A model generated the notes under the pieces. The model was not told the DNA's origin and made no database searches. It saw only the letters and a program-made list of their open reading frames with translations. A program made the translations under genes and the position numbers. From Nannocystis bainbridge (GTDB lineage Bacteria; Myxococcota_A; Polyangia; Nannocystales; Nannocystaceae), in the NCBI RefSeq assembly GCF_028368995.1, contig NZ_JAQNDL010000003.1, positions 2,720,001 through 2,784,000 on the forward strand: a stretch of DNA of 64,000 nt, written 5' to 3'. Shown here one piece after another: positions 1-64,000 of this stretch; within the stretch, counting starts at the first letter, position 1; the number at the start of each line of letters is the position of its first letter.

Positions 1-760
<760 letters not shown>

Positions 761-1340
761 GGCCGGCAGCATAAGAGAATTCGGGCCCGCGGCGCCATCG
801 CGCGTCCGCTCACGCTGATGCGCCCAGCAGCGCCCCGCGAGCCCTGCGAGCACGCGTCCGCGCGAGCGCGCCGGGCCGCACCCGCGGCCGGCCCCGCGCT
901 GTCCGCTCCCCCTTGACGGCGCGACCCGCACCCGGAGATCGCCGCACCTCCGCCGGCAGACCCCCGCCTGCGGCCGCGCCGGATGGCGCGCTCGGTCCCC
1001 GCGCGCCCGCGTGCCCGCGGCGCCGACGTCCGCCGCCGCCTCCGACCGCCGCCCCGTCCGGGCCTGTCCCTTCGGACATCCGGTCTCCGCGCTCCCTGAC
1101 CGCATTTCACAATGCGCCGATCTTGCGTGACACCGGCGCAGCGGTGAATCAAAGCAGTTTGTTCTCAGCACATTGATCCGCGTCCGCGCGCGCCCCCGCC
1201 CGTCGCTCGCAGGCCCCAATCCATCCGCGTCTGCGCATTTCGTCGCCACGAATACGGCGTTCCTCGCGATCGCTCGTTCCCCGCCGCGTCCGTTCGCGCT
1301 TGAATGTAGCGAGACGCGAGCCTATCCTCGCCGCGGTCGG

Positions 1341-1732
1341 ATGGACGAATCGATGATGACGCTGCGACGTCTGCTCGCGGTCCACGACGAGGCCATCATC
1401 GACGCCGGCCTGGCGTGGGTGCGCCAGGCCGGCGCGCTCGACCTCGCGGAGCGGCCGCTCGCCGAGGCCCGGGCCCTGGTCGCCGACAGCGGCTCCTTCG
1501 CGTTCCACCCCGCGGGTTCTTCGCTCCGCATCTCCACCCCGCTGCGCCGCTCCTTCGCATTCCACCCCGCCGGTTCTTCACCCCCGCGCGCGGCACCGGC
1601 GGCAGCGGGCTCGCGCTCCACATCGTCCTCCACCCTGTCACCGAGTTGCTGGGCGGCACCATTCACCTCGACCCCGCGCCCGAGCGCGGCGCTCGCTTCA
1701 ACGTCCGCTTCCCCCCCGAGGCCGGCGCATGA
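1341..1732 (+). pseudogene. Degenerate sensor histidine kinase remnant
   Basis: The ATG-1341 frame reads like a protein N-terminus (MDESMMTLRRLLAVHDEAII...). A different frame encodes an HATPase C-terminal remnant (FFTPARGTGGSGLALHIVLHPVTELLGGTI...GARFNVRFP) similar to the end of the next kinase. No H-box or N-box; 57-bp internal duplication at the junction. Confidence 0.6.
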
Positions 1733-3258
1733 CCCCTCCTGAAACGCGAACTTGCTCGATTCGGACCCCCTCTGCCCCGCTCGTGCCCCACCTCGGTCGC
1801 CTCGAGCTCGACCCGCGGCTGGTCGTCCGCAGCTTCGACGCCGGCTTCGCCGCGCTCGCGGGCGAGCGCGCCGACGAGGTCCTCGGGCGCCCGCTCGACG
1901 CCCTCTTCAGCGTCCGTGACCGCCGGGGGATCCGCCGCTTCGACGAGGCCATCAGCCACAGCGACGCCCGCCACATCGACCTCCACATCGACCTTCACCT
2001 CGGCGCCCGCGACGTCCTCGCCCGCCTCCTCCTCTCGCGCACCGATGTCGGCTGGCTCGCCTTCGTCGAGGATCTCGGCGGCGCCGGCAACCTCGTGTCC
2101 GAGCTGGCCCACAGCCGCGAGCTGTGGCGCGAGGTCGTGCATCAATCGGCCGAGGGCGTCGCCGTGCTCGGCAGCGACGGCCGCCTGCTCGAGTACAACC
2201 CCGCCTTCTTCCGCCTGCTCGACCTCCGCTCGACCCGCAACATCGCCCTCAGCGAGGAGGCCGTGCGCGGCGCCCCGCTCGTCGACCTGCTGCTCGACGA
2301 CTCGCTCGCCCCTCTGCGCGAGCACCTCGCCGGCAGCGGCGGGCTCGCCCGCGAATTGCAGCACCGCAGTCGCTGCCTCGAGTTCGCCGTTCGCCCGCTC
2401 GCCTTGCCGCGCCAGCGGTTCGCCGGCGTCTGGCTGGCCTTGCGCGACATCACCGAGCGGCGCCGCGCCGAGCGTCTGCGGGCCGCCCTCGACGCCGCCC
2501 GCGAGGAGCTCTTGCTCAAGGAGAAGCTCGCCGCGCTCGGCGGCCTCGTCGACGGCATCGCCCACGAGCTCGGCGACCCGCTCGGCGTCGCCGTCACCGC
2601 CGCCGGCCTCGCCCGCGATCAGCTGCACGAGCTGCGCGCCTCGTTCGAGGCCGGCATCCTGCGCCAGCGCGACATGCGGCACCACCTGCAGCAGGCCCTG
2701 GCCGCCGCCGACCTCGCCCTCGCCAACCTGCGCCGCGCCGCCGCCCTCGTCGCTGGCGTCAAGCGGGTCGCCGTCGACAGCTCCGAGACAATTCGGAGGG
2801 ACATGTCCGTCGGGACATATGTCAATACCATCGTCGCCGGCCTGAGCCCGTGGACCGCCGGCACCCCGCACCGCGTCCACGTCGAACTGCGCGCCGACCC
2901 GCTCGTCTCCGTGTTCCCGGCCGCCCTGGCGCAGATCGTCACCAACCTGGTCCACAACGCCCTGACTCATGCCTTCCCTGCCGGTCGCCCCGGTCGCATC
3001 GTCGTGTGGGTCGACGTCGCCGGCGACAAGGTCGAGATAGGCTGCCGCGACGACGGCGTCGGCATGACCCCCACCACCTTGCCGCGGATCTACGAGCCCT
3101 TCTTCACCACCACCCGCGAGCACGGCACCGGCCTCGGCCTCTACATCGTCCACAACCTCGTCACCGACCTCCTGCGCGGCACCGTCGTCGCCCGCTCCAC
3201 CCCCGAGCGCGGCACCACCGTGGTCATCCGCTTCCCCGCCCGCCCCGCAGACCCGTGA
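1729..3258 (+). CDS. PAS-domain sensor histidine kinase
   Basis: PAS-like segments; H-box GIAHELGDPL, N-box QIVTNLVHNA, G1 DDGVGM, F EPFFTT, G2 GTGLGL. Confidence 0.93.
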   Translation: MTPPETRTCSIRTPSAPLVPHLGRLELDPRLVVRSFDAGFAALAGERADEVLGRPLDALFSVRDRRGIRRFDEAISHSDARHIDLHIDLHLGARDVLARLLLSRTDVGWLAFVEDLGGAGNLVSELAHSRELWREVVHQSAEGVAVLGSDGRLLEYNPAFFRLLDLRSTRNIALSEEAVRGAPLVDLLLDDSLAPLREHLAGSGGLARELQHRSRCLEFAVRPLALPRQRFAGVWLALRDITERRRAERLRAALDAAREELLLKEKLAALGGLVDGIAHELGDPLGVAVTAAGLARDQLHELRASFEAGILRQRDMRHHLQQALAAADLALANLRRAAALVAGVKRVAVDSSETIRRDMSVGTYVNTIVAGLSPWTAGTPHRVHVELRADPLVSVFPAALAQIVTNLVHNALTHAFPAGRPGRIVVWVDVAGDKVEIGCRDDGVGMTPTTLPRIYEPFFTTTREHGTGLGLYIVHNLVTDLLRGTVVARSTPERGTTVVIRFPARPADP

Positions 3259-3437
3259 ATCACGACACCCGCCGAGCAGCCCTCTCCGACGCTCCACCCG
3301 CAGGTCCACGATTCCTCGCCGCTCGTTACCTCCGACCCTCCTCGTCGCAACCAACCCGCGCCCTTGATGCGACCTGCTCGAGTATATTAGCCATGCCTTC
3401 GCGGCCTCGTGGACCGCTCTTCGCTCGCCCGTCCGCC

Positions 3438-4190
3438 ATGCTCTTCGACGCCCACCTCCACATCATCGAACCGCGCTTCCCGCTCGTCCCCAATCAAGGC
3501 TGGCTGCCCGCTGCTTTTGATGTCCCCGAGTACATGTCCCATGCGACAGCCATGGGCATCACTGGCGGCGCCGTCGTGTCCGGCTCGTTCCAGGCGTTCG
3601 ACCAGTCGTACCTCGAGGACGCCCTCGCCCGGCTCGGCCCCACCTACGTCGGCGTCACCCAGCTCCCGGCCGACGTCCCGGACGCCGAGGTCGTGCGACT
3701 GAACCATCTCGGCGTCCGGGCCGTGCGCTTCAACCTGCGTCGCGGTGGTTCGGCCGACCTCGCCGACCTCGAGACCCTCGCCCGCCGCGTCCACGACCTC
3801 GCGGGATGGCACACCGAGCTCTACGTCGATTCGTCCGACCTGTCGGAGCTCGCGCCGCGACTGCGTGCGCTGCCCCGGGTCAGCATCGATCACCTCGGCC
3901 TGTCGGCGGCCGGTCTGCCGACCTTGCTCGCGCTGGTCGAGCATGGCGTGCGCGTCAAGGCCACCGGCTTCGGCCGCGTCGACTTCGAAGTGGCTGACGT
4001 CCTGCGCCAGATCTCCGCCATCGACCCTCACGCCCTCATGTTCGGCACCGACCTGCCCTCGACCCGCGCCCCGCGGCCCTTCACACCCGCGGACCTCCCT
4101 CTTTTAAAAGAGGCCCTGAGCCCCGAGCTGTCACGCCGCGCCCTCTACGACAACGCGATCGCCTGGTACCGCCCCGCCGCCCTCGCATAA
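3438..4190 (+). CDS. Amidohydrolase family protein (Amidohydro_2, lactonase-like)
   Basis: N-terminal FDAHLH metal-binding motif, GVRAVRFN, SIDHLG, LMFGTDLP; ATG at 3438. Confidence 0.9.
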   Translation: MLFDAHLHIIEPRFPLVPNQGWLPAAFDVPEYMSHATAMGITGGAVVSGSFQAFDQSYLEDALARLGPTYVGVTQLPADVPDAEVVRLNHLGVRAVRFNLRRGGSADLADLETLARRVHDLAGWHTELYVDSSDLSELAPRLRALPRVSIDHLGLSAAGLPTLLALVEHGVRVKATGFGRVDFEVADVLRQISAIDPHALMFGTDLPSTRAPRPFTPADLPLLKEALSPELSRRALYDNAIAWYRPAALA

Positions 4191-4196
4191 TCACTG

Positions 4197-4575
4197 CTCG
4201 CCCGTTCGTACTGAATCACGCTGCGCCACTGTGCCTCCTCCGTTCCGTGCTGCTCACCCCGCAGCGTTGCGCCTCGCCCGTTCATGCCAGTCACCCCGCG
4301 GCGTTGCGCCTCCTCCGTCCGCGCTGGTCACCCCGCGGCATTGCCCCTCCGTTCTTGCTGGTCCCCTGCGGTCATGCACCTCGCCCGTTCGTGCTGCTCA
4401 CCCCCGCGGCGTTGCGCCTCGCCCGTTCGTGCCAGTCACCCCGCGGCGTTGCGCCTCGCCCGTTCGTGCCAGTCACCCCGCGGCGTTGCGCCTCCTCCGT
4501 CCGTGCTGGTCCCCCCGCGCCGTTACGCTTCCTCCGTTCGTGCTGGTCCCGCTGCGGTCATGCACCTCGCCCGCT
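4197..4575. repeat. About 10 degenerate tandem copies of a ~37-bp unit
   Basis: Unit CTCGCCCGTTCGTGCCAGTCACCCCGCGGCGTTGCGC, head-to-tail without spacers, between convergent genes. Confidence 0.9.
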
Positions 4576-4583
4576 CGCGCCGC

Positions 4584-6500
4584 TCACGTCGGCTCCTCGC
4601 GCAGCCTCCCGTTCGCCAACCGCACCGTTCGGCCTGCGCACAGCCCCACGAAGCGCGCGTCGTTCGTGGCCACCAGCGCCGCCCCGCCCGCGGCCGCGTG
4701 CTCGCGCAGCATCGTCGCCATCAGCGCGCCGCCGGCCGGATCGAGGCCATTGCTCGGCTCGTCGAGCACCCATAGCGGCGGCGCCCCGATCGTCGCCGCC
4801 GCCAGGTACGTCCGCTTCACCTGGCCGAAGGACAACGTGCGCATCCGCTGCTCCATCACTGGCGTCAATCCCAGGCGCTCGCACAGCGCCGGGCTCGGCG
4901 GCGGCGCGCGCTTGATCACAGCGACCAGCGCCAGCAGCTCGCGCACTCCCAGGTCCGGGAACGCATCCGCCGTGTCGGGCGCATAGGCCAACGCTCGCCG
5001 CCCTTCGGCGCCTCCGTCCAGCGCTGCCCCGGCCACCGTCACCTGCCCGCGATCGGGTTCGACCAGCCCGGCCGCGATCCGCAGCAGCGTCGACTTGCCG
5101 GCCCCGTTCTCGCCCAGCAGCAGCACCACCTCGCCGGCGGCGCAGCGCAGATCGATCTCCTCCAGCACGATCCGGGTCCCCAGCCGCTTGCGCACACCGA
5201 TCATCGCCAGCACCACCGCCGCACCTCCAGCTGCTCGCCCATCGCGGCTGACCGATCGGGCATGTCCGAACAACCATATCACCGCCACCGCCAGCGCCCA
5301 CGCCAGCATTGCCAGCGTCGGTTGCCACGCCAGGGTGGCCAGCGCCAGCGTCGCCGCCAGCAATAGCACCAGCACCAGTCGCCCCGGCCCCCGGCTGCCG
5401 AATCGCTCCGTCCAGCGCCCCGCCAGCCCGGCGAAGGTCAGCAGACTCGCGCCCGCCAGCCCCCCCGCCAGCAGCAGCCGCGGCGCCGACGACCACTCCG
5501 TCGCCAGTGCCAGCGCGGCCGCGCTGGCGACCCCGAGTCCGGCTCCCAGCCCCGCCAACGCCAGCGCCATCGCCCCGCGCCGGATCGGCCCCGACGCCCC
5601 CGCCGTCCGCAGCAACCACAGCGCCCCGGCCTCGAGCCGCAGCAGCGGCCCGCTCGCCGCCGACCCTGCGACCAGCCCCGCCGGCACCATGAAGCCGCAC
5701 AGATAGTGCTGCAGCCCCGACGGATCGCGCACCGCATTGGTGCGCGCCGCCAGCCACGCCGCCGCCGTCGCCAGCGCCATCATCAGCGCTCCGCGGGCCA
5801 GCACCGTCGCGTGCCCGCGGGCCACACTCGTCAGCAGCGCCTGCGCCAGCATCCACGGCCCTGGCAGCCGCCGCGACAGACCGCGCCCGCCTGACGAGCG
5901 CGTCGGCGCCGCCAGCCACGCCGCGCGCAACGCCAGCAGCGCGATCGGCCAGCTCACCACCGCCAGCACCAGCGGCGGAGCCAGGACCAGACCTGCCACC
6001 ACCGCCATCACCGCGGCCCATCCGCGCGCCCCCGCCGGTCGTGCCAGCAGCACCCCGTGCCCCGCCAGCGCCCCGCCGAGCGCGCCTGCGGCCGCCACCG
6101 GCCCGCCCCCCAGCGCCCAGAGCAGCCCCCACAGCGACTCGGCCACCAGCGAGAAGCCCAGCAGGATCGCCAGGTGCCACCCGCGCCGCGCCGGCAGTGA
6201 GCGCAACCACAAGCTCGACCTCGACTGCCACAGCGCCGCCATCGTCGGCGCCAGCGCGATCAGCCACGCGCACCACAGCAGCGCCCGCGCCAGCGGCGAC
6301 GCCCCTGCGCCCTCGACCACCGTCGCCGTCGTCAACCCGTTGCCGCCGAACAACAGCCCCGCCACCGCCACGAGCCCGACGTACACCGGCAGCCCACGAC
6401 GCGACGCCTCCTGACCCGCCGTCAGCGCGAGCGCCCGGGCCAGCGCCCACGCTGCGGGCAGTTCGGCGAGGACGCGCGCGACCGCCACGCGCCTTGCCAT
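4584..6500 (-). CDS. Multi-pass membrane domain fused to a C-terminal ABC ATPase
   Basis: About 400 hydrophobic aa, then Walker A GENGAGKST, signature LSFGQVKR, Walker B WVLDEP, all in one frame; start uncertain (6500 or up to 6758). Confidence 0.8.
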   Translation of the reverse strand: MARRVAVARVLAELPAAWALARALALTAGQEASRRGLPVYVGLVAVAGLLFGGNGLTTATVVEGAGASPLARALLWCAWLIALAPTMAALWQSRSSLWLRSLPARRGWHLAILLGFSLVAESLWGLLWALGGGPVAAAGALGGALAGHGVLLARPAGARGWAAVMAVVAGLVLAPPLVLAVVSWPIALLALRAAWLAAPTRSSGGRGLSRRLPGPWMLAQALLTSVARGHATVLARGALMMALATAAAWLAARTNAVRDPSGLQHYLCGFMVPAGLVAGSAASGPLLRLEAGALWLLRTAGASGPIRRGAMALALAGLGAGLGVASAAALALATEWSSAPRLLLAGGLAGASLLTFAGLAGRWTERFGSRGPGRLVLVLLLAATLALATLAWQPTLAMLAWALAVAVIWLFGHARSVSRDGRAAGGAAVVLAMIGVRKRLGTRIVLEEIDLRCAAGEVVLLLGENGAGKSTLLRIAAGLVEPDRGQVTVAGAALDGGAEGRRALAYAPDTADAFPDLGVRELLALVAVIKRAPPPSPALCERLGLTPVMEQRMRTLSFGQVKRTYLAAATIGAPPLWVLDEPSNGLDPAGGALMATMLREHAAAGGAALVATNDARFVGLCAGRTVRLANGRLREEPT

Positions 6501-7467
6501 CGCAGGACCCGCGGCGCCTGTCAATGCCGGCCCGTCCCCGCGTCGCCCTGCTCGCTCCACCTCGGGAGCCTTCTCCGGCGCGCGTCGCCTGACCATCATC
6601 CTCCGCGCGGAGACTCTGGCCGACCCGATCTTCTTCCTCGATCGACCTCGCCCCGTCGGGGTCGACCTCGCAGCCGCGTCCATGGGCGCTCGCCGACGTC
6701 CCCGTCGCTCCCTCCACGCTGCCCTGACCGCGCAAGCGACCACCGAGGAAGCAGGCAAAAAGCCGTTGCAGGCGCGAACGGACGGTCACGAAAACATCCA
6801 CGACGAGCGCTCCATCGATTCCTCGTTGGGTCTACACGCATACCATTGCCCTCGCAACGCCCGCTGGTCGTGAGTCCCAGCCACAACTCGATTTGGCCCC
6901 TCACCATCGCAGCAGGGCCAGCCCAACCGAGATTGGTGAGCCAATGCAATCTCTCGCCCTGGACCTTCGACGACGGCGACCGCATCCTGCTGAGCCGGCT
7001 CGCCCGCGATCTTCCACTCCCGACAATCGAATGCCACGGATCACCGCCTATGTACATTGTGCAGCCACGACCGCGACGACCTCGTCACCCCGCGAGCGCC
7101 GGCCGACGAGCACCTACATTGTCGACATCGACCCACCGCCAGACCCCAATTTCGCCCCACGCGGCCCCCGCCTCGCTTTCAGGGTCTGGCGCTGGCGCCG
7201 AGCTGACTACCTGCGCGGCCCTCCGCGGCCCACTCCGCGTGCGCACAATCGCTCGACTCAGCCCCTCCCGGACACCGCGAATTGCGCACTCTGAAGACGG
7301 CGCCAATCCCGCAGCTACCGCAGCCGGCGCAAACCTGGCTACGACCCGTTTACGGGGCCCCTCGTAGAATTGTGCGCGGCGCACGCAGCGCGATTGCTCT
7401 TCTCCCTGGGCAGTCCATGCAGGGGGTCCAGGGTGGCGTACGCGTCCCCGTGCCCACCGAGGATTCC

Positions 7468-7638
7468 ATGCGTGATCACAACCATACCCCTCAAGCCCCC
7501 TACCACCGGGAACACCCGAACATCCCGCTGTCGATGACGGCCGCGGACAGCGCCCCGTATACGGCCGCGTCCAGCTTCTCGCCGTGGGGCGGCGACGATT
7601 TGGAAGAGTGCGAAGAGGAGCCGTGCGCCTGGTCGTGA
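7468..7638 (+). CDS. Possible 56-aa small acidic protein
   Basis: GAGGA 4 nt upstream of the ATG; MRDHNHTPQAPYHREHPNIPLSMTAADSAPYTAASSFSPWGGDDLEECEEEPCAWS. Confidence 0.4.
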   Translation: MRDHNHTPQAPYHREHPNIPLSMTAADSAPYTAASSFSPWGGDDLEECEEEPCAWS

Positions 7639-7805
7639 CTGGCCTCTGGGCCAGGTCCTCGAGGACAGGCCCCTCTCGCGAGCCCGGCGCGTGAATTCCA
7701 AGGCGCGTCCGGCGATCGGGCGAAATTGCGCCAATTGACGAGAAGCTGGTCGTAAAGGGCGTCCAGACGATTGACAAGCGGTGGCCCGTCGGACGAATTG
7801 GGGCC

Positions 7806-8960
7806 GTGCAGTCCGTCACGCCCCTCACTGTGCGCATCCGCCGCGCGTTCTCTCGGCTGTTCGATTCGCGGCGGATCGGCCGCAGCATCGCCCTCGGCGC
7901 TGCGCTGTCCGTGCCGCTGATCGCTTGCACCTCGCTGACCCTCACTCGCCTGAATTCGGCGCAGAAGAAGCCCAACAACGTGTGGGTATTCTTCACCGTC
8001 GAGCAGAACGAGGAGCCGGTCGCAGGCCTCCAGGCCGAGGACTTCCAGATCTACGAAGACGGCGATCTGGTCTCGACCTACGAGAGCAAGCAGGTCATTC
8101 AGAACCCCGAGGTCGCGGCGGTCATGTACACCATGCTGCTGCTCGACGTGTCGGGCTCCGTGTCCGAGTCCGGCTCGGCGGACCAGTTGGTCGACGCCGC
8201 GCAGCTGTTCACCGACCGCGTCGGCAAGACCCAGAAGGTCGGCGTCTACGCGTTCGACGGTGAGAAGGAGCTGCACTCGGTGACGCCCTTCACCGAGTCG
8301 GAGGGCGCCGTCTCGGGCGGCCTCGACGGCCTGCGGACCTACAAGCCCAAGGACCCCTCGACCAACCTTCACGGTGCGGTCATGGAGGGGCTCAAGGAGC
8401 TCAAGAAGTCGCTCGACAAGGAGAAGAAGCCGCTCAAGTTCGGCACCCTCGTCGTGTTCACCGACGGCACCGACCGCGCCGCCCGCTTCTCGCGCGAGGA
8501 CATGAAGGGCGAGCTGCTGAAGGAGCAGTACAAGGACTACGAGATCTACGCGATCGGCGTCGGCGCGGAGATCAAGAAGGCCGGCCTCGGCGACATCGGC
8601 CGCGACGGCACCGAGCTGGCGACCGAGCAGACCGGCGTCAAGACGGCCTTCGAGAAGGTCGCCGACCGCATCGAGCGCCACACCAAGCGCTTCTACCTGC
8701 TGTCCTACTGCACCCCGGCGCGCAAGGGCACCCACACCGTCCGCATCGTCGCCAACAGCAAGAGCCCCAAGGGCTCCGGCCAGCTCGAGTGGGACTTCAA
8801 CGCCGACGGCTTCGGCCCCCCGCCTGAGTGCGACCCCAACACCCCGCCCGTGTTCCCGCTCAAGACCGGCGAGATCGTCGACACCGGCAAGATCCAGGGC
8901 GACAGCGGCAGCGGCGGCAAGGTCAAGGTCAAGGCCAGCGCCTCCGCCTCGGCCGGTTAA
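7806..8960 (+). CDS. VWA-domain probable lipoprotein
   Basis: Lipobox-like LIAC; MIDAS DVSGS, STNLHGA, VFTDG; strong GC3 bias. Confidence 0.88.
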   Translation: MQSVTPLTVRIRRAFSRLFDSRRIGRSIALGAALSVPLIACTSLTLTRLNSAQKKPNNVWVFFTVEQNEEPVAGLQAEDFQIYEDGDLVSTYESKQVIQNPEVAAVMYTMLLLDVSGSVSESGSADQLVDAAQLFTDRVGKTQKVGVYAFDGEKELHSVTPFTESEGAVSGGLDGLRTYKPKDPSTNLHGAVMEGLKELKKSLDKEKKPLKFGTLVVFTDGTDRAARFSREDMKGELLKEQYKDYEIYAIGVGAEIKKAGLGDIGRDGTELATEQTGVKTAFEKVADRIERHTKRFYLLSYCTPARKGTHTVRIVANSKSPKGSGQLEWDFNADGFGPPPECDPNTPPVFPLKTGEIVDTGKIQGDSGSGGKVKVKASASASAG

Positions 8961-8991
8961 CTGAGCCGCGCGCGCTCGCGTCAGCGCCGAG

Positions 8992-9022
8992 AAGGGCATG
9001 TCCTCGCGGACATGCCCTTTTT
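8992..9022 (+). terminator. Possible intrinsic terminator overlapping a 14-bp motif array
   Basis: Perfect 12-bp stem AAGGGCATGTCC/GGACATGCCCTT with TCGC loop and a short T run, ~30 nt after the stop codon. Confidence 0.5.
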
Positions 9023-9068
9023 GACATGGTCAAAAGAGCATGTCTCAGAGGGCATGACCATTCAGACA
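8999..9068. repeat. Five-unit phased array of the 14-bp TGTCC-N4-GGACA palindrome
   Basis: TGTCC-TCGC-GGACA|TGCCC-TTTT-TGACA|TGGTC-AAAA-GAGCA|TGTCT-CAGA-GGGCA|TGACC-ATTC-AGACA. Confidence 0.9.
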
Positions 9069-9180
9069 TGTCACGACATTGCGCGCCATGCATCACCCCG
9101 ACGCGCCCGAGCCGCCTCGACGCGCGCGTGATTCCAGCGCCCGCTTTTTGATAAAGCGAGAGAGAGTCTTTGGGACAGGC

Positions 9181-10935
9181 TCAGCCGCCGAGCCGGCGCG
9201 CCAGTTGGTCTTCGTACAGCGACGGCGGGTCGAGCGGCTCGACCTGACCGGGGCCCTCGACCCAGTCCTCCGGCGCGGTCCCGGCGGCGTCGGGCGACTC
9301 CAGGCTGGTCTCGACCGCCAGCTGCGGGCCGACCCCGATCACGTAGCCGTGGCCGAACTGGCGCGAGCGCACCACCCCCTTGCCGCTCGCGTTCCACACC
9401 GCCGACTGCGTCGCGCTGTGGCCGGCCCCGCTCGACCACGCCAGGCGATTGACCGCGCCCCAGCCGTCGTCGACCACGCTCTGGTCGAGCAGGTTCGCCG
9501 TCGCCAGCGAGTGGTGGAACTCCGACAGCCCCACCGTCCCGAACTCGCTGCCCATCAGCGCCACCGCCTTGCCCTCCGAGCTGTGCACCCGCAGCCACAC
9601 GATCCCCGTCGCGCCGAAGCCCCAGTTCTGCACGAAGTTGTGCCGCCCCGCCCGCGCCACGCAGTCGCGCACCAGCACCTCCCCGCTCTGCATCACCTCG
9701 AACAGATAGCCGTTGCCGCCGTCGCCGCGGTGCTGCGCCAGCTCGAGCGTGCTCTCGGCCACCGTCACCCGCGCGCTGCGCTGAATCGTCAGACCGCCGG
9801 ATTGCAGGTGGCGCCCGGACCCCTTGCCCTCCGCCGGCGCTCCTGGCGACACGAACGACCTCACCCCCGAGACCCACGCGTCGCGCACCCCGATCATCGC
9901 CACCGCGTACACCTGGTCCTGCGACCACGCGTCCTCCCAGCCGACCGCGTTGGCGACCCCGACGTCCATCAACGCCACCTCGCGCAGCAGCCCCGTCACC
10001 GGCCGCACGCTGGCCTGGTCGCGCACGAGCGCCGGGTAGCGCAGCGGCACGTCGAGCTCGAGCGTGCCGCTGACGCCGTCGACCGCCGTCACGGTGCGCC
10101 AGAAGAACGGCTGCCAGGTGTCGTTGAACTGCTGCCAGGTGCCCGTCATCGCGTGCTCGCCGACGAACGCCGGGGAGATCTGCCAACCGATGGCGATCTC
10201 GTCGCCGACCTTCAGGCTGCTCGGATCGGCCACCGTGATCGTGCGCGACCGCTCCTCTCCGCTCTCGGTCAGCGCCACGTCGACCCCCAGCTGCGGCGCG
10301 CCGGCGAACGTCAGATGTGCCTCATAGGACATGTCCGAAAAGGCAGTGAACCATAGTCGGCTCTGCTCGGCCCCGTCGCCCTGGATCACCGTGTTCGAGC
10401 TGCTGACCGTCAGCCGCCCGTCGACCCGGTAGAGCCCCGCCGGCAGGCGCACGACCGCCCCGCCGGCCGCGGCCGCGGCGTCGAGCGCGGCCTGCAGCGC
10501 CGCCGTCGCGTCGCTCGCCCCGGTCTGATCGGCCCCGTGGTCGCGCACCGCGTCGATCGTCTCGGCCGGCAACACGCTGCCCGGCGTCACCTCGGCCAGG
10601 CGATAGCCGGCGTACGAAAAATCGTGGAGATAGCGCCCCTCCGGCCCCGTGAACGCCGGCGTCCAGTCCTCCGGATAGAGCTCGCTGCGCCACCCCGCCG
10701 GCTCGCCGGTCGTGCTCGTCCCGTCGCCCGTGCTGCTGCTCGTCCCGGTCGGCCCCGTCGTGCTCGTCGGCTCGCCCGTGGTGCCTGACGGATCGCTCGT
10801 GGTCCCCGTCGTCGTGCCCGTCACCTCCGCGCCCGTGCTCGGGCCCTCGCCCGTCGAGGTCGACGCGCTCGTGCTGCCGTCGCCCCCGCCACAGGCCATC
10901 ACCCACACCACCGACGTCACCGCGAGCCGACGCAT
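9181..10935 (-). CDS. Secreted lipoprotein with a pectate-lyase-like beta-helix (probable polysaccharide-active enzyme)
   Basis: Signal ending VMAC, Thr/Ser/Gly linker, DFSYAGY, VRDHGAD..G.SDATAALQAA...VRLPAGLY. Confidence 0.82.
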   Translation of the reverse strand: MRRLAVTSVVWVMACGGGDGSTSASTSTGEGPSTGAEVTGTTTGTTSDPSGTTGEPTSTTGPTGTSSSTGDGTSTTGEPAGWRSELYPEDWTPAFTGPEGRYLHDFSYAGYRLAEVTPGSVLPAETIDAVRDHGADQTGASDATAALQAALDAAAAAGGAVVRLPAGLYRVDGRLTVSSSNTVIQGDGAEQSRLWFTAFSDMSYEAHLTFAGAPQLGVDVALTESGEERSRTITVADPSSLKVGDEIAIGWQISPAFVGEHAMTGTWQQFNDTWQPFFWRTVTAVDGVSGTLELDVPLRYPALVRDQASVRPVTGLLREVALMDVGVANAVGWEDAWSQDQVYAVAMIGVRDAWVSGVRSFVSPGAPAEGKGSGRHLQSGGLTIQRSARVTVAESTLELAQHRGDGGNGYLFEVMQSGEVLVRDCVARAGRHNFVQNWGFGATGIVWLRVHSSEGKAVALMGSEFGTVGLSEFHHSLATANLLDQSVVDDGWGAVNRLAWSSGAGHSATQSAVWNASGKGVVRSRQFGHGYVIGVGPQLAVETSLESPDAAGTAPEDWVEGPGQVEPLDPPSLYEDQLARRLGG

Positions 10936-11118
10936 GATCTCCAGCATGCCCGAGCACCGACCTCAGCCGTAAGGGGCCGCCGATCGCCGCTGCCTCACGA
11001 CCTCCGCCACAGCGCCTGACTGTTCGGACATGCCCTTACGGACATCTTCGAAAGTGCGCGCGGCCGCGGTCCGCCGACCCCGGCGAACAGCGGCCGGTTT
11101 CACTCGCAAAGACGTGTC

Positions 11119-12828
11119 GTGAATCTCACCCGAGCGGGAACTTTACCGCCCTCCGAGCGTGCCACCCTTTGCGTGAGCGCCCCCAGCGTGACCCCTGTCG
11201 CACCCGTCGTCGCCGAGGTCGTCGCCCGTCATCGCGGCCGCATCGTCGACGTCCAGCACGTCCGCTGGCGCGAGCCGCCCGCTGTCACTCCGGCGGCCTT
11301 GCTCGTCGGCGGCGCGGCGCTCTCGCTGCTCGGCCTCGCCCTCGCCCTGCGCGGCCTGGCCCAGGTCGGAGCCGCCGCCGCCTGCGAGCTGCCCCCCTGT
11401 CCCACCGTCGGCGCCGGCACTGGCCTCGGCGCCTGCCTCGTCGCCGCCGGCCTGCTCCCGCTGGTCCTCGGACTGGTCCGCTGGCGCGACCGCGCGCGCG
11501 CTCGCTACACCCTCGGCGAGGCCCCCGGGGCCGACTTCATCGTCGCCGTGCCCGGGGCCCCCGCCGAGGGCGTCCCGCTGATCATCGCCCTCGAGCAGGG
11601 CTTCGTGCTCGGCCTCCCGCCCGGCGCGCGCGGCCACGTCAGCGGCGACAGCCCGATCGACCTCGCCGAGGCCGTCGCCCAGGGCCGCCGCTCGCTCGCC
11701 CTCCCGGCCGGCGCCGCGGCCCGCATCGAGCTCGGCGACCTGACCTTCGAGATCTCCCAGGTCGCGCCCGCCGACGCCCCACACGACCCGATCGAGCTCG
11801 ACCGCCTCGCCTGGCTCAGCCACGCGGCCGCCCTCTTGCTGGTCGGCGGCTGGGCGCTGTGGCTCGGCACCTCCGAGCCGGTCGCCGTCGTGCTCGACCA
11901 CGAGGCGCAGATCGAGCTGGCCGCCCGCTACATCACCCCCGCGCCGCCGCAGCCCGAGTCGGCCCCGCCCCCGCCGCCGGTCACCACCCCACGCGTGGCG
12001 CTGCCGCGTCAGGTCGAGAAGCCCGCGCGCGCCCCCGAGCCTGCGCCCGAGCCCGAGGCCCCGCCGCTCGGCTTCGTCGTCGACGAGAGCGCCGGCCTGG
12101 TCGCCCCGTCCTCACCGGCAGCCTTCGCCCGTCGCCCGACCAAAGTCGGCTCTCGCTTCGACCGCCGCTTCGACTACGACCGCGTCGCCGGCCACCTCGG
12201 CGATCCCGGCTTCGTCGGCGCCGTCGAGGACTTCACCGTCAACATGAAGCACGGCCAGCGCGCCTACAAGGGCGGTCCCGAGGACGACGCCTGGTGGGCC
12301 CAGGCCACCGGCGGTCCCCCGCGCACCAGCAAGCATTTCGGCGGCCTCGAGCTCGCCGAGACCGAGCGCGGCGGCGGCCTCCACCCCGCCAAGCCCGCGG
12401 CCAAGCAGGCACCTGTCTCTCAGGTCACGTTGACCGCCTCGCGCGGCCTGCCGCCGCCGACCAAACAGGAGCTGGCCGAGGACCGCATCATCGCCCAGCT
12501 CCACATCGACGGCCCGGTGATCACCGGCGACGCCGGCCTCGACAAGATCGCCCTCAAGCAATACGCGCGCAAGCGGGCCGGCCCGTGGCGCGCCTGCTAC
12601 GAAAAGGCGCTGCTCAAGGACCCCGAGCTCGCCGGCATCATGCAGTTCCAGGTCCACTTCGACGAGGCCGGCGAGGCCACCCTCGCCCGCGTCAACTGGT
12701 CGACTCTCTCGATCGGCAAGATCGAGGACTGCCTCGCCAAGGCCTCGCTCGGCTGGCGGCTCGCGCCGATCATGCCCAAGCCGACCAAGGCCGTGTTCGA
12801 GCTGCAGTTCGAGTCGCACACCCGCTGA
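11119..12828 (+). CDS. Membrane protein with a Pro-rich linker and AgmX/PglI (TonB-like) C-terminal domain
   Basis: TM segments, Pro-rich region, C-terminal RACYEKALLKDPELAG...IEDCL; start uncertain. Confidence 0.7.
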   Translation: MNLTRAGTLPPSERATLCVSAPSVTPVAPVVAEVVARHRGRIVDVQHVRWREPPAVTPAALLVGGAALSLLGLALALRGLAQVGAAAACELPPCPTVGAGTGLGACLVAAGLLPLVLGLVRWRDRARARYTLGEAPGADFIVAVPGAPAEGVPLIIALEQGFVLGLPPGARGHVSGDSPIDLAEAVAQGRRSLALPAGAAARIELGDLTFEISQVAPADAPHDPIELDRLAWLSHAAALLLVGGWALWLGTSEPVAVVLDHEAQIELAARYITPAPPQPESAPPPPPVTTPRVALPRQVEKPARAPEPAPEPEAPPLGFVVDESAGLVAPSSPAAFARRPTKVGSRFDRRFDYDRVAGHLGDPGFVGAVEDFTVNMKHGQRAYKGGPEDDAWWAQATGGPPRTSKHFGGLELAETERGGGLHPAKPAAKQAPVSQVTLTASRGLPPPTKQELAEDRIIAQLHIDGPVITGDAGLDKIALKQYARKRAGPWRACYEKALLKDPELAGIMQFQVHFDEAGEATLARVNWSTLSIGKIEDCLAKASLGWRLAPIMPKPTKAVFELQFESHTR

Positions 12829-12831
12829 GTT

Positions 12832-13881
12832 TCAGCGGGCGATCATCCCCTCGTCGACGAAGAACCGGTGCCACGCGCGCACCGCCGCCGGCAGGTCGCC
12901 CGGCACGAACCCGAGCTCCTGCTGCGCCTTGGTGGTGTCGGCGCGGCGCTGCATCGTCAGCACGAACACCGCGCCGGGCGTCAGGTGCTGCGGCACGTTG
13001 GGGAACAGCCTGGCCATCGGCTTGGAGATCGTGCGCGCCACCGCCGACATCAGCCGCGGCGACAGGGCGATCGGCCGCCGGTCGGTCCCGATCTGCTCGG
13101 CGAACAGCGCCACCATCTCGTCCATCGTCACGTAGCGGGTGCTGAAGATGTAGCGCTGACCGGTGCGCCCGCGCTCCATCGCCAGCACGTGCCCGCGCGC
13201 CAGGTCCTCGGTCGTCACCGCCTCGTAGCCGCCGGGGATGATCGCCCGCAGCTTGCCGCGCGAGAAGTCGATCATCGCCTTGCCCGTGCGCGACGGCAGA
13301 TAGTCGTACGGCCCGACCACCCCGGTCGACACCGCGATCACCACGTCGAGCCCGTCGGCGCACGCCTGCAGCACCTCGTGCTCGGCCAGCACCTTGGTCC
13401 GCGAGTACGGCATCCACTCGACGAACGGATAGAACGGCATGTCCTCGTGGCACGCCTTGCGCGGGTCGTCCGGGTCGAAGCCGATCGTCGAGAACGAGCT
13501 CGTGTGGACCACCCGGGCCACCCCGGCCCGCTGGGCCGCGCGCAGCACGTTGCGGGTGCCGAGCACGTTGATCTGCCACAGCTCCCGCATCTGCGGCTCG
13601 GTCGGGCTCAGCACCGAGACCTTGGCCGCGGTGTGGTACACGCGCACGCAGCCCTTGGCCGCGCGGGCCACCGAATCGGCGTCGAGCAGGTCGCCTTCCA
13701 CACGCTCGACCGGCAGGCCCTCGACCCCGCGGTTGTTGTGCCGAGGATGCACCAGCACTCGCACATCCTCTCCTGCGGCCAGCAGATGTCGCACAAGGCT
13801 CGCACCGACGTGTCCGCTCGCGCCGGTCACCAGCGTCTTGCCGTTGGGAGGCGACGGAACACTGCTCTGAGGGGTCGTCAT
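12832..13881 (-). CDS. NAD-dependent epimerase/dehydratase (HpnA/dihydroflavonol reductase-like)
   Basis: TGASGHVG Rossmann motif, HTSS, YSRTK (YxxxK). Confidence 0.92.
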   Translation of the reverse strand: MTTPQSSVPSPPNGKTLVTGASGHVGASLVRHLLAAGEDVRVLVHPRHNNRGVEGLPVERVEGDLLDADSVARAAKGCVRVYHTAAKVSVLSPTEPQMRELWQINVLGTRNVLRAAQRAGVARVVHTSSFSTIGFDPDDPRKACHEDMPFYPFVEWMPYSRTKVLAEHEVLQACADGLDVVIAVSTGVVGPYDYLPSRTGKAMIDFSRGKLRAIIPGGYEAVTTEDLARGHVLAMERGRTGQRYIFSTRYVTMDEMVALFAEQIGTDRRPIALSPRLMSAVARTISKPMARLFPNVPQHLTPGAVFVLTMQRRADTTKAQQELGFVPGDLPAAVRAWHRFFVDEGMIAR

Positions 13882-13987
13882 GGCGCGCAACGAGACCACG
13901 GCGAACGCGCCCTGTAAAGCGCACCCCGCTCGCGACGTGGCCCACGTCGCACCGCGATGGCCGCTGCGTTATGCTCGCGGGCCCCGG

Positions 13988-15424
13988 ATGGCACAGCGCC
14001 CGCTGACATGGTCGCGTCGGCTGATCGCCGTGCTCGAGCGCGGCCTGCCGCCCGCGCTGCTGGAGGACCACGAGATGCGCCGCCGCGCCCTCCTCATCGA
14101 GGGCACCGCCTGGCTGGTCATCCTCGCCTGCGCGCTCACCGTGCCGGTCATCCTCGCCACCACCACCGGCATCGGTCGCATCACCTCGCTGGCCGCCGAC
14201 CTCGGCACCATGCTGCTCACCTTCGTGGGCCCGGGGCTGCTGCGCCTGCGCGGCACCCCGGCCGCCGCCGGCCACTGGATCACCGGCTGCGTGTTCGCAG
14301 GTACCCTCTACGCCGTCTCGACCACCGGCGCCTTCGCCTCGCCCTACTGGATCTTGCTGGCGATCGTGCCCTTCCTGGCCGCGCAGATGGCGGGCCGCAG
14401 CGCCGGCCACCTGTGGGGCGCGATCTGCCTGGTCGGCGTCGTCGCGCTGTTCGCCGTCGACCGCTTCACTGGCGTCCTGCCCCAGTTCCACGACCCTGAC
14501 CTCACCGGCTCGACCACCGCGATCTACGGCGCCATGACGATCCTCGCCGTGCACGGCCTCAGCCACCTGGCCGACCTCGCCAAGGACGAGGCCATCGCGC
14601 GCGCCGAGGCGGCGGCGGTCCAGCTCGAGCACGCCGACCTCGAGGTCGAGCGCGCGCGGATCCTCGCCCAGCAGGCGGTCGCGGCCAGCACCGCCAAGTC
14701 GGCCTTCATGGCCACCATGAGCCACGAGCTGCGCACCCCGCTCAACGCCGTCATCGGCTACGCCGAGATGTTGGTCGAGGACGCCGACGCCCAGGGCCTG
14801 CCCGACATGCGCGACGACCTCGTCAAGATCGTCGGCGCCAGCCAGCACCTGCTCGGCCTCATCGACGACGTGCTCGACCTCTCGCGCGTCGAGGCGACCA
14901 AGCTCGACCTCCAGCGCGAGCAGTTCGCCGCCGAGGACGTCGCCCGCGAGGTCGCCGAGGCGCTGCAGCCGCTCGCGCGCACCCGCGGGACCGCGCTCGA
15001 GGTCCGCCCGCCCGCGGTCCCGCTCATCACCCAGCTCGACCGCGGCCGCGTGCGCCAGGTCCTCGTCAACCTGGTCGGCAACGCCCTCAAGTTCACCGCT
15101 CGCGGCCGCGTCACCGTGTACGTGCGCGGCGAGGCCGACGGCGACGCGCAGTTCGTCGTGTTCGCGGTCGAGGACACCGGGATCGGCATCCGCGAGGGCG
15201 ACCACAAGCGCATCTTCGAGCCCTTCACCCAGGTCGACTCGTCGCCGCGCCGCCGCTACGAGGGCACCGGCCTCGGCCTCTCGCTGTGCAAGCACCTCGT
15301 CGAGATGATGGGCGGCACGATCGGCGTGCGCTCGCAGGTCGGTCAGGGCAGCGTCTTCACCGTGCGCTTGCCTGTCGCGGCTCCAGGGCGATCCGCACCG
15401 GCCGCGCCGGACGCAGCGTGCTGA
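13988..15424 (+). CDS. Membrane-bound sensor histidine kinase
   Basis: About 6 TM helices; AKSAFMATMSHELRTPLN, NLVGNALKFT, DTGIGI, FEPFTQ, GTGLGL. Confidence 0.95.
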   Translation: MAQRPLTWSRRLIAVLERGLPPALLEDHEMRRRALLIEGTAWLVILACALTVPVILATTTGIGRITSLAADLGTMLLTFVGPGLLRLRGTPAAAGHWITGCVFAGTLYAVSTTGAFASPYWILLAIVPFLAAQMAGRSAGHLWGAICLVGVVALFAVDRFTGVLPQFHDPDLTGSTTAIYGAMTILAVHGLSHLADLAKDEAIARAEAAAVQLEHADLEVERARILAQQAVAASTAKSAFMATMSHELRTPLNAVIGYAEMLVEDADAQGLPDMRDDLVKIVGASQHLLGLIDDVLDLSRVEATKLDLQREQFAAEDVAREVAEALQPLARTRGTALEVRPPAVPLITQLDRGRVRQVLVNLVGNALKFTARGRVTVYVRGEADGDAQFVVFAVEDTGIGIREGDHKRIFEPFTQVDSSPRRRYEGTGLGLSLCKHLVEMMGGTIGVRSQVGQGSVFTVRLPVAAPGRSAPAAPDAAC

Positions 15425-16736
15425 CCCCGACGCTCGGCACCTCCGCCTCCGTCAGCCGCCAGCTGTAGCGCCGGGCCACCGCCGCCAGCGCGATCACCAG
15501 CTCGAGCAGCGCGAAGTGGATGCCGATGCAAATGCGATGACCTGCCCCAAAGGGCATGTACGCCGATTTCTGGCGGGCCTGCGCCGCGCCGGGGGCGAAC
15601 CGATCGGGGTCGAAGCGGTTGGGGTCGGCCCACACGTCGGGCTGGCGGTGCAGCTCGTGGACCATCACCGTGATGATCGTGCCCTTGGCGATCGGGTAGC
15701 CGCCGAGCACGTCGTCGCGCGCGGCGGTGCGGGGGATCGCCCACACCGCCGGGTACAGCCGCAGCGTCTCGTCGATCACCTGCCGCGTGTACGGCAGCTT
15801 CGGGATGTCCTCGAGGCCAGGGATGTCGTGGTCCAGCGCGTCGACCTCGGCCTGCACGCGCGCCAACACCTCCGGGTGGCGGGCCAGCAGCGCCAGCGCC
15901 CACGTCAGCGACACCGCCGTCGTCTCGTGGCCGGCGATGAACACCGTCATCACCTCGTCGCGCAGCTGCTCGTCGCTCATGCGGCGGCCCGACTCCTCGT
16001 CGCTGGTGGCGATCAGCACGTCGAGCAGGTCGCGCTGCTCCGAGCCTGACGCGCCCGCGCGGCGCTTGCCGATGAGGTCGTAGATGAACGCGTCGACCTC
16101 TTGCTTGGCCGCCACGAACCGGCGGTTCTGCGGCGTCGGGATCCACAGCGGCGGCGTGAACAGCTCGAACAGGCGCCGGCTGGCCAGGTCGAGCGCCGTC
16201 CCGATCGAGCGCCCGATCGGACCGGCCTCGCCGATCTCCGGCACCCCGAACATGGTCCGGCCGATCACGTCCATCGCCATCCGCATCGACTCGAACAGCG
16301 CCTCGATCTCGGTCTGGCCCGACCAGCGCTGCAGCATCTGCTCGACCGCCGCGCGCATGTCGTCGGCGTAGCGCTGCACCGCCTTCGGCGTGAAGTGCGG
16401 CTGCATCAATCGCCGCTGGCTGGTCCACGTCTCGCCCTCGGACGAGAACAGCCCCTGCCCGACCAGCAGCCGCAGCCCGTCGATCTCGCCGAGCTTTTGA
16501 TACGCCCCGCGGCTCTCGACCAGGATGTGCTGCGCGTGCTCCGGGCGGACCGTCGGCACCACCACGATCTTGCCGAAGTGGACCGCCAGCGGCGCGCCGT
16601 AGCGGCGCACCAGGTCGGTCATGCCGACGAAGTTGGTCTTCCTGGCGATGTCGACCATGCTCCCGAGCCACGGCAGACCGGGCGCCCGCGGCATCGACCT
16701 GAACGGCGTTTTACGGACATCGACGGGCGCGTTCAT
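15357..16736 (-). CDS. Cytochrome P450
   Basis: I-helix AGHETT, ETLR, PDRF, heme signature PFGAGHRICIG. Confidence 0.96.
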   Translation of the reverse strand: MNAPVDVRKTPFRSMPRAPGLPWLGSMVDIARKTNFVGMTDLVRRYGAPLAVHFGKIVVVPTVRPEHAQHILVESRGAYQKLGEIDGLRLLVGQGLFSSEGETWTSQRRLMQPHFTPKAVQRYADDMRAAVEQMLQRWSGQTEIEALFESMRMAMDVIGRTMFGVPEIGEAGPIGRSIGTALDLASRRLFELFTPPLWIPTPQNRRFVAAKQEVDAFIYDLIGKRRAGASGSEQRDLLDVLIATSDEESGRRMSDEQLRDEVMTVFIAGHETTAVSLTWALALLARHPEVLARVQAEVDALDHDIPGLEDIPKLPYTRQVIDETLRLYPAVWAIPRTAARDDVLGGYPIAKGTIITVMVHELHRQPDVWADPNRFDPDRFAPGAAQARQKSAYMPFGAGHRICIGIHFALLELVIALAAVARRYSWRLTEAEVPSVGVSTLRPARPVRIALEPRQASAR

Positions 16737-16785
16737 CGCAACGGTCAGCGTCGCACAATCGCTGCCCGTCTGGTACTGTCGCGGC

Positions 16786-18075
16786 GTGACGGCCCTCGGC
16801 GTCGGCATCCTCGGCCTCGGCAACGTCGGCGCGGGCACGGTGCGGCTCCTCGGCGAACGCCGCGAGCGCATCGAAGCCCGCCTCGGGGTGGCCCCGACCA
16901 TTCGTCGTATCCTCGTGCGCGACCGCGAGCGCGAGCGGGCCGTCGAGGTCGCGCCGGAGCTGCTCACCACCGACATCGACGAGGTCCTCGGCGACCCCGA
17001 GATCGCCATCGTCGTCGAGCTCATGGGCGGCGTCGAACCGGCGCGCAGCTACATCCTGGCCGCGCTGCGGGCCGGCAAGCACGTCGTCACCGCCAACAAG
17101 GCGGTGCTCGCCGAGCGCGGCGCCGAGATCTTCGCCGAGGCCGCGCGGGTCGGTCGGGCCGTCGTCTTCGAGGGCAGCGTCGCCGGCGGGATCCCCCTGC
17201 TCCGCAGCCTGCGCGAAGGCCTCGCAAGCGACCGGATCACCGGCCTTTGCGGGATCGTCAACGGCACCTCCAACTACATCCTCGACGCCATGACCCGCAC
17301 CGGCGCCGGCTTCGCCGACGCGCTCGCCGGGGCCCAGGCCGCCGGTTACGCCGAGGCCGACCCCAGCCTCGACGTCGGGGGCGGCGACGCGGCCCACAAG
17401 CTGGCGCTGCTGGCCCTCGTGGCCTTCGGCGTGCAGGTCGACCCGGGCACGATCGCCACCGAGGGGATCTCCCACGTCACCGCGTTCGACATCCGGGCCG
17501 CGGCGGAGCTCGGGTTCGTCATCAAGAGCCTGGCGATCGGCCAGCGCGACGAGCACGGCGTCGGCCTCCGCGTCCACCCCACGCTGGTCCCCCGGGACCA
17601 CGTGCTCGCCGGCGTCCAGGGGGCCTTCAACGCCGTGCTGGTCCAGTCCGACGCCCTCGGCCCCAGCCTCTACTACGGCCGCGGCGCCGGCATGATGCCG
17701 ACCGCCGTCGCCGTGGTCTCCGACATCCTCGAGGTCGCCCGCGACATCCTCGCTGGCCTGTACTCGCGGCCAGGTCCTTCCGGACATGTCCCTTCGACCA
17801 CCTCAAAGCCCGTCAGCCTGCGCCCGCTGGCCGAGGTCGTCTGCGCGCACTACCTGCGCTTCCGCGCCCCGCACGTCCCCGGCGTGCTCGGCCGCGTCGC
17901 CGCCTGCCTCGGCCGCCACGGCGTCAGCATCCGCCGCATGGCGCAGGAGACCCCGTCGGCCGACGGCTCGGCGGCGATGGTCATGCTGACCGAGCCCGTC
18001 GCCGACGGCTCACTCGCGGCCGCCCTGGTCGAGGCCGCCCTGCCCGTCACCCGCCTGCGCCTGCTCGCGGAGTGA
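16786..18075 (+). CDS. hom: Homoserine dehydrogenase with C-terminal ACT domain
   Basis: GLGNVG, VVTANK, FEGSVAGGIP, GIVNGTSNYIL, GYAEADP..DVGGGDAAHK; GTG start inferred. Confidence 0.95.
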   Translation: MTALGVGILGLGNVGAGTVRLLGERRERIEARLGVAPTIRRILVRDRERERAVEVAPELLTTDIDEVLGDPEIAIVVELMGGVEPARSYILAALRAGKHVVTANKAVLAERGAEIFAEAARVGRAVVFEGSVAGGIPLLRSLREGLASDRITGLCGIVNGTSNYILDAMTRTGAGFADALAGAQAAGYAEADPSLDVGGGDAAHKLALLALVAFGVQVDPGTIATEGISHVTAFDIRAAAELGFVIKSLAIGQRDEHGVGLRVHPTLVPRDHVLAGVQGAFNAVLVQSDALGPSLYYGRGAGMMPTAVAVVSDILEVARDILAGLYSRPGPSGHVPSTTSKPVSLRPLAEVVCAHYLRFRAPHVPGVLGRVAACLGRHGVSIRRMAQETPSADGSAAMVMLTEPVADGSLAAALVEAALPVTRLRLLAE

Positions 18076-18234
18076 CGGCGGCTCGACCTGTTCGAAGAGA
18101 CAGATCGCGGCGTTCGGCGCGGTCGACGGCGGACCGACCTGCCCGAAGAGACAGTGATCGGCATGCGGCGCAGCCGGCCGAAGCTCCTCGGCCCGGCGAG
18201 CGACGATCGTGAATCACCTGTCCTCAGGGACAGC

Positions 18235-18540
18235 TCACACGATCTCCGGGAACACCGCGTCGTAGCGCAGCAGGCAGAAGATCGCCCGCGGCTGATCGCG
18301 GATCCCGGCGATGTGCAGCGCGCCTCCGCGCTGCTTGAGGTGCATGTACAGCCCCATGATCTTGGCCACCCCCGCGTTGTCGATGTGCTCCAGCCCGGAC
18401 AGCTCGAGCGTCACCTGCTTGCGGCCCTCGGCGAGCACCGCGTCGAACGGCGTGTCGGTGTTCGCCGCCGTCGCGGCATCGAGGCTGCCGGCGAGCGCGA
18501 GGGTGGTCGTATCGTCCTGGTCGGTGCGCGAGATCTGCAT
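18235..18540 (-). CDS. STAS-domain anti-sigma-factor antagonist-like protein
   Basis: 101 aa; LAGSLDAATA, LELSGLEHIDNAGV. Confidence 0.85.
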   Translation of the reverse strand: MQISRTDQDDTTTLALAGSLDAATAANTDTPFDAVLAEGRKQVTLELSGLEHIDNAGVAKIMGLYMHLKQRGGALHIAGIRDQPRAIFCLLRYDAVFPEIV

Positions 18541-18607
18541 GGGCTTCGCCGCATCGTAGCCCGGCGCCCGGCCCATGCACGAGCGCGATCCGCCGCGAGC
18601 CTCCGCG

Positions 18608-20077
18608 CTATGAGACGTCGGCCTCGATGCGCGCCACCAGCCGCTCGCAGAGCGTCTCCACGTACTCGCGCGACGCCAGCGCGCGCAGCCACGCCTCCGG
18701 GATCGCCGCGCGCCCGTGCATCGCCCCGGCCAGCGCCCCCGTGACCGCCGCCGTCGTGTCCGTGTCCTCGCCGAGGTTGATCGCTGCCAGCACGGCCGCC
18801 TCGTAGCTCGGGTGATTCGCCGCGCACCACAGGCTCGCCTCGAGGCAGTGCACCACATAGCCGCTGCCGCGGATCGCCGACGCCGGCGCCTCGACGATCG
18901 ACCCGTCGAGGATCGCCGCGAGCACCTCGCGCTCCGCATCCGGCACGAACGGCGCCAGCTGTTGCGACGCCGTCGTCATCGCCTGCGCCAGCGGCCGCCC
19001 CTGCACCACCTGCGCCAGCAGCAGCGAGAAGTACGCGCAGCACAGCTGCGAGCGCGGGTGCGCGTGCGTCAGCCCGCTGACCTCCATGCTGCAGCGAACG
19101 ATCTCCGCCGGCGCCAGCGCGCGGGTGAACAGCGACAGCGGCGCGATCCGCATCAGCGACCCGTTGCCGTTGTCGCGCTCGCTGCGGCAGCCCCACTCGC
19201 TCGCCGGGGCGCCGTGGGCGTGGCGGGCGATCGCGCTGCGCGTGGCGATGCCGACGTCGAACACCGCCCCGTGCGGCGTGTATGCCTGTCCCTTGAGCCA
19301 GGTCAAGAACCGCGCCATCATGTCGGGTGGGTCGTAGCCGTTGTGGATCAGGCTGTCGGCGGTGGCCAGCAGCAGCGAGCTGTCGTCGGACCACGTCCCC
19401 GGCGGCTGATCATACGTCCCGTGGCCGCGCACCCCCGTGACCGGGTCCGCGGACAGTTGCTCGCGGCTGCGGAATTCGACGGGGACACCGAGCGCATCAC
19501 CGACCACGGCCCCGAGCAGGCACCCGAGCATGCGCGCATGCGCGTCGACGCTTGCCGAGGGCCCAGGGTCGGCCAGAATCGCCGCATACGCCTCATGCAC
19601 GGCCCCGTCGAAGCACACCAGCACGACCCGCTCGATCGCGGCGTCCTCGGCCAGGAACGCCGAGATCGTGCGCACCGCGACGGCGCAGGCCTCCGCGATC
19701 GGGTAGCCGTAGATGCCGCACGAGATCGCCGGGAAGGCGATCGTGCGCAGCCCGTGGGCCCGCGCCAGCTCGAGGCTGCTGCGATAGCACGACGCCAGCA
19801 GCGCCTCCTCGCCGCGATGGCCCCCGTTCCACACCGGGCCCACCGTGTGGATCACGTGCTTCGCCGGCAGGCGATGGCCGCCGGTGATCTTCGCCTGTCC
19901 CGTGGGGCAGCCGTGGAGCATGCGGCACTCCTCGACCAGCTCGCGCCCGGCCGCGCGGTGGATCGCCCCGTCGACCCCGCCACCGCCGAGCAGCGACGTG
20001 TTGGCCGCGTTGACGATCGCGTCCACCGCGAGCCGCGTGATGTCCCCGCGAACCAGCTCGATCCGTCGCTCCGCCAT
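18608..20077 (-). CDS. Macrodomain (YmdB-like) fused to an ADP-ribosylglycohydrolase
   Basis: Macro part: [42 protein letters not shown] part: [31 protein letters not shown]. Confidence 0.93.
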
Positions 20078-20166
20078 CCCGGGAGTGTAAGCCCCGATCG
20101 CCCCTCCGGCCACCGGCACCGCCGCGCTTGCACATTTTTCAACCCTCGGTCAGATTCTCGACACTC

Positions 20167-20853
20167 ATGAAGGAGGCCCGCGTGCTGCAGCCGATCGACA
20201 CCAACTTGTGGACCGCCACCCAGCCGCTGCGCATGCTCGGCCTGCAGATCGGCGCTCGCATGACCATCGTCCGGCTCGGCTCCGGCGGCCTCCTGGTCCA
20301 CGCGCCGATCGGTCTGACCCCCGAGCTGCGGGCCGAGATCGACACGCTCGGGCCGGTGCAGGTCGTCATCGCTCCCAACTCGATGCACCACCTGTTCCTC
20401 GGGCCCTTCCTCGCCGCCTACCCGCAGGCGCGCGGCTACGCGGTCGCCGGCGCGATCGCCAAGCACCCCGAGCTGCAGCTCGAGAGCATCCCCAACAACC
20501 CCGACCTGCTCTGGGCCGGCGACCTCGACCAGATCGAGCTCGAGGGCGCCCCCAAGCTCGGCGAGGTCGCCTTCTTCCACCGCGCCTCGCGCACGCTGAT
20601 CCTCACCGACTGGGTGTTCTACTTCGAGCAGGCGCCCAACTGGATCACCGGGCTCTACCTCCGCCTCACGCGCGCCCTCGGCAAGCCGACCCAGACCGCG
20701 GTGATGAAGGGCCTGATCAAGGACCGGGCCGCCGCCCGCGCCTCGATCGAGCGCCTGTTGCAGTGGGACTTCGACCGCGTCGTCATGAGCCACCGCGACA
20801 TCCTGCCGGCCGGCGGCAAGCAGGCCGTGCGCGCCGCCACCGCCTGGCTGTAG
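20167..20853 (+). CDS. DUF4336-like protein (metallo-beta-lactamase-like fold)
   Basis: RMTIVRL..GGLLVHAP, APNSMHHLF, EVAFFHRASRTLILTD, WDFDRVVMSH. Confidence 0.85.
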   Translation: MKEARVLQPIDTNLWTATQPLRMLGLQIGARMTIVRLGSGGLLVHAPIGLTPELRAEIDTLGPVQVVIAPNSMHHLFLGPFLAAYPQARGYAVAGAIAKHPELQLESIPNNPDLLWAGDLDQIELEGAPKLGEVAFFHRASRTLILTDWVFYFEQAPNWITGLYLRLTRALGKPTQTAVMKGLIKDRAAARASIERLLQWDFDRVVMSHRDILPAGGKQAVRAATAWL

Positions 20854-20900
20854 CGCCAGGTCCTTCGCGGCATGTTCTCTGCGACAGGTCCCATGGGACA
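20845..20900. repeat. Four-unit phased 14-bp motif array spanning a stop codon, spacer and the next start codon
   Basis: TGGCT-GTAG-CGCCA|GGTCC-TTCG-CGGCA|TGTTC-TCTG-CGACA|GGTCC-CATG-GGACA. Confidence 0.75.
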
Positions 20901-21555
20901 GCCACGCACCGCCGCCGAACCCGAGCCGAGCCCCGAGGCGCGGCGCCTGGCTCGCAAGTCGCGGCGCCAGGACAACCGCCGCCAGCAGATCCTCCGCGCC
21001 GCCCGCGAGGTGCTGCTGGCGAGCGGCCCCGAGGCGTTCACGATGGAGCAGGTGGCCCGGGCCGCCGACGCCAGCAAGGCCGCGCTCTACTATTATTTCG
21101 AGGCCAAGGAGGAGGTCGTCGCGGCCCTGGCGATCGAGGCCCTGCGGCGCGAGGTCGAGGCCGTCAGCGCCGCCGTGATCGCCGCCGAGCGCGGCATCGA
21201 CGGCCTCGCGGCGCTGCTGCGCGGCCGCGTCGAGCACTACCTCGCCGACCCCGACTCGTTCCGGATCCTCTACACCTGGGCGCCGACGCTGGGCGCGACC
21301 CAGCGCCTGGTCCTGGCCGAGATCTTGCCCCTCACCGCGGTCGTCAGCCAGACGCTCGAGGCCAAGCTGCAGCGCGACCGCAAGGCCGGTCTGCTCCACC
21401 CCGACGCCAACCCGGCCCGCCTGTCCCAGGTCGCCTGGATCACCAGCCACGGCCTGCTCAGCTACGCGATGAACCAACCCCACCCGGAGCGCGGCGCCTG
21501 GCGCCCCCTGTGCGACGAAGCCTGCGCCGCCCTGGTCCGCGGCGCCACGCGCTGA
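20893..21555 (+). CDS. TetR/AcrR family transcriptional regulator
   Basis: ILRAAREVL..GPEAFTMEQVARAADASKAALYYYFEAKEE helix-turn-helix. Confidence 0.93.
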   Translation: MGQPRTAAEPEPSPEARRLARKSRRQDNRRQQILRAAREVLLASGPEAFTMEQVARAADASKAALYYYFEAKEEVVAALAIEALRREVEAVSAAVIAAERGIDGLAALLRGRVEHYLADPDSFRILYTWAPTLGATQRLVLAEILPLTAVVSQTLEAKLQRDRKAGLLHPDANPARLSQVAWITSHGLLSYAMNQPHPERGAWRPLCDEACAALVRGATR

Positions 21556-21795
21556 CGCAGCTCATGGCCGCGAGCCGCGGCGTCGTGATGCACTGCGATG
21601 AATGCTGCGCCAGCCCGGTCCGCGGCGCCACGCGTGACTCAGTACATCGCCGCGAACCGCAGCGTCGCTATGCGCTGCGACGAAGCCTGCGCCGCCCCGG
21701 TCCGCGGCGCCACGCGTGACTCAGGACATCGCCGCGATCCGCGGCGTCTCAATGCGCTGTGACGAAGCCTGCGCCACCCCGGTCCGCGGCGCCTC
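21511..21795. repeat. About 3.5 tandem copies of an 82-83-bp unit containing the 3' end of the TetR gene
   Basis: TG(C/T)GA(C/T)GAA...GGTCCGCGGCGCC starting at 21511, 21594, 21676 and 21758. Confidence 0.9.
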
Positions 21796-21899
21796 GAACG
21801 TCGCGTGCTCCGTCCCCCTGCCAGCAATCGCGCCTCTGAGGCCGCGGTCGCTTCGCCACGATCTCTTTCGATCTTCGAGCCCGCGAGGCGACGCTCGTC

Positions 21900-22682
21900 T
21901 CACGGCGCCAGCCACACGTCGCCGGACTCGACCCTGCGCGGCGGCCCGCCGTCTGCCAGCGCGACCATCAGCGCCCCGTCGTCGGCCAGCCCCAGCGCCT
22001 TTGCCTGCACCTTCGGGCCTGCCCCATTCGACATGTCCACAAAGACATCCCGATCTCGCAGCGCGCAGTGGGGCTCGTAGCGGCCGCGGATCGCCGCGAA
22101 CCCGCCGGAGAAGAACTGCTCCAGCGCGGCCTCCAGCGCCGGCAAGATCCGCCCCAGCACCGCCTCGCGGCTCGGCGTTGCTTCGCCCAGCTCGCGGCGC
22201 AGGCTCGTCGCCGTCGCTGCCAGCGGCTCGGGGAACAGCGACCGACCCACGTTGACGCCGAAGCCGACCACCACCTCGGGCGACGACCCGACCCACCGCG
22301 CCTCGCAGAGGATCCCCGCCAGCTTGCGGCCTTCGACCAGCACGTCGTTGGGCCACTTCAGCTGCGCCGCTGGCAGCCAACGCGACAGGCCCTCGCGCAG
22401 CCCTGCGCCCACCGCCAGCCCGAGCGCCCCGATCGGCTTGCCCGCGTCCGGCCGCAAGATCGCGCTGACATACAGGTCCTCGCCCGACTCCGACGCCCAC
22501 GCCCGCCCCAGCCGCCCGCGCCCCGCCGTCTGTGCGTCCGCGGTCACCAGCGCCCCGTGCGGCGCCCCGGCCCGCGCCCACGCCAGCGCGCGATCGTTGG
22601 TCGACCCGAGCTCGGCCCAGTGCTCGCGCGGGCGCCCGAGCCAGCGCGTCGCAAAGGCCATATTTTCGAAGGAGTCGCTCAC
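21900..22682 (-). CDS. birA: Biotin--[acetyl-CoA-carboxylase] ligase without N-terminal HTH
   Basis: STND, QTAGRGRLGRAW, LKWPND, KLAGILCE, GFGVNV. Confidence 0.94.
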   Translation of the reverse strand: MSDSFENMAFATRWLGRPREHWAELGSTNDRALAWARAGAPHGALVTADAQTAGRGRLGRAWASESGEDLYVSAILRPDAGKPIGALGLAVGAGLREGLSRWLPAAQLKWPNDVLVEGRKLAGILCEARWVGSSPEVVVGFGVNVGRSLFPEPLAATATSLRRELGEATPSREAVLGRILPALEAALEQFFSGGFAAIRGRYEPHCALRDRDVFVDMSNGAGPKVQAKALGLADDGALMVALADGGPPRRVESGDVWLAP

Positions 22683-22863
22683 GCCCGCCCCCCGCAGGGC
22701 ATCCGCCGTTGCGAGCCCCTGGACAGGCGCATCGTCAGCACGAACACCCTCGATCGCTCGAAGAATCTGTCCCTTCGGACATCCCCAGCGCTCCGCGCGA
22801 GCATCCGCGCACGCGGTCGCTCTTCACTGCACATGTCCCTTCAGACATGCCCCATTCACCGGC

Positions 22864-23727
22864 TCACGCCCACGTCCCGTCGGCGCGCTCGAACAGCAGC
22901 GAGATGTCCGCCGCCGGCACGCTGTGCGTCAGGCGGCCCACGCTGATCACGTCGATCCCCAGCTGCGCCACCGCGGCGATGCGCTCGAGCCCGACCCCGC
23001 CCGACACCTCGAGGATCGCCTTGCCGGCCGTGATCGCCACCGCCTCGCGGACCGCGGCGTCGTCCATGTTGTCGAGCATGATGATGTCGGCCCCCGCGGC
23101 CAGCGCCTCGCGCAGCTCCGCGTGGCTCGTCACCTCGCACTCGATCTTCATCGTGTGCGGCGCCACCTGGCGCGCGCGCGTGATCGCCGGCGTGATCCCG
23201 CCGGCCGCGCGCACGTGGTTCTCCTTGATCAGCACCGCCGCCCCGAGGTCGTTGCGGTGGTTGTGGCCGCCGCCGCAGCGGACCGCGTAGCGGTCGAGCG
23301 CGCGCAGGCCGGGCATCGTCTTGCGGGTGTCGGTGATCCTGCATCGACCGCCGGCCGCGTCGGCGTAGGCGCGGGTCAGCGTCGCCACCCCGGACATGCG
23401 CTGCAGCAGGTTGAGCGCCGTGCGTTCGGCCGCCAGCAGCGCCTGGGCCGGCCCCTCGATGCGCGCGATCTCGGTCCCGACCGTCACGCGCGCGCCCTCG
23501 CGCACGTAGGCGGTGAACCCCACTCCTGGCTCGACCCGGCGGAACACCGCCTCGGCGACCTGCAGACCGGCCACCACCAGGTTCGCCTTCGCCACCATGT
23601 GCGCGACCGCGCCCACCTCGGGGCTCACCGTCGCGCGGCCGGTGACGTCGCCGCTGGCCAGGTCCTCGGCCAGCGCCGTGTCGATGATCGCCGCCACGGA
23701 TCCGAGCTCGCTCCAGGGGTCACGCAT
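22864..23727 (-). CDS. nadC: Carboxylating nicotinate-nucleotide diphosphorylase (QAPRTase)
   Basis: ALAED..GDVT, ERTALN, DTRKTMPG, LIKENH, IMLDN, EVSGGV, ISVGRLTHS. Confidence 0.96.
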   Translation of the reverse strand: MRDPWSELGSVAAIIDTALAEDLASGDVTGRATVSPEVGAVAHMVAKANLVVAGLQVAEAVFRRVEPGVGFTAYVREGARVTVGTEIARIEGPAQALLAAERTALNLLQRMSGVATLTRAYADAAGGRCRITDTRKTMPGLRALDRYAVRCGGGHNHRNDLGAAVLIKENHVRAAGGITPAITRARQVAPHTMKIECEVTSHAELREALAAGADIIMLDNMDDAAVREAVAITAGKAILEVSGGVGLERIAAVAQLGIDVISVGRLTHSVPAADISLLFERADGTWA

Positions 23728-23836
23728 GGCCCGGAGGGTGCCACACGGCCCTGCCGCTCGCCACCGCCGCTGCGTCCGCGCGGCCGCGTCGTCCCCGGCC
23801 CATGCCGGCGCGCGCTCGGCATGTCCCGCTCGCCAC

Positions 23837-24517
23837 TCACGCCGCGTGCCAGCGCTCGATCGGCCAGCCGAGGGCGCGGGCGCGCCGGAGCAGGCGTGGG
23901 TCCGGGCTCACCACTTGCGGTCGGCCCACGCGCTCGAGCATCGGCAGGTCCGAATAGCTGTCCGTATAAAAGTAACTTCGGGACAGGTCGATGTCGTGCT
24001 CCGCCGCGAACTTCTCCGCCAGCACCACCTTGCCCGGCCCCGCGCACGCCGGCGCCACGTGCTTGCCGGTGAGGCGCCCGCCCTGCTCCTCGAGCCGGGT
24101 GCACAGCACGTGCTCGACGCCCAGGCGCTCCGCCAGCGGCTCGACCGAGAAGCGCGTGCCTGACGACAGCAGCGCCACCACGTGCCCGTCGCGGCGGTGG
24201 CGGGCCACGCGGGCCTGTCCTTCGGGGCAGATCCAGCGCACGATCTCCGCCTCGAACCACGCCCGCGTCTCCGCCTCCACCTCGGCCACGGGCACCCCTG
24301 CGTAGTCGCGGACCGCCTTGGCCGTCATCGCCTCGAGGTCGAGCAGCGAGAGGCGGTAGCGGACCACCCACGCCAGCGAGCGCAGCGCCCTGGCCGCCGA
24401 CATCTTGCCGGAGCGTCGCTGGTGCCGCACCCACAGCACCGCCGAGTTCACGGCGAGCAGGGTGTGATCGACGTCGAAGAACGCGGCCACGGTGCTCGGC
24501 TCGGGCCTGGTCGTCAC
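23837..24517 (-). CDS. HAD-IB family hydrolase (SerB-like)
   Basis: FFDVDHTL, LLSSG, FYTDSYSDLPML; GTG start overlaps the upstream stop (GTGA). Confidence 0.92.
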   Translation of the reverse strand: MTTRPEPSTVAAFFDVDHTLLAVNSAVLWVRHQRRSGKMSAARALRSLAWVVRYRLSLLDLEAMTAKAVRDYAGVPVAEVEAETRAWFEAEIVRWICPEGQARVARHRRDGHVVALLSSGTRFSVEPLAERLGVEHVLCTRLEEQGGRLTGKHVAPACAGPGKVVLAEKFAAEHDIDLSRSYFYTDSYSDLPMLERVGRPQVVSPDPRLLRRARALGWPIERWHAA

Positions 24518-25332
24518 GCGCGGAAGGTACTCGCCAGCAGCAGCTCCATCAACAAGTTGGCGCTCATGTGGAACAGGGCGGGGGCCCAGAGGTTGCCGCT
24601 GCGGCGCCACAGCCAGGCGAACACCAGCGCCGGGAAGAAGGTCGCAAGCCGCGCCGCCTGGGCCATGCCGACCAGGTGTCCGACCGCGAACAGGAGGCTC
24701 GAGAGGACCGCGGCCACGCCGATCTGGGCCCCGAGGATCTTGCGGCGCGGCGGGAACCGCTCCTCGAGCGCGCTCATGAGGTAGCCGCGGTGGAACACCT
24801 CTTCGGCCAGGGCCACCGCGAACAGCCCCTCGACCACTTGCAGCACGAAGCCGAGGCCGCCGTAGCTGGTCCAGGTCGCCGGCAGGCGCAGCGACTCCGG
24901 CCAAAAGCTGCCACTGTGGCTGCGGCACAGCCGCTCCAGATAGTGCTCGAGCCCCCCGGCCCACGGCGTCGCTTGCTCGACCCACAGCGCCGGTGAAAGC
25001 ACCCGCAGGTCGCCGGCGCAGACCTCGTCGTAGAACCACCAGAACCCGAGCATGAACGGCGGGAACACCAGCAGGCACGCGCCGACGGCCCAGCGGACCG
25101 CGCGCCAGCTCCACGGCGGGATCGGACCGTCCGGACCGACCTGGTAGCGGGCCTGGACCTCGGGTGCGTCGCGCAGCAGCCAGCCGGGCAGGAAGTAGAA
25201 CGCGGCCACCAGCGCGGCCCCGCGGACCATCGCCAGCCCAGGGACGAGGCCCATCACGCCATATGCGGCGTACAGGCCGCAGGTCGCGAGCACCGCGGTG
25301 CGGGCGCGCCGGCTGGCCTCGGGGGACGTCAC
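24514..25332 (-). CDS. CPBP glutamic-type intramembrane protease, MrtC-like myxosortase
   Basis: EEVFHRGY, FAVGH, TFFPALVFAWL, FHMSAN; multiple TM helices. Confidence 0.85.
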   Translation of the reverse strand: MTSPEASRRARTAVLATCGLYAAYGVMGLVPGLAMVRGAALVAAFYFLPGWLLRDAPEVQARYQVGPDGPIPPWSWRAVRWAVGACLLVFPPFMLGFWWFYDEVCAGDLRVLSPALWVEQATPWAGGLEHYLERLCRSHSGSFWPESLRLPATWTSYGGLGFVLQVVEGLFAVALAEEVFHRGYLMSALEERFPPRRKILGAQIGVAAVLSSLLFAVGHLVGMAQAARLATFFPALVFAWLWRRSGNLWAPALFHMSANLLMELLLASTFRA

Positions 25333-25357
25333 GGCGCGGGAGCTTACCTCACCGGTC

Positions 25358-25771
25358 TCAGCGCAGGCTGGTCGCCAGCTTCGTCAGGCGGCGGCGCAGC
25401 GTCTCGAGGTTCTCGACCAGCATGTCCACGTGGTCGAGCACGCGGGTGTCGCTGGCGAGCGCGTGGACATCCTCACGCTTGATGCGGGGGCCCTCGAGCA
25501 TCCGCAAGATCTCGACCAGATAGGCCTCCACGTGTCCGAGCGCCATCCCTGTCTCGCGGAGGTCGTCGTCGATGAACAGCACCAGGTTCTCGACGCCCCG
25601 CACGCCGGCGAGGGCGTCGCTCTCCGGGTAGTCGCGGGAGGCGCGGTCCATGATGCGGTCGCGGGCGCGGGAGCGGTTGCCGCTGCGGCGGCGCTCCCGG
25701 CCGTCGAGCTCGCGAGCCTCAGCAATTTCTGGACCAGCCGGGGTCAGGGGGGGAGCGAGTGACTCGGGCAT
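25358..25771 (-). CDS. Hypothetical helical protein
   Basis: GC3-biased ORF with amphipathic pattern; same strand as, and immediately upstream of, the protease. Confidence 0.7.
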   Translation of the reverse strand: MPESLAPPLTPAGPEIAEARELDGRERRRSGNRSRARDRIMDRASRDYPESDALAGVRGVENLVLFIDDDLRETGMALGHVEAYLVEILRMLEGPRIKREDVHALASDTRVLDHVDMLVENLETLRRRLTKLATSLR

Positions 25772-26103
25772 GACGGTGGCATGGCAGCCTTCGCGGCGGC
25801 CGGCAAGTTTTCGGCTAAATCCTCGTGCGTGGTCCTTCAAGGCCGATCCGTCGCGCGGCGGGCCCCTGCATGGGAGCAGATGTTCACGTCTTCGCCGGCC
25901 CGCCCGGCCCTGCGTGAAGATCCTTACGAGCGCGCGCAGGGCCTGGCCGGAGGAGTTGTCCTAATCTGTGCCGCTCGAAGCGGCCGGAAGGGCGCAGCGT
26001 GCGGTCCGCCGCGGCTGCGCCCGAAGTGCACGGGCCCGGGCGGCCTTCACAGCAGAATCAGCGGAAGCGGAAACCACGGCGCGCGCCGGCCAGAACCTCT
26101 GTG

Positions 26104-27987
26104 ATGATCCCCGATGAGAAACTGCAGGAGCTGCGGGATCGGATCGACATTGTCGATTTGATCGGGCGCTACGTCGGGCTCAAGCGGGCGGGCAAGAACT
26201 TCACCGCGTGCTGTCCCTTCCACCAGGAGCGCACGCCGAGCTTCTTCGTCAACCCCGAGCGGCGCAGCTTCAAGTGCTTCGGCTGCGGCGTGTGGGGCGA
26301 CGGCCTCGAGTTCGTGATGAAGATGGACGGGCTCGGCTTCCTCGAGGCCGCGCGCCACCTCGCCGGGCTGTTCGGCGTCACCTTGCCCGAGGGCCTGGTC
26401 GACCGGAAATCGAGCGAGCAGCAGCTCGAGCTCGAGAAGGCCCGCGAGATCACCCAGGTCAGCGCCGAGCTCTACCGCGAGATCCTCGAGAGCCGGCCCG
26501 AGGGCAAGCTCGGGCGCTTGTACCAGCAACAGCGGGCCATCAGCCCCGAGCTGGCCGAGACCTTCATGCTGGGCTACGCGCCCGCGCCGGCCGAGTCGGG
26601 CAGCTGGGACCGCCTGGTGCGCCACTTGCAATCCAAGGGCTGCGACCTCGGGCTGGCCGAGAAGCTCGGCCTGGTGGTGCGCAGCGACAAGGGCTCGCTG
26701 TACGACCGGTTCCGCGGGCGCTTGATGTTCCCGGTGCTGCAGTCGAACCGCAAGCCGATCGCCTTCTCCGGCCGGATCTTGCCCGAGTACGCCAAGGACG
26801 CCGACGGCCGCGAGGCGCCCAAGTACATGAACAGCCCCGAGTCGATGCTCTACACCAAGAGCAAGACCCTGTTCGGGCTCCACGTCGCCGGCCAGGCGAT
26901 GAGCCGGGCCCGGCGGGCGATCCTCGTCGAGGGCAACGTCGACGTCGTCAGCATGCATCAGCGCGGTTACGTCGAGACCGTCGCCCCGCTGGGCACCGCG
27001 CTGACGCCCCAGCAGTGCGGGCTCCTCAAGCGCTTCACCGAGACCGTGGTGCTGTGCCTCGACGGCGACAACGCCGGCCGCAAGGCGATCCGCGCCGCCA
27101 TCCCGATCTTGTTGGACGAGGGCCTCGACGTCCGCGTGGTCGCGCTCGACGCCGGCACCGACCCTGACAGCACCGACCCCAAGCGGCTGACGGCCCTGCT
27201 CGAAGAGCCAGGTTCGGCGATCGAGTGGCTCGTCAAGCAAATGGTGGCCCATGGCGCGCTCGACTCGATCGACGCCCAGGAGCGCGCCATCGCCGCGCTG
27301 CAGCCGCTGCTCGGCAAGGTCAAGAGCGACGCCGCCCGCGAGCGCTATGCCGAGCGCGCCGCAAAGTTGCTCAGGCTGCCGGTGGGGCGCATATCGTCGC
27401 GCCAGGGTCCTCATGGGCCACAAGGTCCGCAAGGAAACCGTGCCGCGCCCAGCCCGCCGTCTCGCACTGCTGCCACGTCGTCCGCGCCAGCACGGCCCTT
27501 GCCCGAGCTTCCGCGCCATCAAGTTGCGCTGCTCGCCCTGCTGGTGGACAACCCACACCTGGCTGACAAAGCCGAGCAGGCGGGTGTGCAGCACTACGTG
27601 ACAGATCGCAGACTCGCGCCCATCGCCGAGGTGGTGGTGCGGCAGGCCCTCGTCGGCGAGAACCCGACCGAGGGCGAGCTGCTCGAGCTCATCCCGCCGG
27701 AGACGCGGCGGCAGGTCCACGACGCGGTGTTCGTCGGCACCTTCCGCGACACGCAGGACGACCCGGTGTCGCTGTTGAAGGAGTGCCTCCTCGATTGCCG
27801 ACGCGAGCAGCTCAAGGCCGAGTCGCGGCGGCTCGACGTCCAGCTGCGCGAGGCGAAGGAGCGGGGCGAGCTCGACCGCGCCCGCGAGCTGTCGTTGAAG
27901 AAGATCGAGCACAGCCGCCTGCTCGCCAACCTCGACGAGCACGCTTTGATTCCCCCGCCGCAACCTTCATCGGGCCTGCGGGCCTGA
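26104..27987 (+). CDS. dnaG: DNA primase
   Basis: [11 protein letters not shown]...FKCFGCG zinc finger, [28 protein letters not shown] and DGDNAG. Confidence 0.97.
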
Positions 27988-28066
27988 TCGTCCGCGGTCC
28001 TGCGGGACCCGGAGCTTCATCTCGCCTTTGTCGCATACGCAGTCACTCCGAGGCCAGAGCAACCCT

Positions 28067-29914
<1,848 letters not shown>

Positions 29915-30122
29915 CAGCCGACGCCCGCGGACCCGCTGGCACGATGCGCCCCCGCGCGTCGTCCAGCGGGTCTCGCAATTCAGGCTCGCAGCCAACGCAG
30001 CGCCGATCTCCTGGCCCCCCGGCGCACAGTGACCTCCACGCCGCCGGGCGGCTCCGCGCGGCGGTGTGGCGTGGTTCGAAGCGCGGTGAGCGCATGCATG
30101 CGCTGCCCGTCGAACCTGCGCT

Positions 30123-30719
30123 ATGGTGAGGCCCTCCGTGTCGCTCGTCCTCCTCGCCTTCATGTTCCTCTACGGCGCCGTGCGGTCGGCCCTGTGGGCG
30201 CGAGGGCAGCTGCGATTCCGTCGTCTGCGCGCCCACCTGCCGCGGGCCGCAGCGCCCTGCGAGGCCCCGGCCCACCTCGGCGACTCGCTCACGCGACTGC
30301 TCGCGCGCAGCCACGCCGGCCGCGTGCGCCTCGTGGGCAGCGCGCGGCAGGTCGCCACGGTGCTCATCGTCGACCCGGACGTGGCCTTCGGGTGCGTCCG
30401 TGACTTTCGCTTCCGGCTCGCGCTGGCCGACGCCTGGACGGCCGCGAACGGGTGGCTGCACGCCTACGACGACCTCTCGGAGCACGAGCAGCGCCAGCTC
30501 GAGGCCTACGGCTACACCGCCCGAAGGTTCGGCGAACGGCGCGCGGAGCTGGGCGGCGCGGTGCGACGATGCGTCCGCGCGCCCGCGCTCGAGCCGTTCG
30601 CGGTCGCCGACGTCGAGGCGGTGCAGCAGCTCCTCCTGGCCCTGATCGGCGACCTCGAGGGCTGCGAGCGCGCGCTGCTGGCGAGCGCTCCGGACCACCC
30701 GTACCGCGCCACCGGCTGA
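30123..30719 (+). CDS. Hypothetical protein with an N-terminal TM segment
   Basis: ORF with coding-like GC3; hydrophobic N-terminus; ends HPYR. Confidence 0.7.
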   Translation: MVRPSVSLVLLAFMFLYGAVRSALWARGQLRFRRLRAHLPRAAAPCEAPAHLGDSLTRLLARSHAGRVRLVGSARQVATVLIVDPDVAFGCVRDFRFRLALADAWTAANGWLHAYDDLSEHEQRQLEAYGYTARRFGERRAELGGAVRRCVRAPALEPFAVADVEAVQQLLLALIGDLEGCERALLASAPDHPYRATG

Positions 30720-30759
30720 GCTCGTCCCGCGAATTCTTGAATCGGGTTAAGCTTCGGCC

Positions 30760-31524
30760 GTGTTCGACCCCGCCGTGCTCGGGACTCCCGAGGTCTGGAT
30801 CAGCCTGCTCACGCTCTCGGCCCTCGAGATCGTGCTCGGGCTCGACAACATCATCTTCATCTCGATCCTCGTCGGCAAGCTGCCCGAGGCCAACCGCGAC
30901 CGCGCGCGACGGATCGGCCTCATGGGCGCGTTCGTCACCCGCCTGGGCCTGTTGGCGACGCTCAGCTGGATCATGCAGCTCGACCACCCGCTGTTCGAGC
31001 TGCTGGGCCACGCGTTCACCGGCAAGGAGGTCGTGCTCCTGCTCGGCGGCCTGTTCCTGATCTACAAGTCGACCAAGGAGCTCCACGACAAGATCGAGGG
31101 CGACGCCGAGGGTCACGTCGCGGCCACGGGCGCCGCCTCCGTCGGCGGCGTGATCTTCCAGATCCTCCTGCTCGACCTGGTGTTCTCGATCGACTCCGTC
31201 ATCACCGCGGTCGGCATGGCCCAGGAGCTGTGGATCATGGTCGCGGCCAACGTGCTCGCCCTCGGCGTCATGCTGCTGGCCAGCAAGTCGATCGCGGTGT
31301 TCGTCGATCGCCACCCGACCATCAAGGTGCTCGCCCTCAGCTTCCTGCTGACGATCGGCCTGCTGCTGACCGCCGAGGCGTTCGAGATCCACGTGCCCAA
31401 GGGCTACATCTACTTCGCCATGGCCTACTCGGTGGCGGTCGAGATGATCAACATCAAGGTCGGCCGCAAGGGCAAGGTCAAGCACGCGCCCGAGACCGAC
31501 CCGCAGGCCACCAACCCGTTCTGA
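30760..31524 (+). CDS. TerC family membrane protein
   Basis: LEIVLGLDN, DLVFSIDSVITAVG, KGYIYFAM. Confidence 0.95.
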   Translation: MFDPAVLGTPEVWISLLTLSALEIVLGLDNIIFISILVGKLPEANRDRARRIGLMGAFVTRLGLLATLSWIMQLDHPLFELLGHAFTGKEVVLLLGGLFLIYKSTKELHDKIEGDAEGHVAATGAASVGGVIFQILLLDLVFSIDSVITAVGMAQELWIMVAANVLALGVMLLASKSIAVFVDRHPTIKVLALSFLLTIGLLLTAEAFEIHVPKGYIYFAMAYSVAVEMINIKVGRKGKVKHAPETDPQATNPF

Positions 31525-31583
31525 CGACGAGAGCCCCGGGGCAAAGCGGCGCGCGCGGCCCCGGGCCGCGCGCGCTGGTTCGT

Positions 31584-33092
31584 TCAGCGCCCCTGCGGGT
31601 GGCGATCGATCTGCGTGCGGGCCGACGGGGCGTATCGCCCGAGCCGCGGCGCCGCGGCGAATGGCGTGAGGGCGTGCGCCAGGTCTTGCGTGGAGGTGAA
31701 GCGCTTGTCGCGGTCCTTCTTGAGGCATCGAGCGACGACCTGCTCGAGCTCCGAGGGCACCTGCGGATTGACCACACTCAGGCGCTTGGGTCGCGACAGG
31801 ATCACGTTCTCGCAGATCGACTCGACGCTCTCGCCCTCGAACGGGCGCAGCCCGGCCAACATCTCGTAGAGCACGACGCCGAGCGCCCAGATGTCGCTGC
31901 GGACATCGGGCTCCGTGGTGCGCAGGATCTGCTCGGGGGACATGTACTGCGGCGAGCCCGTCAGGCCCTCGGAGGCGATCTGCGCGCTGTCGGCAGGCTC
32001 GCTCCCGGGCAGCGCCCGCGCGACCCCGAAATCCAGCACCTTGACCACCCCGACGTCGTCGTCGTTGCGCGTCAGGAACAGGTTCGAGGGCTTGAGGTCC
32101 TGATGGAGGAGGCCCGCGGCGTGGATCTGCTGCACCCCGGCGCAGGCCTGCAGGGCGTAGTCGATCGCCTCGTGGACCGGCAGGACCCGGCGCGAGTCGA
32201 GGTACGCGTCGAGGTCCTCGCCGACCAGCCGCTCCATGACGATGTACGGGGCCCCATTGCCGAGGTTGCCGACGTCGAGGATCTCCGACACGTGCCTGCT
32301 GCGCACCCGCATCAGCGCCCGCGCCTCCTGGGCGAACCGCTCGATCATCCCCTGATCGAAGCGGGCGTTCGGCAGCAGGAACTTGATCGCCACGCTGCGC
32401 TCGGTCTGCATGTCGGTCGCCGAGACGACCACGCCCATGCCGCCGACGCCGAGGATGTTGCCCATGCGATAGCGCCCGGCCACGGTGTCGACCGGCAGCG
32501 GCACGTCGGTGAAGACGTCGGAGAACACCGTCGAGCGGGCCGCCAGCAGCGCCGGGTCGATCGCCGGCGGGACAGTCGTCGTGCTCTGGATCTGGCGGAT
32601 CTGCCGCCGCAGCTTGAGCTCGTTGGTGACCTGCCTGGCGAGCAGCCGCAGCGAACCGAGCTGCGCCGGCGTGATCTCCCGCGGCACGTGGTCGACGATG
32701 CAGAGCGTGCCGAACACCAGACCGTCGTCCATCGTCAGCGGCACGCCGACATAGAAGCGGACCGGCGGCTCGGCCAACGTCCACGGGTTGTCGAAGAACC
32801 GCGGGTCGTTGAGGGCGTCCGGGACCACCGTCGGCTGGTCGGGCTCGAGGATCGTGTGGGCGCAGAACGACAGCTCGCGCGGGCCCTCGGTGATCGCCAT
32901 CCCGACCTTGGCCTTGAACCATTGACGATAGGTGTCGGTCAGAGCCACGATGGCAATGGGGACATTGCACAAATGGGCTGCCAGCTGCGCGATATCGTCG
33001 AACGCTGGCTCCGGTTCGGTGTCCAATATGCCGCAGCTCTGCAACGCTTGCAGACGCTGCCGTTCATTCGTCGGTTGAGACGGGTAGAGCAT
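31584..33092 (-). CDS. GAF-domain plus Ser/Thr protein kinase
   Basis: GAF part: ERQRLQAL..ILDT...SFCAHTI...RFYVGVPL...GTLCIVD. Kinase part: GVGGMG, AIK, HQDLKPSN, DFG, GSPQYMSPEQ. Confidence 0.93.
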   Translation of the reverse strand: MLYPSQPTNERQRLQALQSCGILDTEPEPAFDDIAQLAAHLCNVPIAIVALTDTYRQWFKAKVGMAITEGPRELSFCAHTILEPDQPTVVPDALNDPRFFDNPWTLAEPPVRFYVGVPLTMDDGLVFGTLCIVDHVPREITPAQLGSLRLLARQVTNELKLRRQIRQIQSTTTVPPAIDPALLAARSTVFSDVFTDVPLPVDTVAGRYRMGNILGVGGMGVVVSATDMQTERSVAIKFLLPNARFDQGMIERFAQEARALMRVRSRHVSEILDVGNLGNGAPYIVMERLVGEDLDAYLDSRRVLPVHEAIDYALQACAGVQQIHAAGLLHQDLKPSNLFLTRNDDDVGVVKVLDFGVARALPGSEPADSAQIASEGLTGSPQYMSPEQILRTTEPDVRSDIWALGVVLYEMLAGLRPFEGESVESICENVILSRPKRLSVVNPQVPSELEQVVARCLKKDRDKRFTSTQDLAHALTPFAAAPRLGRYAPSARTQIDRHPQGR

Positions 33093-34084
33093 GGCCCACT
33101 TCAGGAGATTTATTGTCCAAAAATTCGACGATCGCAATAGCCTTGCCAGGGCGGCCCCGACTGTACGACATGGACGGCGCGGGTCGGGGAGCGTGGGTCC
33201 ACGAGCCAGCAGACTGAAGCGCTGTAGGACGTGACTCGACCTCGCGCAGCGCTCATTCACTGGTACAAGCCCAGGCGCCGCGCGAGCGCCTCCGCCCGCC
33301 CGCGTGACTCGTACGACGCCAGGGCCGGCGGCGGCCGAGAATGACCGCACCCTCGCGACGGCCAGCTAACATTGTTCTTGGGTCATTCGGCCGAACTCAC
33401 GCCATGGCCGGCCTGCAATTCGCCAGCAGACTCCAGCGTGCGCGCCGGGTGGCGCGGGCCGTCTCGTTCGCGTCTGGCCATTCCGCGTCCGCACCGGTCA
33501 TGAACATTGTACCGAGCCGTCTGCGTCGGGCCCGCCGCCTGGCAATCGTACGCCTGCGCGATCGGTGGGGCTGCTGCGAGTGCGAGCCTTTTGCCGCTGT
33601 CTCGTTCGTCCTTTCTCCGCGCCCGTCCTCCTGGCGTCTTCGCCGCTGAGGCGATCGGTTCGCACCGTCTTCGCGCCTGCCGTCTCGACGGCTCGTCGAT
33701 CGCCTTTTTCCTCACTGCTGTCTTTGCGCGGGACGAGTTCGCCGAAGTCTCGTTCGTCATCTTGCGCCTGTCGTCTTTACGTCTTCTTGATCACCGTCCT
33801 CGCGGCCCGTCTTCACCGCTGACTGCGCGCCTTCATCGTTGGTTCGCCGCTGCTCCGCGCCGTGCTCGCAATCCTCGTCACCGGGCGCTGCTGCTGAGCC
33901 TGCGTCACGATCTTCACACCCGCTCGGGCCGTCCTCCGACGTCTCGCCAATTGTCGTACCTCTGCCACGATTTCGAGTGCCGTCGTCGCGCACTGCAGGA
34001 CGATCTCCGTCCTCGTCCGCCGCAGCCCGTTGCGCCTCCTCGTCGTCGCGCTTTCATCGCCGCCGGGTCGCTCATCCCAGTCGC

Positions 34085-34340
34085 GCCCGCGGCCTTCACC
34101 CTGCCGGCCTCCCTCGCCGGGCCTTCGGCGCTAACCTTCTCGCTCGTCCTTCGTCGCGCCGCGGCCTTCACAGCGCCCTGCTGGCCTCCCTCGCCCCGGC
34201 CTTCGGCGCTCACCGTCTCCCTCATTCTTCGTCGCGCCGCGGCCTTCACAGCGCCCTGCTGACCCACCTCGCCGGGCCTTCGTCCTCGCCAGCTCGCTCA
34301 TCCTTCGTCACGCCGCGGCCTTCACAGCGCTCTGCTGCCC
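34085..34340. repeat. About 4 degenerate tandem copies (72-78 bp) containing the stop-codon region of the FGE-domain gene
   Basis: GGCCTTCAC core at 34091, 34163, 34241 and 34317 with shared flanks. Confidence 0.8.
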
Positions 34341-35728
34341 TTCTTCGCGCCCGCCTTCCTCGCTCCCGTCTTGCTCGCCTTCTTCAGCGGGGCCTTCTTC
34401 ACACCTGCCTTGCGCACCTTCTTCGCCCCGGCCTTCTTCGCTCCCGTCTCACTCGCCTTCTTCGTCGCGGCCTTCTTCCCCCCCGTCTGACTCGCCCTCT
34501 TCTTCGCGGCCTTCTTCGCCCCCGTCTTGCTCACCTTCTTCGCCCCGGTCTCACTCGCTCTCTTCGTCACAGCTTTCTTCGCGGCCTTCTTCGCTCCCGT
34601 CTGACTCGCCCTCTTCTTCGCGGCCTTCTTCGCTACCGTCTTGCTCACCTTCTTCGCTCGCGTCCCACTCGCGTTCTTCGCGGCCTGCTTCGCTCGCGTC
34701 CCACTCGCCTTCTTCGCCCCCGCCTTGCTCTTCGCCGCCTTCGCGCCCGTCTTCTTCCCCGCCTGCCGGATCGGGCGCTTCGCCTCACCTGTCTCTTCGG
34801 CCATCTCTAATTCGACCCCCTCGTGCTCGCCGAGCCCGAAGACCAGCCGCACCGACGCCCCGAACTCTGCCGCGTGTTCGTTCATTCGCATCGCGCACAG
34901 CATCAGGTTCCACTCGCCGCAGCCTTGCCACGGATAACAATCGGCGGCTCCGCCGCGCACCACGTGCATCCCCGAGCGCAGCCACGGCGCCCCGTCGTCG
35001 GGCGCCCCGCGGTAATGGTCTTGCCAGTGATCCGCGCACAGCTCCGGGAAGAGCCCGTAGCCGTGCACGCCGAACGCGTTGTGCGTCGCGCCGTCCTCGT
35101 CGGCCAGCATCGCCTCGATCGCCGAATCGTCGGGCAGCGCATCGCCCCACGGCAGCAGCCGGCGGTGCAGCCCCCCGCGGGCCGCGTACTCGAGCTCCGC
35201 CTCCGCGGGCAGCCGCAGCCCCGTCCCGACCAGCACCGCCGTGATCTGCTCCGGGTTCAGGTGCGCCGCCGCCCTCGACACGTGCCCGTACAGCGGATCG
35301 CGCAGGTTGGGCAGCCAGCGCAGCGCCTGGCCGATGCTGAGCACTCGCTGCGCGATCAAGAATGGTGGCACCACCACGCGGTGCAGCGGCCGCATCTGCC
35401 CGATCTCGCTGAGCAGCAGATCGAACTCCTGATCGAAGTCATGATCCGCCGCAGCGGCTGCCTCGCGAGCCGCGCGGATCGTCGCCTCCTCCTCCGGCGA
35501 CAGCCCCATGTCGAAGCCTCCGCCCGGCACGAGGCTCAGCTCGCCGACGCTCGCGTGCGCGAATACTGCCACCGGCGCGCTCGCCTGGCCGTAGCGGCGC
35601 AGCCCCACATACGTGAATTCCGGCCCGAGCTCCGCCGCCACCTGTCGCGCCAGCTCCTCGCGGCATTCGTCGGTCGCGCTGACCCAGAGGGTGTGGTCGA
35701 ACAGCTCGGGGGCCGCGGCGACGTGCAT
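34322..35728 (-). CDS. FGE-sulfatase (SUMF1-like) domain protein with a histone-H1-like Lys/Ala C-terminal tail
   Basis: VPGGGFDMG, LRLPAEAELEYAARGG, NAFGVHG, VVRGG; ~150-aa tail of KKAAKKRASQTGA-type repeats. Confidence 0.82.
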   Translation of the reverse strand: MHVAAAPELFDHTLWVSATDECREELARQVAAELGPEFTYVGLRRYGQASAPVAVFAHASVGELSLVPGGGFDMGLSPEEEATIRAAREAAAAADHDFDQEFDLLLSEIGQMRPLHRVVVPPFLIAQRVLSIGQALRWLPNLRDPLYGHVSRAAAHLNPEQITAVLVGTGLRLPAEAELEYAARGGLHRRLLPWGDALPDDSAIEAMLADEDGATHNAFGVHGYGLFPELCADHWQDHYRGAPDDGAPWLRSGMHVVRGGAADCYPWQGCGEWNLMLCAMRMNEHAAEFGASVRLVFGLGEHEGVELEMAEETGEAKRPIRQAGKKTGAKAAKSKAGAKKASGTRAKQAAKNASGTRAKKVSKTVAKKAAKKRASQTGAKKAAKKAVTKRASETGAKKVSKTGAKKAAKKRASQTGGKKAATKKASETGAKKAGAKKVRKAGVKKAPLKKASKTGARKAGAKKGSRAL

Positions 35729-36094
35729 CTGCCCGTTTTACCTCGACCCTGGCGCCGCTTGCATCCAGCATCGCGGGCGCTCTGCTGCGCCTGCGCGAGC
35801 GTGCAAAGGCGCGCGAGGAGAGTCGATGGTTCGCGGTCGCGCGAGCTCGCGACGAGGAGCGCGAGCGAAGGTCGCCACGCTCGCAGCTTCGTGCTCCGCC
35901 TCGCCGCTTCCGTTTGCGCTTCGCGCTCGCTCTGCGCGCGCTTCGAGCTCCGCCGTGTCTCTCGCTCCACGCCCGCTCGCGCTTCGCGCCCTCCTCGTCG
36001 TCCGCTCGCGCTTCGCGCCGTTCCAACCGCCCCCGTCCTGTCTCACATCGCACGTGCACGCGCGTCGATCCGCTCGGCTGCCATCGCCTGCTCG

Positions 36095-36260
36095 CGCCTC
36101 GAGCGCTGCTCATCCGTCATGGCGACCTGGCCTCGCGGCATTGCGTGCTCACGCCTCGAGCTCTGCTCCCTGTCATTGCGACCTCGCCCGAGCATTGTCC
36201 GTTCGCACCTCGAGCTCCGCACCTCGGTCATGGCGACCTCGCCCGAGCATTGCCCACTCG
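36095..36260. repeat. Three degenerate ~55-bp tandem repeats
   Basis: CCTCGAGC...GTCAT(G/T)GCGACCT...GCATTG repeated three times in an intergenic region. Confidence 0.7.
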
Positions 36261-36570
36261 TATTTCGGGCATCCGCGGCTGCTTCCCTACGCGCAGCGCT
36301 CCACAAGCGCTCGTGCCTGCTCGACCGCAAAGCCGCGTCGTTCTCGCCTCGCCGGCACACCGCCGCCGCCTCGCTCGCGCGACTGAAGCGGACGCTCATG
36401 CGCCGATAAACATCGTTCCACGTCCGGCGCGCGAATTCGCAAGCATCCCCACGCCCGCCGAGGTACACCCGCCGAGTGAGCCGCCTTCACCCGACCGCCC
36501 CCGTCCTATCGCATCGCATGTCCCGCGCCTCTGATTCCTATTAGAAAAAACTGTCCTTTGGGAGCATGTC

Positions 36571-37095
36571 ATGACAATGAACTCTTGGACATGGATGTCC
36601 AGCCCGCTCGGCGAGTTGCGGCTCGTCGCTGGTGGCGGCGTCTTGCGGCGCGTGCACATGACCGACACCCGTGACCTGCCGGCGCCCGCCGAGTATGGCG
36701 ACGCCTGCGACGACGAGCCCGTCTTGCAGCAGGCGCGGCGCGAGCTCGACGAGTATTTTGCCGGGCGACGGCGACGCTTCGAAGTCGCGCTCGGGCCTGA
36801 GGGCACCGAGTTTCAGCGGGCCGTGTGGACCGCCCTCGTCGCCGTCGATTTCGGCGTCCTCTGCAGCTACGGAGACATCGCCCGGGCCATGGGGCGCCCG
36901 ACCGCCACCCGGGCCGTCGGCCAGGCCAACAATCGCAACCCGATCCCCGTGATCATCCCCTGTCATCGTATCGTCGGCAGCGATCGCAGCCTCACGGGCT
37001 ACGGGGGCGGCCTCGAGCGCAAGCGGTGGTTGCTCGCCCACGAGGCGCGGCTGGTCGGCGCCGTCTTCACCGGCTACGATCCGCCCGCATGTTGA
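36571..37095 (+). CDS. ogt: Methylated-DNA--protein-cysteine S-methyltransferase
   Basis: SPLGEL, GTEFQRAVW, RAVGQAN..NP, active site IPCHRIV, GYGGGL. Confidence 0.96.
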   Translation: MTMNSWTWMSSPLGELRLVAGGGVLRRVHMTDTRDLPAPAEYGDACDDEPVLQQARRELDEYFAGRRRRFEVALGPEGTEFQRAVWTALVAVDFGVLCSYGDIARAMGRPTATRAVGQANNRNPIPVIIPCHRIVGSDRSLTGYGGGLERKRWLLAHEARLVGAVFTGYDPPAC

Positions 37096-37664
37096 AGCCG
37101 TGCACGCTCGCGCTCGCCCTCCTCGCTGGCGCTTGCGCCACGCAGCCCGATCGCGGTCGCTGGCGGGAGATCCCCAAGGGCCTCGTCCACGTCGTCTTCA
37201 CCGGCATCGACGCCGCTCCGAGCGAGAGCATCGGCTGGCGCGAGGCCGTCGACCTGCAGAACAAGGCCCGCGAGGAGCTGCAGCGGACCGTCCGCGAAGA
37301 GGGCCACGTCGCGTGGTTCTTCCACGCCTTTGACGACGACGACCTCGTCTTCATCCTCGCGCGCTGGCACGCCGGCGGGCTCGGCGGCACCTACGAAGTG
37401 TTCACGCGCTACCTCGTCCCGCGCGGTCGCCGAGGCGAGCGCATGCTCGGCGTCGCCGACGAGATCGCCGAGTACGAGCGGGGCGTCGGCAAAGTCCGCG
37501 CCGGTATGTCGCTGGCCGATGTCGAGACCGTGCGCGGCAAGCCCGACAAGCTCGTCGAGCTCGGGCCCTTCGGCGCCTTCGACGTCGTCTACCCCGACCT
37601 GTGCGTGCGCTTCCTCGAGGGTCGCGCCGCGCACTTGTGGTCGCCCGAGCGCTGCCAGCCGTAG
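37089..37664 (+). CDS. Hypothetical lipoprotein
   Basis: MLKPCTLALALLAGAC signal and lipobox; start overlaps the ogt stop. Confidence 0.75.
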   Translation: MLKPCTLALALLAGACATQPDRGRWREIPKGLVHVVFTGIDAAPSESIGWREAVDLQNKAREELQRTVREEGHVAWFFHAFDDDDLVFILARWHAGGLGGTYEVFTRYLVPRGRRGERMLGVADEIAEYERGVGKVRAGMSLADVETVRGKPDKLVELGPFGAFDVVYPDLCVRFLEGRAAHLWSPERCQP

Positions 37665-37686
37665 CCGCGCTCGCGGCCACGCCCGC

Positions 37687-38592
37687 TCAGCAGTTGGGGC
37701 AGATGCAGATCAGGTCGGCCTCGCCGTTGCCTTCGCCGCACAGCCCGAACGGCTGCTCGCACGCCTCGCTGGCGCAGTCGCAGCTGGCCTTGTCGCCGCA
37801 CTCGGTCGGCAGCGGCAGGCACGTATGCTCGTTCATGAACGCCTGGAACTGCACACACATCAGCGAATCGGGGCACGACTTGCAGTCCGGCACCTTGTCG
37901 CACGACACCGCCGGCACGCAGGCGCCGCTCCAGCACGCCCCGTCGATCCCCGGCAGCGTCCCGGGCGGGCACTCGGGCGGCAGCGAGTCGCACGCGACCT
38001 CGCTGCTGCAGTCGACCTTCTCGGTCGTGCACTGGCCGAGCACGCACTTCGCCTCGTCGATGCCGATCTGCTGGCACTGCGTCTCGTCGCACAGCGCCTT
38101 GCAGATCGGGTCGGTCTGGTCGTTGGGGATGCCGTAGCACGAGCAGCAGTCGTCGTGCAGCTTGCAGTCCGCGTCGACCTCGCACGGCCCACCGCCCGGG
38201 CCGCCGGTCGTGCCGTCGGTCGTGCCGTCGGTCGTGCCTTCGGTCGTGCCGTCGGTCGTCCCCGCGGTATCCGTCCCCGCGGTATCCGTCCCCGCCGTCG
38301 TCTCGCTGCTCGTCCCGTCCGTGCTCGGGCCGGTGGCCGCCGTCGTCTGGCTCTCGCCGGTCGTGCCCGAGGCCGCGGTCGTGCCCCCGGGGTCGCCCGT
38401 CGGCTCGAACTCCGTGGTCGGCGAGTCGGTGCTCGCGGTCGTCACCTGCGTCGCCGCCGACGACTGCGCCCCGGTCGATTCGCCGCTGTCGCTCGCGCTC
38501 GCGGTGCCGAGGGTCTCGCTGCTCTGGGGAGCGGCCGTCGAACAGGCGCCGAGGCCGATGCTGGAGATCAAGAAGAGAGATCTAAGTCGCAT
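37687..38592 (-). CDS. Lipoprotein with a Thr/Ser-rich linker and Cys-rich C-terminal domain
   Basis: MRLRSLFLISSIGLGAC; ~130-aa T/S/G linker; more than 20 Cys in the C-terminal part. Confidence 0.85.
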   Translation of the reverse strand: MRLRSLFLISSIGLGACSTAAPQSSETLGTASASDSGESTGAQSSAATQVTTASTDSPTTEFEPTGDPGGTTAASGTTGESQTTAATGPSTDGTSSETTAGTDTAGTDTAGTTDGTTEGTTDGTTDGTTGGPGGGPCEVDADCKLHDDCCSCYGIPNDQTDPICKALCDETQCQQIGIDEAKCVLGQCTTEKVDCSSEVACDSLPPECPPGTLPGIDGACWSGACVPAVSCDKVPDCKSCPDSLMCVQFQAFMNEHTCLPLPTECGDKASCDCASEACEQPFGLCGEGNGEADLICICPNC

Positions 38593-38721
38593 GGGCCGAA
38601 GGATGGCAAACAGGCCGCGGGCGCGCCAGGGGGCGCAAGGCCGCCCTCGACGCCGCGTGTGCGTCCGCGCCCCGCCCGCGAGGGCCCCGCGCCGCTCGGG
38701 GTGCGCTATCGTGCCCCCGAC

Positions 38722-39738
38722 ATGCTCAACGACAGCTTCCTCCGCGCCTGCCGCGGCGAACGCCCCGCGCGGACCCCGATCTGGCTCATGAGACAGGCAG
38801 GTCGCTACCTCCCGGAGTACCGCGCGATCCGGGCCAAGGTCAGCTTCGAGGAGCTGTGCCGGACCCCCGAGCTGTGCGCCGAGGTCACGCTGCAGCCGAT
38901 CGATCGCCTCGACGTCGACGCCGCGATCCTGTTCTCCGACATCCTCGTCGTGTTCGACGCGCTCGGCGTCGACGTGCGCTTCGAGCCCTCGCCGGTGATC
39001 GCCGAGCCCGTGCGCACGCGGGCCGACGTCGAGCGCCTGCGGTGGATCGACCCGCGCGAGGCCTGCCACTACGTCTACGCCGCCGTGCGCGCCTGCAAGG
39101 CCGCGCTCGCCGGCCGCGTGCCGCTGATCGGCTTCTGCGGCGCGCCCTTCACCACCCTCAGCTACCTCGTCGAGGGCAAGACCAGCCGCGAGTTCGAACA
39201 TGTCAAATCGCTCATGTTCTGCGAGCCAGGTCTCTTCGGACAGCTGATGGGGCGCATCACCGACCTGCTGATCGACTACCTGCGTGGTCAGGTCGAGGCC
39301 GGCGTCGACGCGCTGCAGGTGTTCGACAGCTGGGCCGGCGCGCTCGCGCCTGACGACTACCGCGAGCACGTCCAGCCGCACACCGCCCGCCTGTGCGCCG
39401 CCGTGCGCGAGTTCGGCGTGCCGCTCATCATGTTCACCCGCGGCAACGCCAACCTGCTCGCCTACTCGGCCGAGATGCCGGCCGACGTCGTCGGCGTCGA
39501 CTGGTCGATCGACCTCGCCCGGGCGATCGACGTCGTCGGCCCCGAGCGGGTCGTGCAGGGCAACCTCGACCCGTTCGCGCTGCTCGGCCCGCCGGCCCTC
39601 GTCGAGCACAAGGCGCGGGCGATCGTCGCCGCCGGCAAGCGCGCGCGCGCCCACATCTTCAACCTCGGCCACGGCATCTCTCGCCACACCGACCCGGCCA
39701 TCGCGCGCCTCCTGGTCGACACGGTCCACGACGCATGA
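38722..39738 (+). CDS. hemE: Uroporphyrinogen decarboxylase
   Basis: PIWLMRQAGRYLPEY, AILFSDIL, LIGFCGAPFT, QVFDSWAG, QGNLDP, NLGHGI. Confidence 0.97.
   Translation: MLNDSFLRACRGERPARTPIWLMRQAGRYLPEYRAIRAKVSFEELCRTPELCAEVTLQPIDRLDVDAAILFSDILVVFDALGVDVRFEPSPVIAEPVRTRADVERLRWIDPREACHYVYAAVRACKAALAGRVPLIGFCGAPFTTLSYLVEGKTSREFEHVKSLMFCEPGLFGQLMGRITDLLIDYLRGQVEAGVDALQVFDSWAGALAPDDYREHVQPHTARLCAAVREFGVPLIMFTRGNANLLAYSAEMPADVVGVDWSIDLARAIDVVGPERVVQGNLDPFALLGPPALVEHKARAIVAAGKRARAHIFNLGHGISRHTDPAIARLLVDTVHDA
39187..39242. repeat. Four-unit phased 14-bp motif array inside hemE
   Basis: CGCGA-GTTC-GAACA|TGTCA-AATC-GCTCA|TGTTC-TGCG-AGCCA|GGTCT-CTTC-GGACA. Confidence 0.7.
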
Positions 39739-40283
39739 GCCTCTCGTCGCGCGTGCTCCTGCTCGCGGCGGTCGCGGCCGCTGCGTGCACGCGCCCGCAG
39801 ACCGGCCCGCCGCCCGAGCCTCCGCCACCCGACGCGCCCGTCCAGCCCACGCAGGCGATCCGCCACGCCGCCGGCGAGGTCCTCGACGTCACCGTCCCGC
39901 TGCTCGCCGGCCCTGCGCTGCCGCTGCCGAGCCTGCGCGGCCGCGTCGTCGTCCTCGAGCTCACCTCCGCCGCGCTGCCCTCGTGGCCGGCCAGCTTCGC
40001 CGCCTACAACGACCTCCTGCGCGAGTACGGCCCCGCCCGCCTCGCCGTCGTCGTCGTCGCCCTCGACTTCGACCGCAGCGCCCTCAGCCCCGAGCCCGAC
40101 CTCCGCCTCCACGGCTTCGAGCTCGGCTGGGACCCGCAGGGCGCCCTCGCGGCCCGCCTGCAGCTCGGCGCGCTGCCCACCGCGCTGGTGCTCGGCCGCG
40201 ACGGACGGATCGTCCACGTCGCCAGCGGCCCGGAGCCCTCGCGCACCCTCGCCGACGCCGTGCGCGCCGCCTTGGGCCCGTGA
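39735..40283 (+). CDS. TlpA/redoxin-like lipoprotein lacking CxxC
   Basis: Lipobox AAAC; LRGRVVVLEL, VVVVALD, LPTALVLGRDGRI; ATGA overlap with hemE. Confidence 0.72.
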   Translation: MSLSSRVLLLAAVAAAACTRPQTGPPPEPPPPDAPVQPTQAIRHAAGEVLDVTVPLLAGPALPLPSLRGRVVVLELTSAALPSWPASFAAYNDLLREYGPARLAVVVVALDFDRSALSPEPDLRLHGFELGWDPQGALAARLQLGALPTALVLGRDGRIVHVASGPEPSRTLADAVRAALGP

Positions 40284-40561
40284 GGCTCGCAGAGCGGCAT
40301 GTCCCAAAGGACAGCCGTGAGCGCGCCGAGATCTTGCAGCCGCAGCGATCGCGTCGGTCGACGATCGTCTGGGGTGACACAGGAGCGGGCAGCAGCCGCG
40401 CGGGCCGTCGATCTCGAAGTCCACGCCGCCCTGTCGACCCGGCATCGGCCATCGCGGGCCCTCGGCGCCGCTCGCCCGGGCCGATGACCCCCGCGGTTCA
40501 CGCTCGCGCTGCGTGCTGACGCGCGCCGGGCGCTCGTGTATCCTCGCGCGCACCAGCGCGC

Positions 40562-41137
40562 ATGACACACACGACCTCGGACACCTGGCAGGGCGGCCTC
40601 ACCGCGGACCTCTCGAAGATCCTCCTGAGCGAGCAGCAGATCCAGGAGCGGGTCGCCCAGCTCGGGCGCACGCTTGCGAGCGAGTACGCCGGCAAGGACC
40701 CGCTGATGGTCGGCATCCTCAGCGGCAGCCTGCTGTTCATGGCCGACCTCGTGCGGCACATGAACATCCCGCTGTCGATCGACTTCATGGCCGTCTCGTC
40801 CTACGGCGATCGCACCACCTCCTCGGGCGAGGTGCGGATCTTGAAGGACCTCGGCAGCGCGGCCACCGGGCGCCACATCGTCCTCGTCGAGGACATCGTC
40901 GACAGCGGCCTGACCCTCGATTATCTGTGCGACATCCTGCGCACGCGCCACCCGGCCTCGCTCGAGATCTGCACCCTGCTCGACAAGCACGAGGCCCGCA
41001 AGCGGCCGCTCCAGGTCCGCCACGTCGGCTTCCCGTGCCCCAACGAGTTCGTGGTCGGCTACGGCCTCGACTACGCCGGCCACTACCGCAACCTCCCGTA
41101 CATCGGCGTGCTCAAGCCCGCGATCTACACCACCTGA
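40562..41137 (+). CDS. hpt: Hypoxanthine phosphoribosyltransferase
   Basis: VSSYG, PRPP motif VLVEDIVDSGLTL, FVVGYGLDY...YRNLPYI. Confidence 0.97.
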   Translation: MTHTTSDTWQGGLTADLSKILLSEQQIQERVAQLGRTLASEYAGKDPLMVGILSGSLLFMADLVRHMNIPLSIDFMAVSSYGDRTTSSGEVRILKDLGSAATGRHIVLVEDIVDSGLTLDYLCDILRTRHPASLEICTLLDKHEARKRPLQVRHVGFPCPNEFVVGYGLDYAGHYRNLPYIGVLKPAIYTT

Positions 41138-41150
41138 CCCAAAGGCCAGC

Positions 41151-42230
41151 ATGCCCGCCACTCTGACGCTGGAGCAGATCCAGCGCCTGCCGAAGACCGA
41201 CCTGCACGTCCACCTCGACGGCTCGATGCGGCTCGGCACGATCCTCGAGCTCGCGCGCGAGCGCGGCGTCAAGCTGCCGGCCGACACCCCCGAGGGGCTC
41301 GGCGCCGCCATGAACCTCGGGCAGAACGCCGGCAGCCTGGTCGCTTACCTCAAGGCGTTCGACGTCACCCTGCAGGTGCTGCAGGACGAGGAGGCCCTCT
41401 ACCGCGCCGCCTTCGAGCTCGCGGCCGACGCCGCCGCCGAGAACGTGCGCTACATGGAGGTCCGCTACTCGCCGATGCTGCACACCCGGCGCAAGCTCGG
41501 CCTCACCCGCGTGGTCGAGACCGTGCTGCGCGGCCTGCACGACGCCCAGCAGGCCCACAACATCGAGAGCAACTTGATCTTGTGCGGGATCCGCAACATC
41601 TCGCCCGAATCGTCGCTGCGGATGGCCGAGCTCGTGGTCGCCTACAAGAACCGCGGCGTCGTCGGTTTCGACCTCGCCGGCGCCGAGTACGACTACCCGC
41701 CCAAGGATCACCAGGAGGCCTTCAGCCTCGTCCGCCAGAACAATATCAACGTCACGATCCACGCCGGCGAGGCCTACGGTCCGGCCTCGATCGCGCAGGC
41801 GCTGCACGTGTGCGGCGCCCACCGGATCGGCCACGGCTGTCGCTTGCGCGAGGACGGCGACCTGCTCCGCTACGTAGTCGACCACCGGATCCCGCTCGAG
41901 TGTTGCCCGTCGTCGAACGTGCAGACCGGCGCCGTCAGCAGCATCGCCGAGCACCCGCTGCGCCTCTACTTCGACCTCGGCGCGCGCATCACCGTCAACA
42001 CCGACAACCGCCTTATCACCGACACCACCGTCTCGCGCGAGCTCCACCTGCTCCACACCGAGCTCGACTTCGACTTCGCCGCCCTCCGCCAGGTCATCCT
42101 CAACGGCTTCAAGAGCGCCTTCTTGCCGTATCACGAGAAGCGCAGGTTCATGCGCGCCACCGTGGCCGAGCTCGACGCGTTCGCGCGCGAGCACGACCTC
42201 GGCGAGACCGAGCCCGCCGACCCGGGCTGA
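41151..42230 (+). CDS. add: Adenosine deaminase
   Basis: LPKTDLHVHLDGS, GFDLAG.E, TIHAGE, RIGHG, CPSSN, NTDN. Confidence 0.96.
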   Translation: MPATLTLEQIQRLPKTDLHVHLDGSMRLGTILELARERGVKLPADTPEGLGAAMNLGQNAGSLVAYLKAFDVTLQVLQDEEALYRAAFELAADAAAENVRYMEVRYSPMLHTRRKLGLTRVVETVLRGLHDAQQAHNIESNLILCGIRNISPESSLRMAELVVAYKNRGVVGFDLAGAEYDYPPKDHQEAFSLVRQNNINVTIHAGEAYGPASIAQALHVCGAHRIGHGCRLREDGDLLRYVVDHRIPLECCPSSNVQTGAVSSIAEHPLRLYFDLGARITVNTDNRLITDTTVSRELHLLHTELDFDFAALRQVILNGFKSAFLPYHEKRRFMRATVAELDAFAREHDLGETEPADPG

Positions 42231-42398
42231 CCGCGAGGCAGTCGACCGCTGGCTCGGCTTCGCCGGATCGGCGGGCGCGCCCGGGACCTGCGCCCGCGCT
42301 CCACGCGGCCGATCGACGGCGGTCGGCGGGCCGGGGCCTGTTCCCCTCGCGCGGCGGTGGTTCTGGCCAGCCGACGCCGATGCAGGCATCCTCGGAGG

Positions 42399-43862
42399 AT
42401 GGCGAGGCAGCGCGACTGGATTGGCTCGGTCATCCTCCTGTTCGGCTGCCAGGACCCGATCGGCATGGACGACACGGGGACTGGCGCGACCGATGCGACC
42501 ACCACGACGAGCATGCCCGGCCCCGGCTCGGAGTCGGCCTCGCAGACCAGCGTCACCGCATCGGAGACCGATCCACCGACGGGCACCGGACCTACGACCT
42601 CGGAGCTGCCCGGCACCACGATCGGCCCCTCGACCAGCACCGGCGAGGACACGAGCACGAGCACCGGTGGGCCGATCGCTTGCGACGAGCTCCTCGTCTT
42701 CGAGGGCCCGCTCGAGATCTTCGACGACACCGATCCGGCCAGCCTGGAATGCATCGTCGAGATCACCGGCGACCTGCTGATTCGGAACACCACGTCGCTG
42801 GTCTCCTTCGAGTCGCTGGGGAACCTGCAGCGGGTCGGCGGCAAGGTCCGGATCGAGAACAACGCCACGCTCGCGTCCCTCGACGGCCTCGCTAGCCTGC
42901 AGGTCGTCGAGGGCAAGAACACGACCCCGTTCATGTACATCTTCGACAACCCTTCGCTCACCGACATCAGCGACCTGCAGGCGCTGCGGCACGTCGGGCT
43001 GGTGAGCATCGCCGGGTGCGACGCGCTCACCGACCTCACGGGCCTCGCCGGGATCGTCGAGCCCGGCTGGAGCCTCCACCTCGGCGGCAACGCCGAGCTG
43101 AGCTCGCTCGCCAGCCTCGCAGGGATCACCGGCTTCAGCGGCAGCCTGGAGATCGGCTTCAACCCGAAGCTCGCCGACCTCGGCCCGCTCGCCGACATCC
43201 TCGCGCCGAACATGGCGCGGCTCAGCATCAGCGGCCTCCCGCTGCTCCCGGATCTCCAGGGGCTCGAGTCGGTCGAGACGCTCGGCTCGCTCGAGATCCG
43301 GGACAACCCCGGCCTCGTCGACCTCTCGGGCCTGGACGGTCTCTCGTCCGTGAGCGCCGACGCGTGGCTGGTCGGCAACGCCAAGCTCGCCAGCCTCGAC
43401 GGGCTCCAGGCGCTCACGGAGGTCGGCGGCCTGCAGATCGAGGGCCACCCGCAGCTGGCGTCCCTCGACGGGCTCCAGGCGCTCGCACAGGCCGCCCGCC
43501 TGCGGCTCGAGGACAACCCGAAGCTGACCAGCCTCACGGCGCTGGAGAGCCTGAACAGCATCAGCGAGCACCTCGAGATCGGCTACTGCGACGCGATGGG
43601 CAACGACGCCCTGATCGACCTGCACGGCCTCGAGAACCTCACCACCCTCGGCGGCCTGAGCCTCTACCAAAACGACGCCCTGCAGTCGATCGGCGCGCTC
43701 CCGCAGGGCATCGGGCTCGAGTTCCTGTGGGCGTTCAACAACCCGATGCTGCCGACTCCCATGCTGGAGGACTACGCCGCGGAGACCATGTCCGACCCAT
43801 CCTTCTCCCTGTGCAACAACGGCGGCGCGCCGGCGGCCTGCTTCTGCGTCATCCCCCCGTGA
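42399..43862 (+). CDS. Lipoprotein with receptor L-domain/leucine-rich repeats (copy 1)
   Basis: GGAGG upstream; LLFGC lipobox; T/S linker; repeated NxxLxSLDGLxxLxxV. Confidence 0.88.
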   Translation: MARQRDWIGSVILLFGCQDPIGMDDTGTGATDATTTTSMPGPGSESASQTSVTASETDPPTGTGPTTSELPGTTIGPSTSTGEDTSTSTGGPIACDELLVFEGPLEIFDDTDPASLECIVEITGDLLIRNTTSLVSFESLGNLQRVGGKVRIENNATLASLDGLASLQVVEGKNTTPFMYIFDNPSLTDISDLQALRHVGLVSIAGCDALTDLTGLAGIVEPGWSLHLGGNAELSSLASLAGITGFSGSLEIGFNPKLADLGPLADILAPNMARLSISGLPLLPDLQGLESVETLGSLEIRDNPGLVDLSGLDGLSSVSADAWLVGNAKLASLDGLQALTEVGGLQIEGHPQLASLDGLQALAQAARLRLEDNPKLTSLTALESLNSISEHLEIGYCDAMGNDALIDLHGLENLTTLGGLSLYQNDALQSIGALPQGIGLEFLWAFNNPMLPTPMLEDYAAETMSDPSFSLCNNGGAPAACFCVIPP

Positions 43863-43959
43863 CGGCCGCGCTGGGCCGAGCCGCACCCGACGCAGAGCGC
43901 TCCGACCCCGGCATCGCACTCGCCTTCACCGCATCCCCGCCCCGCGTCAGGTCCGCCGT

Positions 43960-44052
43960 ACACGAGGAGCGCCGGTGCGTGCGCGCCACCGTGACCGAGC
44001 TCGACGCGTTCGCTCGCGACGACCCTCTCGGTGAGACCGAGCCCGCCGGCCT
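43960..44052 (+). pseudogene. Diverged duplicate of the last ~30 codons of add
   Basis: HEERRCVRATVTELDAFARDDPLGETEPA versus add HEKRRFMRATVAELDAFAREHDLGETEPA. Confidence 0.85.
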
Positions 44053-44177
44053 GCGACGGGTCGACCGCGAGACCCTTCGCACTCGCGCTCGCGCGTGCCG
44101 GTCTGCGGGCCCGCGGCGGCATCCGCCCCCCCCGACGCCGCTGGCCTCCCACGCGCCGATGCACCATCCTCGAGCGA

Positions 44178-45173
44178 ATGGCGACCCCGCGCGCGCTCCT
44201 TGGTTTGGGACTGTTTTTGTTCGGCTGCCAGAACCCCGGCGGCGAGACGGGCACCGGAGACACGGACGCCACGACTTCGACCTCGACGGTCCCCGGCACC
44301 GAGTCGGGCTCGCAGACCGGCGCCTCCGCGTCGGAGACCAGCGCTCCGACCAGCAGCACTTCGACCAGCGAAGACCCGACCCCCACGAGCGGCGAGGTCT
44401 CGACCACCCTGGTCTCGACCACCGTCGACACCTCCACCACCTTCGCCTCCACCACCGACGACACCTCCACCACCGAGCCGGGCACCACCGGCACCATGAT
44501 GGGCTGTGACGAGCCGGTCGTGTTCGAGGGCACCCTCACCATCACCGAGGCCACCGATTTGGCCGGCCTCGAGTGCATCGTCGAGATCACCGGCGACCTG
44601 CATGTCCAACACACCCTGACGCTGGCCTCGTTCGCCGAGCTGGGCAACTTGAAGCTCGTCGGCGGTTTGATCGTGTTCGAGTCGAACGCCCTGCTCCCCA
44701 ACCTCGACGGCCTCAAGAGCCTGGAGAGAGCCCAGGGGCTGATCTTGATCAACAACCCGCAGCTCACCAGCTTCGACGGGCTGGAGTCGCTGACGCAGCT
44801 CGGCAACCTGAAACTCGAGTCCAACCATGCGCTGACGAACGTCAAGGCGCTGACCAACCTCGAGATCCTCGAGAGCCTCGAGGTCGGCGTATGCGGGGGT
44901 GATGGCAACGACGCGCTGGTCGATCTCCAGGGCCTCGAGAACCTCACCGCGCTCGACTCCTTGACCTTCGACAGCAACGACGGCCTGAAGTCGATCGACG
45001 CCCTGCCGCACGACATCGGCCTCACCTGGCTCGCGGCCCACAACAACCCGCAGCTGCCGGCGGCGATGCTCGAGGCGTACCTCGCGGAGACCATGCTGGA
45101 CCCGGAGGATCAGCTCTGCGGCAACGCCGACATGCCGCCGCCGGGCCTGTGCGGCTGCACCATCCCGCCGTGA
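44178..45173 (+). CDS. Lipoprotein with receptor L-domain repeats (shorter paralog, copy 2)
   Basis: LFLFGC lipobox; shares CDE..VFEG.L.I, LECIVEITGDL, GNDAL.DL.GLENLT and C-terminal C.C.IPP with copy 1. Confidence 0.88.
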   Translation: MATPRALLGLGLFLFGCQNPGGETGTGDTDATTSTSTVPGTESGSQTGASASETSAPTSSTSTSEDPTPTSGEVSTTLVSTTVDTSTTFASTTDDTSTTEPGTTGTMMGCDEPVVFEGTLTITEATDLAGLECIVEITGDLHVQHTLTLASFAELGNLKLVGGLIVFESNALLPNLDGLKSLERAQGLILINNPQLTSFDGLESLTQLGNLKLESNHALTNVKALTNLEILESLEVGVCGGDGNDALVDLQGLENLTALDSLTFDSNDGLKSIDALPHDIGLTWLAAHNNPQLPAAMLEAYLAETMLDPEDQLCGNADMPPPGLCGCTIPP

Positions 45174-45224
45174 GCCGCGCGCGGGCGACGGACGCGAGGC
45201 TTCCCCGCGTCCGCGTCCCCCGAA

Positions 45225-45779
45225 TCACGGCACCTGCACGTATACGTAGTCGTGCCCCGGATGGTCGGCGTCGCTGCCGGCCGCCTGATGGCAGGTGACG
45301 CACACGCTCATCGCCGGTCCGGCGTCGCCGAGGCCGTCGGCCACGATCCCGTCGGCGTCGTGAGGCGCCGGATGATCGGACGGTACCTCCTCATACCAGT
45401 ACCAGCTGCCGCCGTCGGTCCCTGGTTTCACGTGGCGGTAGACCGCGTAGCCGATGATCGCGGCCCCGTCGGCGTCGTACAGCTCCTTCACCGCCGCCGA
45501 CCCGACCGGGTACTCGCCGTCGCCGTGCATCGCCAGCGCGTCGTTGCTGCAGATCCGCTGCTTTCCGTGCGGCGACACCCCGATCGTCGCGTCGTGGGCG
45601 CTGGCCTCGCAGGCCGCCCATTGTTTGTAGTGGCCCTCCGCCAACCATTCGCGCATCGCCACCTTCCCGCTGGTCGGCGGCACCTGGGCCGTGTCGTCGG
45701 GGCTGTCGGTCGTGCTGCTGCCGTCGTCGCCGCAGCCGGCGAGCAGCGCGAAGGCGATGAGACATGTCCAGATCTTCAT
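45225..45779 (-). CDS. c-type cytochrome lipoprotein, cytochrome P460-like
   Basis: AGGAGG RBS; LLAGC lipobox; YPVGSAAVKE, GGSWYWYE, C-terminal CVTCH, DYVY. Confidence 0.75.
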   Translation of the reverse strand: MKIWTCLIAFALLAGCGDDGSSTTDSPDDTAQVPPTSGKVAMREWLAEGHYKQWAACEASAHDATIGVSPHGKQRICSNDALAMHGDGEYPVGSAAVKELYDADGAAIIGYAVYRHVKPGTDGGSWYWYEEVPSDHPAPHDADGIVADGLGDAGPAMSVCVTCHQAAGSDADHPGHDYVYVQVP

Positions 45780-45965
45780 GAAGTCCTCCTGTCGAGATTG
45801 CCGCGCGACCTCCGGGTCGCCGAGCACCAACGGGGAGCCGCGCCTGGTGTTACGCGAATTCTCCGGCGCCAGAAGAAATCACGGCCGGATGCGCCGGCGC
45901 GACCGCGCCCCCTTCGAGCGCTTGTCAACCTCGCGCCGCCTTGCTAACCCACCAGGCGGTCCGCC

Positions 45966-47207
45966 TTGGTCACCCCGATCGCCCGCTACGCGCCTGCCCT
46001 CTTCGACCTCGCCCAGGACATCGTCGGCGGCCTCCCGCTGCGCCTGCTCGAGCAGTGGTGGGCCAGCGAGCAGACCGAGGCCGACGCGCTGCGCCTGCTC
46101 GCCGCCTGCAGGGTCACCGGCTACAACGTCGTCTCCGACGCCGCCGGCCTGACGCGCCTGACCGCCGAGCGCGGGTTGATGGAGATCCTCGCCATCATCG
46201 ATCAGCCCAAGGCGATCGTCCACGATCACGGACTCGCGCTCGGCGGCGAGAGCGTCGGGATCTGGGCCGCCGACAACACCCAGATGTTCTACCCCGCCGC
46301 GCTCGCGCCCGAGCGCCTGCTCGCCTCGCTGCTCGCCGTGCAGGACCAGGTCGCCCGCCGCTGCGCCATCAAGATCGGCCTCGCCGCCCACTTCGGCGAG
46401 TTCTACGGCGCCGGCGGCGGCCTGTACGGCGACGCCTCCGACGCGATCGAGGCGTTCGCCGAGGACCACGTCGCCGGCGGCGAGATCGTCGTCAGCCAGG
46501 CCGTCGTCGCTCGCCTGCCGCCCGCGCACGGCTTCACCCTCGCGCCCATCGGCGACACCGCCGCGCTCGAGCGGCTGTGGCGCGTCGTCGACGGTCCGCG
46601 CCTGTCCCTCGAGACAGCAACGACTCGGCGCTACCCGATCCCCTACTCGGACGCTTTTTATGCCGACCTCGTGCGCTTCGAGGGTCGCCTCGGCGATCCG
46701 GAGCTCGCGCGCGAGATGACCGCCAAGTACACCCGGCACAAGGTCGTGGTCCTGATCGAGCGTCACGCCCAGGACGCCGAGAGCCAGGCGATCGCGCTGT
46801 TCACCAACCTCTCGCTGTCGGCGCGGATGAAGGACGTCGGCCTGCGTCACCTCGACGGCGACCACGGGGCCGAGGTCAAGGTCAGCGGGCCGCTCGGGAT
46901 CTACACCTTCGACGATCCGGCGCGCGCCCTGGCGTTCGCCCGCGGCTTCCGCGGCGAGCTCGCGGACGCCGGCATCGATTGCCGGATCGGCGTCGACCAG
47001 GGCCCCGTGCTGGTGTTCGACCTCGCCGGCGGCGGCAAGGACATCGCCGGCATGCCGGTCAACATCGCCTCGAAAATGGCCCAGGACTGCGGCGAGTGGG
47101 GCAAGCTGTACCTCAGCGATCGCGTGCACGCCGGCCTCGAAGTCCCCGAGTTCCGCGAGCGCCGCTTCACCGTCTCGGGCCTGCAGCTGCGCGCCTTCGA
47201 GGGCTGA
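45966..47207 (+). CDS. Protein with two divergent class III nucleotide-cyclase-like domains
   Basis: VSDAAGLT, ADN, IKIGLAAHFGE...YGDA; second domain CRIGVDQGPV...DIAGMPVNIASKM. Confidence 0.72.
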   Translation: MVTPIARYAPALFDLAQDIVGGLPLRLLEQWWASEQTEADALRLLAACRVTGYNVVSDAAGLTRLTAERGLMEILAIIDQPKAIVHDHGLALGGESVGIWAADNTQMFYPAALAPERLLASLLAVQDQVARRCAIKIGLAAHFGEFYGAGGGLYGDASDAIEAFAEDHVAGGEIVVSQAVVARLPPAHGFTLAPIGDTAALERLWRVVDGPRLSLETATTRRYPIPYSDAFYADLVRFEGRLGDPELAREMTAKYTRHKVVVLIERHAQDAESQAIALFTNLSLSARMKDVGLRHLDGDHGAEVKVSGPLGIYTFDDPARALAFARGFRGELADAGIDCRIGVDQGPVLVFDLAGGGKDIAGMPVNIASKMAQDCGEWGKLYLSDRVHAGLEVPEFRERRFTVSGLQLRAFEG

Positions 47208-47587
47208 CGGGCCGCGCCGCGCGGTCGCCGATCTCACCCGCCTGCTCGGCGACGCCGACCCCCCCGTCCGCCGCCAGGCCGCGCTCGCGCTCGGCAATTG
47301 CGGCGCCGCTGCGTAATGTGCAGTGCCCGCATTGACCGACCTCGCCGCCGATCTCGATCCGCAAGGCCGACGAAGCGGTCGCCAAAACCGCAGCGTCACA
47401 ACTGTCACGATAGCGGTCACCACAATCGCCGCGGCCGTGCGCAGCGTGCTCCCCGCCACGCCGCAGACCCGCCTCAAACAGCCCTATTCTCCGGATTTGC
47501 GGCCTTCCAGCGCCGACGTCCGATCGCGGTCCGATGGGCCGAAGCGGGTCCGATCGAACAATCCAAGCCCATGCTATTCAATATTCC

Positions 47588-48445
47588 ATGTTCATCTCGA
47601 CACGTATTCACCTCTGCATCGTCGCCTCGACGCTCCTGGCGTGCACGTTCCAGAGCAAGCTCTACGACAGCGCGAGCGACCCTGCGAGCTCCGACACCGA
47701 AGGCGAGTCCTCGCAATCGCCGGGCGGCTCCGACGGCGAGAGCACCTATCAAGGTACCACCGACGAACCGGCCGCGACGGAGCCCGAGCCGGCCACGGCC
47801 ACGTCGTGGGTCGGGACCACCGACGCGGGCTGGACCTCCACCACCGACCCGACTTGGACCTCCACCACCGGCTTCTCGACCGACAGCCACGGCGAGACCA
47901 CCGCCGCCGTGACCACCGAATGGGAGACCGGCACCACCGGCGTCTCCTCCTCGTACACCACCTCAGCGCCGGAGGAGCCCGTGCCGTGCGAGGGCGAGGC
48001 CGAGCCGATCGACGCCGAGGTGCTGGCCTACCTCGAGTCGCAGATCGCCGCCGACCCGGACAGCGCCGGCACCACCGGCGAGGACGACGACCCGAACCTG
48101 CTTTACGTCCGCTTCTCGAGCGAGACCCACAGTTGCGCCGACCCACACGACCGCATCGGCTGCGGCCAACAATGGGAGCTGTCTGTGCGGATCCCCAGCG
48201 CCTTCCAGGCCCCGGGCCTCTATGCCCTCTCGTGGCCCGGCGTGTACGCCTTCGGCCTCGAGACCGACACTGACCAGGGCGGCGACAACTGTAGCAGCGG
48301 CGGCAGCGAGGCCAAGGGCACGCTCGAGATCATCGCCATCGACGGGGACAAGGTCGTCGGCCGCCTGTGCCACGTGAAGTGGTCGGGCTTCGGCAATGAC
48401 TTCGCGCTCGACGGCAAGTTCATCGCCCCGCGCTGCCCCGAGTGA
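47588..48445 (+). CDS. Hypothetical lipoprotein with a T/S/E-rich linker
   Basis: TLLAC lipobox; low-complexity linker; Cys-containing C-terminal domain ending APRCPE. Confidence 0.8.
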   Translation: MFISTRIHLCIVASTLLACTFQSKLYDSASDPASSDTEGESSQSPGGSDGESTYQGTTDEPAATEPEPATATSWVGTTDAGWTSTTDPTWTSTTGFSTDSHGETTAAVTTEWETGTTGVSSSYTTSAPEEPVPCEGEAEPIDAEVLAYLESQIAADPDSAGTTGEDDDPNLLYVRFSSETHSCADPHDRIGCGQQWELSVRIPSAFQAPGLYALSWPGVYAFGLETDTDQGGDNCSSGGSEAKGTLEIIAIDGDKVVGRLCHVKWSGFGNDFALDGKFIAPRCPE

Positions 48446-48708
48446 GACGCGGCGACCTGCGGGCACGCGATCCTGTGATTCGCGTGTCCGCGCCGATGGC
48501 CGTGTGGGCATCCAGACCGCGCAAGATCTGGCGTTGGTGGCTCTCGAAGAGGCGCGGCGCTCCACGGCAGCGAATCACGGCACGCTCGTCAGGCCGTGGG
48601 CCTCGCCTGCCGGTCCCGGGACGGTGAGGCCGTGGCCATCGAGCGCAGCTGCTCGCCAGGTGTTGACGCTGCGCGTCAACGAGCAGCGGCTCTGACGTGA
48701 GCGCGGCT

Positions 48709-50118
48709 TCAGGCCGCCGCTGCTGCTGCCTGATCGGCGCGGCCGAGCAGCGCGTCTGCGGCCGGACCGATCACCCCGATCAGCGCGTCGCGGCACAGCG
48801 TCACCTGCTCGTCGGGCATCAGCCGCCCGTGCGCGCGCAGCAGCTCCGGATCGGCGTCTGCCGGCCACGGGCGGACGCCGACCGGCTCGCGCAGGGCCGC
48901 GGCGAACGCCTCGCGCACCGCCTCGCGCACCGCGGGCGAGCGGCCGAGGGCCCACTGCACGAACCGCCAGGCCAGCTGCGAGTGGCGGCCCTCGTCGACG
49001 GCGATCTGCCGCAGCACGCTGCGGACCACGTAGTCGCTGGTCTGGAACGCGGCGACCTGGGCCAGCAGGGCCGCCAGCGTCTCGCCGACGCAGCCCTCGC
49101 GCACCGCCGCGGCGGCCAGCGCCGGCAGGTCGCTGTCGCCGAGCGCATCGGACATGTCCAAACGGCCAGGTCCCATCGGGCTGCCCGCGTACGCGCCCGC
49201 CAGCGCGTAGCAGGCGCGCGCGTGTGCGATCTCGTCGGCCATCGCCCGCTGCGCCCCGTCGACCAGCGACGCCGGCGCGCCGATGGCCAGCAGCTGCAGC
49301 GCGAAGCGGGCGAACGAGGCCACCGACGCGTGCTCCTCGGCCGCCGTCGCGCCCCACAGCTCGGCCAGCGCGGCGCGGGTCGGCTCGTCGAGGCCCGTGA
49401 GCGACGGCAAGATCTGACCCTGCCAGTCGCTGCGGCGCAGGCTCGGCGCCACCCGGCCCGCGCCCTCGACCATGAACGGCCGGCCCTCGCACACCATCCC
49501 GTCGCCGTGGGCGACGAAGTAGCAGCACTGGTCCGGAGCGGCCGGCATCGGGTCCGGCCCGCACTGCACGGTCAGATCGGTGTAACTGCAGAACGGGTCG
49601 CCGGTGGCCGCCGCGTTGGCCCAGCTCTGGCTGCACGCCTCGTCGCAGGCGGCGCAGTCGGCCAGGCCGTCGGGCACCGGGAAGCACACGTACTTCTGCA
49701 TCAGCCCCGGCGGCGGCGGCTCGCACGTGAACTCGCCCGGCTCGTCGGTGGTCCCGGGCTCGCCCGTCGTCGTCGTCGTGCTCGTCGTCGTGCCGCTGGT
49801 CTCGCCGGTCGTGCTGGTGGTCTCCTCGCCGGTGATCGTGTTCGGCGTCGTCGTCGTGCCCGGCGCGGTCGTGGCCTCGCTCGTCGAGGTCGTCACGCCC
49901 TCCGTGGTGGCCGTCAATTCGCCCGGGTCATCGGTCGTGCCGGTGAGCGGCCCCGACGTCACTGCGCCGGTGGTCGAAGTGGTCGAGCTGGTCGAGGTCG
50001 ATTCGGGTTCGGTCCCCGCGTTCGTCTCGCTGCTCGCGCCCCCGCAGGCGGCCACCAGCCCCAGCGCCGCCATCAGCTCGACATAGAAGGCGCGGGTCAC
50101 GGCAAAGTGGGAGCGCAT
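48709..50118 (-). CDS. Ferritin-like-domain lipoprotein
   Basis: VAAC lipobox, Thr linker, Cys-rich segment, GRPF; EEHASVASF, DEIAH, EGCVGET, DEGRH di-iron-type motifs. Confidence 0.85.
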   Translation of the reverse strand: MRSHFAVTRAFYVELMAALGLVAACGGASSETNAGTEPESTSTSSTTSTTGAVTSGPLTGTTDDPGELTATTEGVTTSTSEATTAPGTTTTPNTITGEETTSTTGETSGTTTSTTTTTGEPGTTDEPGEFTCEPPPPGLMQKYVCFPVPDGLADCAACDEACSQSWANAAATGDPFCSYTDLTVQCGPDPMPAAPDQCCYFVAHGDGMVCEGRPFMVEGAGRVAPSLRRSDWQGQILPSLTGLDEPTRAALAELWGATAAEEHASVASFARFALQLLAIGAPASLVDGAQRAMADEIAHARACYALAGAYAGSPMGPGRLDMSDALGDSDLPALAAAAVREGCVGETLAALLAQVAAFQTSDYVVRSVLRQIAVDEGRHSQLAWRFVQWALGRSPAVREAVREAFAAALREPVGVRPWPADADPELLRAHGRLMPDEQVTLCRDALIGVIGPAADALLGRADQAAAAAA

Positions 50119-50432
50119 GCGGGAAACCTAGCCAAGCCCTGCCGGGCACGCCACCGGGCTCATGCGATTCGCGCCACCACCCGCGCCCCGTGTTCGCCCG
50201 CCCTCCGTCGATCACATCCGGTGCCGTGAAGCAGGCCCACGAAATGCGGCGCTCGTCACCAGTTCGCGCAGTTGCGCGCACCTGTCCCTTCGGACATCCG
50301 AGTGGGCCCGATCGCAACGCTCGCATGGGTAAAAGCAACGTGTTTCAACCGACCTCGTCGGCAGTCGCCGGGGCCGGCACCCACGTTCGCGGGCCCGATC
50401 TCTCCGGCACCTCGCTCGTCGCCGCCAGCGAG

Positions 50433-51488
50433 CTACGCGGTCGCGTCCGTCGTCTCGCACGCGGACGGCGTCGCGTCCGGCGCTCGGATAGCTCTCGTCG
50501 CTGCGCTCGCGTCACTCGCCTCGTCCGTCGCGGATGTCGCGGCCGTCACATCCGTCGCGGCGATCGTCTCCGTCGTGGCGAGCACCTCCGTCGCGGCGAT
50601 CGTCTCCGTCATCGCCTCGCTCGCGACGCCGGACCCGATCGTCTCGAACGTCGGCGCAGCGAACGCCAGGCGACGGCGCATCACCTCGATCGCCTCCGGG
50701 TTCTGGTCGACCAGCACCACGTCGCGACCGTGGCGCAGCGCCGCCTCGCCGAAGCTGCCGCTGCCGGCGAAGAAATCGAGCAGCAGCTCGCCCGGGCGCG
50801 AGTGCACCTGGACGATGCGCTCGAGGATCTTGAGCGGCTTCTGCGTCGGATAGCCCGTCTTCTCGCGGCCTTGCGGGCTGACGATGGTCTGCCACCACAC
50901 GTCGGTCGGCGTCTTGCCGCGGGCCGCCTTCTCCGGCCCGACCAGGCCCGGGGCCATGTACGGGATGCGGTCGATCGCCTCGTACTCGAACGTGTAGCGC
51001 GCGGGATCGCGGGCGTACCACAGGATGTTGTCGTGCTTGGCCGACCAGCGGGACTTCGAGCGGCCGCCGTAGTCGTACGACCACACGATCTCGTTCATGA
51101 AGCACTCGCGGCCGAAGATCTGGTCGCAGGCGATCTTCGCGTAGTGGACCTCGCGATAGTCGAGGTGGAGGAAGAAGCTGCCGTCGGCCGTCAGCAGCCG
51201 GTGCGCCTGCTCGAGGCGGGGCCACAGGAACTCGAGGTAGTCGTCGAACACGTCGGCGTAGCGGCGCTCGCCGAGCTTGATCGTGCGGTAGCGCTGGCCC
51301 TTGAAGCCGGTGCGGTCACCCTCGGCGTCGCGCACCGTCTTGAGCTGCGCCCGCCGCTGGGTCTGGCCGGTGTTGAACGGCGGGTCGATGTAGATCAACG
51401 AGAACCCGCCCGCGGGCAGGTCCGGCAGCACTTCCATGTTGTCCGCGAGCACGACCCGCGCGCGCGGTCGCGCCGCCGCGTCGCTCAC
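50433..51488 (-). CDS. Site-specific N6-adenine/N4-cytosine DNA methyltransferase (beta-class motif order)
   Basis: IYIDPPF precedes YPTQKP and DFFAGSGS; GTG start overlaps the upstream stop; Ala/Thr/acidic tail. Confidence 0.92.
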   Translation of the reverse strand: MSDAAARPRARVVLADNMEVLPDLPAGGFSLIYIDPPFNTGQTQRRAQLKTVRDAEGDRTGFKGQRYRTIKLGERRYADVFDDYLEFLWPRLEQAHRLLTADGSFFLHLDYREVHYAKIACDQIFGRECFMNEIVWSYDYGGRSKSRWSAKHDNILWYARDPARYTFEYEAIDRIPYMAPGLVGPEKAARGKTPTDVWWQTIVSPQGREKTGYPTQKPLKILERIVQVHSRPGELLLDFFAGSGSFGEAALRHGRDVVLVDQNPEAIEVMRRRLAFAAPTFETIGSGVASEAMTETIAATEVLATTETIAATDVTAATSATDEASDASAATRAIRAPDATPSACETTDATA

Positions 51489-52099
51489 GGACGGAAGTCC
51501 CCTTTGCCCTCGCGCAGCACCTCGATGTCGTCGCCGATCATGCGCAACACCGTCGACGGGTCGGGCCACTGGGGGCCGACGTCGACCGCCACCGCGATTT
51601 CGCGGGAGTAGCGGTTCTCGAGCTCCTCCGCGTCCTCGAGCTCGGGCGCGGTGTTCTCGCCCGGCGTCACCGAGCCGTTCAGCAGCGGCTCGCCGAGCTC
51701 GCCGATCAGCATGCGGCACACCAGGTGGTCGGGCACGCGCAGGCCGACCTCGTGGTGGCGGTTGTGCATGCTCTTCGGCACCTCCGACGTCGCCTGCAGC
51801 ACCAGCGTGTACGGCCCCGGCAGCAGGCGGCGGACCAGGCGGAAGTGCGAGTTGCCGAGCACGCCGAAGCGGCCGACATCGGCCAGCCCGGACACGATCA
51901 TCGTCAGCGGCTTGTGCGAGCGCTCGTCGAGCCCCTTGAGCCGGCGGATCGCCGCGATGCCCTTCACGCTCGACATGGCGCAGCCGAACGCGTACCCCGT
52001 GTCGGTCGGGTACACGATCACTTGCCCCTTCTTCAGGGCATCGACCGCGGGCTGCAGCTTGCGCGGGTTTGGGCGCTCGGCGTCGACATGTACCCGCAT
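51485..52099 (-). CDS. Sua5/YciO/YrdC family protein (threonylcarbamoyl-AMP synthase-like)
   Basis: YPTDTGYAFGC, KPLT, LPGPYT, VGLRVPDH, PSTVL. Confidence 0.92.
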   Translation of the reverse strand: MRVHVDAERPNPRKLQPAVDALKKGQVIVYPTDTGYAFGCAMSSVKGIAAIRRLKGLDERSHKPLTMIVSGLADVGRFGVLGNSHFRLVRRLLPGPYTLVLQATSEVPKSMHNRHHEVGLRVPDHLVCRMLIGELGEPLLNGSVTPGENTAPELEDAEELENRYSREIAVAVDVGPQWPDPSTVLRMIGDDIEVLREGKGDFRP

Positions 52100-52132
52100 C
52101 GTTCGGTCCTGCAGCTCCTCGGTGGTGGAGGT

Positions 52133-53167
<1,035 letters not shown>

Positions 53168-53275
53168 GGTTCCTCCGGGCGTGGCGCGGCCAAGGGGTAA
53201 CACACTCTCGCGCCGCGGCACCGCGAAAACCGCCGCCGCCGCTCGCCCGCGCCCGTGAGCGGGCCTTCGCCCCCC

Positions 53276-54649
53276 TTACGTTGCCGCCCTGGCCGAACGT
53301 CGGGCACGCCACGCTCGCCACGCCGGCAGCGCCACCGCGACCGCGTAGAGCGCGAGGATGATCGACACCGGGTCGTACGGCGTGCGCAGACGCGGGTCGC
53401 CGAAGAAGATCGCCGCGATGATCATCGCCCCTACCAGGCAAGCCGCCAGCACCGCCAGCGCCGGGTCGCGCCGGATCCCCCGCAGCGCCAGCCCGATCCC
53501 CACCAGCGACGGCAGCAGCACCACCGTGTTGAAGAAGTAGCGGTACACCTCCGCCACCACCAGCGTGCGCGCGTGGCCCTTGCTGGTCTCGGGCCACTGC
53601 CCGGCGATGAACCACTGCAGCATCATGTTGACGAAGCTGTAGCGGGCCTGCTCGAGCACCCCGGTGGCCGCGTAGCACTTGCGCTGGATCTCGCGGTGCA
53701 CGAACGGGTCGCCGATGTAGCCGACGAAGCGGATGCTGTCGCCGCCGAGCGCCGGTCGCAGCGCCAGCGGCGACCACTCGGGGACCCAGTTCTTGAGCGT
53801 GCGGAAGCCCGGCAGCGTCACGCGACGGCCATTGCTCTGGTCGTCCTTGCGGTCCGCGGCCTTCTTCTCCTTCTCGGTGCGATACGCCTGGGTGTTGATG
53901 TTGTGGCATCGCCCGGCGGTGAGGTTCATGTTGGCGTTCTCGGCGATCCCGCCCCAATAGCCGGTGTGATAGTGGAAGCGCCACAGGCTGAAGCCGAGCG
54001 CCAGCACCAGCGGCGTGCCGACGCCGACCAGGTGGTGCCAGCGGACGTGCTTCAGCCGCCGCGCGTTGACCAGCCACACCAGCAGCACGAACACGTAGAA
54101 CACCGCCGCTTGCGGCCGCAGCATGAACGCCAGCGCCGAGGCCACCCCCGCCGGCCAGGCGCGCTTCCCCTCCTGGAAGCACACCACCAGCCAGTACAGC
54201 GACAGCAGCTGGAAGCACAAAAACGGCGTCTCCGACAGGAAGAAGCCGGTCGTCGAGAGGTTGGGGAACCACAGCAGCGCCGCGATCCCGGCCGTGCGTG
54301 CCTGCCAGCGCTCGCGCAGCACCCGGCACGCCAGCAGGTACGCCAGCGGCACCGACACCGCCCCGAGCAGCCCCCACAGCAGCGCCCCCGAGACCATCGG
54401 CGCCGCGGTGCCGAACAGCCGCAGCGGCGCCGCCAGCAGCATGTGCGTCCCGTACGCCTGCCACGCCAGCGTCCGCGTCGGCGCCGGGATGCCCTTGTCC
54501 GCCAGCGCTACGGCTCGCTCCATGTACAGCCGCATGTCGCTGTACAGGTAATTCCCCGGCGGATGCACCCACAGCACCCAGACCAGGCGCGACAGCAGCG
54601 CCAGGCCGAACAAGATCCACAACAGACGCCGCTCCGGGGGTTGGCCCAC
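53276..54649 (-). CDS. GT-C membrane glycosyltransferase (family 39/ArnT-like)
   Basis: Multi-TM; YSDM..Y, FLSETPF, MLRP, FFGDPRLR; start uncertain. Confidence 0.78.
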   Translation of the reverse strand: MGQPPERRLLWILFGLALLSRLVWVLWVHPPGNYLYSDMRLYMERAVALADKGIPAPTRTLAWQAYGTHMLLAAPLRLFGTAAPMVSGALLWGLLGAVSVPLAYLLACRVLRERWQARTAGIAALLWFPNLSTTGFFLSETPFLCFQLLSLYWLVVCFQEGKRAWPAGVASALAFMLRPQAAVFYVFVLLVWLVNARRLKHVRWHHLVGVGTPLVLALGFSLWRFHYHTGYWGGIAENANMNLTAGRCHNINTQAYRTEKEKKAADRKDDQSNGRRVTLPGFRTLKNWVPEWSPLALRPALGGDSIRFVGYIGDPFVHREIQRKCYAATGVLEQARYSFVNMMLQWFIAGQWPETSKGHARTLVVAEVYRYFFNTVVLLPSLVGIGLALRGIRRDPALAVLAACLVGAMIIAAIFFGDPRLRTPYDPVSIILALYAVAVALPAWRAWRARRSARAAT

Positions 54650-55281
54650 GCGCGCGAGGGTACTGGCCGGCGGGGCCCACGGGAAGAGGCCGACGGACGA
54701 TGCCTGAATCCGCGCGACGATGACGAGACTTATCTCATGACATCGCAGTCCTAGCATTGGGGGAACGCGGCCCCGCGCGCTGCAGAGCATTGCCGGCGCG
54801 GCCACGGCACCAACCGCAGTTGGCAGCACCACATTGGAGTTGCGCCCGATCCTCACAATGGTCAGACGGGCGAAACTCCTTGAAGCCGGGATCGCCGGGT
54901 GCTTTTATGAAGACATCGCAGCAAGCGAATCATAGCAGCGCCGCATTCGTGCAATCTCGGATCACAAGAGCCTCTCGCCCCGCGATTCGGGCGCGGCCGA
55001 TCGCTCGCAGTTCCGCCGCCCGCTGTCGCCACGGACCCCGATTCACCTGAGCGACGCAGACCAGGCTTCGCCCGCTATGGTCGCTCACCATCACCCCACA
55101 TTTTTTAAAATACCGCGACTACGTTTGCACAAACCTCGCAGCAGCCGTCGCCTCGGCGATTCACTGCGGTGACGATCGTCCTGCAGCCTGCCGACCTCTC
55201 GGTCGGCCCGCCGATCGTTCGAGCGCACCTCGCGCGGCGCCCCACTTCATCAACCCTTTCCGCCTGAGGTAAGCTCCCCGC

Positions 55282-56715
55282 ATGTCCGTCCTCGTCCCGC
55301 CGCAGCCGGCCGCCGTCTACGTCTCGCGGCGTGCACGACTCTCTCGCGCCCTCGCCGGCGAGCCCGCGATCTTCTTCGCCGGCGATCTCGTGCCGCGCAA
55401 CTACGCCGCCAACATCTACCCGTACCGCGCGCACAGCCACTTCCTCTACTTCACCGGCGTGCACTGGCCGGGCGCGGTGCTGCTCGGCAGCGGCGACGGC
55501 TGGGAGATCTTCGCCGCGCCGCCGGCGCCCGACGATCCGCTGTGGATCGGTCCGAGCGCGACCTGGGACGACCTGCAGGCGGCCACCGGGGTGCGAAAGA
55601 TCCGCCCGCTGAGCGAGCTGCGGACCGCCCTCGACGGCCTCCGCGGCGTCGCCACCCTGCCGGCGATCCATCCGCGCACGCGGGCGCGGCAGGCCTCGCT
55701 GCTCGGGCGGCCGTGGGGCGCGCACGACGAGTCCGAGGCGGGCGCCGTGGCGCTCGCGGGCAAGGACGCCGAGCTCGCCGACGCGGTGATCTCGTTGCGC
55801 CTGCAACACGACGGGCCGGCGCTCGAGCTGCTGCGGCAGTCCGCGGAGGCGGCGCGCGCGGGGCACCTCGCCGGCATGGCGGCCACCCGACCTGGGCGGC
55901 GCGAGGCCGACGTGCGGGCGGCGATCGAGGCCGAGTTCGCGGCCCGCGGCATGAGCCCGGCGTACGGCAGCATCGTCACCGTGCACGGCGAGGTCCTGCA
56001 CAACGAGCACAGTCATCACCCGCTGAAGGCCGGCGATCTCCTGCTGGCCGACTGCGGCGCCGACTGCCACGGCTGGGCCAGCGACGTGACGCGGACCTGG
56101 CCGGTCTCGGGCGCGTGGAGTCCGACCCAGCGGGCGCTCTACGACGTGGTGCTGCAGGCCAACCTCGACGCGACGGCGATGGTGCGTCCGGGGGTCCGGT
56201 ACCGCGACATCCACCTGCGCGCCGCGCTGACGCTGGCCCGCGGCCTGGTCGACCTGGGGATCTTCCACGGCGACCCGGAGGGTTTGGTCGAGCGGGGCGC
56301 GCACGCCCTGTTCTTCCCGCACGGCGTCGGGCATCTCCTCGGGCTCGACGTGCACGACATGGAAGATCTCGGCGACCGCGCCGGCTACGCCGCCGGTCGA
56401 GCCCGGAGCAGCCAGTTCGGCACCTGCTACCTCCGCCTCGACCGCGACCTGGCGCCCGGCATGCTCGTCACCATCGAACCGGGGTTCTACCTGGTCCCGG
56501 CGATCCTCGACGACAAGGCCCTCTGCGCCCCGTTCGAGGCCGATCTGGACCGCCAGCGTCTGGCCGCCTACGCCGACGTCCGCGGGATCCGGATCGAGGA
56601 CGACGTCCTGTGCACCGAGGCCGGCCCGGACGTCCTCACGGCCGCCATCCCCCGCGACGCCGACGCCGTCGCGACCCTCGTAGGCGCCGCCGGAGCGTCC
56701 CGGGACGCCGCCTGA
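55282..56715 (+). CDS. pepP: Xaa-Pro aminopeptidase (M24B)
   Basis: HFLYFTG, LLADCGA..ASDVTRT, PHGVGHLLGLDVHD, TIEPGFY, GIRIEDD. Confidence 0.93.
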   Translation: MSVLVPPQPAAVYVSRRARLSRALAGEPAIFFAGDLVPRNYAANIYPYRAHSHFLYFTGVHWPGAVLLGSGDGWEIFAAPPAPDDPLWIGPSATWDDLQAATGVRKIRPLSELRTALDGLRGVATLPAIHPRTRARQASLLGRPWGAHDESEAGAVALAGKDAELADAVISLRLQHDGPALELLRQSAEAARAGHLAGMAATRPGRREADVRAAIEAEFAARGMSPAYGSIVTVHGEVLHNEHSHHPLKAGDLLLADCGADCHGWASDVTRTWPVSGAWSPTQRALYDVVLQANLDATAMVRPGVRYRDIHLRAALTLARGLVDLGIFHGDPEGLVERGAHALFFPHGVGHLLGLDVHDMEDLGDRAGYAAGRARSSQFGTCYLRLDRDLAPGMLVTIEPGFYLVPAILDDKALCAPFEADLDRQRLAAYADVRGIRIEDDVLCTEAGPDVLTAAIPRDADAVATLVGAAGASRDAA

Positions 56716-56923
56716 AATGCCGCCCCGGGCCGCTGCTCGGCCGTACGGCCGCGAATCGGCCCCGCCGCGCGCCCTCGCCCCCCGGCGGTCGCCCCCTTGC
56801 TGCCGGGCCCGCCGGAGGAGGCTGGGGAGGATGCGCGGTTTGTTTGCCCTGGCGCGTAGTCAGCGCTAACTCCTCGTGTTACTTTGCCCCGGCGCCCCTC
56901 GCAGGCGCCCCTAGGAGTCGACG

Positions 56924-58414
56924 ATGCACCTCCGCCCCCTCGTCCTTACCACCGCCTTCGTCACCAGCGCTCTCGTCGGTTGTTCGCGCGAAGAGTTCGC
57001 CCCCTGGGGTTTTGCCGAGGACGTCTCGCTCGAGTGTTCGAGCCCGGCGCGCGGTCAGGTCGGAGTCCCGTACTCCTACACGCCCACCGTGGTGACCGGC
57101 GTCTCGCCCTTCGAGTTCTCGGTCGACCCGACCACGCCGCTGCCGGCGGGCCTGTCGATCGACGCGGCCACCGGCGCCATCACGGGCACCCCGACGGCCG
57201 AGGGCACCTTCCCGCTCAAGGTCGTCGTCGTCGACAGCCGCGAGGCCCGGTCGGTCGTCACCTGCGGCGACATCATCATCGACGCCGGCGCCGGCATCGA
57301 CTGCCGTGACGAGAGCGTCGCCCCCGGCGACATCCCCGACGGCTTCGTCGGCTACGCCTACAACTTCCAGGCCACCGCAATCGGCGGCCGCGAGCCGTAC
57401 GGCAGCTGGACCGACAACGGCACCCTGCCCGCGGGCCTGACGATCGACGCCGCGACCGGCCTCGTCTCGGGCACCCCCGAGGCCGCCGGCATCTCCAACG
57501 TGACGCTCACCGTCACCGACGCCGAGGGCCAGGAGATCGCCAGCGAGTGCGGCGTCCTCGAGATCCGCGACCCGATCCAGGTCGACCCGGAATCGCTGCT
57601 GGCCGCCTATCCCGACGGCTGCATCAGCTACGGCGAGGACCTCGACGGCCTGATCGCCAAGGGCATCGTCATCCCGGTCAAGGACGCCACCGCCAACCCG
57701 ACCTGCGCGCTGGTCGCCGGCCGCGGCAACGGCAGCCGCAACTTCGACGCCGACGCCAACACCCCCGACAGCTTCCCGCCGGGCATCGCCGTCAGCGCCG
57801 ACACCTGCGAGCTCTCGGGCACCATCGACACCAAGCTCCGCTTCGGCGCCTACGCGTGGATCACCACGATCGAGCAGTCGGGCACCAAGGCGTACCTGCC
57901 GTACTGCGCCCCGCAGGACGTCCAGGCCGGCACCGCCTACGGGGTCGAGCGCCAGGACACCGGCACCGACAAGACCCTGGCGCCGGGCCACATCGTGTTC
58001 GACGTCGACGGCAGCCCGCTCGAGTTCACCTTCGGCAGCGACGTCCCCGACCCGCAGGTCACGGTCACGTACAACGAGGCCTGCGGCGGCTCCTGCTTCT
58101 ACGCCTACATCTTCTCGTACAACGCGCTGTCGGCGACCGCCCAGGTCAGCGCCGGCCCGTCGGCCAAGTTCCCGGCGATGGGCTTCGACGGCTTCACGCA
58201 CGCGATCCGCGTGACCGAGAACGACGAGACCTTCCTGCGCAACTACGGCGAGCGGGCCTTCGTCGCCAACATCAGCTTCGACTACTGCATCGCGCAGAAC
58301 GAAGACGACTGCGGCAACAACGAGGCCGACCCGGCCGCCAAGGCGGCGCTGATCCGGGCCAACGGCGACGGCAGCAACTACGAGTTCGGGCTGATCGTCC
58401 TGCCCAAGAACTGA
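56924..58414 (+). CDS. Lipoprotein with putative Ig (He_PIG-like) domains
   Basis: AGGAG RBS; LVGC lipobox; repeated LPAGL(S/T)IDAATG.(I/V).GTP. Confidence 0.88.
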   Translation: MHLRPLVLTTAFVTSALVGCSREEFAPWGFAEDVSLECSSPARGQVGVPYSYTPTVVTGVSPFEFSVDPTTPLPAGLSIDAATGAITGTPTAEGTFPLKVVVVDSREARSVVTCGDIIIDAGAGIDCRDESVAPGDIPDGFVGYAYNFQATAIGGREPYGSWTDNGTLPAGLTIDAATGLVSGTPEAAGISNVTLTVTDAEGQEIASECGVLEIRDPIQVDPESLLAAYPDGCISYGEDLDGLIAKGIVIPVKDATANPTCALVAGRGNGSRNFDADANTPDSFPPGIAVSADTCELSGTIDTKLRFGAYAWITTIEQSGTKAYLPYCAPQDVQAGTAYGVERQDTGTDKTLAPGHIVFDVDGSPLEFTFGSDVPDPQVTVTYNEACGGSCFYAYIFSYNALSATAQVSAGPSAKFPAMGFDGFTHAIRVTENDETFLRNYGERAFVANISFDYCIAQNEDDCGNNEADPAAKAALIRANGDGSNYEFGLIVLPKN

Positions 58415-58441
58415 GCCCCTCGCGGCCGACGCATCCATCCC

Positions 58442-61123
58442 TTGAGCACACAAGACAGTCGCGGCGGCGGAGCCTCGGGGCTCCGCGACCGAAGGGTCGC
58501 CCGGGTGCTCGACCGCGAGATCTCGCCGGTCTGGCACGACCGTTTCGCGCGGCTGATCGTCCGTAACCTGCCCAACCTCCCCGAGGTCCTCGCGCTCGAC
58601 ATCCACTGCGGGACCGGGCGCGGCACGGGCGAGCTGCTGCATCGCCTCGGCGCCGGCGCGAAGATCCTGGCGATCGACCCCGACGAGGGCGCGCTCGAGC
58701 TGGCGAAGACGCGGATCCGCGCCGAGTGGAAGAACCGGGTCTACTTCAAGTCCGGCCACTTCGACGACGTCACGGCGATGGCCGACGACAGCTACAACCT
58801 CGTCGTCGCCAATCTGGTGCTCGGCGAGTCGGTCGACCTCGAGCCGGCCCTGGGCGAGATGATCCGCGTCGGCAAGATCGGCGGCCGGATCCTCGCCACC
58901 GTGCCGCTGCACGGCACCTGGGAAGAGGTCGAGGACATCTTCGCGGAGATCTTGCGCGACGCCGGGATGACGGCGGCGCTGCGCCGCCTGGAGGCGCTGC
59001 GAGCGATCCGCCCCACCGGGCCGCAGCTCGGCAAGATGCTGCGCAACCTCGGCGCGGTCGAGGACGACTACGTCATCGAGCACGAGCGCTTCCAGCTGCT
59101 GTTCCCGAGCGGCCGTGAGTTCCTGTTCGCGCCGGTGATCGAGCACGGTCCGCTGCAGATGTGGAAGGCCGTGATCGGCAAGGACGGCGCCCCGCAGGAG
59201 CTGTTCTGGCGCCTCAAGGAGGCGATCGACACCTACTACGCCGGCCACGTCCTGGCGGTCACGGTGCACGCGGGACTCATCCACGTCGAGGTCGCCAAGG
59301 GCACCGCGCGGCCGGGTCCGCGGCTCGCGGCGCGGTTCTGGCGGCACTACCCCGAGCTCGACAAGCTGTGGGGCGGCCTCGCCGTCGGCTACGCCCGCGT
59401 CTCCGACCCGATCCTCCCGTTCAGCGACGCCGACGTCAGCGACTTCGACCTCGACATCGACATCGACGAGTCCGACCCGCGGCGGCGCACCGGCGCCATG
59501 CGGGCCCTGCGGCAGACCGGCCGTCAGGCGGCCGTCGAGACCCCGTCGCCGGAGGACTTCGGCCTGCGCTTCCGCCCGCGCGACCCGACCGAGGCCTCCG
59601 AGATCCGGGCGCTCGACGCCGAGACCTCGGGCCTGCGCGCCCGCGTGCCCGGCTCCGAGGCCTCGGGTCTGCGCGCGCTGTCGCAGCTGCGCGACACCGA
59701 GATCTCGGCGGTCCGCCCCGCCAGCTCCTTCCGCCGGATCCCCGTCGCCGCCGACGAGGACGATTTCTCCGAGCTCAACAGCTTCGACACCCGCTCGCAC
59801 AAGGCTGTCCCGGCGGCCAGGTCGCCCGCGCCCGCCGCCGAGCCCGACGAGGACCTGTCGCGCCTCGCCGAGACCGAGGACGACTTCTCCAACCTCAACG
59901 ACAGCCCGCTGCTGCCGCGGCGCCCGATCTCCTCGAGCTGGCGCCGCTCCTCCGAGTCGTCCTCCAGCCGCCCCGTCCCCACCGACCTCCGCGGCGACAG
60001 CGAGAGCAGCGCCCACCGGGCCCTCGCCGAGCTGTCCCTTCGGCCAGGTGACTCCGCCACCGCCGGCCGGCGCCCGAGCGGCCCGATCCCCGTGGCTCGC
60101 CGCGCCGAGGCCTCAGCCAGCCAGGCCCGCCGCCCGACCTCCGGCCCCTCGGCCGAGGCCTCCGGCAGGCGCCCGCTCGGCAACACCGAGTCCTCCGTCT
60201 CTAGCCGCTTGCCCGACGCCGCCGAATCCGGCAGGCGCCCGCTCGGCAACACCGAGTCCTCCGTCTCGAGCCGCCTGCCCGACGCCTCCGGCTCCGGCAA
60301 GCGCCCCCTCGGTCCCACCGAGACCTCCGTCTCGAGCCGCCTGCCCGACGCCTCCGGTTCCGGCAAGCGCGCCCTCGGTCCCACCGAGACCTCCGTCTCC
60401 AGCCGCCTGCCCGACGCCTCGAGCTCCGGCAAGCGCCCCCTCGGCACCACCGAGACCTCTGGCCTGCTCGCCGGCGCCTCCGGTTCCGGCAAGCGCCCGC
60501 TCGGTCCCACCGAGACCTCCGTCGCCAGCCGTCTGCCTGACGCCTCCGGCTCCGGCAAGCGCCCCCTCGGCACCACCGAGACCTCCGGCCTGCTCGCTGG
60601 CGCCTCCGGCTCCGGCAAGCGACCCCTCGGCACCACCGAGACCTCCGGCGCCAACCTGCTGGCCGACGCTGCCGCTTCCGGCAAGCGCCTGCTCTCCGAC
60701 TCCGCCTCCGGCAAGCGCCCCTTGCCGGACCTGCGCAAGCCGGAAGCCGAGGCCGCCGATAGCGAGACCAGCGGCTCGCGCCCTGCCGCCCGGCCGACGG
60801 CCCCGCCCGAGGCGAGCCGGCCTGCGCTGCCCTCGTTGCGCCTGCCCGACCCCAAGCCGACCAGCGCCAGCTCGAGCGGCAGCATGTTCCGCCCGCCGAC
60901 CTTCAAGTCGCCGGGCGAGGAGAGCCTGCCGCCGGTCAAGCACGCCTTCCGCCCGCCGGGCCCGGAGAGCGTCGACGAGGAGGAGCCGGAGGAGATCGAC
61001 GAGCTCGAGCCGGTCGACGAGTTCGAGCCCGACGACGAGCCGGTTTTCGCGGCCCCGCGCCCGCCGCCGCCCAAGGCCCCGCCGCCGCGCCCGCCGAGCC
61101 TCAGCCCGGACAAGAAGAAGTGA
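58442..61123 (+). CDS. Class I SAM-dependent methyltransferase-like domain with a long disordered, repetitive C-terminus
   Basis: ALDIHCGTG, LAID, YNLVVAN, EMIRVGK.GG; more than 500 aa of Ser/Arg/Pro-rich tail. Confidence 0.8.
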   Translation: MSTQDSRGGGASGLRDRRVARVLDREISPVWHDRFARLIVRNLPNLPEVLALDIHCGTGRGTGELLHRLGAGAKILAIDPDEGALELAKTRIRAEWKNRVYFKSGHFDDVTAMADDSYNLVVANLVLGESVDLEPALGEMIRVGKIGGRILATVPLHGTWEEVEDIFAEILRDAGMTAALRRLEALRAIRPTGPQLGKMLRNLGAVEDDYVIEHERFQLLFPSGREFLFAPVIEHGPLQMWKAVIGKDGAPQELFWRLKEAIDTYYAGHVLAVTVHAGLIHVEVAKGTARPGPRLAARFWRHYPELDKLWGGLAVGYARVSDPILPFSDADVSDFDLDIDIDESDPRRRTGAMRALRQTGRQAAVETPSPEDFGLRFRPRDPTEASEIRALDAETSGLRARVPGSEASGLRALSQLRDTEISAVRPASSFRRIPVAADEDDFSELNSFDTRSHKAVPAARSPAPAAEPDEDLSRLAETEDDFSNLNDSPLLPRRPISSSWRRSSESSSSRPVPTDLRGDSESSAHRALAELSLRPGDSATAGRRPSGPIPVARRAEASASQARRPTSGPSAEASGRRPLGNTESSVSSRLPDAAESGRRPLGNTESSVSSRLPDASGSGKRPLGPTETSVSSRLPDASGSGKRALGPTETSVSSRLPDASSSGKRPLGTTETSGLLAGASGSGKRPLGPTETSVASRLPDASGSGKRPLGTTETSGLLAGASGSGKRPLGTTETSGANLLADAAASGKRLLSDSASGKRPLPDLRKPEAEAADSETSGSRPAARPTAPPEASRPALPSLRLPDPKPTSASSSGSMFRPPTFKSPGEESLPPVKHAFRPPGPESVDEEEPEEIDELEPVDEFEPDDEPVFAAPRPPPPKAPPPRPPSLSPDKKK
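60160..60725 (+). repeat. In-frame coding tandem repeat, about 9 units of 19-21 codons
   Basis: SG(S)G(K/R)RPLG(N/P/T)TE(S/T)S(VSSRLPDA or GLLAGA). Confidence 0.9.
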
Positions 61124-62259
61124 CGCGGCGAGCGCTGGTGGCCCTCGCCGCCCTGCTCGCCTGCGGCCAGCCTCAAGGGACAGGTCCCAACAAACCTGCC
61201 CCGAGCGACATGTCCTCAAAGACAGCCCCGGAGCCGGCCCCCGCGCCGGAGCCGGAGCCCGAGCGCGCGGCCCCGCCGGTGCGCAAGGACGGCACGATCT
61301 ACGCCGAGACCCAGCAGATGGGCACCCGCGTCTCGATCAACGTCCACGTCGGCGAGCGCGCCCCGGCCGAGGCGGGCGCGGCGATCGAGGCCGCGTTCGC
61401 GGAGATCGAGCGTGTCGAGCAGATCATGAGCGAGTGGCGGCCGAGCAGCGAGCTGTCACAGCTCAACGACGGCGCCGGCGGCCCGCTGCGCCCGCTGAGC
61501 GTCGATCTCTTCGACATCCTGCAGCGCAGCAAAGAGATCGCCCAGGCCACCGGTGGCGCCTTCGATCCGACCTTCTACAGCGTCGGCCAGCTGTGGAAAT
61601 ACGACCCCGGCAGCCGCCCGCCGACGCGCGAGGCGATCCTCGAGAAGCTGCCGCTGGTCGACTGGCGCTCGATCGAGCTCGACCCCGCCACCCGCAGCGG
61701 TCGCCTCGCCAAGCCCGGCATGAAGATGGGCCTCGGCGCGATCGCCAAGGGCTACGCGGTCGACCGCGCCTCGACCATCCTGCGCGAGCGCGGCTTCCCC
61801 GATCACATCGTCGAGGGCGGCGGCGACACCTTCGTCTCCGGCACCAAGGCCGGCAAGACCTGGATGGTCGGCATCCAGCGCCCCGACGGCCCCGGCTCGA
61901 TCGCCGCCATCCCGGCCCGCGACCGCGCCGTCGTCACCTCGGGCGACTACCAGCGCTTCATCGAGTTCGAGGGCGTCCGTTACTCGCACATCCTCGACCC
62001 GCGCACCGGCTTCCCCGTGCCCGAGGATCGCAGCCTGCAGAGCATCACGATCCTCGCGCCCAACGCCACCGACGGCGACGCCTACGCCACCGCCGTCGCA
62101 GTCATGGGCGTCGACGCCGGCCTCGAGTTCATCACCTCGCACCCTGGCCTCGACGCCGCGCTCATCACTCGCACCGGCGAGCTCCGCGTCACGCCCGAGC
62201 TGGCGAAGATCCTCGTCTACCCGCAAGACAAGCCCGCTCCGCCGCCGCCGGCCCCGTGA
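61120..62259 (+). CDS. apbE: FAD:protein FMN transferase lipoprotein
   Basis: LLAC lipobox; MGT, SELSQLN, GAFDPT, GAIAKGYAVD, VTSGDYQR, HILDPRTG. Confidence 0.94.
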   Translation: MTRRALVALAALLACGQPQGTGPNKPAPSDMSSKTAPEPAPAPEPEPERAAPPVRKDGTIYAETQQMGTRVSINVHVGERAPAEAGAAIEAAFAEIERVEQIMSEWRPSSELSQLNDGAGGPLRPLSVDLFDILQRSKEIAQATGGAFDPTFYSVGQLWKYDPGSRPPTREAILEKLPLVDWRSIELDPATRSGRLAKPGMKMGLGAIAKGYAVDRASTILRERGFPDHIVEGGGDTFVSGTKAGKTWMVGIQRPDGPGSIAAIPARDRAVVTSGDYQRFIEFEGVRYSHILDPRTGFPVPEDRSLQSITILAPNATDGDAYATAVAVMGVDAGLEFITSHPGLDAALITRTGELRVTPELAKILVYPQDKPAPPPPAP

Positions 62260-62520
62260 TCGCCCGCGCCGGTCATGCCGGCCCGGCGATCTCCCGCGAG
62301 CGCCCGCGACTCGTATCGCTGTCATCCTCCGGCTCCGCCCAAAGCCCCGAACTCGCGCGGGCCGGACCTGCCGCAGCGACAGCATTTTCGCGCCGGCGAG
62401 CCTGCGCCCGTGGCCGCCGCGGGCTCGCCCGTCGCACCCGCGCGAAACCGCACAGGCCATCGCACCTTCGATCGACGGCACCTCCGTCGGCGCCGGCAAA
62501 CTGGCCTAGACTCGTATCCA

Positions 62521-64000
62521 GTGACCGAGCACGGCCGTCGCAGCGAGTCCGACGGGGTCGACGAACCCCCGGCCGGCGCGCGTCCGGGCGCAGCGGGCTC
62601 GGCCGCCACCGCACCTGTCTCTTCGGCCAGCCCCGTCCACGCCGGCACCGATCCTGTCCTTTCGGCCAGCTCCTCCGACATCACCGAACCTGTCCCGGCG
62701 GCCAGCTCGATCGACGCCACCGTCGGCACCATGCTCGAGCCGGAGCAGGACCCTGGCGGCGGCGAGCGCACGCGCGTGCGCCTCGTCAGCGGCCGCGTCG
62801 TGCCCGGCACTCGCTATCGCCTGGTCCGCTGGCTCGGCGAGGGCGGCATGGGCGTCGTCTACGAGGCCGAGCACGTCGACATCGAGCGCAAGGTGGCGCT
62901 CAAGGTCCTGCGCTACGACCTCAGCCGGCGCGCCGAGATGGCCGCCGTGTTCCGCGCCGAGGCCCGCGCCGCCAGCCGCACCGGCCACCCCAACATCGTC
63001 GAGATCTACGACTTCGGCGAGCTCCCCGACGGGCGGCTCTTCATCTGCATGGAGCTGCTCGACGGCAAGGACCTCGTGCCCGCCACCGAGTCCGAGGTGC
63101 GCCCGCCGGCCGAGGTCCTCGCCATCTTCCGTCAGCTCTGCAAGGCCCTGGGCGCCGCCCACAAGGCCGGCATCGTCCACCGCGACATCAAGCCCGAGAA
63201 CATCATCCTCGTGCGCAAGGCCGGGCGCGACGGCGTCGTCAAGGTCGTCGACTTCGGCATCAGCGCCGTGCTCGGTCAGGAGCGGCGCGGCAAGATCGCC
63301 GGCACCCCGCACTACATGGCACCCGAGCAGATCCGCGGCCTCGCGTTCGACGGTCGCCTCGACATGTACGCGGCCGGCTGCGTCGCCTTCGAGCTGCTCA
63401 CCGGCAGCCCGCCGTTCCCCAACGAGGCGCTCGAGGAGGTCCTGAACGCCCACGTGCACCAGCCGCCGCCCTCCTTCCGCCAGGCCCGGCCCGACCTCCA
63501 GCTGCCCGCCGCGCTCGAGCAGGTCGTCCTGCGCTGCCTGTCCAAACAGCCAGACGAGCGCTACGCCGACATGCACGAGCTCGAGGCCGCCCTGTGCGAG
63601 GCGCAGATCGCCTGCGGCATGCGGACCGCCTGGGACGACCTGCCGCTGCCCGAGTGCGCCCCCGAAAGGCTCGAGCGCCTGCGCGCCCGCATGCCGAGCC
63701 CGCAGGCCGTCCCGCGCCGGTGGCTGTGGCCCATCGTCGCGGGCGCCTCGCTCGTCGCCGCCGGCGTCGCCATCGCCGTCGCCCTGCGCACCCCCGACCC
63801 GCCCGCGGCCGAGCGCTCGCGCATCGACGCCCTCGCCGAGGAGGCCCTCGTCGCCGCCAGCCAGACCCTCTACGTCGCCCCGCCGCCGGACCAGCCCGAC
63901 GTCCCGACCGCCTACACCAAGGTCCTCGAGCTCGAGGCCATCGGCGGCCCCGCTGCCGGCCTCGCCGACGCTCGCGCCGGCGAGCTGCGCGGCCAGTTCG
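62521..64000 (+). CDS. Hanks-type Ser/Thr protein kinase with a TM segment; runs off the right edge
   Basis: Own translation: LGEGGMGVVY, VALK, HRDIKPEN, DFG, GTPHYMAPEQ, then hydrophobic WLWPIVAGASLVAAGVAIAVAL; GTG start inferred. Confidence 0.94.
   Translation, partial: MTEHGRRSESDGVDEPPAGARPGAAGSAATAPVSSASPVHAGTDPVLSASSSDITEPVPAASSIDATVGTMLEPEQDPGGGERTRVRLVSGRVVPGTRYRLVRWLGEGGMGVVYEAEHVDIERKVALKVLRYDLSRRAEMAAVFRAEARAASRTGHPNIVEIYDFGELPDGRLFICMELLDGKDLVPATESEVRPPAEVLAIFRQLCKALGAAHKAGIVHRDIKPENIILVRKAGRDGVVKVVDFGISAVLGQERRGKIAGTPHYMAPEQIRGLAFDGRLDMYAAGCVAFELLTGSPPFPNEALEEVLNAHVHQPPPSFRQARPDLQLPAALEQVVLRCLSKQPDERYADMHELEAALCEAQIACGMRTAWDDLPLPECAPERLERLRARMPSPQAVPRRWLWPIVAGASLVAAGVAIAVALRTPDPPAAERSRIDALAEEALVAASQTLYVAPPPDQPDVPTAYTKVLELEAIGGPAAGLADARAGELRGQF

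Follow-up and report, generated by a model that had tools for sequence, protein, structure and literature searches.

The palindrome TGTCC-N4-GGACA, here called the box, is present in thousands of copies in this Nannocystis genome, both singly and in head-to-tail arrays with a strict 14-bp register. Boxes cluster downstream of stop codons and between convergent genes, and their core is conserved among related species. The box appears undescribed. Its symmetry, tolerance of variants, and tiling suggest that it is read by a protein; its placement suggests, more weakly, that the arrays have a function at gene ends. As a tentative explanation, in which we place somewhat less than even confidence, the boxes may be binding arrays of an abundant, dimeric, sequence-specific putative protein that reads duplex DNA and marks gene ends.

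Abundance of the Box

In the 64-kb window (the whole stretch of DNA that was analysed), the seven perfect copies listed in a preliminary description were all found at the starts it had given (Table 1), against a mean of 0.02 and a maximum of 1 in 100 dinucleotide-preserving shuffles. Allowing up to one mismatch yields 26 sites in the window (1.62 expected, largest 6); these include all 16 of the one-mismatch copies reported earlier, and the 12 "more degenerate" copies of that account are likewise present, at the starts given, as two-mismatch sites. One-mismatch sites at 15806, 31892, and 59806 had been overlooked.

Across the 11-Mb genome there are 1987 perfect copies versus 3 in a reversed-sequence control, 4258 sites with exactly one mismatch versus 161, and 6245 with up to one mismatch versus 164. 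Two-mismatch sites number 7530 versus 3152, so about 40% of them are expected by chance. N4 is the only enriched spacer, with the others from N0 to N11 yielding 0–16 copies each in the genome, and lone half-sites are not enriched (TGTCC, 12,351 genome-wide versus a median of 11,114 for its base permutations). In a de novo 5-Nk-5 scan, TGTCC-N4-GGACA ranked first among palindromes that are not codon-driven. Moreover, the interiors of coding sequences (7.6 Mb predicted) hold 666 perfect copies, versus 11–26 in 10 shuffles that left every protein and the codon usage of every gene unchanged. The genome-scale signal proposed in the preliminary description is therefore real, is not codon-driven, stands out against a codon-aware null, and is stronger than first stated. 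Its explanation of recurring peptides also holds in frame 0, where TGT CCC TTC GGA CAT encodes CPFGH. Motif density, which it had proposed to plot against ori/ter, is even along contigs with no obvious pattern.

Architecture of the Box and the Question of a Hairpin

The full box spans about 20 bp and reads R-C-M-TGTCC-N4-GGACA-K-G-Y, with flanks that are symmetric relative to the upstream gene. The spacer has a symmetric Y-Y-R-R preference in which positions 5 and 8 show no complementarity. Neither this extent nor the existence of arrays had been seen in the earlier account.

Among boxes with four intact pairs, one-sided changes that abolish pairing at the fifth are far commoner than compensated ones. 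The most tolerant pair, 2/11, lies halfway along the 5-bp stem; there the non-pairing variants TC (451 copies), CA (381), GA (335), TG (314), and AA (230) compare with the compensated variants CG (146), GC (78), and AT (25). One G/C pair per half-site (G at position 1, C at position 12) is almost invariant, with at most 25 variants of any kind. In the sense orientation, mismatches comprise 1444 of the G.U type, 1240 of the A.C type, and 3695 that are wholly non-pairing. Because one-sided variants predominate and this G/C pair hardly varies, the box would seem to be duplex DNA read by a putative dimeric protein rather than a structurally selected hairpin. Such position-specific tolerance fits the dimeric DNA-binding protein that the preliminary description had in mind; hairpin logic does not explain the box variants.

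One could still regard the box as a REP-like hairpin repeat, which would act as an RNA stem-loop (a terminator or 3′-end stabiliser) or as single-stranded DNA, would be spread or kept by a putative enzyme, and would owe its sequence conservation to common descent or to a putative hairpin-binding factor. We consider this unlikely, although some signals favour it. The motif lies within 581 of the 1995 gene ends that bear a perfect hairpin of at least 7 pairs, and the stem is extended by at least 3 pairs in 27.6% of copies near stops versus 7.8% in coding sequences. A small sense-strand G.U excess is strongest at pair 2/11 (253 versus 167); in the 24-mer formed by two units, the outer pair covaries (odds ratio 6.1) and the outer spacers are complementary above chance (19 versus 4.1 of 275). 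After gene 7806–8960, an RNA fold of 8961–9080 has a z of −4.2, and the hairpin has orthologous counterparts in 5 other species, making 6, whose loops differ and whose outer stem shows compensation. Against this stand the variants themselves, since those that break pairing are several times commoner than compensated ones even in mid-stem, together with the 46% of perfect copies that have no stem extension whatever, a loop that is not conserved (the commonest spacer accounts for 107 of the 1987 perfect copies), and, with sites oriented by the gene that precedes them, the lack on average of T enrichment downstream.

An intrinsic terminator was also considered and rejected. Only 40 gene ends bear a perfect hairpin that contains the motif and has 4 or more T among the next 7 bases, and perfect hairpins with a T-run, of whatever sequence, are found at only 132 of 6626. 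The copy at 8999, where T's follow a long hairpin of which the box is the tip, is an exception among the boxes.

Tandem Arrays in 14-bp Register

Arrays reach 8 units, and the genome contains 1451 doublets and 363 triplets. Site-to-site distances peak solely at 14, 28, 42, 56, and 70 bp (485, 305, 232, 128, and 64 instances, respectively). The preliminary description had raised the idea of a polymerising protein, and these head-to-tail arrays fit it. Short abutting palindromic or heptad units that each take one dimer, with the protein forming a spiral on the DNA, are a feature of the MetJ met-boxes and the omega heptads. Box arrays resemble these operators in that their units abut without spacing, but MetJ and omega arrays lie at a handful of promoters, whereas box arrays lie at thousands of gene ends.

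Adjoining units create at their junction a palindrome of 10 bp, GGACATGTCC, that is centred on CATG and has 956 copies. Such a junction might suggest that a DNA methyltransferase, or some other modification or repair system, targets the box, and that biased repair has made it abundant as a side effect; the HIP1 element has been associated with orphan methyltransferases (PMC4390886). This explanation strikes us as very improbable, as it accounts neither for the four unconstrained central bases nor for the 14-bp register of the arrays. Furthermore, a several hundred-fold enrichment at ten specified bases far exceeds what is known of repair bias.

Placement Relative to Genes

All figures given here relative to genes depend on a crude GC3-based gene caller, which assigns 78% of the genome to coding sequence, sets starts too far out, and leaves some genes uncalled. 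By this caller, site density is 2.75 per kb in convergent, 1.21 in tandem, and 0.61 in divergent intergenic regions. Within 20 nt past a stop it reaches 4.9 per kb, dropping to about 0.6–1 past 200 nt, and 1658 of 6626 genes (25%) have a site within 100 nt of their stop. Sites occur in 671 of 1178 convergent regions (57%), 862 of 3016 tandem regions, and 184 of 1073 divergent regions, the last having the lowest density; among short regions, the contrast is between 18 of 454 divergent ones under 200 bp and 324 of 539 convergent ones of 50–200 bp. The earlier account was thus right that the motif is both intergenic and intragenic, but not that it is scattered regardless of genes, as it is concentrated after stops and in convergent regions and is rarest near promoters. 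It is worth considering that this preference could simply mark where such sequence does least harm.

Clustering after stop codons and in convergent regions, in regular arrays, is also what has been described for REP and BIME elements (PMC2817692). Like the boxes, these elements and the REPINs are short, high-copy, lineage-specific palindromes (PMC2817692, PMC3337134). REPs measure 20–40 bp, as given in PMC3733652, and the box unit 14–20 bp. REPs and REPINs are extragenic and come with a terminal tag (as defined in PMC3733652) and a RAYT, whereas 2690 of 6245 box sites with up to one mismatch (43%) lie in predicted coding sequence and arise there by substitution rather than insertion. At the third codon position preceding GTCC, T occurs in 425 of 624 cases versus 3.9% T at third positions overall. 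The GTAG or CGTC tag is absent from the flanks, where R-C-M and K-G-Y merely continue the palindrome, and a Y1 (RAYT) transposase (PF01797) was found in 0 of 11 genomes of the genus at E ≤ 0.001, a search that matched 6 of 14 control genomes, the genomes being 64–91% complete. Finally, the box differs from REPs in having variants that ignore base pairing and a free loop.

Copies in the Window

The copies within the window illustrate these settings (Table 1). The copies ending in GGCCA (59806, 60033, and 62616–62691) all lie in coding sequence and may fall outside the box family. Those at 62616–62691 are spaced 39 and 36 bp apart rather than 14, and are located in a protein-kinase-domain gene ahead of the kinase domain.

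Table 1. Boxes and box arrays in the 64-kb window, with their setting and their state in related species.
Feature	Position	Setting and conservation
Perfect box	1065..1078	Minus-strand ATG in frame with long ORF 2..1249, near its 5′ end; orthologous copy in genome G010 has a 9-bp internal duplication
Perfect box	2804..2817	Inside histidine-kinase gene 1729–3258, between PAS and HATPase domains; kept in 3/3 aligned species, spacer varies
Two one-mismatch units, head to tail, 14-bp register	3521..3548	Kept in 3/3 aligned species
Two units (2, 1 mismatches), 14-bp register	7640..7667	
Array, five 14-bp registers (0, 2, none, 2, 2 mismatches)	8999..9068	Convergent intergenic region; begins 39 nt past stop of VWA-domain gene 7806–8960; first unit is tip of long hairpin, then T's
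Two units in register	11017..11044	Intergenic region 10948–11118
Box, up to one mismatch	15806	Inside Pfam-matched domain of gene
Three units in register (2, 1, 2 mismatches)	17759..17800	Long intergenic region 17025–18607
Perfect box	18219..18232	Intergenic region 17025–18607
One-mismatch box	19896	Inside Pfam-matched domain of gene
Two units in register	20873..20900	Start of TetR-family gene 20872–21555
Two units in register	22020..22047	Inside predicted biotin-ligase-family gene 21900–22682
Perfect box (22768) and one-mismatch box (22834)	22768..22847	22834 box ends 17 nt past stop of minus-strand gene 22864–23727
One-mismatch box	24216..24229	26 bases identical in 3/4 other species
Perfect box	40300..40313	Divergent intergenic region 39829–40561; orthologous region has one site in each of 4 species
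One-mismatch box	46603..46616	Inside predicted gene 46179–47207; perfect in 4 other species
One-mismatch box	49155..49168	Inside predicted gene 48709–50118; kept in 4 species
Perfect box	50283..50296	Intergenic region 50119–51484; kept in 3/4 other species, spacer and flanks varying; 1-bp deletion in genome G007
Two units in register	61197..61224	Near start of predicted gene 61120–62259

Conservation and Lineage

The core evolves about half as fast as the spacer and flanks. For sites picked in one species, divergence among the four others, at 36 positions that belong to one 64-kb syntenic block and to related, non-independent species, was 8.3% in the core (CI 5.6–11.1) versus 15.0% in the spacer and 14.9% in the flanks (bootstrap P of 0.006 and 0.003, respectively). 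Where an intergenic region has a site in the present genome, so does its counterpart in 23 of 28 species comparisons; for regions lacking a site here, the figure is 9 of 65.

Beyond the block, the box occurs throughout the genus, is weakly represented in two sister genera, and does not rise above background elsewhere. By RpoD, the closest relative with a name is a Nannocystis sp. Perfect copies number 114–2090 in all 10 other genomes of the genus versus 1–6 in controls, 87 and 161 in the two sister genera, and 0–7 in the remaining 18 genomes compared. Of the 10 same-genus genomes, 9 contain the two-unit 24-mer, which was found in none of 20 others.

Thousands of genus-specific copies, evenly spread, conserved, born by substitution, and found in coding and intergenic sequence alike, are also what would be expected if molecular drive maintained the box as a signal for uptake or recombination, in the manner of the DUS of Neisseria, the USS of the Pasteurellaceae, and possibly HIP1. 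If an uptake or recombination protein prefers DNA carrying the box, copies would build up in all places that tolerate them, and gene ends would then co-opt pairs or palindromes; many uptake sequences do form inverted pairs at gene ends. Uptake sequences reach hundreds to thousands of copies per genome (PMC2346458), their establishment has been linked to recombination (PMC2397512), and HIP1 is reported to raise transformation efficiency (bioRxiv 10.1101/2024.09.10.611283). DUS and USS, which share with the box their thousands of genus-specific copies within and between genes, are nevertheless asymmetric words that occur singly and in either orientation, whereas here only the fixed-spacing palindrome is enriched. 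Since the unit is strictly palindromic, has a single fixed spacing, and shows no enrichment of lone half-sites, we judge an uptake origin improbable. Likewise, we know of no counterpart to the strict 14-bp tiling among known uptake sequences.

Comparison with Other Abundant Palindromes and LuxR-Type Operators

HIP1 (GCGATCGC) of cyanobacteria is also a hyper-abundant palindrome, located within and between ORFs and conserved beyond neutral expectation, for which a role in chromosome or nucleoid structure has been proposed (PMC5861425). The box similarly combines strong over-representation with conservation, within and between ORFs. HIP1 is a continuous 8-mer tied to methyltransferases, whereas the box is interrupted, 14–20 bp long, biased toward gene ends, and tiled.

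The preliminary description held that the motif matches none of the parS, CRP/FNR, HIP1, or REP consensus sequences, and the picture of a site with no known counterpart needs correction. The geometry of the motif equals that of the published box of the LuxR-type quorum-sensing receptors CviR/CsuR, a bipartite palindrome with the same spacing whose ideal form is CTGNCCNNNNGGNCAG and of which CTGTCCGATAGGACAG is a natural site (PMC12114271). Sharing the geometry of a known protein site favours the idea that a protein reads the box. The corresponding 16-bp palindrome, CTGNCC-N4-GGNCAG, has 1103 copies in the genome versus 28 in the control, and the degenerate position of the CviR box is the most tolerant position of the Nannocystis box. 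CviR has few sites, located ahead of promoters, whereas Nannocystis boxes are numbered in thousands, at gene ends and inside genes, and in more than half of them the outer C/G of the CviR box is replaced by A/T. To our knowledge, no 14-bp tiling of lux-type boxes has been described.

The LuxR-type helix-turn-helix, GerE, has only 11 matches at 10 loci in the genome. No receptor joining an autoinducer-binding domain to GerE was found there, with 0 of the 10 GerE loci paired; the single Autoind_bind match is marginal (23.7 bits) and falls outside them, in a frame of 1238 aa. Two atypical GerE proteins were tested as candidates, and neither is genus-wide. The lowest site density in divergent regions and the failure to find a cognate receptor speak against a promoter-upstream LuxR/CviR operator; likeness to the CviR box does not explain the number or placement of the boxes.

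A Possible Code for Gene Ends

How might a putative dimeric protein use such boxes? One subunit would contact each half-site, leaving the four central bases free save for the Y-Y-R-R preference, and successive dimers would sit about 120° apart around the helix. With head-to-tail tiling every 14 bp and that rotation, an array could carry a continuous protein spiral. New boxes arise via point substitution, synonymous sites inside genes included; arrays would grow through tandem duplication, and the core is kept by selection. At the ends of transcription units, the arrays may constitute a gene-end boundary that stops or insulates against read-through transcription, or that fixes DNA topology. Since every box is palindromic, a subset beside stop codons has also gained longer stems, and these long-stem copies may double as RNA hairpins.

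It is tempting to go further and suppose that the dimeric protein polymerises on 14-bp-phased arrays after stops as a roadblock or insulator that replaces hairpin-plus-U terminators, with the single intragenic boxes as weaker, tolerated members of the family. We offer this bolder version as doubtful. If it is true, a code bound to the DNA would signal in this genus where transcription units finish; the present genome has almost no hairpin-plus-U terminators.

A hyper-abundant interrupted palindrome

All seven perfect copies of the palindrome TGTCC-N4-GGACA (the box) reported in a preliminary description of the window are present, where 100 dinucleotide-preserving shuffles gave a mean of 0.02 and a maximum of 1. 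Its 16 one-mismatch copies fall within the 26 window matches having no more than one mismatch (1.62 expected), a set that also includes sites at 15806, 31892 and 59806 absent from its list. The 12 copies it termed more degenerate likewise start where it placed them and carry two mismatches, a level at which ~40% of sites genome-wide are expected from chance. The window itself, C2:2720001–2784000 of the assembly, is ordinary chromosome whose genes include dnaG, rpoD, a P450 and histidine kinases, and the nearest relatives of its RpoD are from a Nannocystis sp. MAG (87% identity), Paraliomyxa (75%) and Enhygromyxa (70%).

Across the 11.05-Mb assembly (5 contigs, ~71.5% G+C), boxes with 0, 1 and 2 mismatches number 1987, 4258 and 7530, versus 3, 161 and 3152 in a control consisting of the reversed, non-complemented genome, and box density is even along the contigs. 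Spacers of N0–N11 other than N4 yielded 0–16 copies each in the genome. When 5-Nk-5 palindromes of every sequence were scanned de novo, TGTCC-N4-GGACA came first by excess, followed by shifted registers of the box; other high scorers were GC-rich and had 3n+1 spacings, as is typical of coding sequence. The cyanobacterial HIP1 octamer forms part of a decamer, GGCGATCGCC, with 787 copies versus 1 in the reversed control, a control count deflated through CTAG avoidance; the decamer's abundance is probably codon-driven (Ala-Ile-Ala).

Predicted coding interiors hold 666 perfect copies in 506 genes, against 11–26 in ten shuffles that preserved every protein sequence and per-gene codon usage, although 234 of the 666 (about one-third) lie in 3n-spaced repeats of low-complexity proteins and are thus non-independent. 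Copies in the commonest frame have their first T at the third codon position, where T is found in 425 of 624 cases versus 3.9% T at third positions overall; this excess places the signal at the nucleotide level. Chance and codon bias are rejected as sources of the box by the shuffles, the reversed control and the synonymous-codon null.

Unit and array architecture

The full box reads R-C-M-TGTCC-N4-GGACA-K-G-Y, with conservation reaching 3 bases to either side of the core. Its spacer has a Y-Y-R-R preference and is otherwise free, the commonest one accounting for 107 of the 1987 perfect copies. Units of 14 bp adjoin head to tail, such that the junction decamer GGACATGTCC occurs 956 times in the genome and TGTCC-N9-TGTCC 1321 times (neighbouring spacings, no more than 38), and distances between sites peak at 14, 28, 42, 56 and 70 bp only. 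When units with up to two mismatches are chained, 1451 doublets and 363 triplets are obtained, and the longest arrays have 8 units. In most arrays each unit has a different spacer, while identical or alternating spacers in some indicate growth via tandem duplication. The window has ten stretches of at least two units in 14-bp register, including the array at 8999–9068 that was singled out earlier. A longer mobile element of the MITE kind was rejected, as flanks past ~3 bases show only the 14-bp periodicity of neighbouring units.

Placement relative to genes

Placement was scored with our own crude GC3-based gene caller (6634 genes, 78% of the genome coding), which over-extends starts and misses some genes. 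By this measure, the 6245 sites with no more than one mismatch comprise 2690 in predicted coding sequence and 1452, 1743 and 358 in convergent, tandem and divergent intergenic regions, or 2.75, 1.21 and 0.61 per kb of the respective intergenic DNA. Of the 1178 convergent regions 671 have a site, as do 862 of 3016 tandem regions and 184 of 1073 divergent ones; among the 454 divergent regions under 200 bp, only 18 do. Within tandem regions, density is 4.9 sites/kb in the first 20 nt past the stop codon and ~0.6–1 beyond 200 nt; altogether, a site falls in the 100 nt that follow the stop in 1658 of 6626 genes.

Boxes at times overlap gene punctuation. For example, the ATG in CATGTCC at 1065 (minus strand) may be a start codon, and in several arrays the first half-site, with one mismatch, consists of a TGA stop and the CC after it. 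The 1.6-kb intergenic region at 17025–18607 has seven box-like sites; its counterpart measures 1.9–5.2 kb in four other species, marking it as a variable region.

Representative boxes within window genes, and box-carrying low-complexity stretches elsewhere in the genome, are listed in the table. In each of the latter the box recurs with every repeat, at periods of 30–141 bp that are all divisible by 3; PEAVPADS units, an example of such coding repeats, have periods of 36–84 bp. The densest clusters were discarded as pointers to an associated gene, since several are low-complexity coding repeats carrying the box in frame. Copies ending in GGCCA (62616–62704, 59806 and 60033 in the window) are all in coding sequence; those at 62616–62691 are spaced by 39 and 36 bp in a gene with a protein kinase domain, ahead of that domain. 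These copies may be a peptide repeat outside the box family.

Boxes and box-carrying repeats within coding or low-complexity sequence
Feature	Location	Context
Box	window 2804	histidine-kinase gene, between PAS and HATPase domains
Box	window 15806	inside P450 domain
Box	window 19896	inside Macro domain
Low-complexity repeat, PEAVPADS-like units	genome C2:2066859-2067996	in predicted gene
Low-complexity repeat	genome C5:659415-660781	no gene found there by gene caller
Low-complexity repeat	genome C2:1217038-1217953	in predicted gene

Conservation and lineage distribution

Conservation was assessed in the syntenic block of four congeneric species, in which genes are ~80–94% identical, with sites ascertained in one species and differences measured among the other four (36 positions). 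Divergence was 8.3% in the ten core positions (bootstrap CI 5.6–11.1), 15.0% in the spacer and 14.9% in flanks more than 3 bases away, with P(core ≥ spacer) of 0.006 and P(core ≥ flank) of 0.003, although relatedness of the compared species means that such tests overstate independence. At 2804, 46603 and 50283 both half-sites are kept while the spacer changes. Intergenic regions with a site in N. bainbridge had one in 23 of 28 species comparisons, versus 9 of 65 for regions without. Turnover is also evident: where all five species could be aligned (22 positions), 9 positions qualify in only a single species.

A survey of relatives, as the preliminary description had proposed, found 114–2090 perfect copies in all ten other genomes of the genus (control, 1–6), 87 and 161 in two sister genera, and 0–7 in the six remaining genera of the family and 12 other families. 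A two-unit 24-mer has 184 copies in N. bainbridge and is present in 9 of the 10 genus genomes (the exception being 64% complete), compared with 0 of 20 genomes outside the genus and none in any control. In 400 kb of one sister genus (G013), there are 8 boxes with C or A before the core, no arrays, and a single GGACATGTCC. In 400 kb of another sister genus with 61% G+C (G011:C18:1-400000; loci L139–L158), the top interrupted palindrome is TGCAC-N5-GTGCA, with 23 copies versus 0 in the control, and this may be a separate lineage-specific box. The N. bainbridge repeat is real, selected and genus-specific. It is also apparently undescribed, as literature searches on Nannocystis, myxobacterial repeats and the box sequence found no description, although supplements might list such repeats; PMC3733652 mentions none of six myxobacterial names.

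Duplex site or hairpin

A palindrome can be read in duplex DNA or folded as a hairpin, and variants were tabulated genome-wide at one pair with the other four held perfect. Non-pairing, one-sided variants are several-fold commoner than compensated ones; at pair 2/11, the former are TC 451, CA 381, GA 335, TG 314, AA 230 and TT 178, and the latter CG 146, GC 78 and AT 25. This most tolerant pair would sit at the centre of a 5-bp stem, the place at which a mismatch would do a hairpin the most harm, which favours a duplex site. The G at position 1 and the C at position 12 have no more than 25 variants of any type. Sense-strand mismatches are G.U-type in 1444 cases, A.C-type in 1240 and unpairable in 3695; 46% of perfect copies have no added complementary base on either side, and flanks oriented by the upstream gene are symmetric and without a T-run. 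Most of the evidence favours a duplex site, with the profile of a two-fold symmetric protein that would read specific bases of the DNA.

A REP-like hairpin role is a live rival to such a protein site. Boxes lying no more than 60 nt from a stop have longer stems: 27.6% are extended by at least 3 pairs, compared with 13.6% for the rest of intergenic DNA and 7.8% for coding sequence. The outer pair of the 24-mers covaries (odds ratio 6.1). Full complementarity of outer spacers is seen in 19 of 275 cases versus 4.1 expected. The hairpin following the gene at 7806–8960 is kept in six species with differing loops and a compensated outer stem, and has a strong predicted RNA fold (z −4.2). We take this to mean that a subset of gene-end boxes would have been built out into true hairpins. 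Gene-end arrays are common to the box and REP/BIME elements; however, the box lacks their extragenic location and terminal tag, and membership in a REP/RAYT system was rejected, with a Y1 (RAYT) transposase in 0 of 11 genomes.

Boxes were also rejected as classical terminators, the T-run being absent on average. Classical intrinsic terminators look rare in this genome: a perfect hairpin of at least 7 pairs followed by at least 4 T in 7 bases occurs at only 132 of 6626 predicted gene ends. A terminator consensus scan of window positions 1–20000 gave 5 terminator-like sites versus 3.5 expected, none at a box, and the window had no Rfam match to known RNA families at the gathering score. A search of sequencing runs for expression evidence gave metagenome contigs only and no RNA from the strain.

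Known systems and candidate readers

The CviR box of LuxR-type regulators, given in PMC12114271 as CTGNCCNNNNGGNCAG (a natural CsuR site there being CTGTCCGATAGGACAG), shares its geometry with the Nannocystis box, degenerate position included. CviR-type 16-mers number 1103 in the genome versus 28 in the control. By analogy the box may work like a LuxR-type site, but with only 11 matches to GerE (the LuxR-type HTH domain) at 10 loci, and one marginal autoinducer-domain match away from them, it is LuxR-type-like and not classifiable as LuxR-type. Boxes lie within 300 nt upstream of just one GerE gene (L028). Two of the 10 loci were profiled across genomes, and both were rejected as readers of the box. 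One, L035 (G000:C2:1196516-1198471), is a 652-aa frame with two tandem GerE domains whose full-length relatives are in G001 and G005 only; there the match is divided among two or three frames, and the one in G001 contains a single stop codon; the other, the GerE-TPR locus L030, has full-length relatives in G003 and G009 only. Neither is genus-wide.

An uptake or recombination signal is another live rival. Copy number and genus specificity are common to the box and uptake sequences, yet lone half-sites of the box are without enrichment. HIP1, according to PMC5861425, shares with the box its hyper-abundance and its conservation within and between ORFs.

Biological meaning

Judging from the sequence patterns, the box is most likely a duplex-DNA site for a putative dimeric protein that would tile on arrays, and a boundary function at gene ends is plausible. 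REP, the dispersed short repeats of bacterial gene ends, and HIP1, a hyper-abundant palindrome, became known decades ago, and what they do is still largely unsettled; the box family unites traits of the two in a myxobacterial genome that is large and GC-rich. Because the box is bipartite, with a near-invariant G/C per half-site and a free centre, point mutants can separate sequence from structure, while from the strict 14-bp tiling one would expect proteins to assemble cooperatively along the arrays. Moreover, the on/off pattern of the genus and the weak intermediates in two sister genera allow a gene-content comparison to seek the reader protein. The box is a strong marker for gene-end annotation in the genus, and it needs attention in the design of expression constructs for these natural-product producers. 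Should boxes function at gene ends, they would reveal how transcription units are bounded in a lineage that has few classical terminators.

Follow-up and report, generated by a model that had tools for sequence, protein, structure and literature searches.

A phased 14-bp palindromic word spread through genes and spacers in a Nannocystis bainbridge chromosome window

Introduction

Iterated palindromes of the HIP1 kind are recognised by orphan DNA methyltransferases. REP and BIME elements are short extragenic palindromes that lie in regularly spaced clusters, often between convergent genes; their stems are maintained by compensatory changes, and REP elements avoid genes. FNR-type boxes have a 5-4-5 layout, and MetJ binds cooperatively to abutting palindromic boxes. 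HIP1 of cyanobacteria (GCGATCGC) is described, in the available text of two papers, as a hyper-abundant and periodic palindrome that is 15- to 300-fold over-represented (PMC5861425, PMC4390886).

Several described DNA-binding proteins read words of comparable layout; the following rests on the portions of each source that were available. PadR operators have inverted ATGT/ACAT arms separated by an 8-nt spacer (PMC3506622, PMC5050560), and the authors of the Clostridium difficile PadR-family paper saw several shifted complexes and suggest that the protein forms higher-order oligomers on DNA. MrpC of Myxococcus xanthus reads TGTYN8RAC, with 1608 putative sites, a third of them away from promoters (PMC4320627). 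BldC forms a filament on 9-bp direct repeats, a head-to-tail asymmetric multimer, on a variable number of degenerate units (PMC5859096). CdbA, a nucleoid protein of M. xanthus, has more than 500 sites that carry a GC-rich word with a 4-bp gap and are enriched between genes (PMC7156744).

This report concerns a gapped 14-bp palindrome in Nannocystis bainbridge, studied in a window of 64 kb, the whole stretch of DNA that was analysed. The closest analogue for such a spread of a palindrome through genes and spacers is HIP1.

Materials and Methods

All motif counts refer to the one 64-kb window. Its gene map is rough, being based on GC3 and then corrected with a Pfam scan of 68 window ORFs; the intergenic share is 18% of the window. 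Control DNA consisted of 80 unrelated bacterial loci (1.32 Mb), the matches listed in a contig search with the window homoserine dehydrogenase; these loci are at most 54% identical to that protein, and there is no Nannocystis among the matches listed. Mismatches in the units of the array between genes A and B were counted over the 10 consensus positions of each unit.

Results and Discussion

The window

The window has a GC content of about 71%, with C steadily exceeding G on the + strand. Its gene content is ordinary for a chromosome (dnaG, rpoD, hom, nadC, biotin ligase, hemE, and a P450), and Ser/Thr and His kinase genes are numerous. The homoserine dehydrogenase shares 93% identity with its Nannocystis exedens counterpart, and the next-best named matches belong to Nannocystaceae, Enhygromyxa, and Plesiocystis. 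Searches of plasmid DNA gave no match to positions 7000-12000 (near mode) or to the spacer 8961-9180 (distant mode), and phage DNA gave none to the same spacer. A tblastn search with a window kinase returned no myxobacterial plasmid; the top organisms were Streptomyces, Rhodococcus, and Mycobacterium. Genes, sites, and arrays referred to below are listed in Table 1.

Table 1. Coordinates of genes, array units, hairpins, and palindromic sites in the 64-kb window
Feature	Coordinates	Strand	Description
Exact single site	1065..1078		TGTCCCTTCGGACA; between divergent genes (rough map)
Two abutting units	2790..2817		Inside histidine-kinase gene; unit 2804 exact
Two abutting units	3521..3548		1 mismatch each; at or just before amidohydrolase gene start
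Array	5249-5276		PWM chain
Two abutting units	7640..7667		Mismatches 2 and 1; CAGG junction; 138-152 bp upstream of gene A
Gene A	7806-8960	+	VWA domain
Array	8985..9082		Five full 14-bp units and one arm-only unit at each end
Partial unit	8985-8998		Good right arm only (GGGCA)
First hairpin	8988..9023	+	GGGCATGTCC, loop TCGC, GGACATGCCC; flanked by A-rich run and T5
Unit	8999		TGTCC-TCGC-GGACA; 0 mismatches; PWM 18.0 bits
Unit	9013		TGCCC-TTTT-TGACA; 2 mismatches; PWM 10.8 bits
Second hairpin	9013..9054	+	Units 9013 and 9041 pair around 9027; −24.6 kcal/mol, z −5.4
Unit	9027		TGGTC-AAAA-GAGCA; 4 mismatches; PWM below 3 bits
Unit	9041		TGTCT-CAGA-GGGCA; 2 mismatches; PWM 13.0 bits
Unit	9055		TGACC-ATTC-AGACA; 2 mismatches; PWM 11.0 bits
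Partial unit	9069-9082		Good left arm only (TGTCA)
Gene B	9181-10947	-	Lipoprotein-like, pectate-lyase-like domain
Two abutting units	10318..10345		Mismatches 2 and 2; inside gene B; exact GGACATGTCC junction
Two abutting units	11017..11044		Mismatches 2 and 1; divergent spacer, gene B / gene at 11173
Three abutting units	17759..17800		Homoserine dehydrogenase gene; encode LYSRPGPSGHVPST, variable linker before ACT domain
Weaker sites	18089, 18140		Same convergent spacer as 18219; common 20-mer context cgaccTG..CGAAGAGACAg
Exact single site	18219..18232		2 bp past STAS gene stop; convergent spacer
Four abutting units	20845..20900		Between DUF4336 gene stop (20853) and TetR-family gene
Two abutting units	22020..22047		Mismatches 2 and 1; biotin-ligase gene; encode DVFVDMSNG
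Exact site and 1-mismatch site	22768..22847		Exact 22768-22781, 1-mismatch 22834; spacer, quinolinate phosphoribosyltransferase / biotin-ligase genes
Array	39215-39242		PWM chain
Exact single site	40300..40313		16 bp after stop codon; extends to 10-pair hairpin with one bulged base, −15.3 kcal/mol
Good unit and weak unit	49155..49182		49155 (1 mismatch), 49169 (3 mismatches); inside gene, family unassigned
Exact single site	50283..50296		136 bp past DNA methyltransferase gene stop
DNA methyltransferase gene	50433-51488		Pfam scan of window ORFs
Four abutting units	61169..61224		Spacer and predicted start of ApbE gene

The array between genes A and B

Genes A and B are convergent, and the spacer between them contains an array of abutting 14-bp units. 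As an earlier note on this DNA had claimed, five consecutive units have CATG at each junction; the six CATG sites start at 8997, 9011, 9025, 9039, 9053, and 9067, giving five steps of exactly 14 bp. The partial units that it placed on both sides are also real, with one good arm each. CATG occurs 228 times in the window. The longest 14-bp chain obtained by chance in 300 first-order Markov simulations was two, and the controls contain 15 chains of two and none longer. A chain of six CATG sites at a single spacing is far beyond chance.

The phase is kept without sequence identity, as had been proposed. Tandem Repeats Finder called no repeat in the array, and its self-identity is 46% at lag 14, 41% at lag 28, 54% at lag 42, and 48% at lag 56, which bears out the view that recent slippage is unlikely; likeness between units is limited to the consensus positions. 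A direct repeat of 37 nt at 42-bp spacing has 73% identity. A 42-bp super-repeat was considered and set aside, rising only weakly above the 14-bp signal (self-identity 54% vs. 46%).

The 14-bp word

The unit is a 14-bp palindrome, TGTCC-N4-GGACA, which becomes a 16-bp palindrome with one flanking base on each side. Its basic word is a 5-bp arm, (T/G)GTCC, with its complement. Such palindromes also occur singly all over the window, which the earlier note did not mention. Exact copies number seven in 64 kb, where Markov simulations give about 0.02. Scanning spacer lengths of 0 to 20 with exact arms gave seven hits at 4, one at 17, and none at any other length; 29 other arm permutations searched in the window gave no hits each. 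With up to one mismatch there are 26 sites, compared with 1.8 (maximum 5) in Markov simulations. In the 22 control loci with a GC content of 60% or more (352 kb) there is no exact site and five with up to one mismatch, equivalent to 0.9 per 64 kb; all 80 loci together have one and 31, respectively. Two myxobacterial control loci (Haliangiales and a distant Nannocystaceae genome), only 11 kb each, have no sites. The word is over-represented by 15- to over 100-fold.

Conservation extends by one base on either side. Among the 26 sites with up to one mismatch, the preceding base is always A or C (A in 15) and the following base always T or G (T in 11). A unit may start with T or G and end with A or C, and the TG...CA ends reported earlier therefore hold for the majority of units and not as a strict rule.

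Allowing two mismatches gives 74 sites. At the central spacer positions 7 and 8, A/T is found in 44 and 45 of them (approximately 60%, against a background of 29%). Such an A/T-rich centre is typical of sites whose middle is compressed or bent by a dimer. The spacer is CTTC or GAAG in 11 of the 74 sites (0.4 expected), with CTTC on the + strand in nine and on the other in two, too few for a claim of polarity. Three identical 14-mers, TGTCCCTTCGGACA (1065, 22768, and 50283), all lie in the immediate context c-...-tcc; the flanks of the copies otherwise share at most 1-2 bases.

Literature searches, with subscription journals and bioRxiv supplements outside their reach, did not find the word as TGTCCNNNNGGACA, TGTCCN4GGACA, TGTCC-N4-GGACA, or TGTCCCTTCGGACA. 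Searches for the arms together with myxobacteria, or for Nannocystis with palindromic repeats, returned primer noise or unrelated papers.

Zero-gap phasing across the window

The earlier note had proposed an autocorrelation of motif positions. Run within the window on the 74 sites, it bears out the note's prediction with a sole large peak at lag 14, where 11 pairs compare with an expectation of 0.09 per lag and nine persist when the array at 8985-9082 is left out. Lags 28 and 42 have two and three pairs, and every other lag up to 70 has at most one. Chains of two to four abutting units found with a PWM number 14 in the window and 0.075 in the null, a comparison with some circularity, the PWM having been trained on sites from the same window. 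Among the 62 exact TGTCC arms, a partner lies across N4 for 21 and directly abuts 12 (null 0.9 and 0.7). The structure is thus a lattice in which arms alternate and the gaps between them are 4 and 0. The phasing holds across the window and is no local oddity of the array, which is the longest local example of the lattice.

Zero-gap abutment creates a second palindrome of 10 bp, GGACA/TGTCC, at each junction, and hence CATG; the array can alternatively be viewed as six complete CATG-centred junction palindromes at 8997-9067. This decamer resembles the p53 response element of animals, a likeness taken as coincidence in a bacterium. Site 22834 has partial units on both sides, with CATG at 22832 and 22846.

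Six other places had been cited for the same phasing. Those at 3521, 10318, and 11017 are indeed two-unit rows, and the row at 7640 exists but with CAGG in place of CATG at its junction. The span 22006-22047 contains two units (22020 and 22034) rather than three, since 22006, which adjoins 22020, has four mismatches (counted from the printed sequence). At 49141-49182, only unit 49155 is good; 49169 is weak, 49141 consists of a right arm only, and an exact GGACATGTCC junction lies at 49150. Six arrays that the note did not list were also seen, at 2790-2817, 5249-5276, 17759-17800, 20845-20900, 39215-39242, and 61169-61224.

No regulator gene that could account for the word was found beside the arrays among the 68 window ORFs (Pfam). 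The TetR-family gene beside 20845-20900 was rejected as its source, given that the word occurs everywhere.

Genes and spacers

Six of the seven exact sites are intergenic, and site density is 4-fold higher between genes. Spacers with sites are divergent, convergent, and co-directional alike. Within genes, 14 sites with up to one mismatch were counted, an enrichment of about 6-fold over 200 synonymous-codon shuffles, which averaged 2.39 and never exceeded 6; three of the 14 coincide with, or lie close to, gene starts that are uncertain. All three frames are represented among the genic sites (6, 5, and 3), and the encoded peptides are unrelated, which makes the excess a property of the DNA and not of the peptide. 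An origin of genic sites by insertion was considered: in the five closest homologues, the homoserine dehydrogenase linker with three units is longer by 7-10 residues. Against such an origin, the sites in the biotin-ligase gene and gene B lie within ordinary coding sequence, and, as a two-unit row is 28 bp long, an in-frame insertion is not possible.

Comparison with regulator binding sites

The strong Nannocystis sites read (A)TGT-N8-ACA(T), which is exactly the PadR geometry, and TGT-N8-ACA occurs 17 times in the window (3.4 expected). In contrast to PadR operators, arm positions four and five (CC/GG) are as conserved as TGT/ACA, and the word implies thousands of sites per genome, where PadR serves a few promoters, those of padR genes or their targets. 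Zero-gap 14-bp stacking is not described for PadR operators in the available text (PMC3506622, PMC5050560). No PadR or CRP/FNR genes were found among the 68 window ORFs (Pfam).

The word shares with MrpC the TGTY start of the arm, a palindrome suited to a dimer, a very large number of sites per genome, and a myxobacterial host, but its arms lie 2 bp closer together. In the window, TGTC-N6-GACA is present 13 times (0.77 expected), whereas TGTC-N8-GACA, with the MrpC/CRP spacing, does not occur (0.67 expected), and a site of MrpC/CRP type is ruled out by this absence. Stacked arrays are not reported for MrpC in the available text (PMC4320627). The 5-bp arms across a 4-bp spacer match the FNR layout, but the arm letters differ from those of the FNR box. 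CdbA is ruled out as the reader, its word being, in the available part of its description, a direct repeat and not an inverted repeat as here.

The variable number of abutting units, and the tolerance of degenerate units beside good ones, are shared with BldC and MetJ. Unlike those of BldC, the Nannocystis units are 14-bp palindromes and not 9-bp direct repeats, and unlike both promoter-local systems, the Nannocystis word is spread through genes.

A proposed lattice of half-sites for a DNA-binding protein

The explanation we favour, and to which we would give about an even chance, is that the word forms a lattice of half-sites for a putative abundant homodimeric DNA-binding protein, with cooperation between neighbouring dimers. 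Such a protein, a global regulator or nucleoid-associated, would place one homodimer on each 14-bp unit, with its reading heads approximately 9 bp apart. Neighbouring dimers would be in contact, and weak units such as 9027 may be filled in by the resulting cooperativity. Rows of 2 to 5-7 units would then act as high-occupancy patches. In the transcript of the array, the first arms would form a strong hairpin with U5 after it, a short way downstream of gene A, and the patch probably doubles as a terminator between the convergent genes.

Some observations argue against protein docking. An ordinary regulator would have far fewer sites than the roughly one good site per 2.5 kb seen here. The spacer is not free, as seen in the CTTC/GAAG preference and the three identical 14-mers, which could mean copies by descent. 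Covariation of the outermost pair, strong single-strand folding, and the many sites just past stop codons, all described below, point the same way.

A more far-reaching proposal, which we consider unlikely, is a genome-wide phased 'lattice code', in which zero-gap 14-bp palindromes in spacers and, via synonymous codons, in genes would be read by a putative undescribed protein polymerising along the rows. Three units would correspond to four helical turns, and a sequence-programmed nucleoid filament would mark gene ends and starts. The rotation of 120 degrees per 14-bp step, which the earlier note linked to a filament winding around the DNA, is sound as arithmetic (14/10.5 turns) but does not count as evidence.

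Duplex signal or folded strand

The palindromes might instead be REP/BIME-like hairpins that act single-stranded, in RNA or unwound DNA, as terminators, transcript stabilisers, or substrates of a hairpin-binding, transposase-like enzyme, and that have spread as copies; the array would then be a hairpin cluster between two convergent genes. We regard this as doubtful, although the array itself folds well. The first hairpin (8988-9023) begins 28 nt past the gene A stop and has a U5 tail, a folding energy of −27.7 kcal/mol (z −9.5, with none of 200 shuffles as good), and an inverted repeat of 12 nt that is 100% complementary. The second (9013-9054; −24.6 kcal/mol) overlaps it, and the two are therefore mutually exclusive. 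The spacer 8961-9180 folds better than shuffled sequence on both strands (z −3.4 and −3.1). Sites at 18089, 18219, 20873, 22834, 23822, 27996, and 40300 lie 1-50 bp past stop codons, and at 40300 the stem lengthens to 10 pairs with a single bulged base. The three identical 14-mers and the CTTC centre of nine sites would also suit copying. Regularly spaced clusters between genes are a further likeness to REP/BIME elements.

Several observations speak against hairpin elements. Lone units have a stem of only 5 bp, or 5-6 pairs at −7 to −9 kcal/mol, and a T run follows only the first hairpin of the array. Watson-Crick pairs seen against those expected from the columns are 27/22.9 at positions 2-13, 23/22.6 at 3-12, 27/24.2 at 4-11, and 27/23.6 at 5-10; pairing in these four of the five arm pairs equals the column expectation, without compensatory changes, indicating that letters are kept and not pairing. 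Covariation is confined to the outermost pair, T..A or G..C (40 vs. 26 expected). Sites also occur in divergent promoter spacers (1065, 7640-7782, and 11017-11044), and the 6-fold genic enrichment (14 vs. 2.39) contrasts with the avoidance of genes by REP elements. The flanks of copies share no more than the 1-2 bases given above, and Rfam gave no significant match, its two microRNA-model matches (E 0.35 and 0.47) both falling well short of the threshold. Given the lack of arm covariation, the A/T spacer centre, and the genic excess in all frames, a protein that binds duplex DNA is a better fit than an element acting as a folded strand.

The terminator-like hairpin formed by the first units of the array, a feature absent from the earlier note, is a probable intrinsic terminator, predicted from its fold and built from lattice arms, and is possibly bidirectional. 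Part of the array accordingly has a second, simpler explanation, which does not extend to the other four CATG steps or to the arrays elsewhere. A promoter and terminator consensus scan returned no promoter and no terminator, leaving both array hairpins uncalled.

A possible signature word

The word could also be a signature kept by a process acting on DNA, such as methylation-linked repair, recombination, or DNA uptake, in the manner of HIP1 or uptake sequences and without regulation of neighbouring genes. Like HIP1, it is found in both spacers and genes. Its enrichment covers both, within genes in all three frames and through synonymous choices, and the excess of 15- to over 100-fold is of the same order as, and within the range of, that given for HIP1 in the text available, where periodicity is reported too (PMC5861425). 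There is also a DNA methyltransferase gene in the window (50433-51488), but nothing ties it to the word. HIP1 is a contiguous 8-mer from a different phylum, whereas the Nannocystis word is gapped, 14 bp long, and 4-fold denser between genes; its strict 4-bp gap and zero-gap stacking point to a reader with dimer geometry. We find this account rather unlikely, and it overlaps with protein docking if the 'process' is a binding protein.

Finally, chance, composition, or a functionless decayed 14- or 42-bp tandem duplication is very hard to credit: the 73% direct repeat and the slightly higher self-identity at lag 42 would suit it, but it is already contradicted by the spacer scan, autocorrelation, chain counts, CATG control, and simulations, with CATG chains never exceeding two in 300 simulations or 1.32 Mb of controls, the unit and its zero-gap rule recurring at at least 13 other places, genes included, no call by Tandem Repeats Finder, and unit identity confined to the consensus positions.

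Implications

If a protein reads the word, as in the half-site lattice that we favour, it would represent a new global DNA-binding system in Myxococcota, whose genomes are large and whose regulation is poorly understood, and the grammar of its sites (arm, spacer, and stacking rule) is already defined. If the 'lattice code' were true, it would be a chromosome-organising element of a kind undescribed in any bacterium. If the word is HIP1-like instead, a cyanobacterial puzzle that has been open for decades would gain a second, independent case, and one with clearer geometry. On either reading, the word offers a practical marker of gene boundaries for the annotation of Nannocystis genomes, and it warns that short palindromes within genes can come under selection at the DNA level.

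Strand composition and spacer orientation

GC skew is negative in all 2-kb bins of the window (25211 C against 20349 G), and the + strand is therefore C-rich throughout, regardless of gene direction. The recurrent CTTC filling of the central N4 spacer of the motif (the 14-bp palindrome TGTCC-N4-GGACA) lies on the + strand in nine of 11 cases, a number too small for a polarity call. In the first hairpin, built from the first arms of the main array, two decamers placed 4 bp apart (8994-9017) fit the response-element pattern of animal p53; this likeness is regarded as coincidental.

Neighboring genes and repeats

Further features of the window are listed in the table. An exact motif site is found 136 bp past the stop of the DNA methyltransferase gene, and no restriction partner is evident adjoining this gene. 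Each of the two 20-mers beyond hom, the homoserine dehydrogenase gene, contains one weak motif unit whose spacer runs the other way, as GAAG. The variants with GGCCA ends are placed shortly upstream of where a Ser/Thr kinase is predicted to start. The direct repeats of approximately 51 nt are adjoined by an 18-nt GC-rich repeat family, and all of these lie within an unannotated 870-bp gap upstream of an O6-methylguanine methyltransferase gene. Two stretches of approximately 1.3 kb each (6488-7806 and 33044-34322) hold no convincing gene, with no Pfam match in any ORF tested.

Genes, repeats and motif variants of the window
Feature	Position	Strand	Details
Small STAS-domain gene	18235-18576		Adjoins Macro/ADP-ribosylglycohydrolase gene
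Macro domain + ADP-ribosylglycohydrolase domain in one protein	18608-20077	-	
N6/N4 DNA methyltransferase gene	50433-51488	-	PF01555, E 1e-40
Near-identical 20-mer pair, cgaccTG..CGAAGAGACAg	18084-18103 and 18135-18154		51 bp apart, shortly past hom stop
Three imperfect direct repeats, ~51 nt each	36082-36243 (and 35909-36018)		Spacing 54-57 bp, identity 63-78%
Three motif variants with GGCCA ends	62616-62704		39 and 36 bp apart, non-abutting

The motif row in the hom linker

The variable linker preceding the ACT domain of the hom product is encoded in part by three abutting motif units (17759-17800). In the alignment, the linker of the five closest homologs exceeded that of the next clade by 7-10 residues. 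Within it, four of these five homologs retain the peptide GPSG(H/Q), the exact counterpart of unit 2 in the row. This retention, seen at the peptide level, hints that the hom linker may be under constraint at the level of DNA.

Follow-up and report, generated by a model that had tools for sequence, protein, structure and literature searches.

Introduction

The DNA uptake sequences (USS and DUS) of Pasteurellaceae and Neisseriaceae are lineage-specific words that occur about once per kb and are accommodated in coding sequence. They are asymmetric single words, are sometimes paired as terminator hairpins, and are conserved between sister species.

It is rare for an over-represented DNA word to override codon preference, and most such words are unexplained, the cyanobacterial highly iterated palindrome HIP1 being an example (PMC5861425). 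As far as the available text of that source goes, HIP1 (GCGATCGC) is hyper-abundant and is conserved both within and between genes; this has been taken as a sign of selection on the DNA itself, and a role in chromosome or nucleoid structure is suspected, with no known reader (PMC5861425). In Myxococcus xanthus, the partly available description of CdbA presents an abundant, essential ribbon-helix-helix nucleoid-associated protein that binds more than 550 sites, of which about 65% are intragenic (PMC7156744). The CdbA consensus is a repeat whose units lie 4 bp apart and are bound by a tetramer, and the published account has the motif as an 18-bp direct repeat, rich in G+C, with two contacts one helical turn apart (PMC7156744). 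According to the accessible part of another report, CdbA orthologues are present in all sequenced Myxococcales (PMC10313047). Two operator consensus sequences, each taken from the portion of its source that was available, are also relevant here, namely ATGT-N8-ACAT for the PadR family (PMC4517056) and TGTYN8RAC for MrpC (PMC4320627).

In this study, we analyzed a stretch of Nannocystis DNA of 64 kb, referred to throughout as the window, in which the hemE gene carries a cluster of rare codons. The initial annotation had read this cluster as a motif array written into the coding sequence by codon choice, and had proposed that selection acts on the DNA itself, layered on the protein code. The motif was left unspelled there and was here derived from the window: it is GGACATGTCC, repeated in a register of 14 bp. 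The hemE locus was then compared with those of Nannocystis exedens DSM 71, a Polyangia MAG and a Nannocystaceae MAG.

Results

Words resembling GGACATGTCC recur in the low-G+C patches of the window. When the 10-mers of the window were ranked by their excess over a second-order Markov expectation, GGACATGTCC was placed at the top; the second-order model was chosen because k-mer statistics of maximal order are uninformative when sub-words absorb the excess. Across the 64 kb there are four exact sites (eight counting both strands) against 0.06 expected, and 16 matches with at most one mismatch against 1.76 expected, a count that none of 100 shuffles reached. The matches are phased as well: for 6 of the 16 seeds, a further unit with at most three mismatches lies exactly 14 bp on, at a background of 0.5%. 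The distance between half-sites within the window is equally strict. Exact TGTCC-Nk-GGACA is found seven times at k = 4 and at no other k from 0 to 16, and, with up to one mismatch allowed, the N4 form is found 26 times against 1.62 in the shuffle control. Exact ATGT-Nk-ACAT peaks at k = 8 (six instances, with zero to two at other spacings), and CATG-Nk-CATG peaks at k = 10 (eight instances against 0.64 expected from shuffles). A general enrichment of CATG was considered and rejected, the tetramer being only 1.17-fold enriched.

The columns adjoining the seeds played no part in the selection of sites, and in them the proximal half-site of the next unit is conserved (26 of 32 with C, 20 of 32 with A); its distal half and the second neighbor are weak. 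Little information is carried by the average array past the first neighbor, and thus an "array" often consists of two units. The element is best described as a run of GGACA and TGTCC half-sites in alternation, separated strictly by 0 and 4 bp in turn, which gives GGACATGTCC-N4 repeated every 14 bp. It usually comprises three or four half-sites and occasionally extends up to six full units, as at 8994-9073, and the commonest spacer in the window is CTTC. The motif occurs irrespective of gene strand and also in intergenic DNA. A strand bias of TGTCCCTT (8 to 1) was also observed, which largely follows the C-rich plus strand (CCCTTC, 23 to 6; GC skew, -0.107).

Arrays were scored with a matrix trained on sites of the same window with hemE left out, and the window-wide counts, which are partly circular for this reason, come to 26 arrays at a threshold of 12 bits, where simulations give 0-4, and to 16 at a threshold of 16 bits. 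Their density is approximately 0.25-0.4 per kb, or one per 2.5-4 kb, and is uneven along the window. Fifteen of the 26 are labelled as lying inside a predicted gene and 11 as intergenic; one of the former, at 3530, in fact spans the start of its gene. The features discussed below are collected in Table 1. In the strongest array, the successive units deviate from the consensus by 1, 1, 3, 3, 2, and 2 mismatches.

Table 1. Positions in the window of hemE, the parts of its array, and selected further arrays (scores in bits; resamples are synonymous resamples of the gene concerned)
Feature	Position	Strand	Remarks
hemE (uroporphyrinogen decarboxylase) CDS, carries array	38722..39738	+	Pfam URO-D, TIGR01464, N. 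exedens match
hemE array unit 1, GAACATGTCA	39196..39205		2 mismatches to GGACATGTCC; 14.4
hemE array spacer 1, AATC	39206..39209		holds third base of rare codon AAA162
hemE array unit 2, GCTCATGTTC	39210..39219		3 mismatches; 4.7
hemE array unit 3, AGCCAGGTCT	39224..39233		4 mismatches; 4.0
hemE array unit 4, GGACAGCTGA	39238..39247		4 mismatches; 1.1
Strongest array, six phased units	8994..9073		53.9; between convergent genes
Four-unit array over start codon of apbE-like gene (61210..62259)	61178..61229		36.7
Two-unit array in uncharacterised gene (48709..50118, -)	49150..49173		31.5; by codon choice; 0/200 resamples
Three-unit array in biotin-protein ligase-like gene (21900..22661, -)	22015..22052		29.6; 0/200 resamples
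Four-unit array over start of TetR-family regulator gene (20893..21555)	20854..20905		27.2
Two-unit array in homoserine dehydrogenase gene	17768..17791		27.0; between catalytic and ACT domains; 0/200 resamples
Two-unit array in histidine kinase gene	2799..2822		26.7; local A/T-ending codon cluster; 0/200 resamples

The hemE gene is an essential haem gene, and its product matches Pfam URO-D in a profile search (E = 1.3e-125) and the TIGR01464 hemE equivalog with 405 bits against a cutoff of 303. In the window, whose G+C content is 71.2%, hemE has 16 A/T-ending codons among its 338 sense codons. As the initial annotation had noticed, six A/T-ending codons are clustered in a gene whose other codons almost all end in G or C: GAA159, CAT160, AAA162, CCA169, GGT170, and GGA173, all within codons 159-173. 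Each of the six accounts for 2.7-9.3% of its synonyms in the window, and the cluster forms a local dip in G+C (0.50 over 48 nt vs the window mean of 0.71). The codons had been quoted in the correct frame, position 39187 being the first base of codon 156 and the 19 codons being 156-174; of the span given for them, 39187..39242, the start stands and the end is one base short of the true end at 39243. When hemE's own codons were shuffled, six or more A/T-ending codons within a 19-codon stretch were obtained in 0.675% of 20,000 permutations. The residues encoded by codons 154-178 are typical of the family among 79 other homologs (M165 in 66 and K162 in 77), so an unusual HemE peptide is rejected, and it is mostly synonymous sites that carry the signal.

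In register, the hemE array reads GAACATGTCA-aatc-GCTCATGTTC-tgcg-AGCCAGGTCT-cttc-GGACAGCTGA. In unit 1, GAA159 gives the consensus A3 and CAT160 gives T6. Unit 2 takes its CATG core from CTC-ATG (Leu164-Met165), and the CATG-N10-CATG pair at 39199-39216 is one of the eight in the window. In unit 3, the consensus A5 comes from CCA169 and T8 from GGT170. Unit 4, preceded by the spacer CTTC, has a perfect left half-site GGACA, to which GGA173 gives A3. Units 2 to 4 are weak by score (Table 1). The claim that several of the rare codons provide motif positions thus proved correct for five of the six, each of which supplies a consensus A or T; the sixth, AAA162, reaches into the first spacer and not into a consensus A/T position of a unit. 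Across the register, the best-scoring synonym is used at 12 of the 17 codons that offer a choice, including all six rare ones, and the two glycines Gly170 (GGT) and Gly173 (GGA) each use the best motif synonym for their own position.

The score of the whole hemE array is 24.2 bits, and ten Markov simulations of the entire window never exceeded 16.0. If the cluster were an ordinary fluctuation of codon usage that had been picked by eye, its modest within-gene clustering (p = 0.007) would be no surprise, as such clusters are expected in some genes of an 11-Mb genome. What such a fluctuation does not account for is the match to the motif. When hemE was resampled synonymously with the codon usage of the window, none of 10,000 sequences reached the array score, with a maximum of 17.0 and a mean of 2.4 at the place of the array, even though the matrix had been trained without hemE. 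Together with the array score above the simulated maximum and the retention of the rare codons in N. exedens (see below), this makes chance the least credible of the explanations considered here.

A translational pause that aids the folding of HemE, with the motif match incidental, was also considered. Six rare codons within 15 would plausibly slow decoding. A cluster of the co-translational-folding type is rejected here, since rarity is not kept in place: none of the six sites is A/T-ending in the two orthologs with 74% and 67% identity. Furthermore, the choice of rare codon follows the DNA register, with GGT at Gly170 and GGA at Gly173, and the motif is present in intergenic DNA as well. We consider a pause to be highly improbable. 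Insertion of a mobile element into hemE was rejected as well, for the gene has the same length (338 codons) as its three orthologs and aligns with them free of gaps. Five TGTCC-N4-GGACA sites in the window have a common sequence of only about 18 nt. REP, BIME and REPIN elements, which are extragenic imperfect hairpin palindromes of 20-40 nt, are not matched by the arrays, many copies of which are intragenic and show no extended similarity to one another; at hemE, there is no fold and no insertion.

Adjacent palindromic units could instead act in RNA, as hairpins for mRNA stability, processing or termination. A 5-bp stem closed by a 4-nt loop is possible for TGTCC-N4-GGACA, and in the intergenic 8994 array, units one and two pair into a perfect 16-bp hairpin followed by TTTTT, a run of U in the transcript, with a fold z of -6.5 that none of 200 shuffles matched. 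This hairpin was seen by folding, although the terminator scan did not flag it. The coding arrays behave differently. At hemE, the fold z is +0.20 and 114 of 200 shuffles fold at least equally well, and three further arrays in or overlapping coding sequences (z of -0.70, -0.14, and -0.99) do not go beyond their shuffles. Deviations in neighboring units are non-compensatory except in the 8994 pair, and the motif is indifferent to gene strand. Action in RNA is accordingly a very unlikely basis for the arrays.

The hemE array might also be a local operator of a specific PadR-like or TetR-like dimer, which would act by roadblock on elongation through hemE or on the lipoprotein-like gene downstream (39735..40283). 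The junction between two consensus units, ATGTCC-N4-GGACAT, corresponds exactly to the PadR operator ATGT-N8-ACAT, and one array extends over the start of a TetR-family gene, an arrangement found in autoregulated operators. PadR operators, however, are single sites in the promoters of padR and its target genes, whereas the Nannocystis junctions occur by the dozen in 64 kb, inside genes and overlapping one another in arrays. In hemE they are imperfect, the junction of units 1 and 2 being ATGT-N8-TCAT with one mismatch. A PadR-type operator is also rejected by location, as the site lies 474 nt inside hemE without a promoter-like site. The scan of 38550..40600 around the array gave no sigma-70-type promoter or intrinsic terminator, and scanning the 46 predicted proteins of the window yielded no PadR domain. 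With at least 16 arrays over the 64 kb, spread among unrelated genes and present in 9 of the 46 coding sequences, the number is far too high for a dedicated regulator. A local operator is therefore improbable.

The codon-choice dependence is not confined to hemE. In 9 of the 46 genes of the window, the array score is significant against the gene's own synonymous resamples (p < 0.01), values that are partly circular where sites of these genes were in the matrix training set; the nine include homoserine dehydrogenase, biotin-protein ligase-like, histidine kinase, and ABC transporter genes. Inside the units, the third base of the codon is A or T in 21 of 26 cases where the column has a consensus A or T and in 2 of 42 where it does not, at a background of 5.2%. 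Six of 31 clusters of A/T-ending codons overlap arrays, which total only 420 bases. The correspondence between dips in GC3 and motif matches that the initial annotation had proposed as a check therefore holds within the window.

Among the relatives, HemE identity to the window protein is 94% for N. exedens, 74% for the Polyangia MAG, and 67% for the Nannocystaceae MAG, and the N. exedens hemE is 94.3% identical in nucleotides. N. exedens shares five of the six rare codons and has AAG in place of AAA162, whereas at each of the six sites both MAGs have a codon ending in G or C or encode a different residue. Over 39187..39243, the window and N. exedens differ at two nucleotides only, both in spacer 1 (AATC vs AGGC), and all four 10-mers are identical. 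Conservation of the units is not significantly above that of the gene (0 differences in 40 nt vs approximately 2.3 expected at 94.3% identity). In the 7-kb locus of N. exedens, the hemE array is the single array of at least 16 bits; no array of this strength is present in the loci of the two MAGs, and 47 unrelated high-G+C hemE loci (302 kb) hold one, compared with the 16 in the 64 kb here. The array signal is, judging from these loci, specific to the lineage.

Codon retention was compared between the window and N. exedens over six genes. Where the residue is the same, G/C-ending codons are kept in 964 of 1065 cases and A/T-ending codons in 20 of 50. At motif positions, 5 of 5 A/T-ending codons are kept, vs 15 of 45 elsewhere (hypergeometric p = 0.007), a comparison that rests on one array, one sister species, and five codons. 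The ortholog comparison that the initial annotation had proposed, to look for lower synonymous divergence at motif positions, comes out in its favor within the limits of one close relative, and the retention of the hemE array in N. exedens is suggestive, not decisive. The resampling result, the synonyms chosen at 12 of 17 codons, and this retention likewise support the broader proposal of selection at the DNA level on top of the protein code, a reading qualified by the single close relative, by the lineage specificity of the signal, and by the fact that a drive from biased repair would look alike.

Such a drive is the main rival. The arrays could result passively from a mutational or repair bias peculiar to the lineage, e.g., repair of the methylation-directed very-short-patch type that has been suggested for cyanobacterial HIP palindromes, which continually converts near-matches to the motif, third codon positions included, and they would then have no function themselves. 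A bias of this kind explains a hyper-abundant palindrome in coding and non-coding DNA as well as A/T-ending codons kept despite G+C pressure, and a repair-driven origin would give an identical static picture. The window contains a candidate DNA N6/N4 methyltransferase gene (50433..51488), and HIP abundance has been linked, in the available part of one report, to methyltransferases that recognize internal sequences (PMC4390886). Nevertheless, conversion of sites predicts neither the strict 14-bp phasing nor the conserved proximal half-site at N4, and the near-background frequency of CATG itself is a further point against it. The conservation of HIP1 within and between genes has been read, in the text available of that study, as selection and against replenishment by biased repair (PMC5861425). 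Taken together, we regard repair bias as an unlikely explanation, albeit a serious one.

Discussion

On balance, the hemE cluster is somewhat more probably than otherwise one copy of a genus-specific, genome-wide DNA array, which would serve as a platform for cooperative protein binding. Fixed half-site spacing is a constraint imposed by dimeric DNA-binding proteins. The palindromic unit, the fixed spacing, the indifference to strand, the untranslated copies, and the lack of RNA structure together point to recognition of double-stranded DNA by a dimer. Under this reading, the array would be bound by a small dimeric protein acting cooperatively, with one dimer per palindrome or, alternatively, one per 14-bp TGTCC-N4-GGACA operator, and short nucleoprotein tracts of two to six units may form. 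The observed array density suggests that the putative binder is a nucleoid-associated or global factor and not a regulator specific to hemE. Two published precedents serve as leads to the putative binder: the junction between consensus units equals the PadR-family operator ATGT-N8-ACAT (PMC4517056), and CdbA is a nucleoid protein of myxobacteria whose repeat sites, mostly intragenic, have units 4 bp apart (PMC7156744). The motif and its phasing, the coding and non-coding copies, the role of codon choice, and the retention in N. exedens are observed, and the binding step is inferred. At hemE, on this reading, the array was superimposed on an ordinary, family-typical peptide, mainly through rare A/T-ending synonyms that fit the register, and has been retained since before the split between the Nannocystis species studied here and N. 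exedens.

A wider proposal can be made more tentatively, and we hold it to be somewhat less probable than its opposite: that thousands of (GGACATGTCC-N4)n arrays in Nannocystis genomes constitute a genus-wide layer of information read by an abundant putative DNA-binding protein, a genome-wide statement extrapolated from 64 kb and 7 kb. The protein would be a nucleoid organizer or a marker of self-DNA, and selection would force rare codons, and perhaps residues, into essential genes such as hemE and hom. If true, this layer would correspond to the unexplained HIP1, but in a high-G+C setting and in the form of arrays, and its strict half-site geometry would make the reader fishable. The geometry of the Nannocystis case is unusually sharp (fixed half-sites, 0/4-bp spacing, two to six units), and its cost is measurable, non-motif A/T-ending codons having given way to G/C-ending ones in 30 of 45 cases between the sister species. 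These two properties make the reader protein and the selective force approachable by experiment.

There are practical consequences as well. Analyses of codon usage, gene transfer and selection in such genomes will misread the array patches, and functional sites may be lost when myxobacterial genes are recoded synonymously for expression. Among the literature matches listed, in which subscription papers are incompletely covered, none describes the GGACATGTCC motif in bacteria.

Several described systems share features with these arrays. The USS and DUS words likewise are lineage specific and lie in coding sequence, but the Nannocystis arrays differ from them in being phased and palindromic. The MrpC or CRP-type 16-bp palindrome is rejected on spacing with respect to the consensus given in the available source: the arrangement here is TGTC-N6-GACA, and TGTCC-Nk-GGACA is absent at k = 6. 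CdbA is closer in that it is myxobacterial, with units separated by 4 bp and mostly intragenic sites. As its motif is described in the source text available, a CdbA site is nevertheless not matched, because the Nannocystis units are palindromic, have an A/T core, and repeat with a 14-bp period.

The closest described phenomenon is the cyanobacterial HIP1. Both are short palindromes that are over-represented and occur within and between genes, as far as HIP1 is covered by the available text. HIP1 is also conserved at orthologous positions; of the Nannocystis arrays, the one at hemE was compared, with one sister genome, and it is kept there. HIP1 is a G+C-rich dispersed 8-mer, for which that text mentions no short-range phased arrays (PMC5861425). 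The Nannocystis element, in contrast, belongs to another phylum and to a genome of 71% G+C; its unit is a 10-mer with an A/T core, two to six of these units are phased at 14 bp in an array, and the arrays cost rare codons.

Distribution of the arrays across the window

The arrays of phased palindrome units are spread unevenly: of the 16 with scores of 16 bits or more, 12 lie in the first 24 kb of the window. The plus strand is C-rich over the whole window (GC skew -0.107), with a strong strand bias of C-rich words, e.g., CCCTTC (23 to 6). The array spacer CTTC was found in a single orientation only, the same as that of the C-rich words.

Features in the window and in L001, the hemE locus of N. 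exedens DSM 71
Feature	Position	Strand	Setting or evidence
18-mer CTGTCCCTTCGGACATCC, 3 copies	1064-1081, 22767-22784, 50282-50299		all intergenic
Six phased units	8994-9073		within the 220 nt separating two convergent genes, 7806..8960 (+) and 9181..10947 (-)
Four-unit array	20854-20905		promoter-proximal region and start codon of TetR-family regulator gene 20893..21555
Motif-like half-sites	36545-36602; L001 787-841		start of ogt (methylated-DNA-protein-cysteine methyltransferase)
DNA N6/N4 methyltransferase gene	50433-51488	-	PF01555, E 1.4e-40

Intergenic elements and a methyltransferase gene

Units 1-2 of the six-unit array, together with their flanks, fold into a hairpin (16-bp stem, 4-nt loop; z -6.5 against shuffled sequences) with TTTTT after it; the terminator scan made no call at this hairpin. 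Each of the three copies of CTGTCCCTTCGGACATCC lies upstream of a minus-strand gene, at a distance of 120-290 nt, and comparison of their flanks revealed no similarity beyond the 18-mer itself. The 18-mer may represent a sharper sub-class of the palindrome element.

The DNA methyltransferase encoded in the window could be relevant to a methylation-linked origin of the palindrome. Against the models for adenine-specific and CcrM methyltransferases its scores fell far short of the curated cutoffs, and the Pfam scan of the window's predicted genes found no restriction-enzyme domain adjoining it.

Comparison with N. exedens near hemE

The gap from the gene downstream of hemE to hpt is ~1.4 kb in N. 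exedens (L001 4580-6016), but 217 bp in the window (40288-40505), a size difference that is an indel between the species. A two-unit site (40295-40318) sits at the breakpoint in the window. In the divergent lipoprotein-like gene on the minus strand, codons 2-5 (38578-38587) read CGA CTT AGA TCT; each of the four ends in A or T and is retained in N. exedens. These four make up another class of conserved rare codons, one unrelated to the motif, and probably reflect the usual low-structure requirement of translation starts.

Half-sites and arrays at gene starts

The half-sites at the start of ogt, a gene absent from the gene-caller predictions for the window, include TGGACATGGATGTCCA, a variant in which the halves are separated by 2 extra bases and which is identical in N. 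exedens. The array at the TetR-family gene matches the typical layout of autoregulated operators, and because of this placement the encoded regulator is a candidate reader of the arrays.
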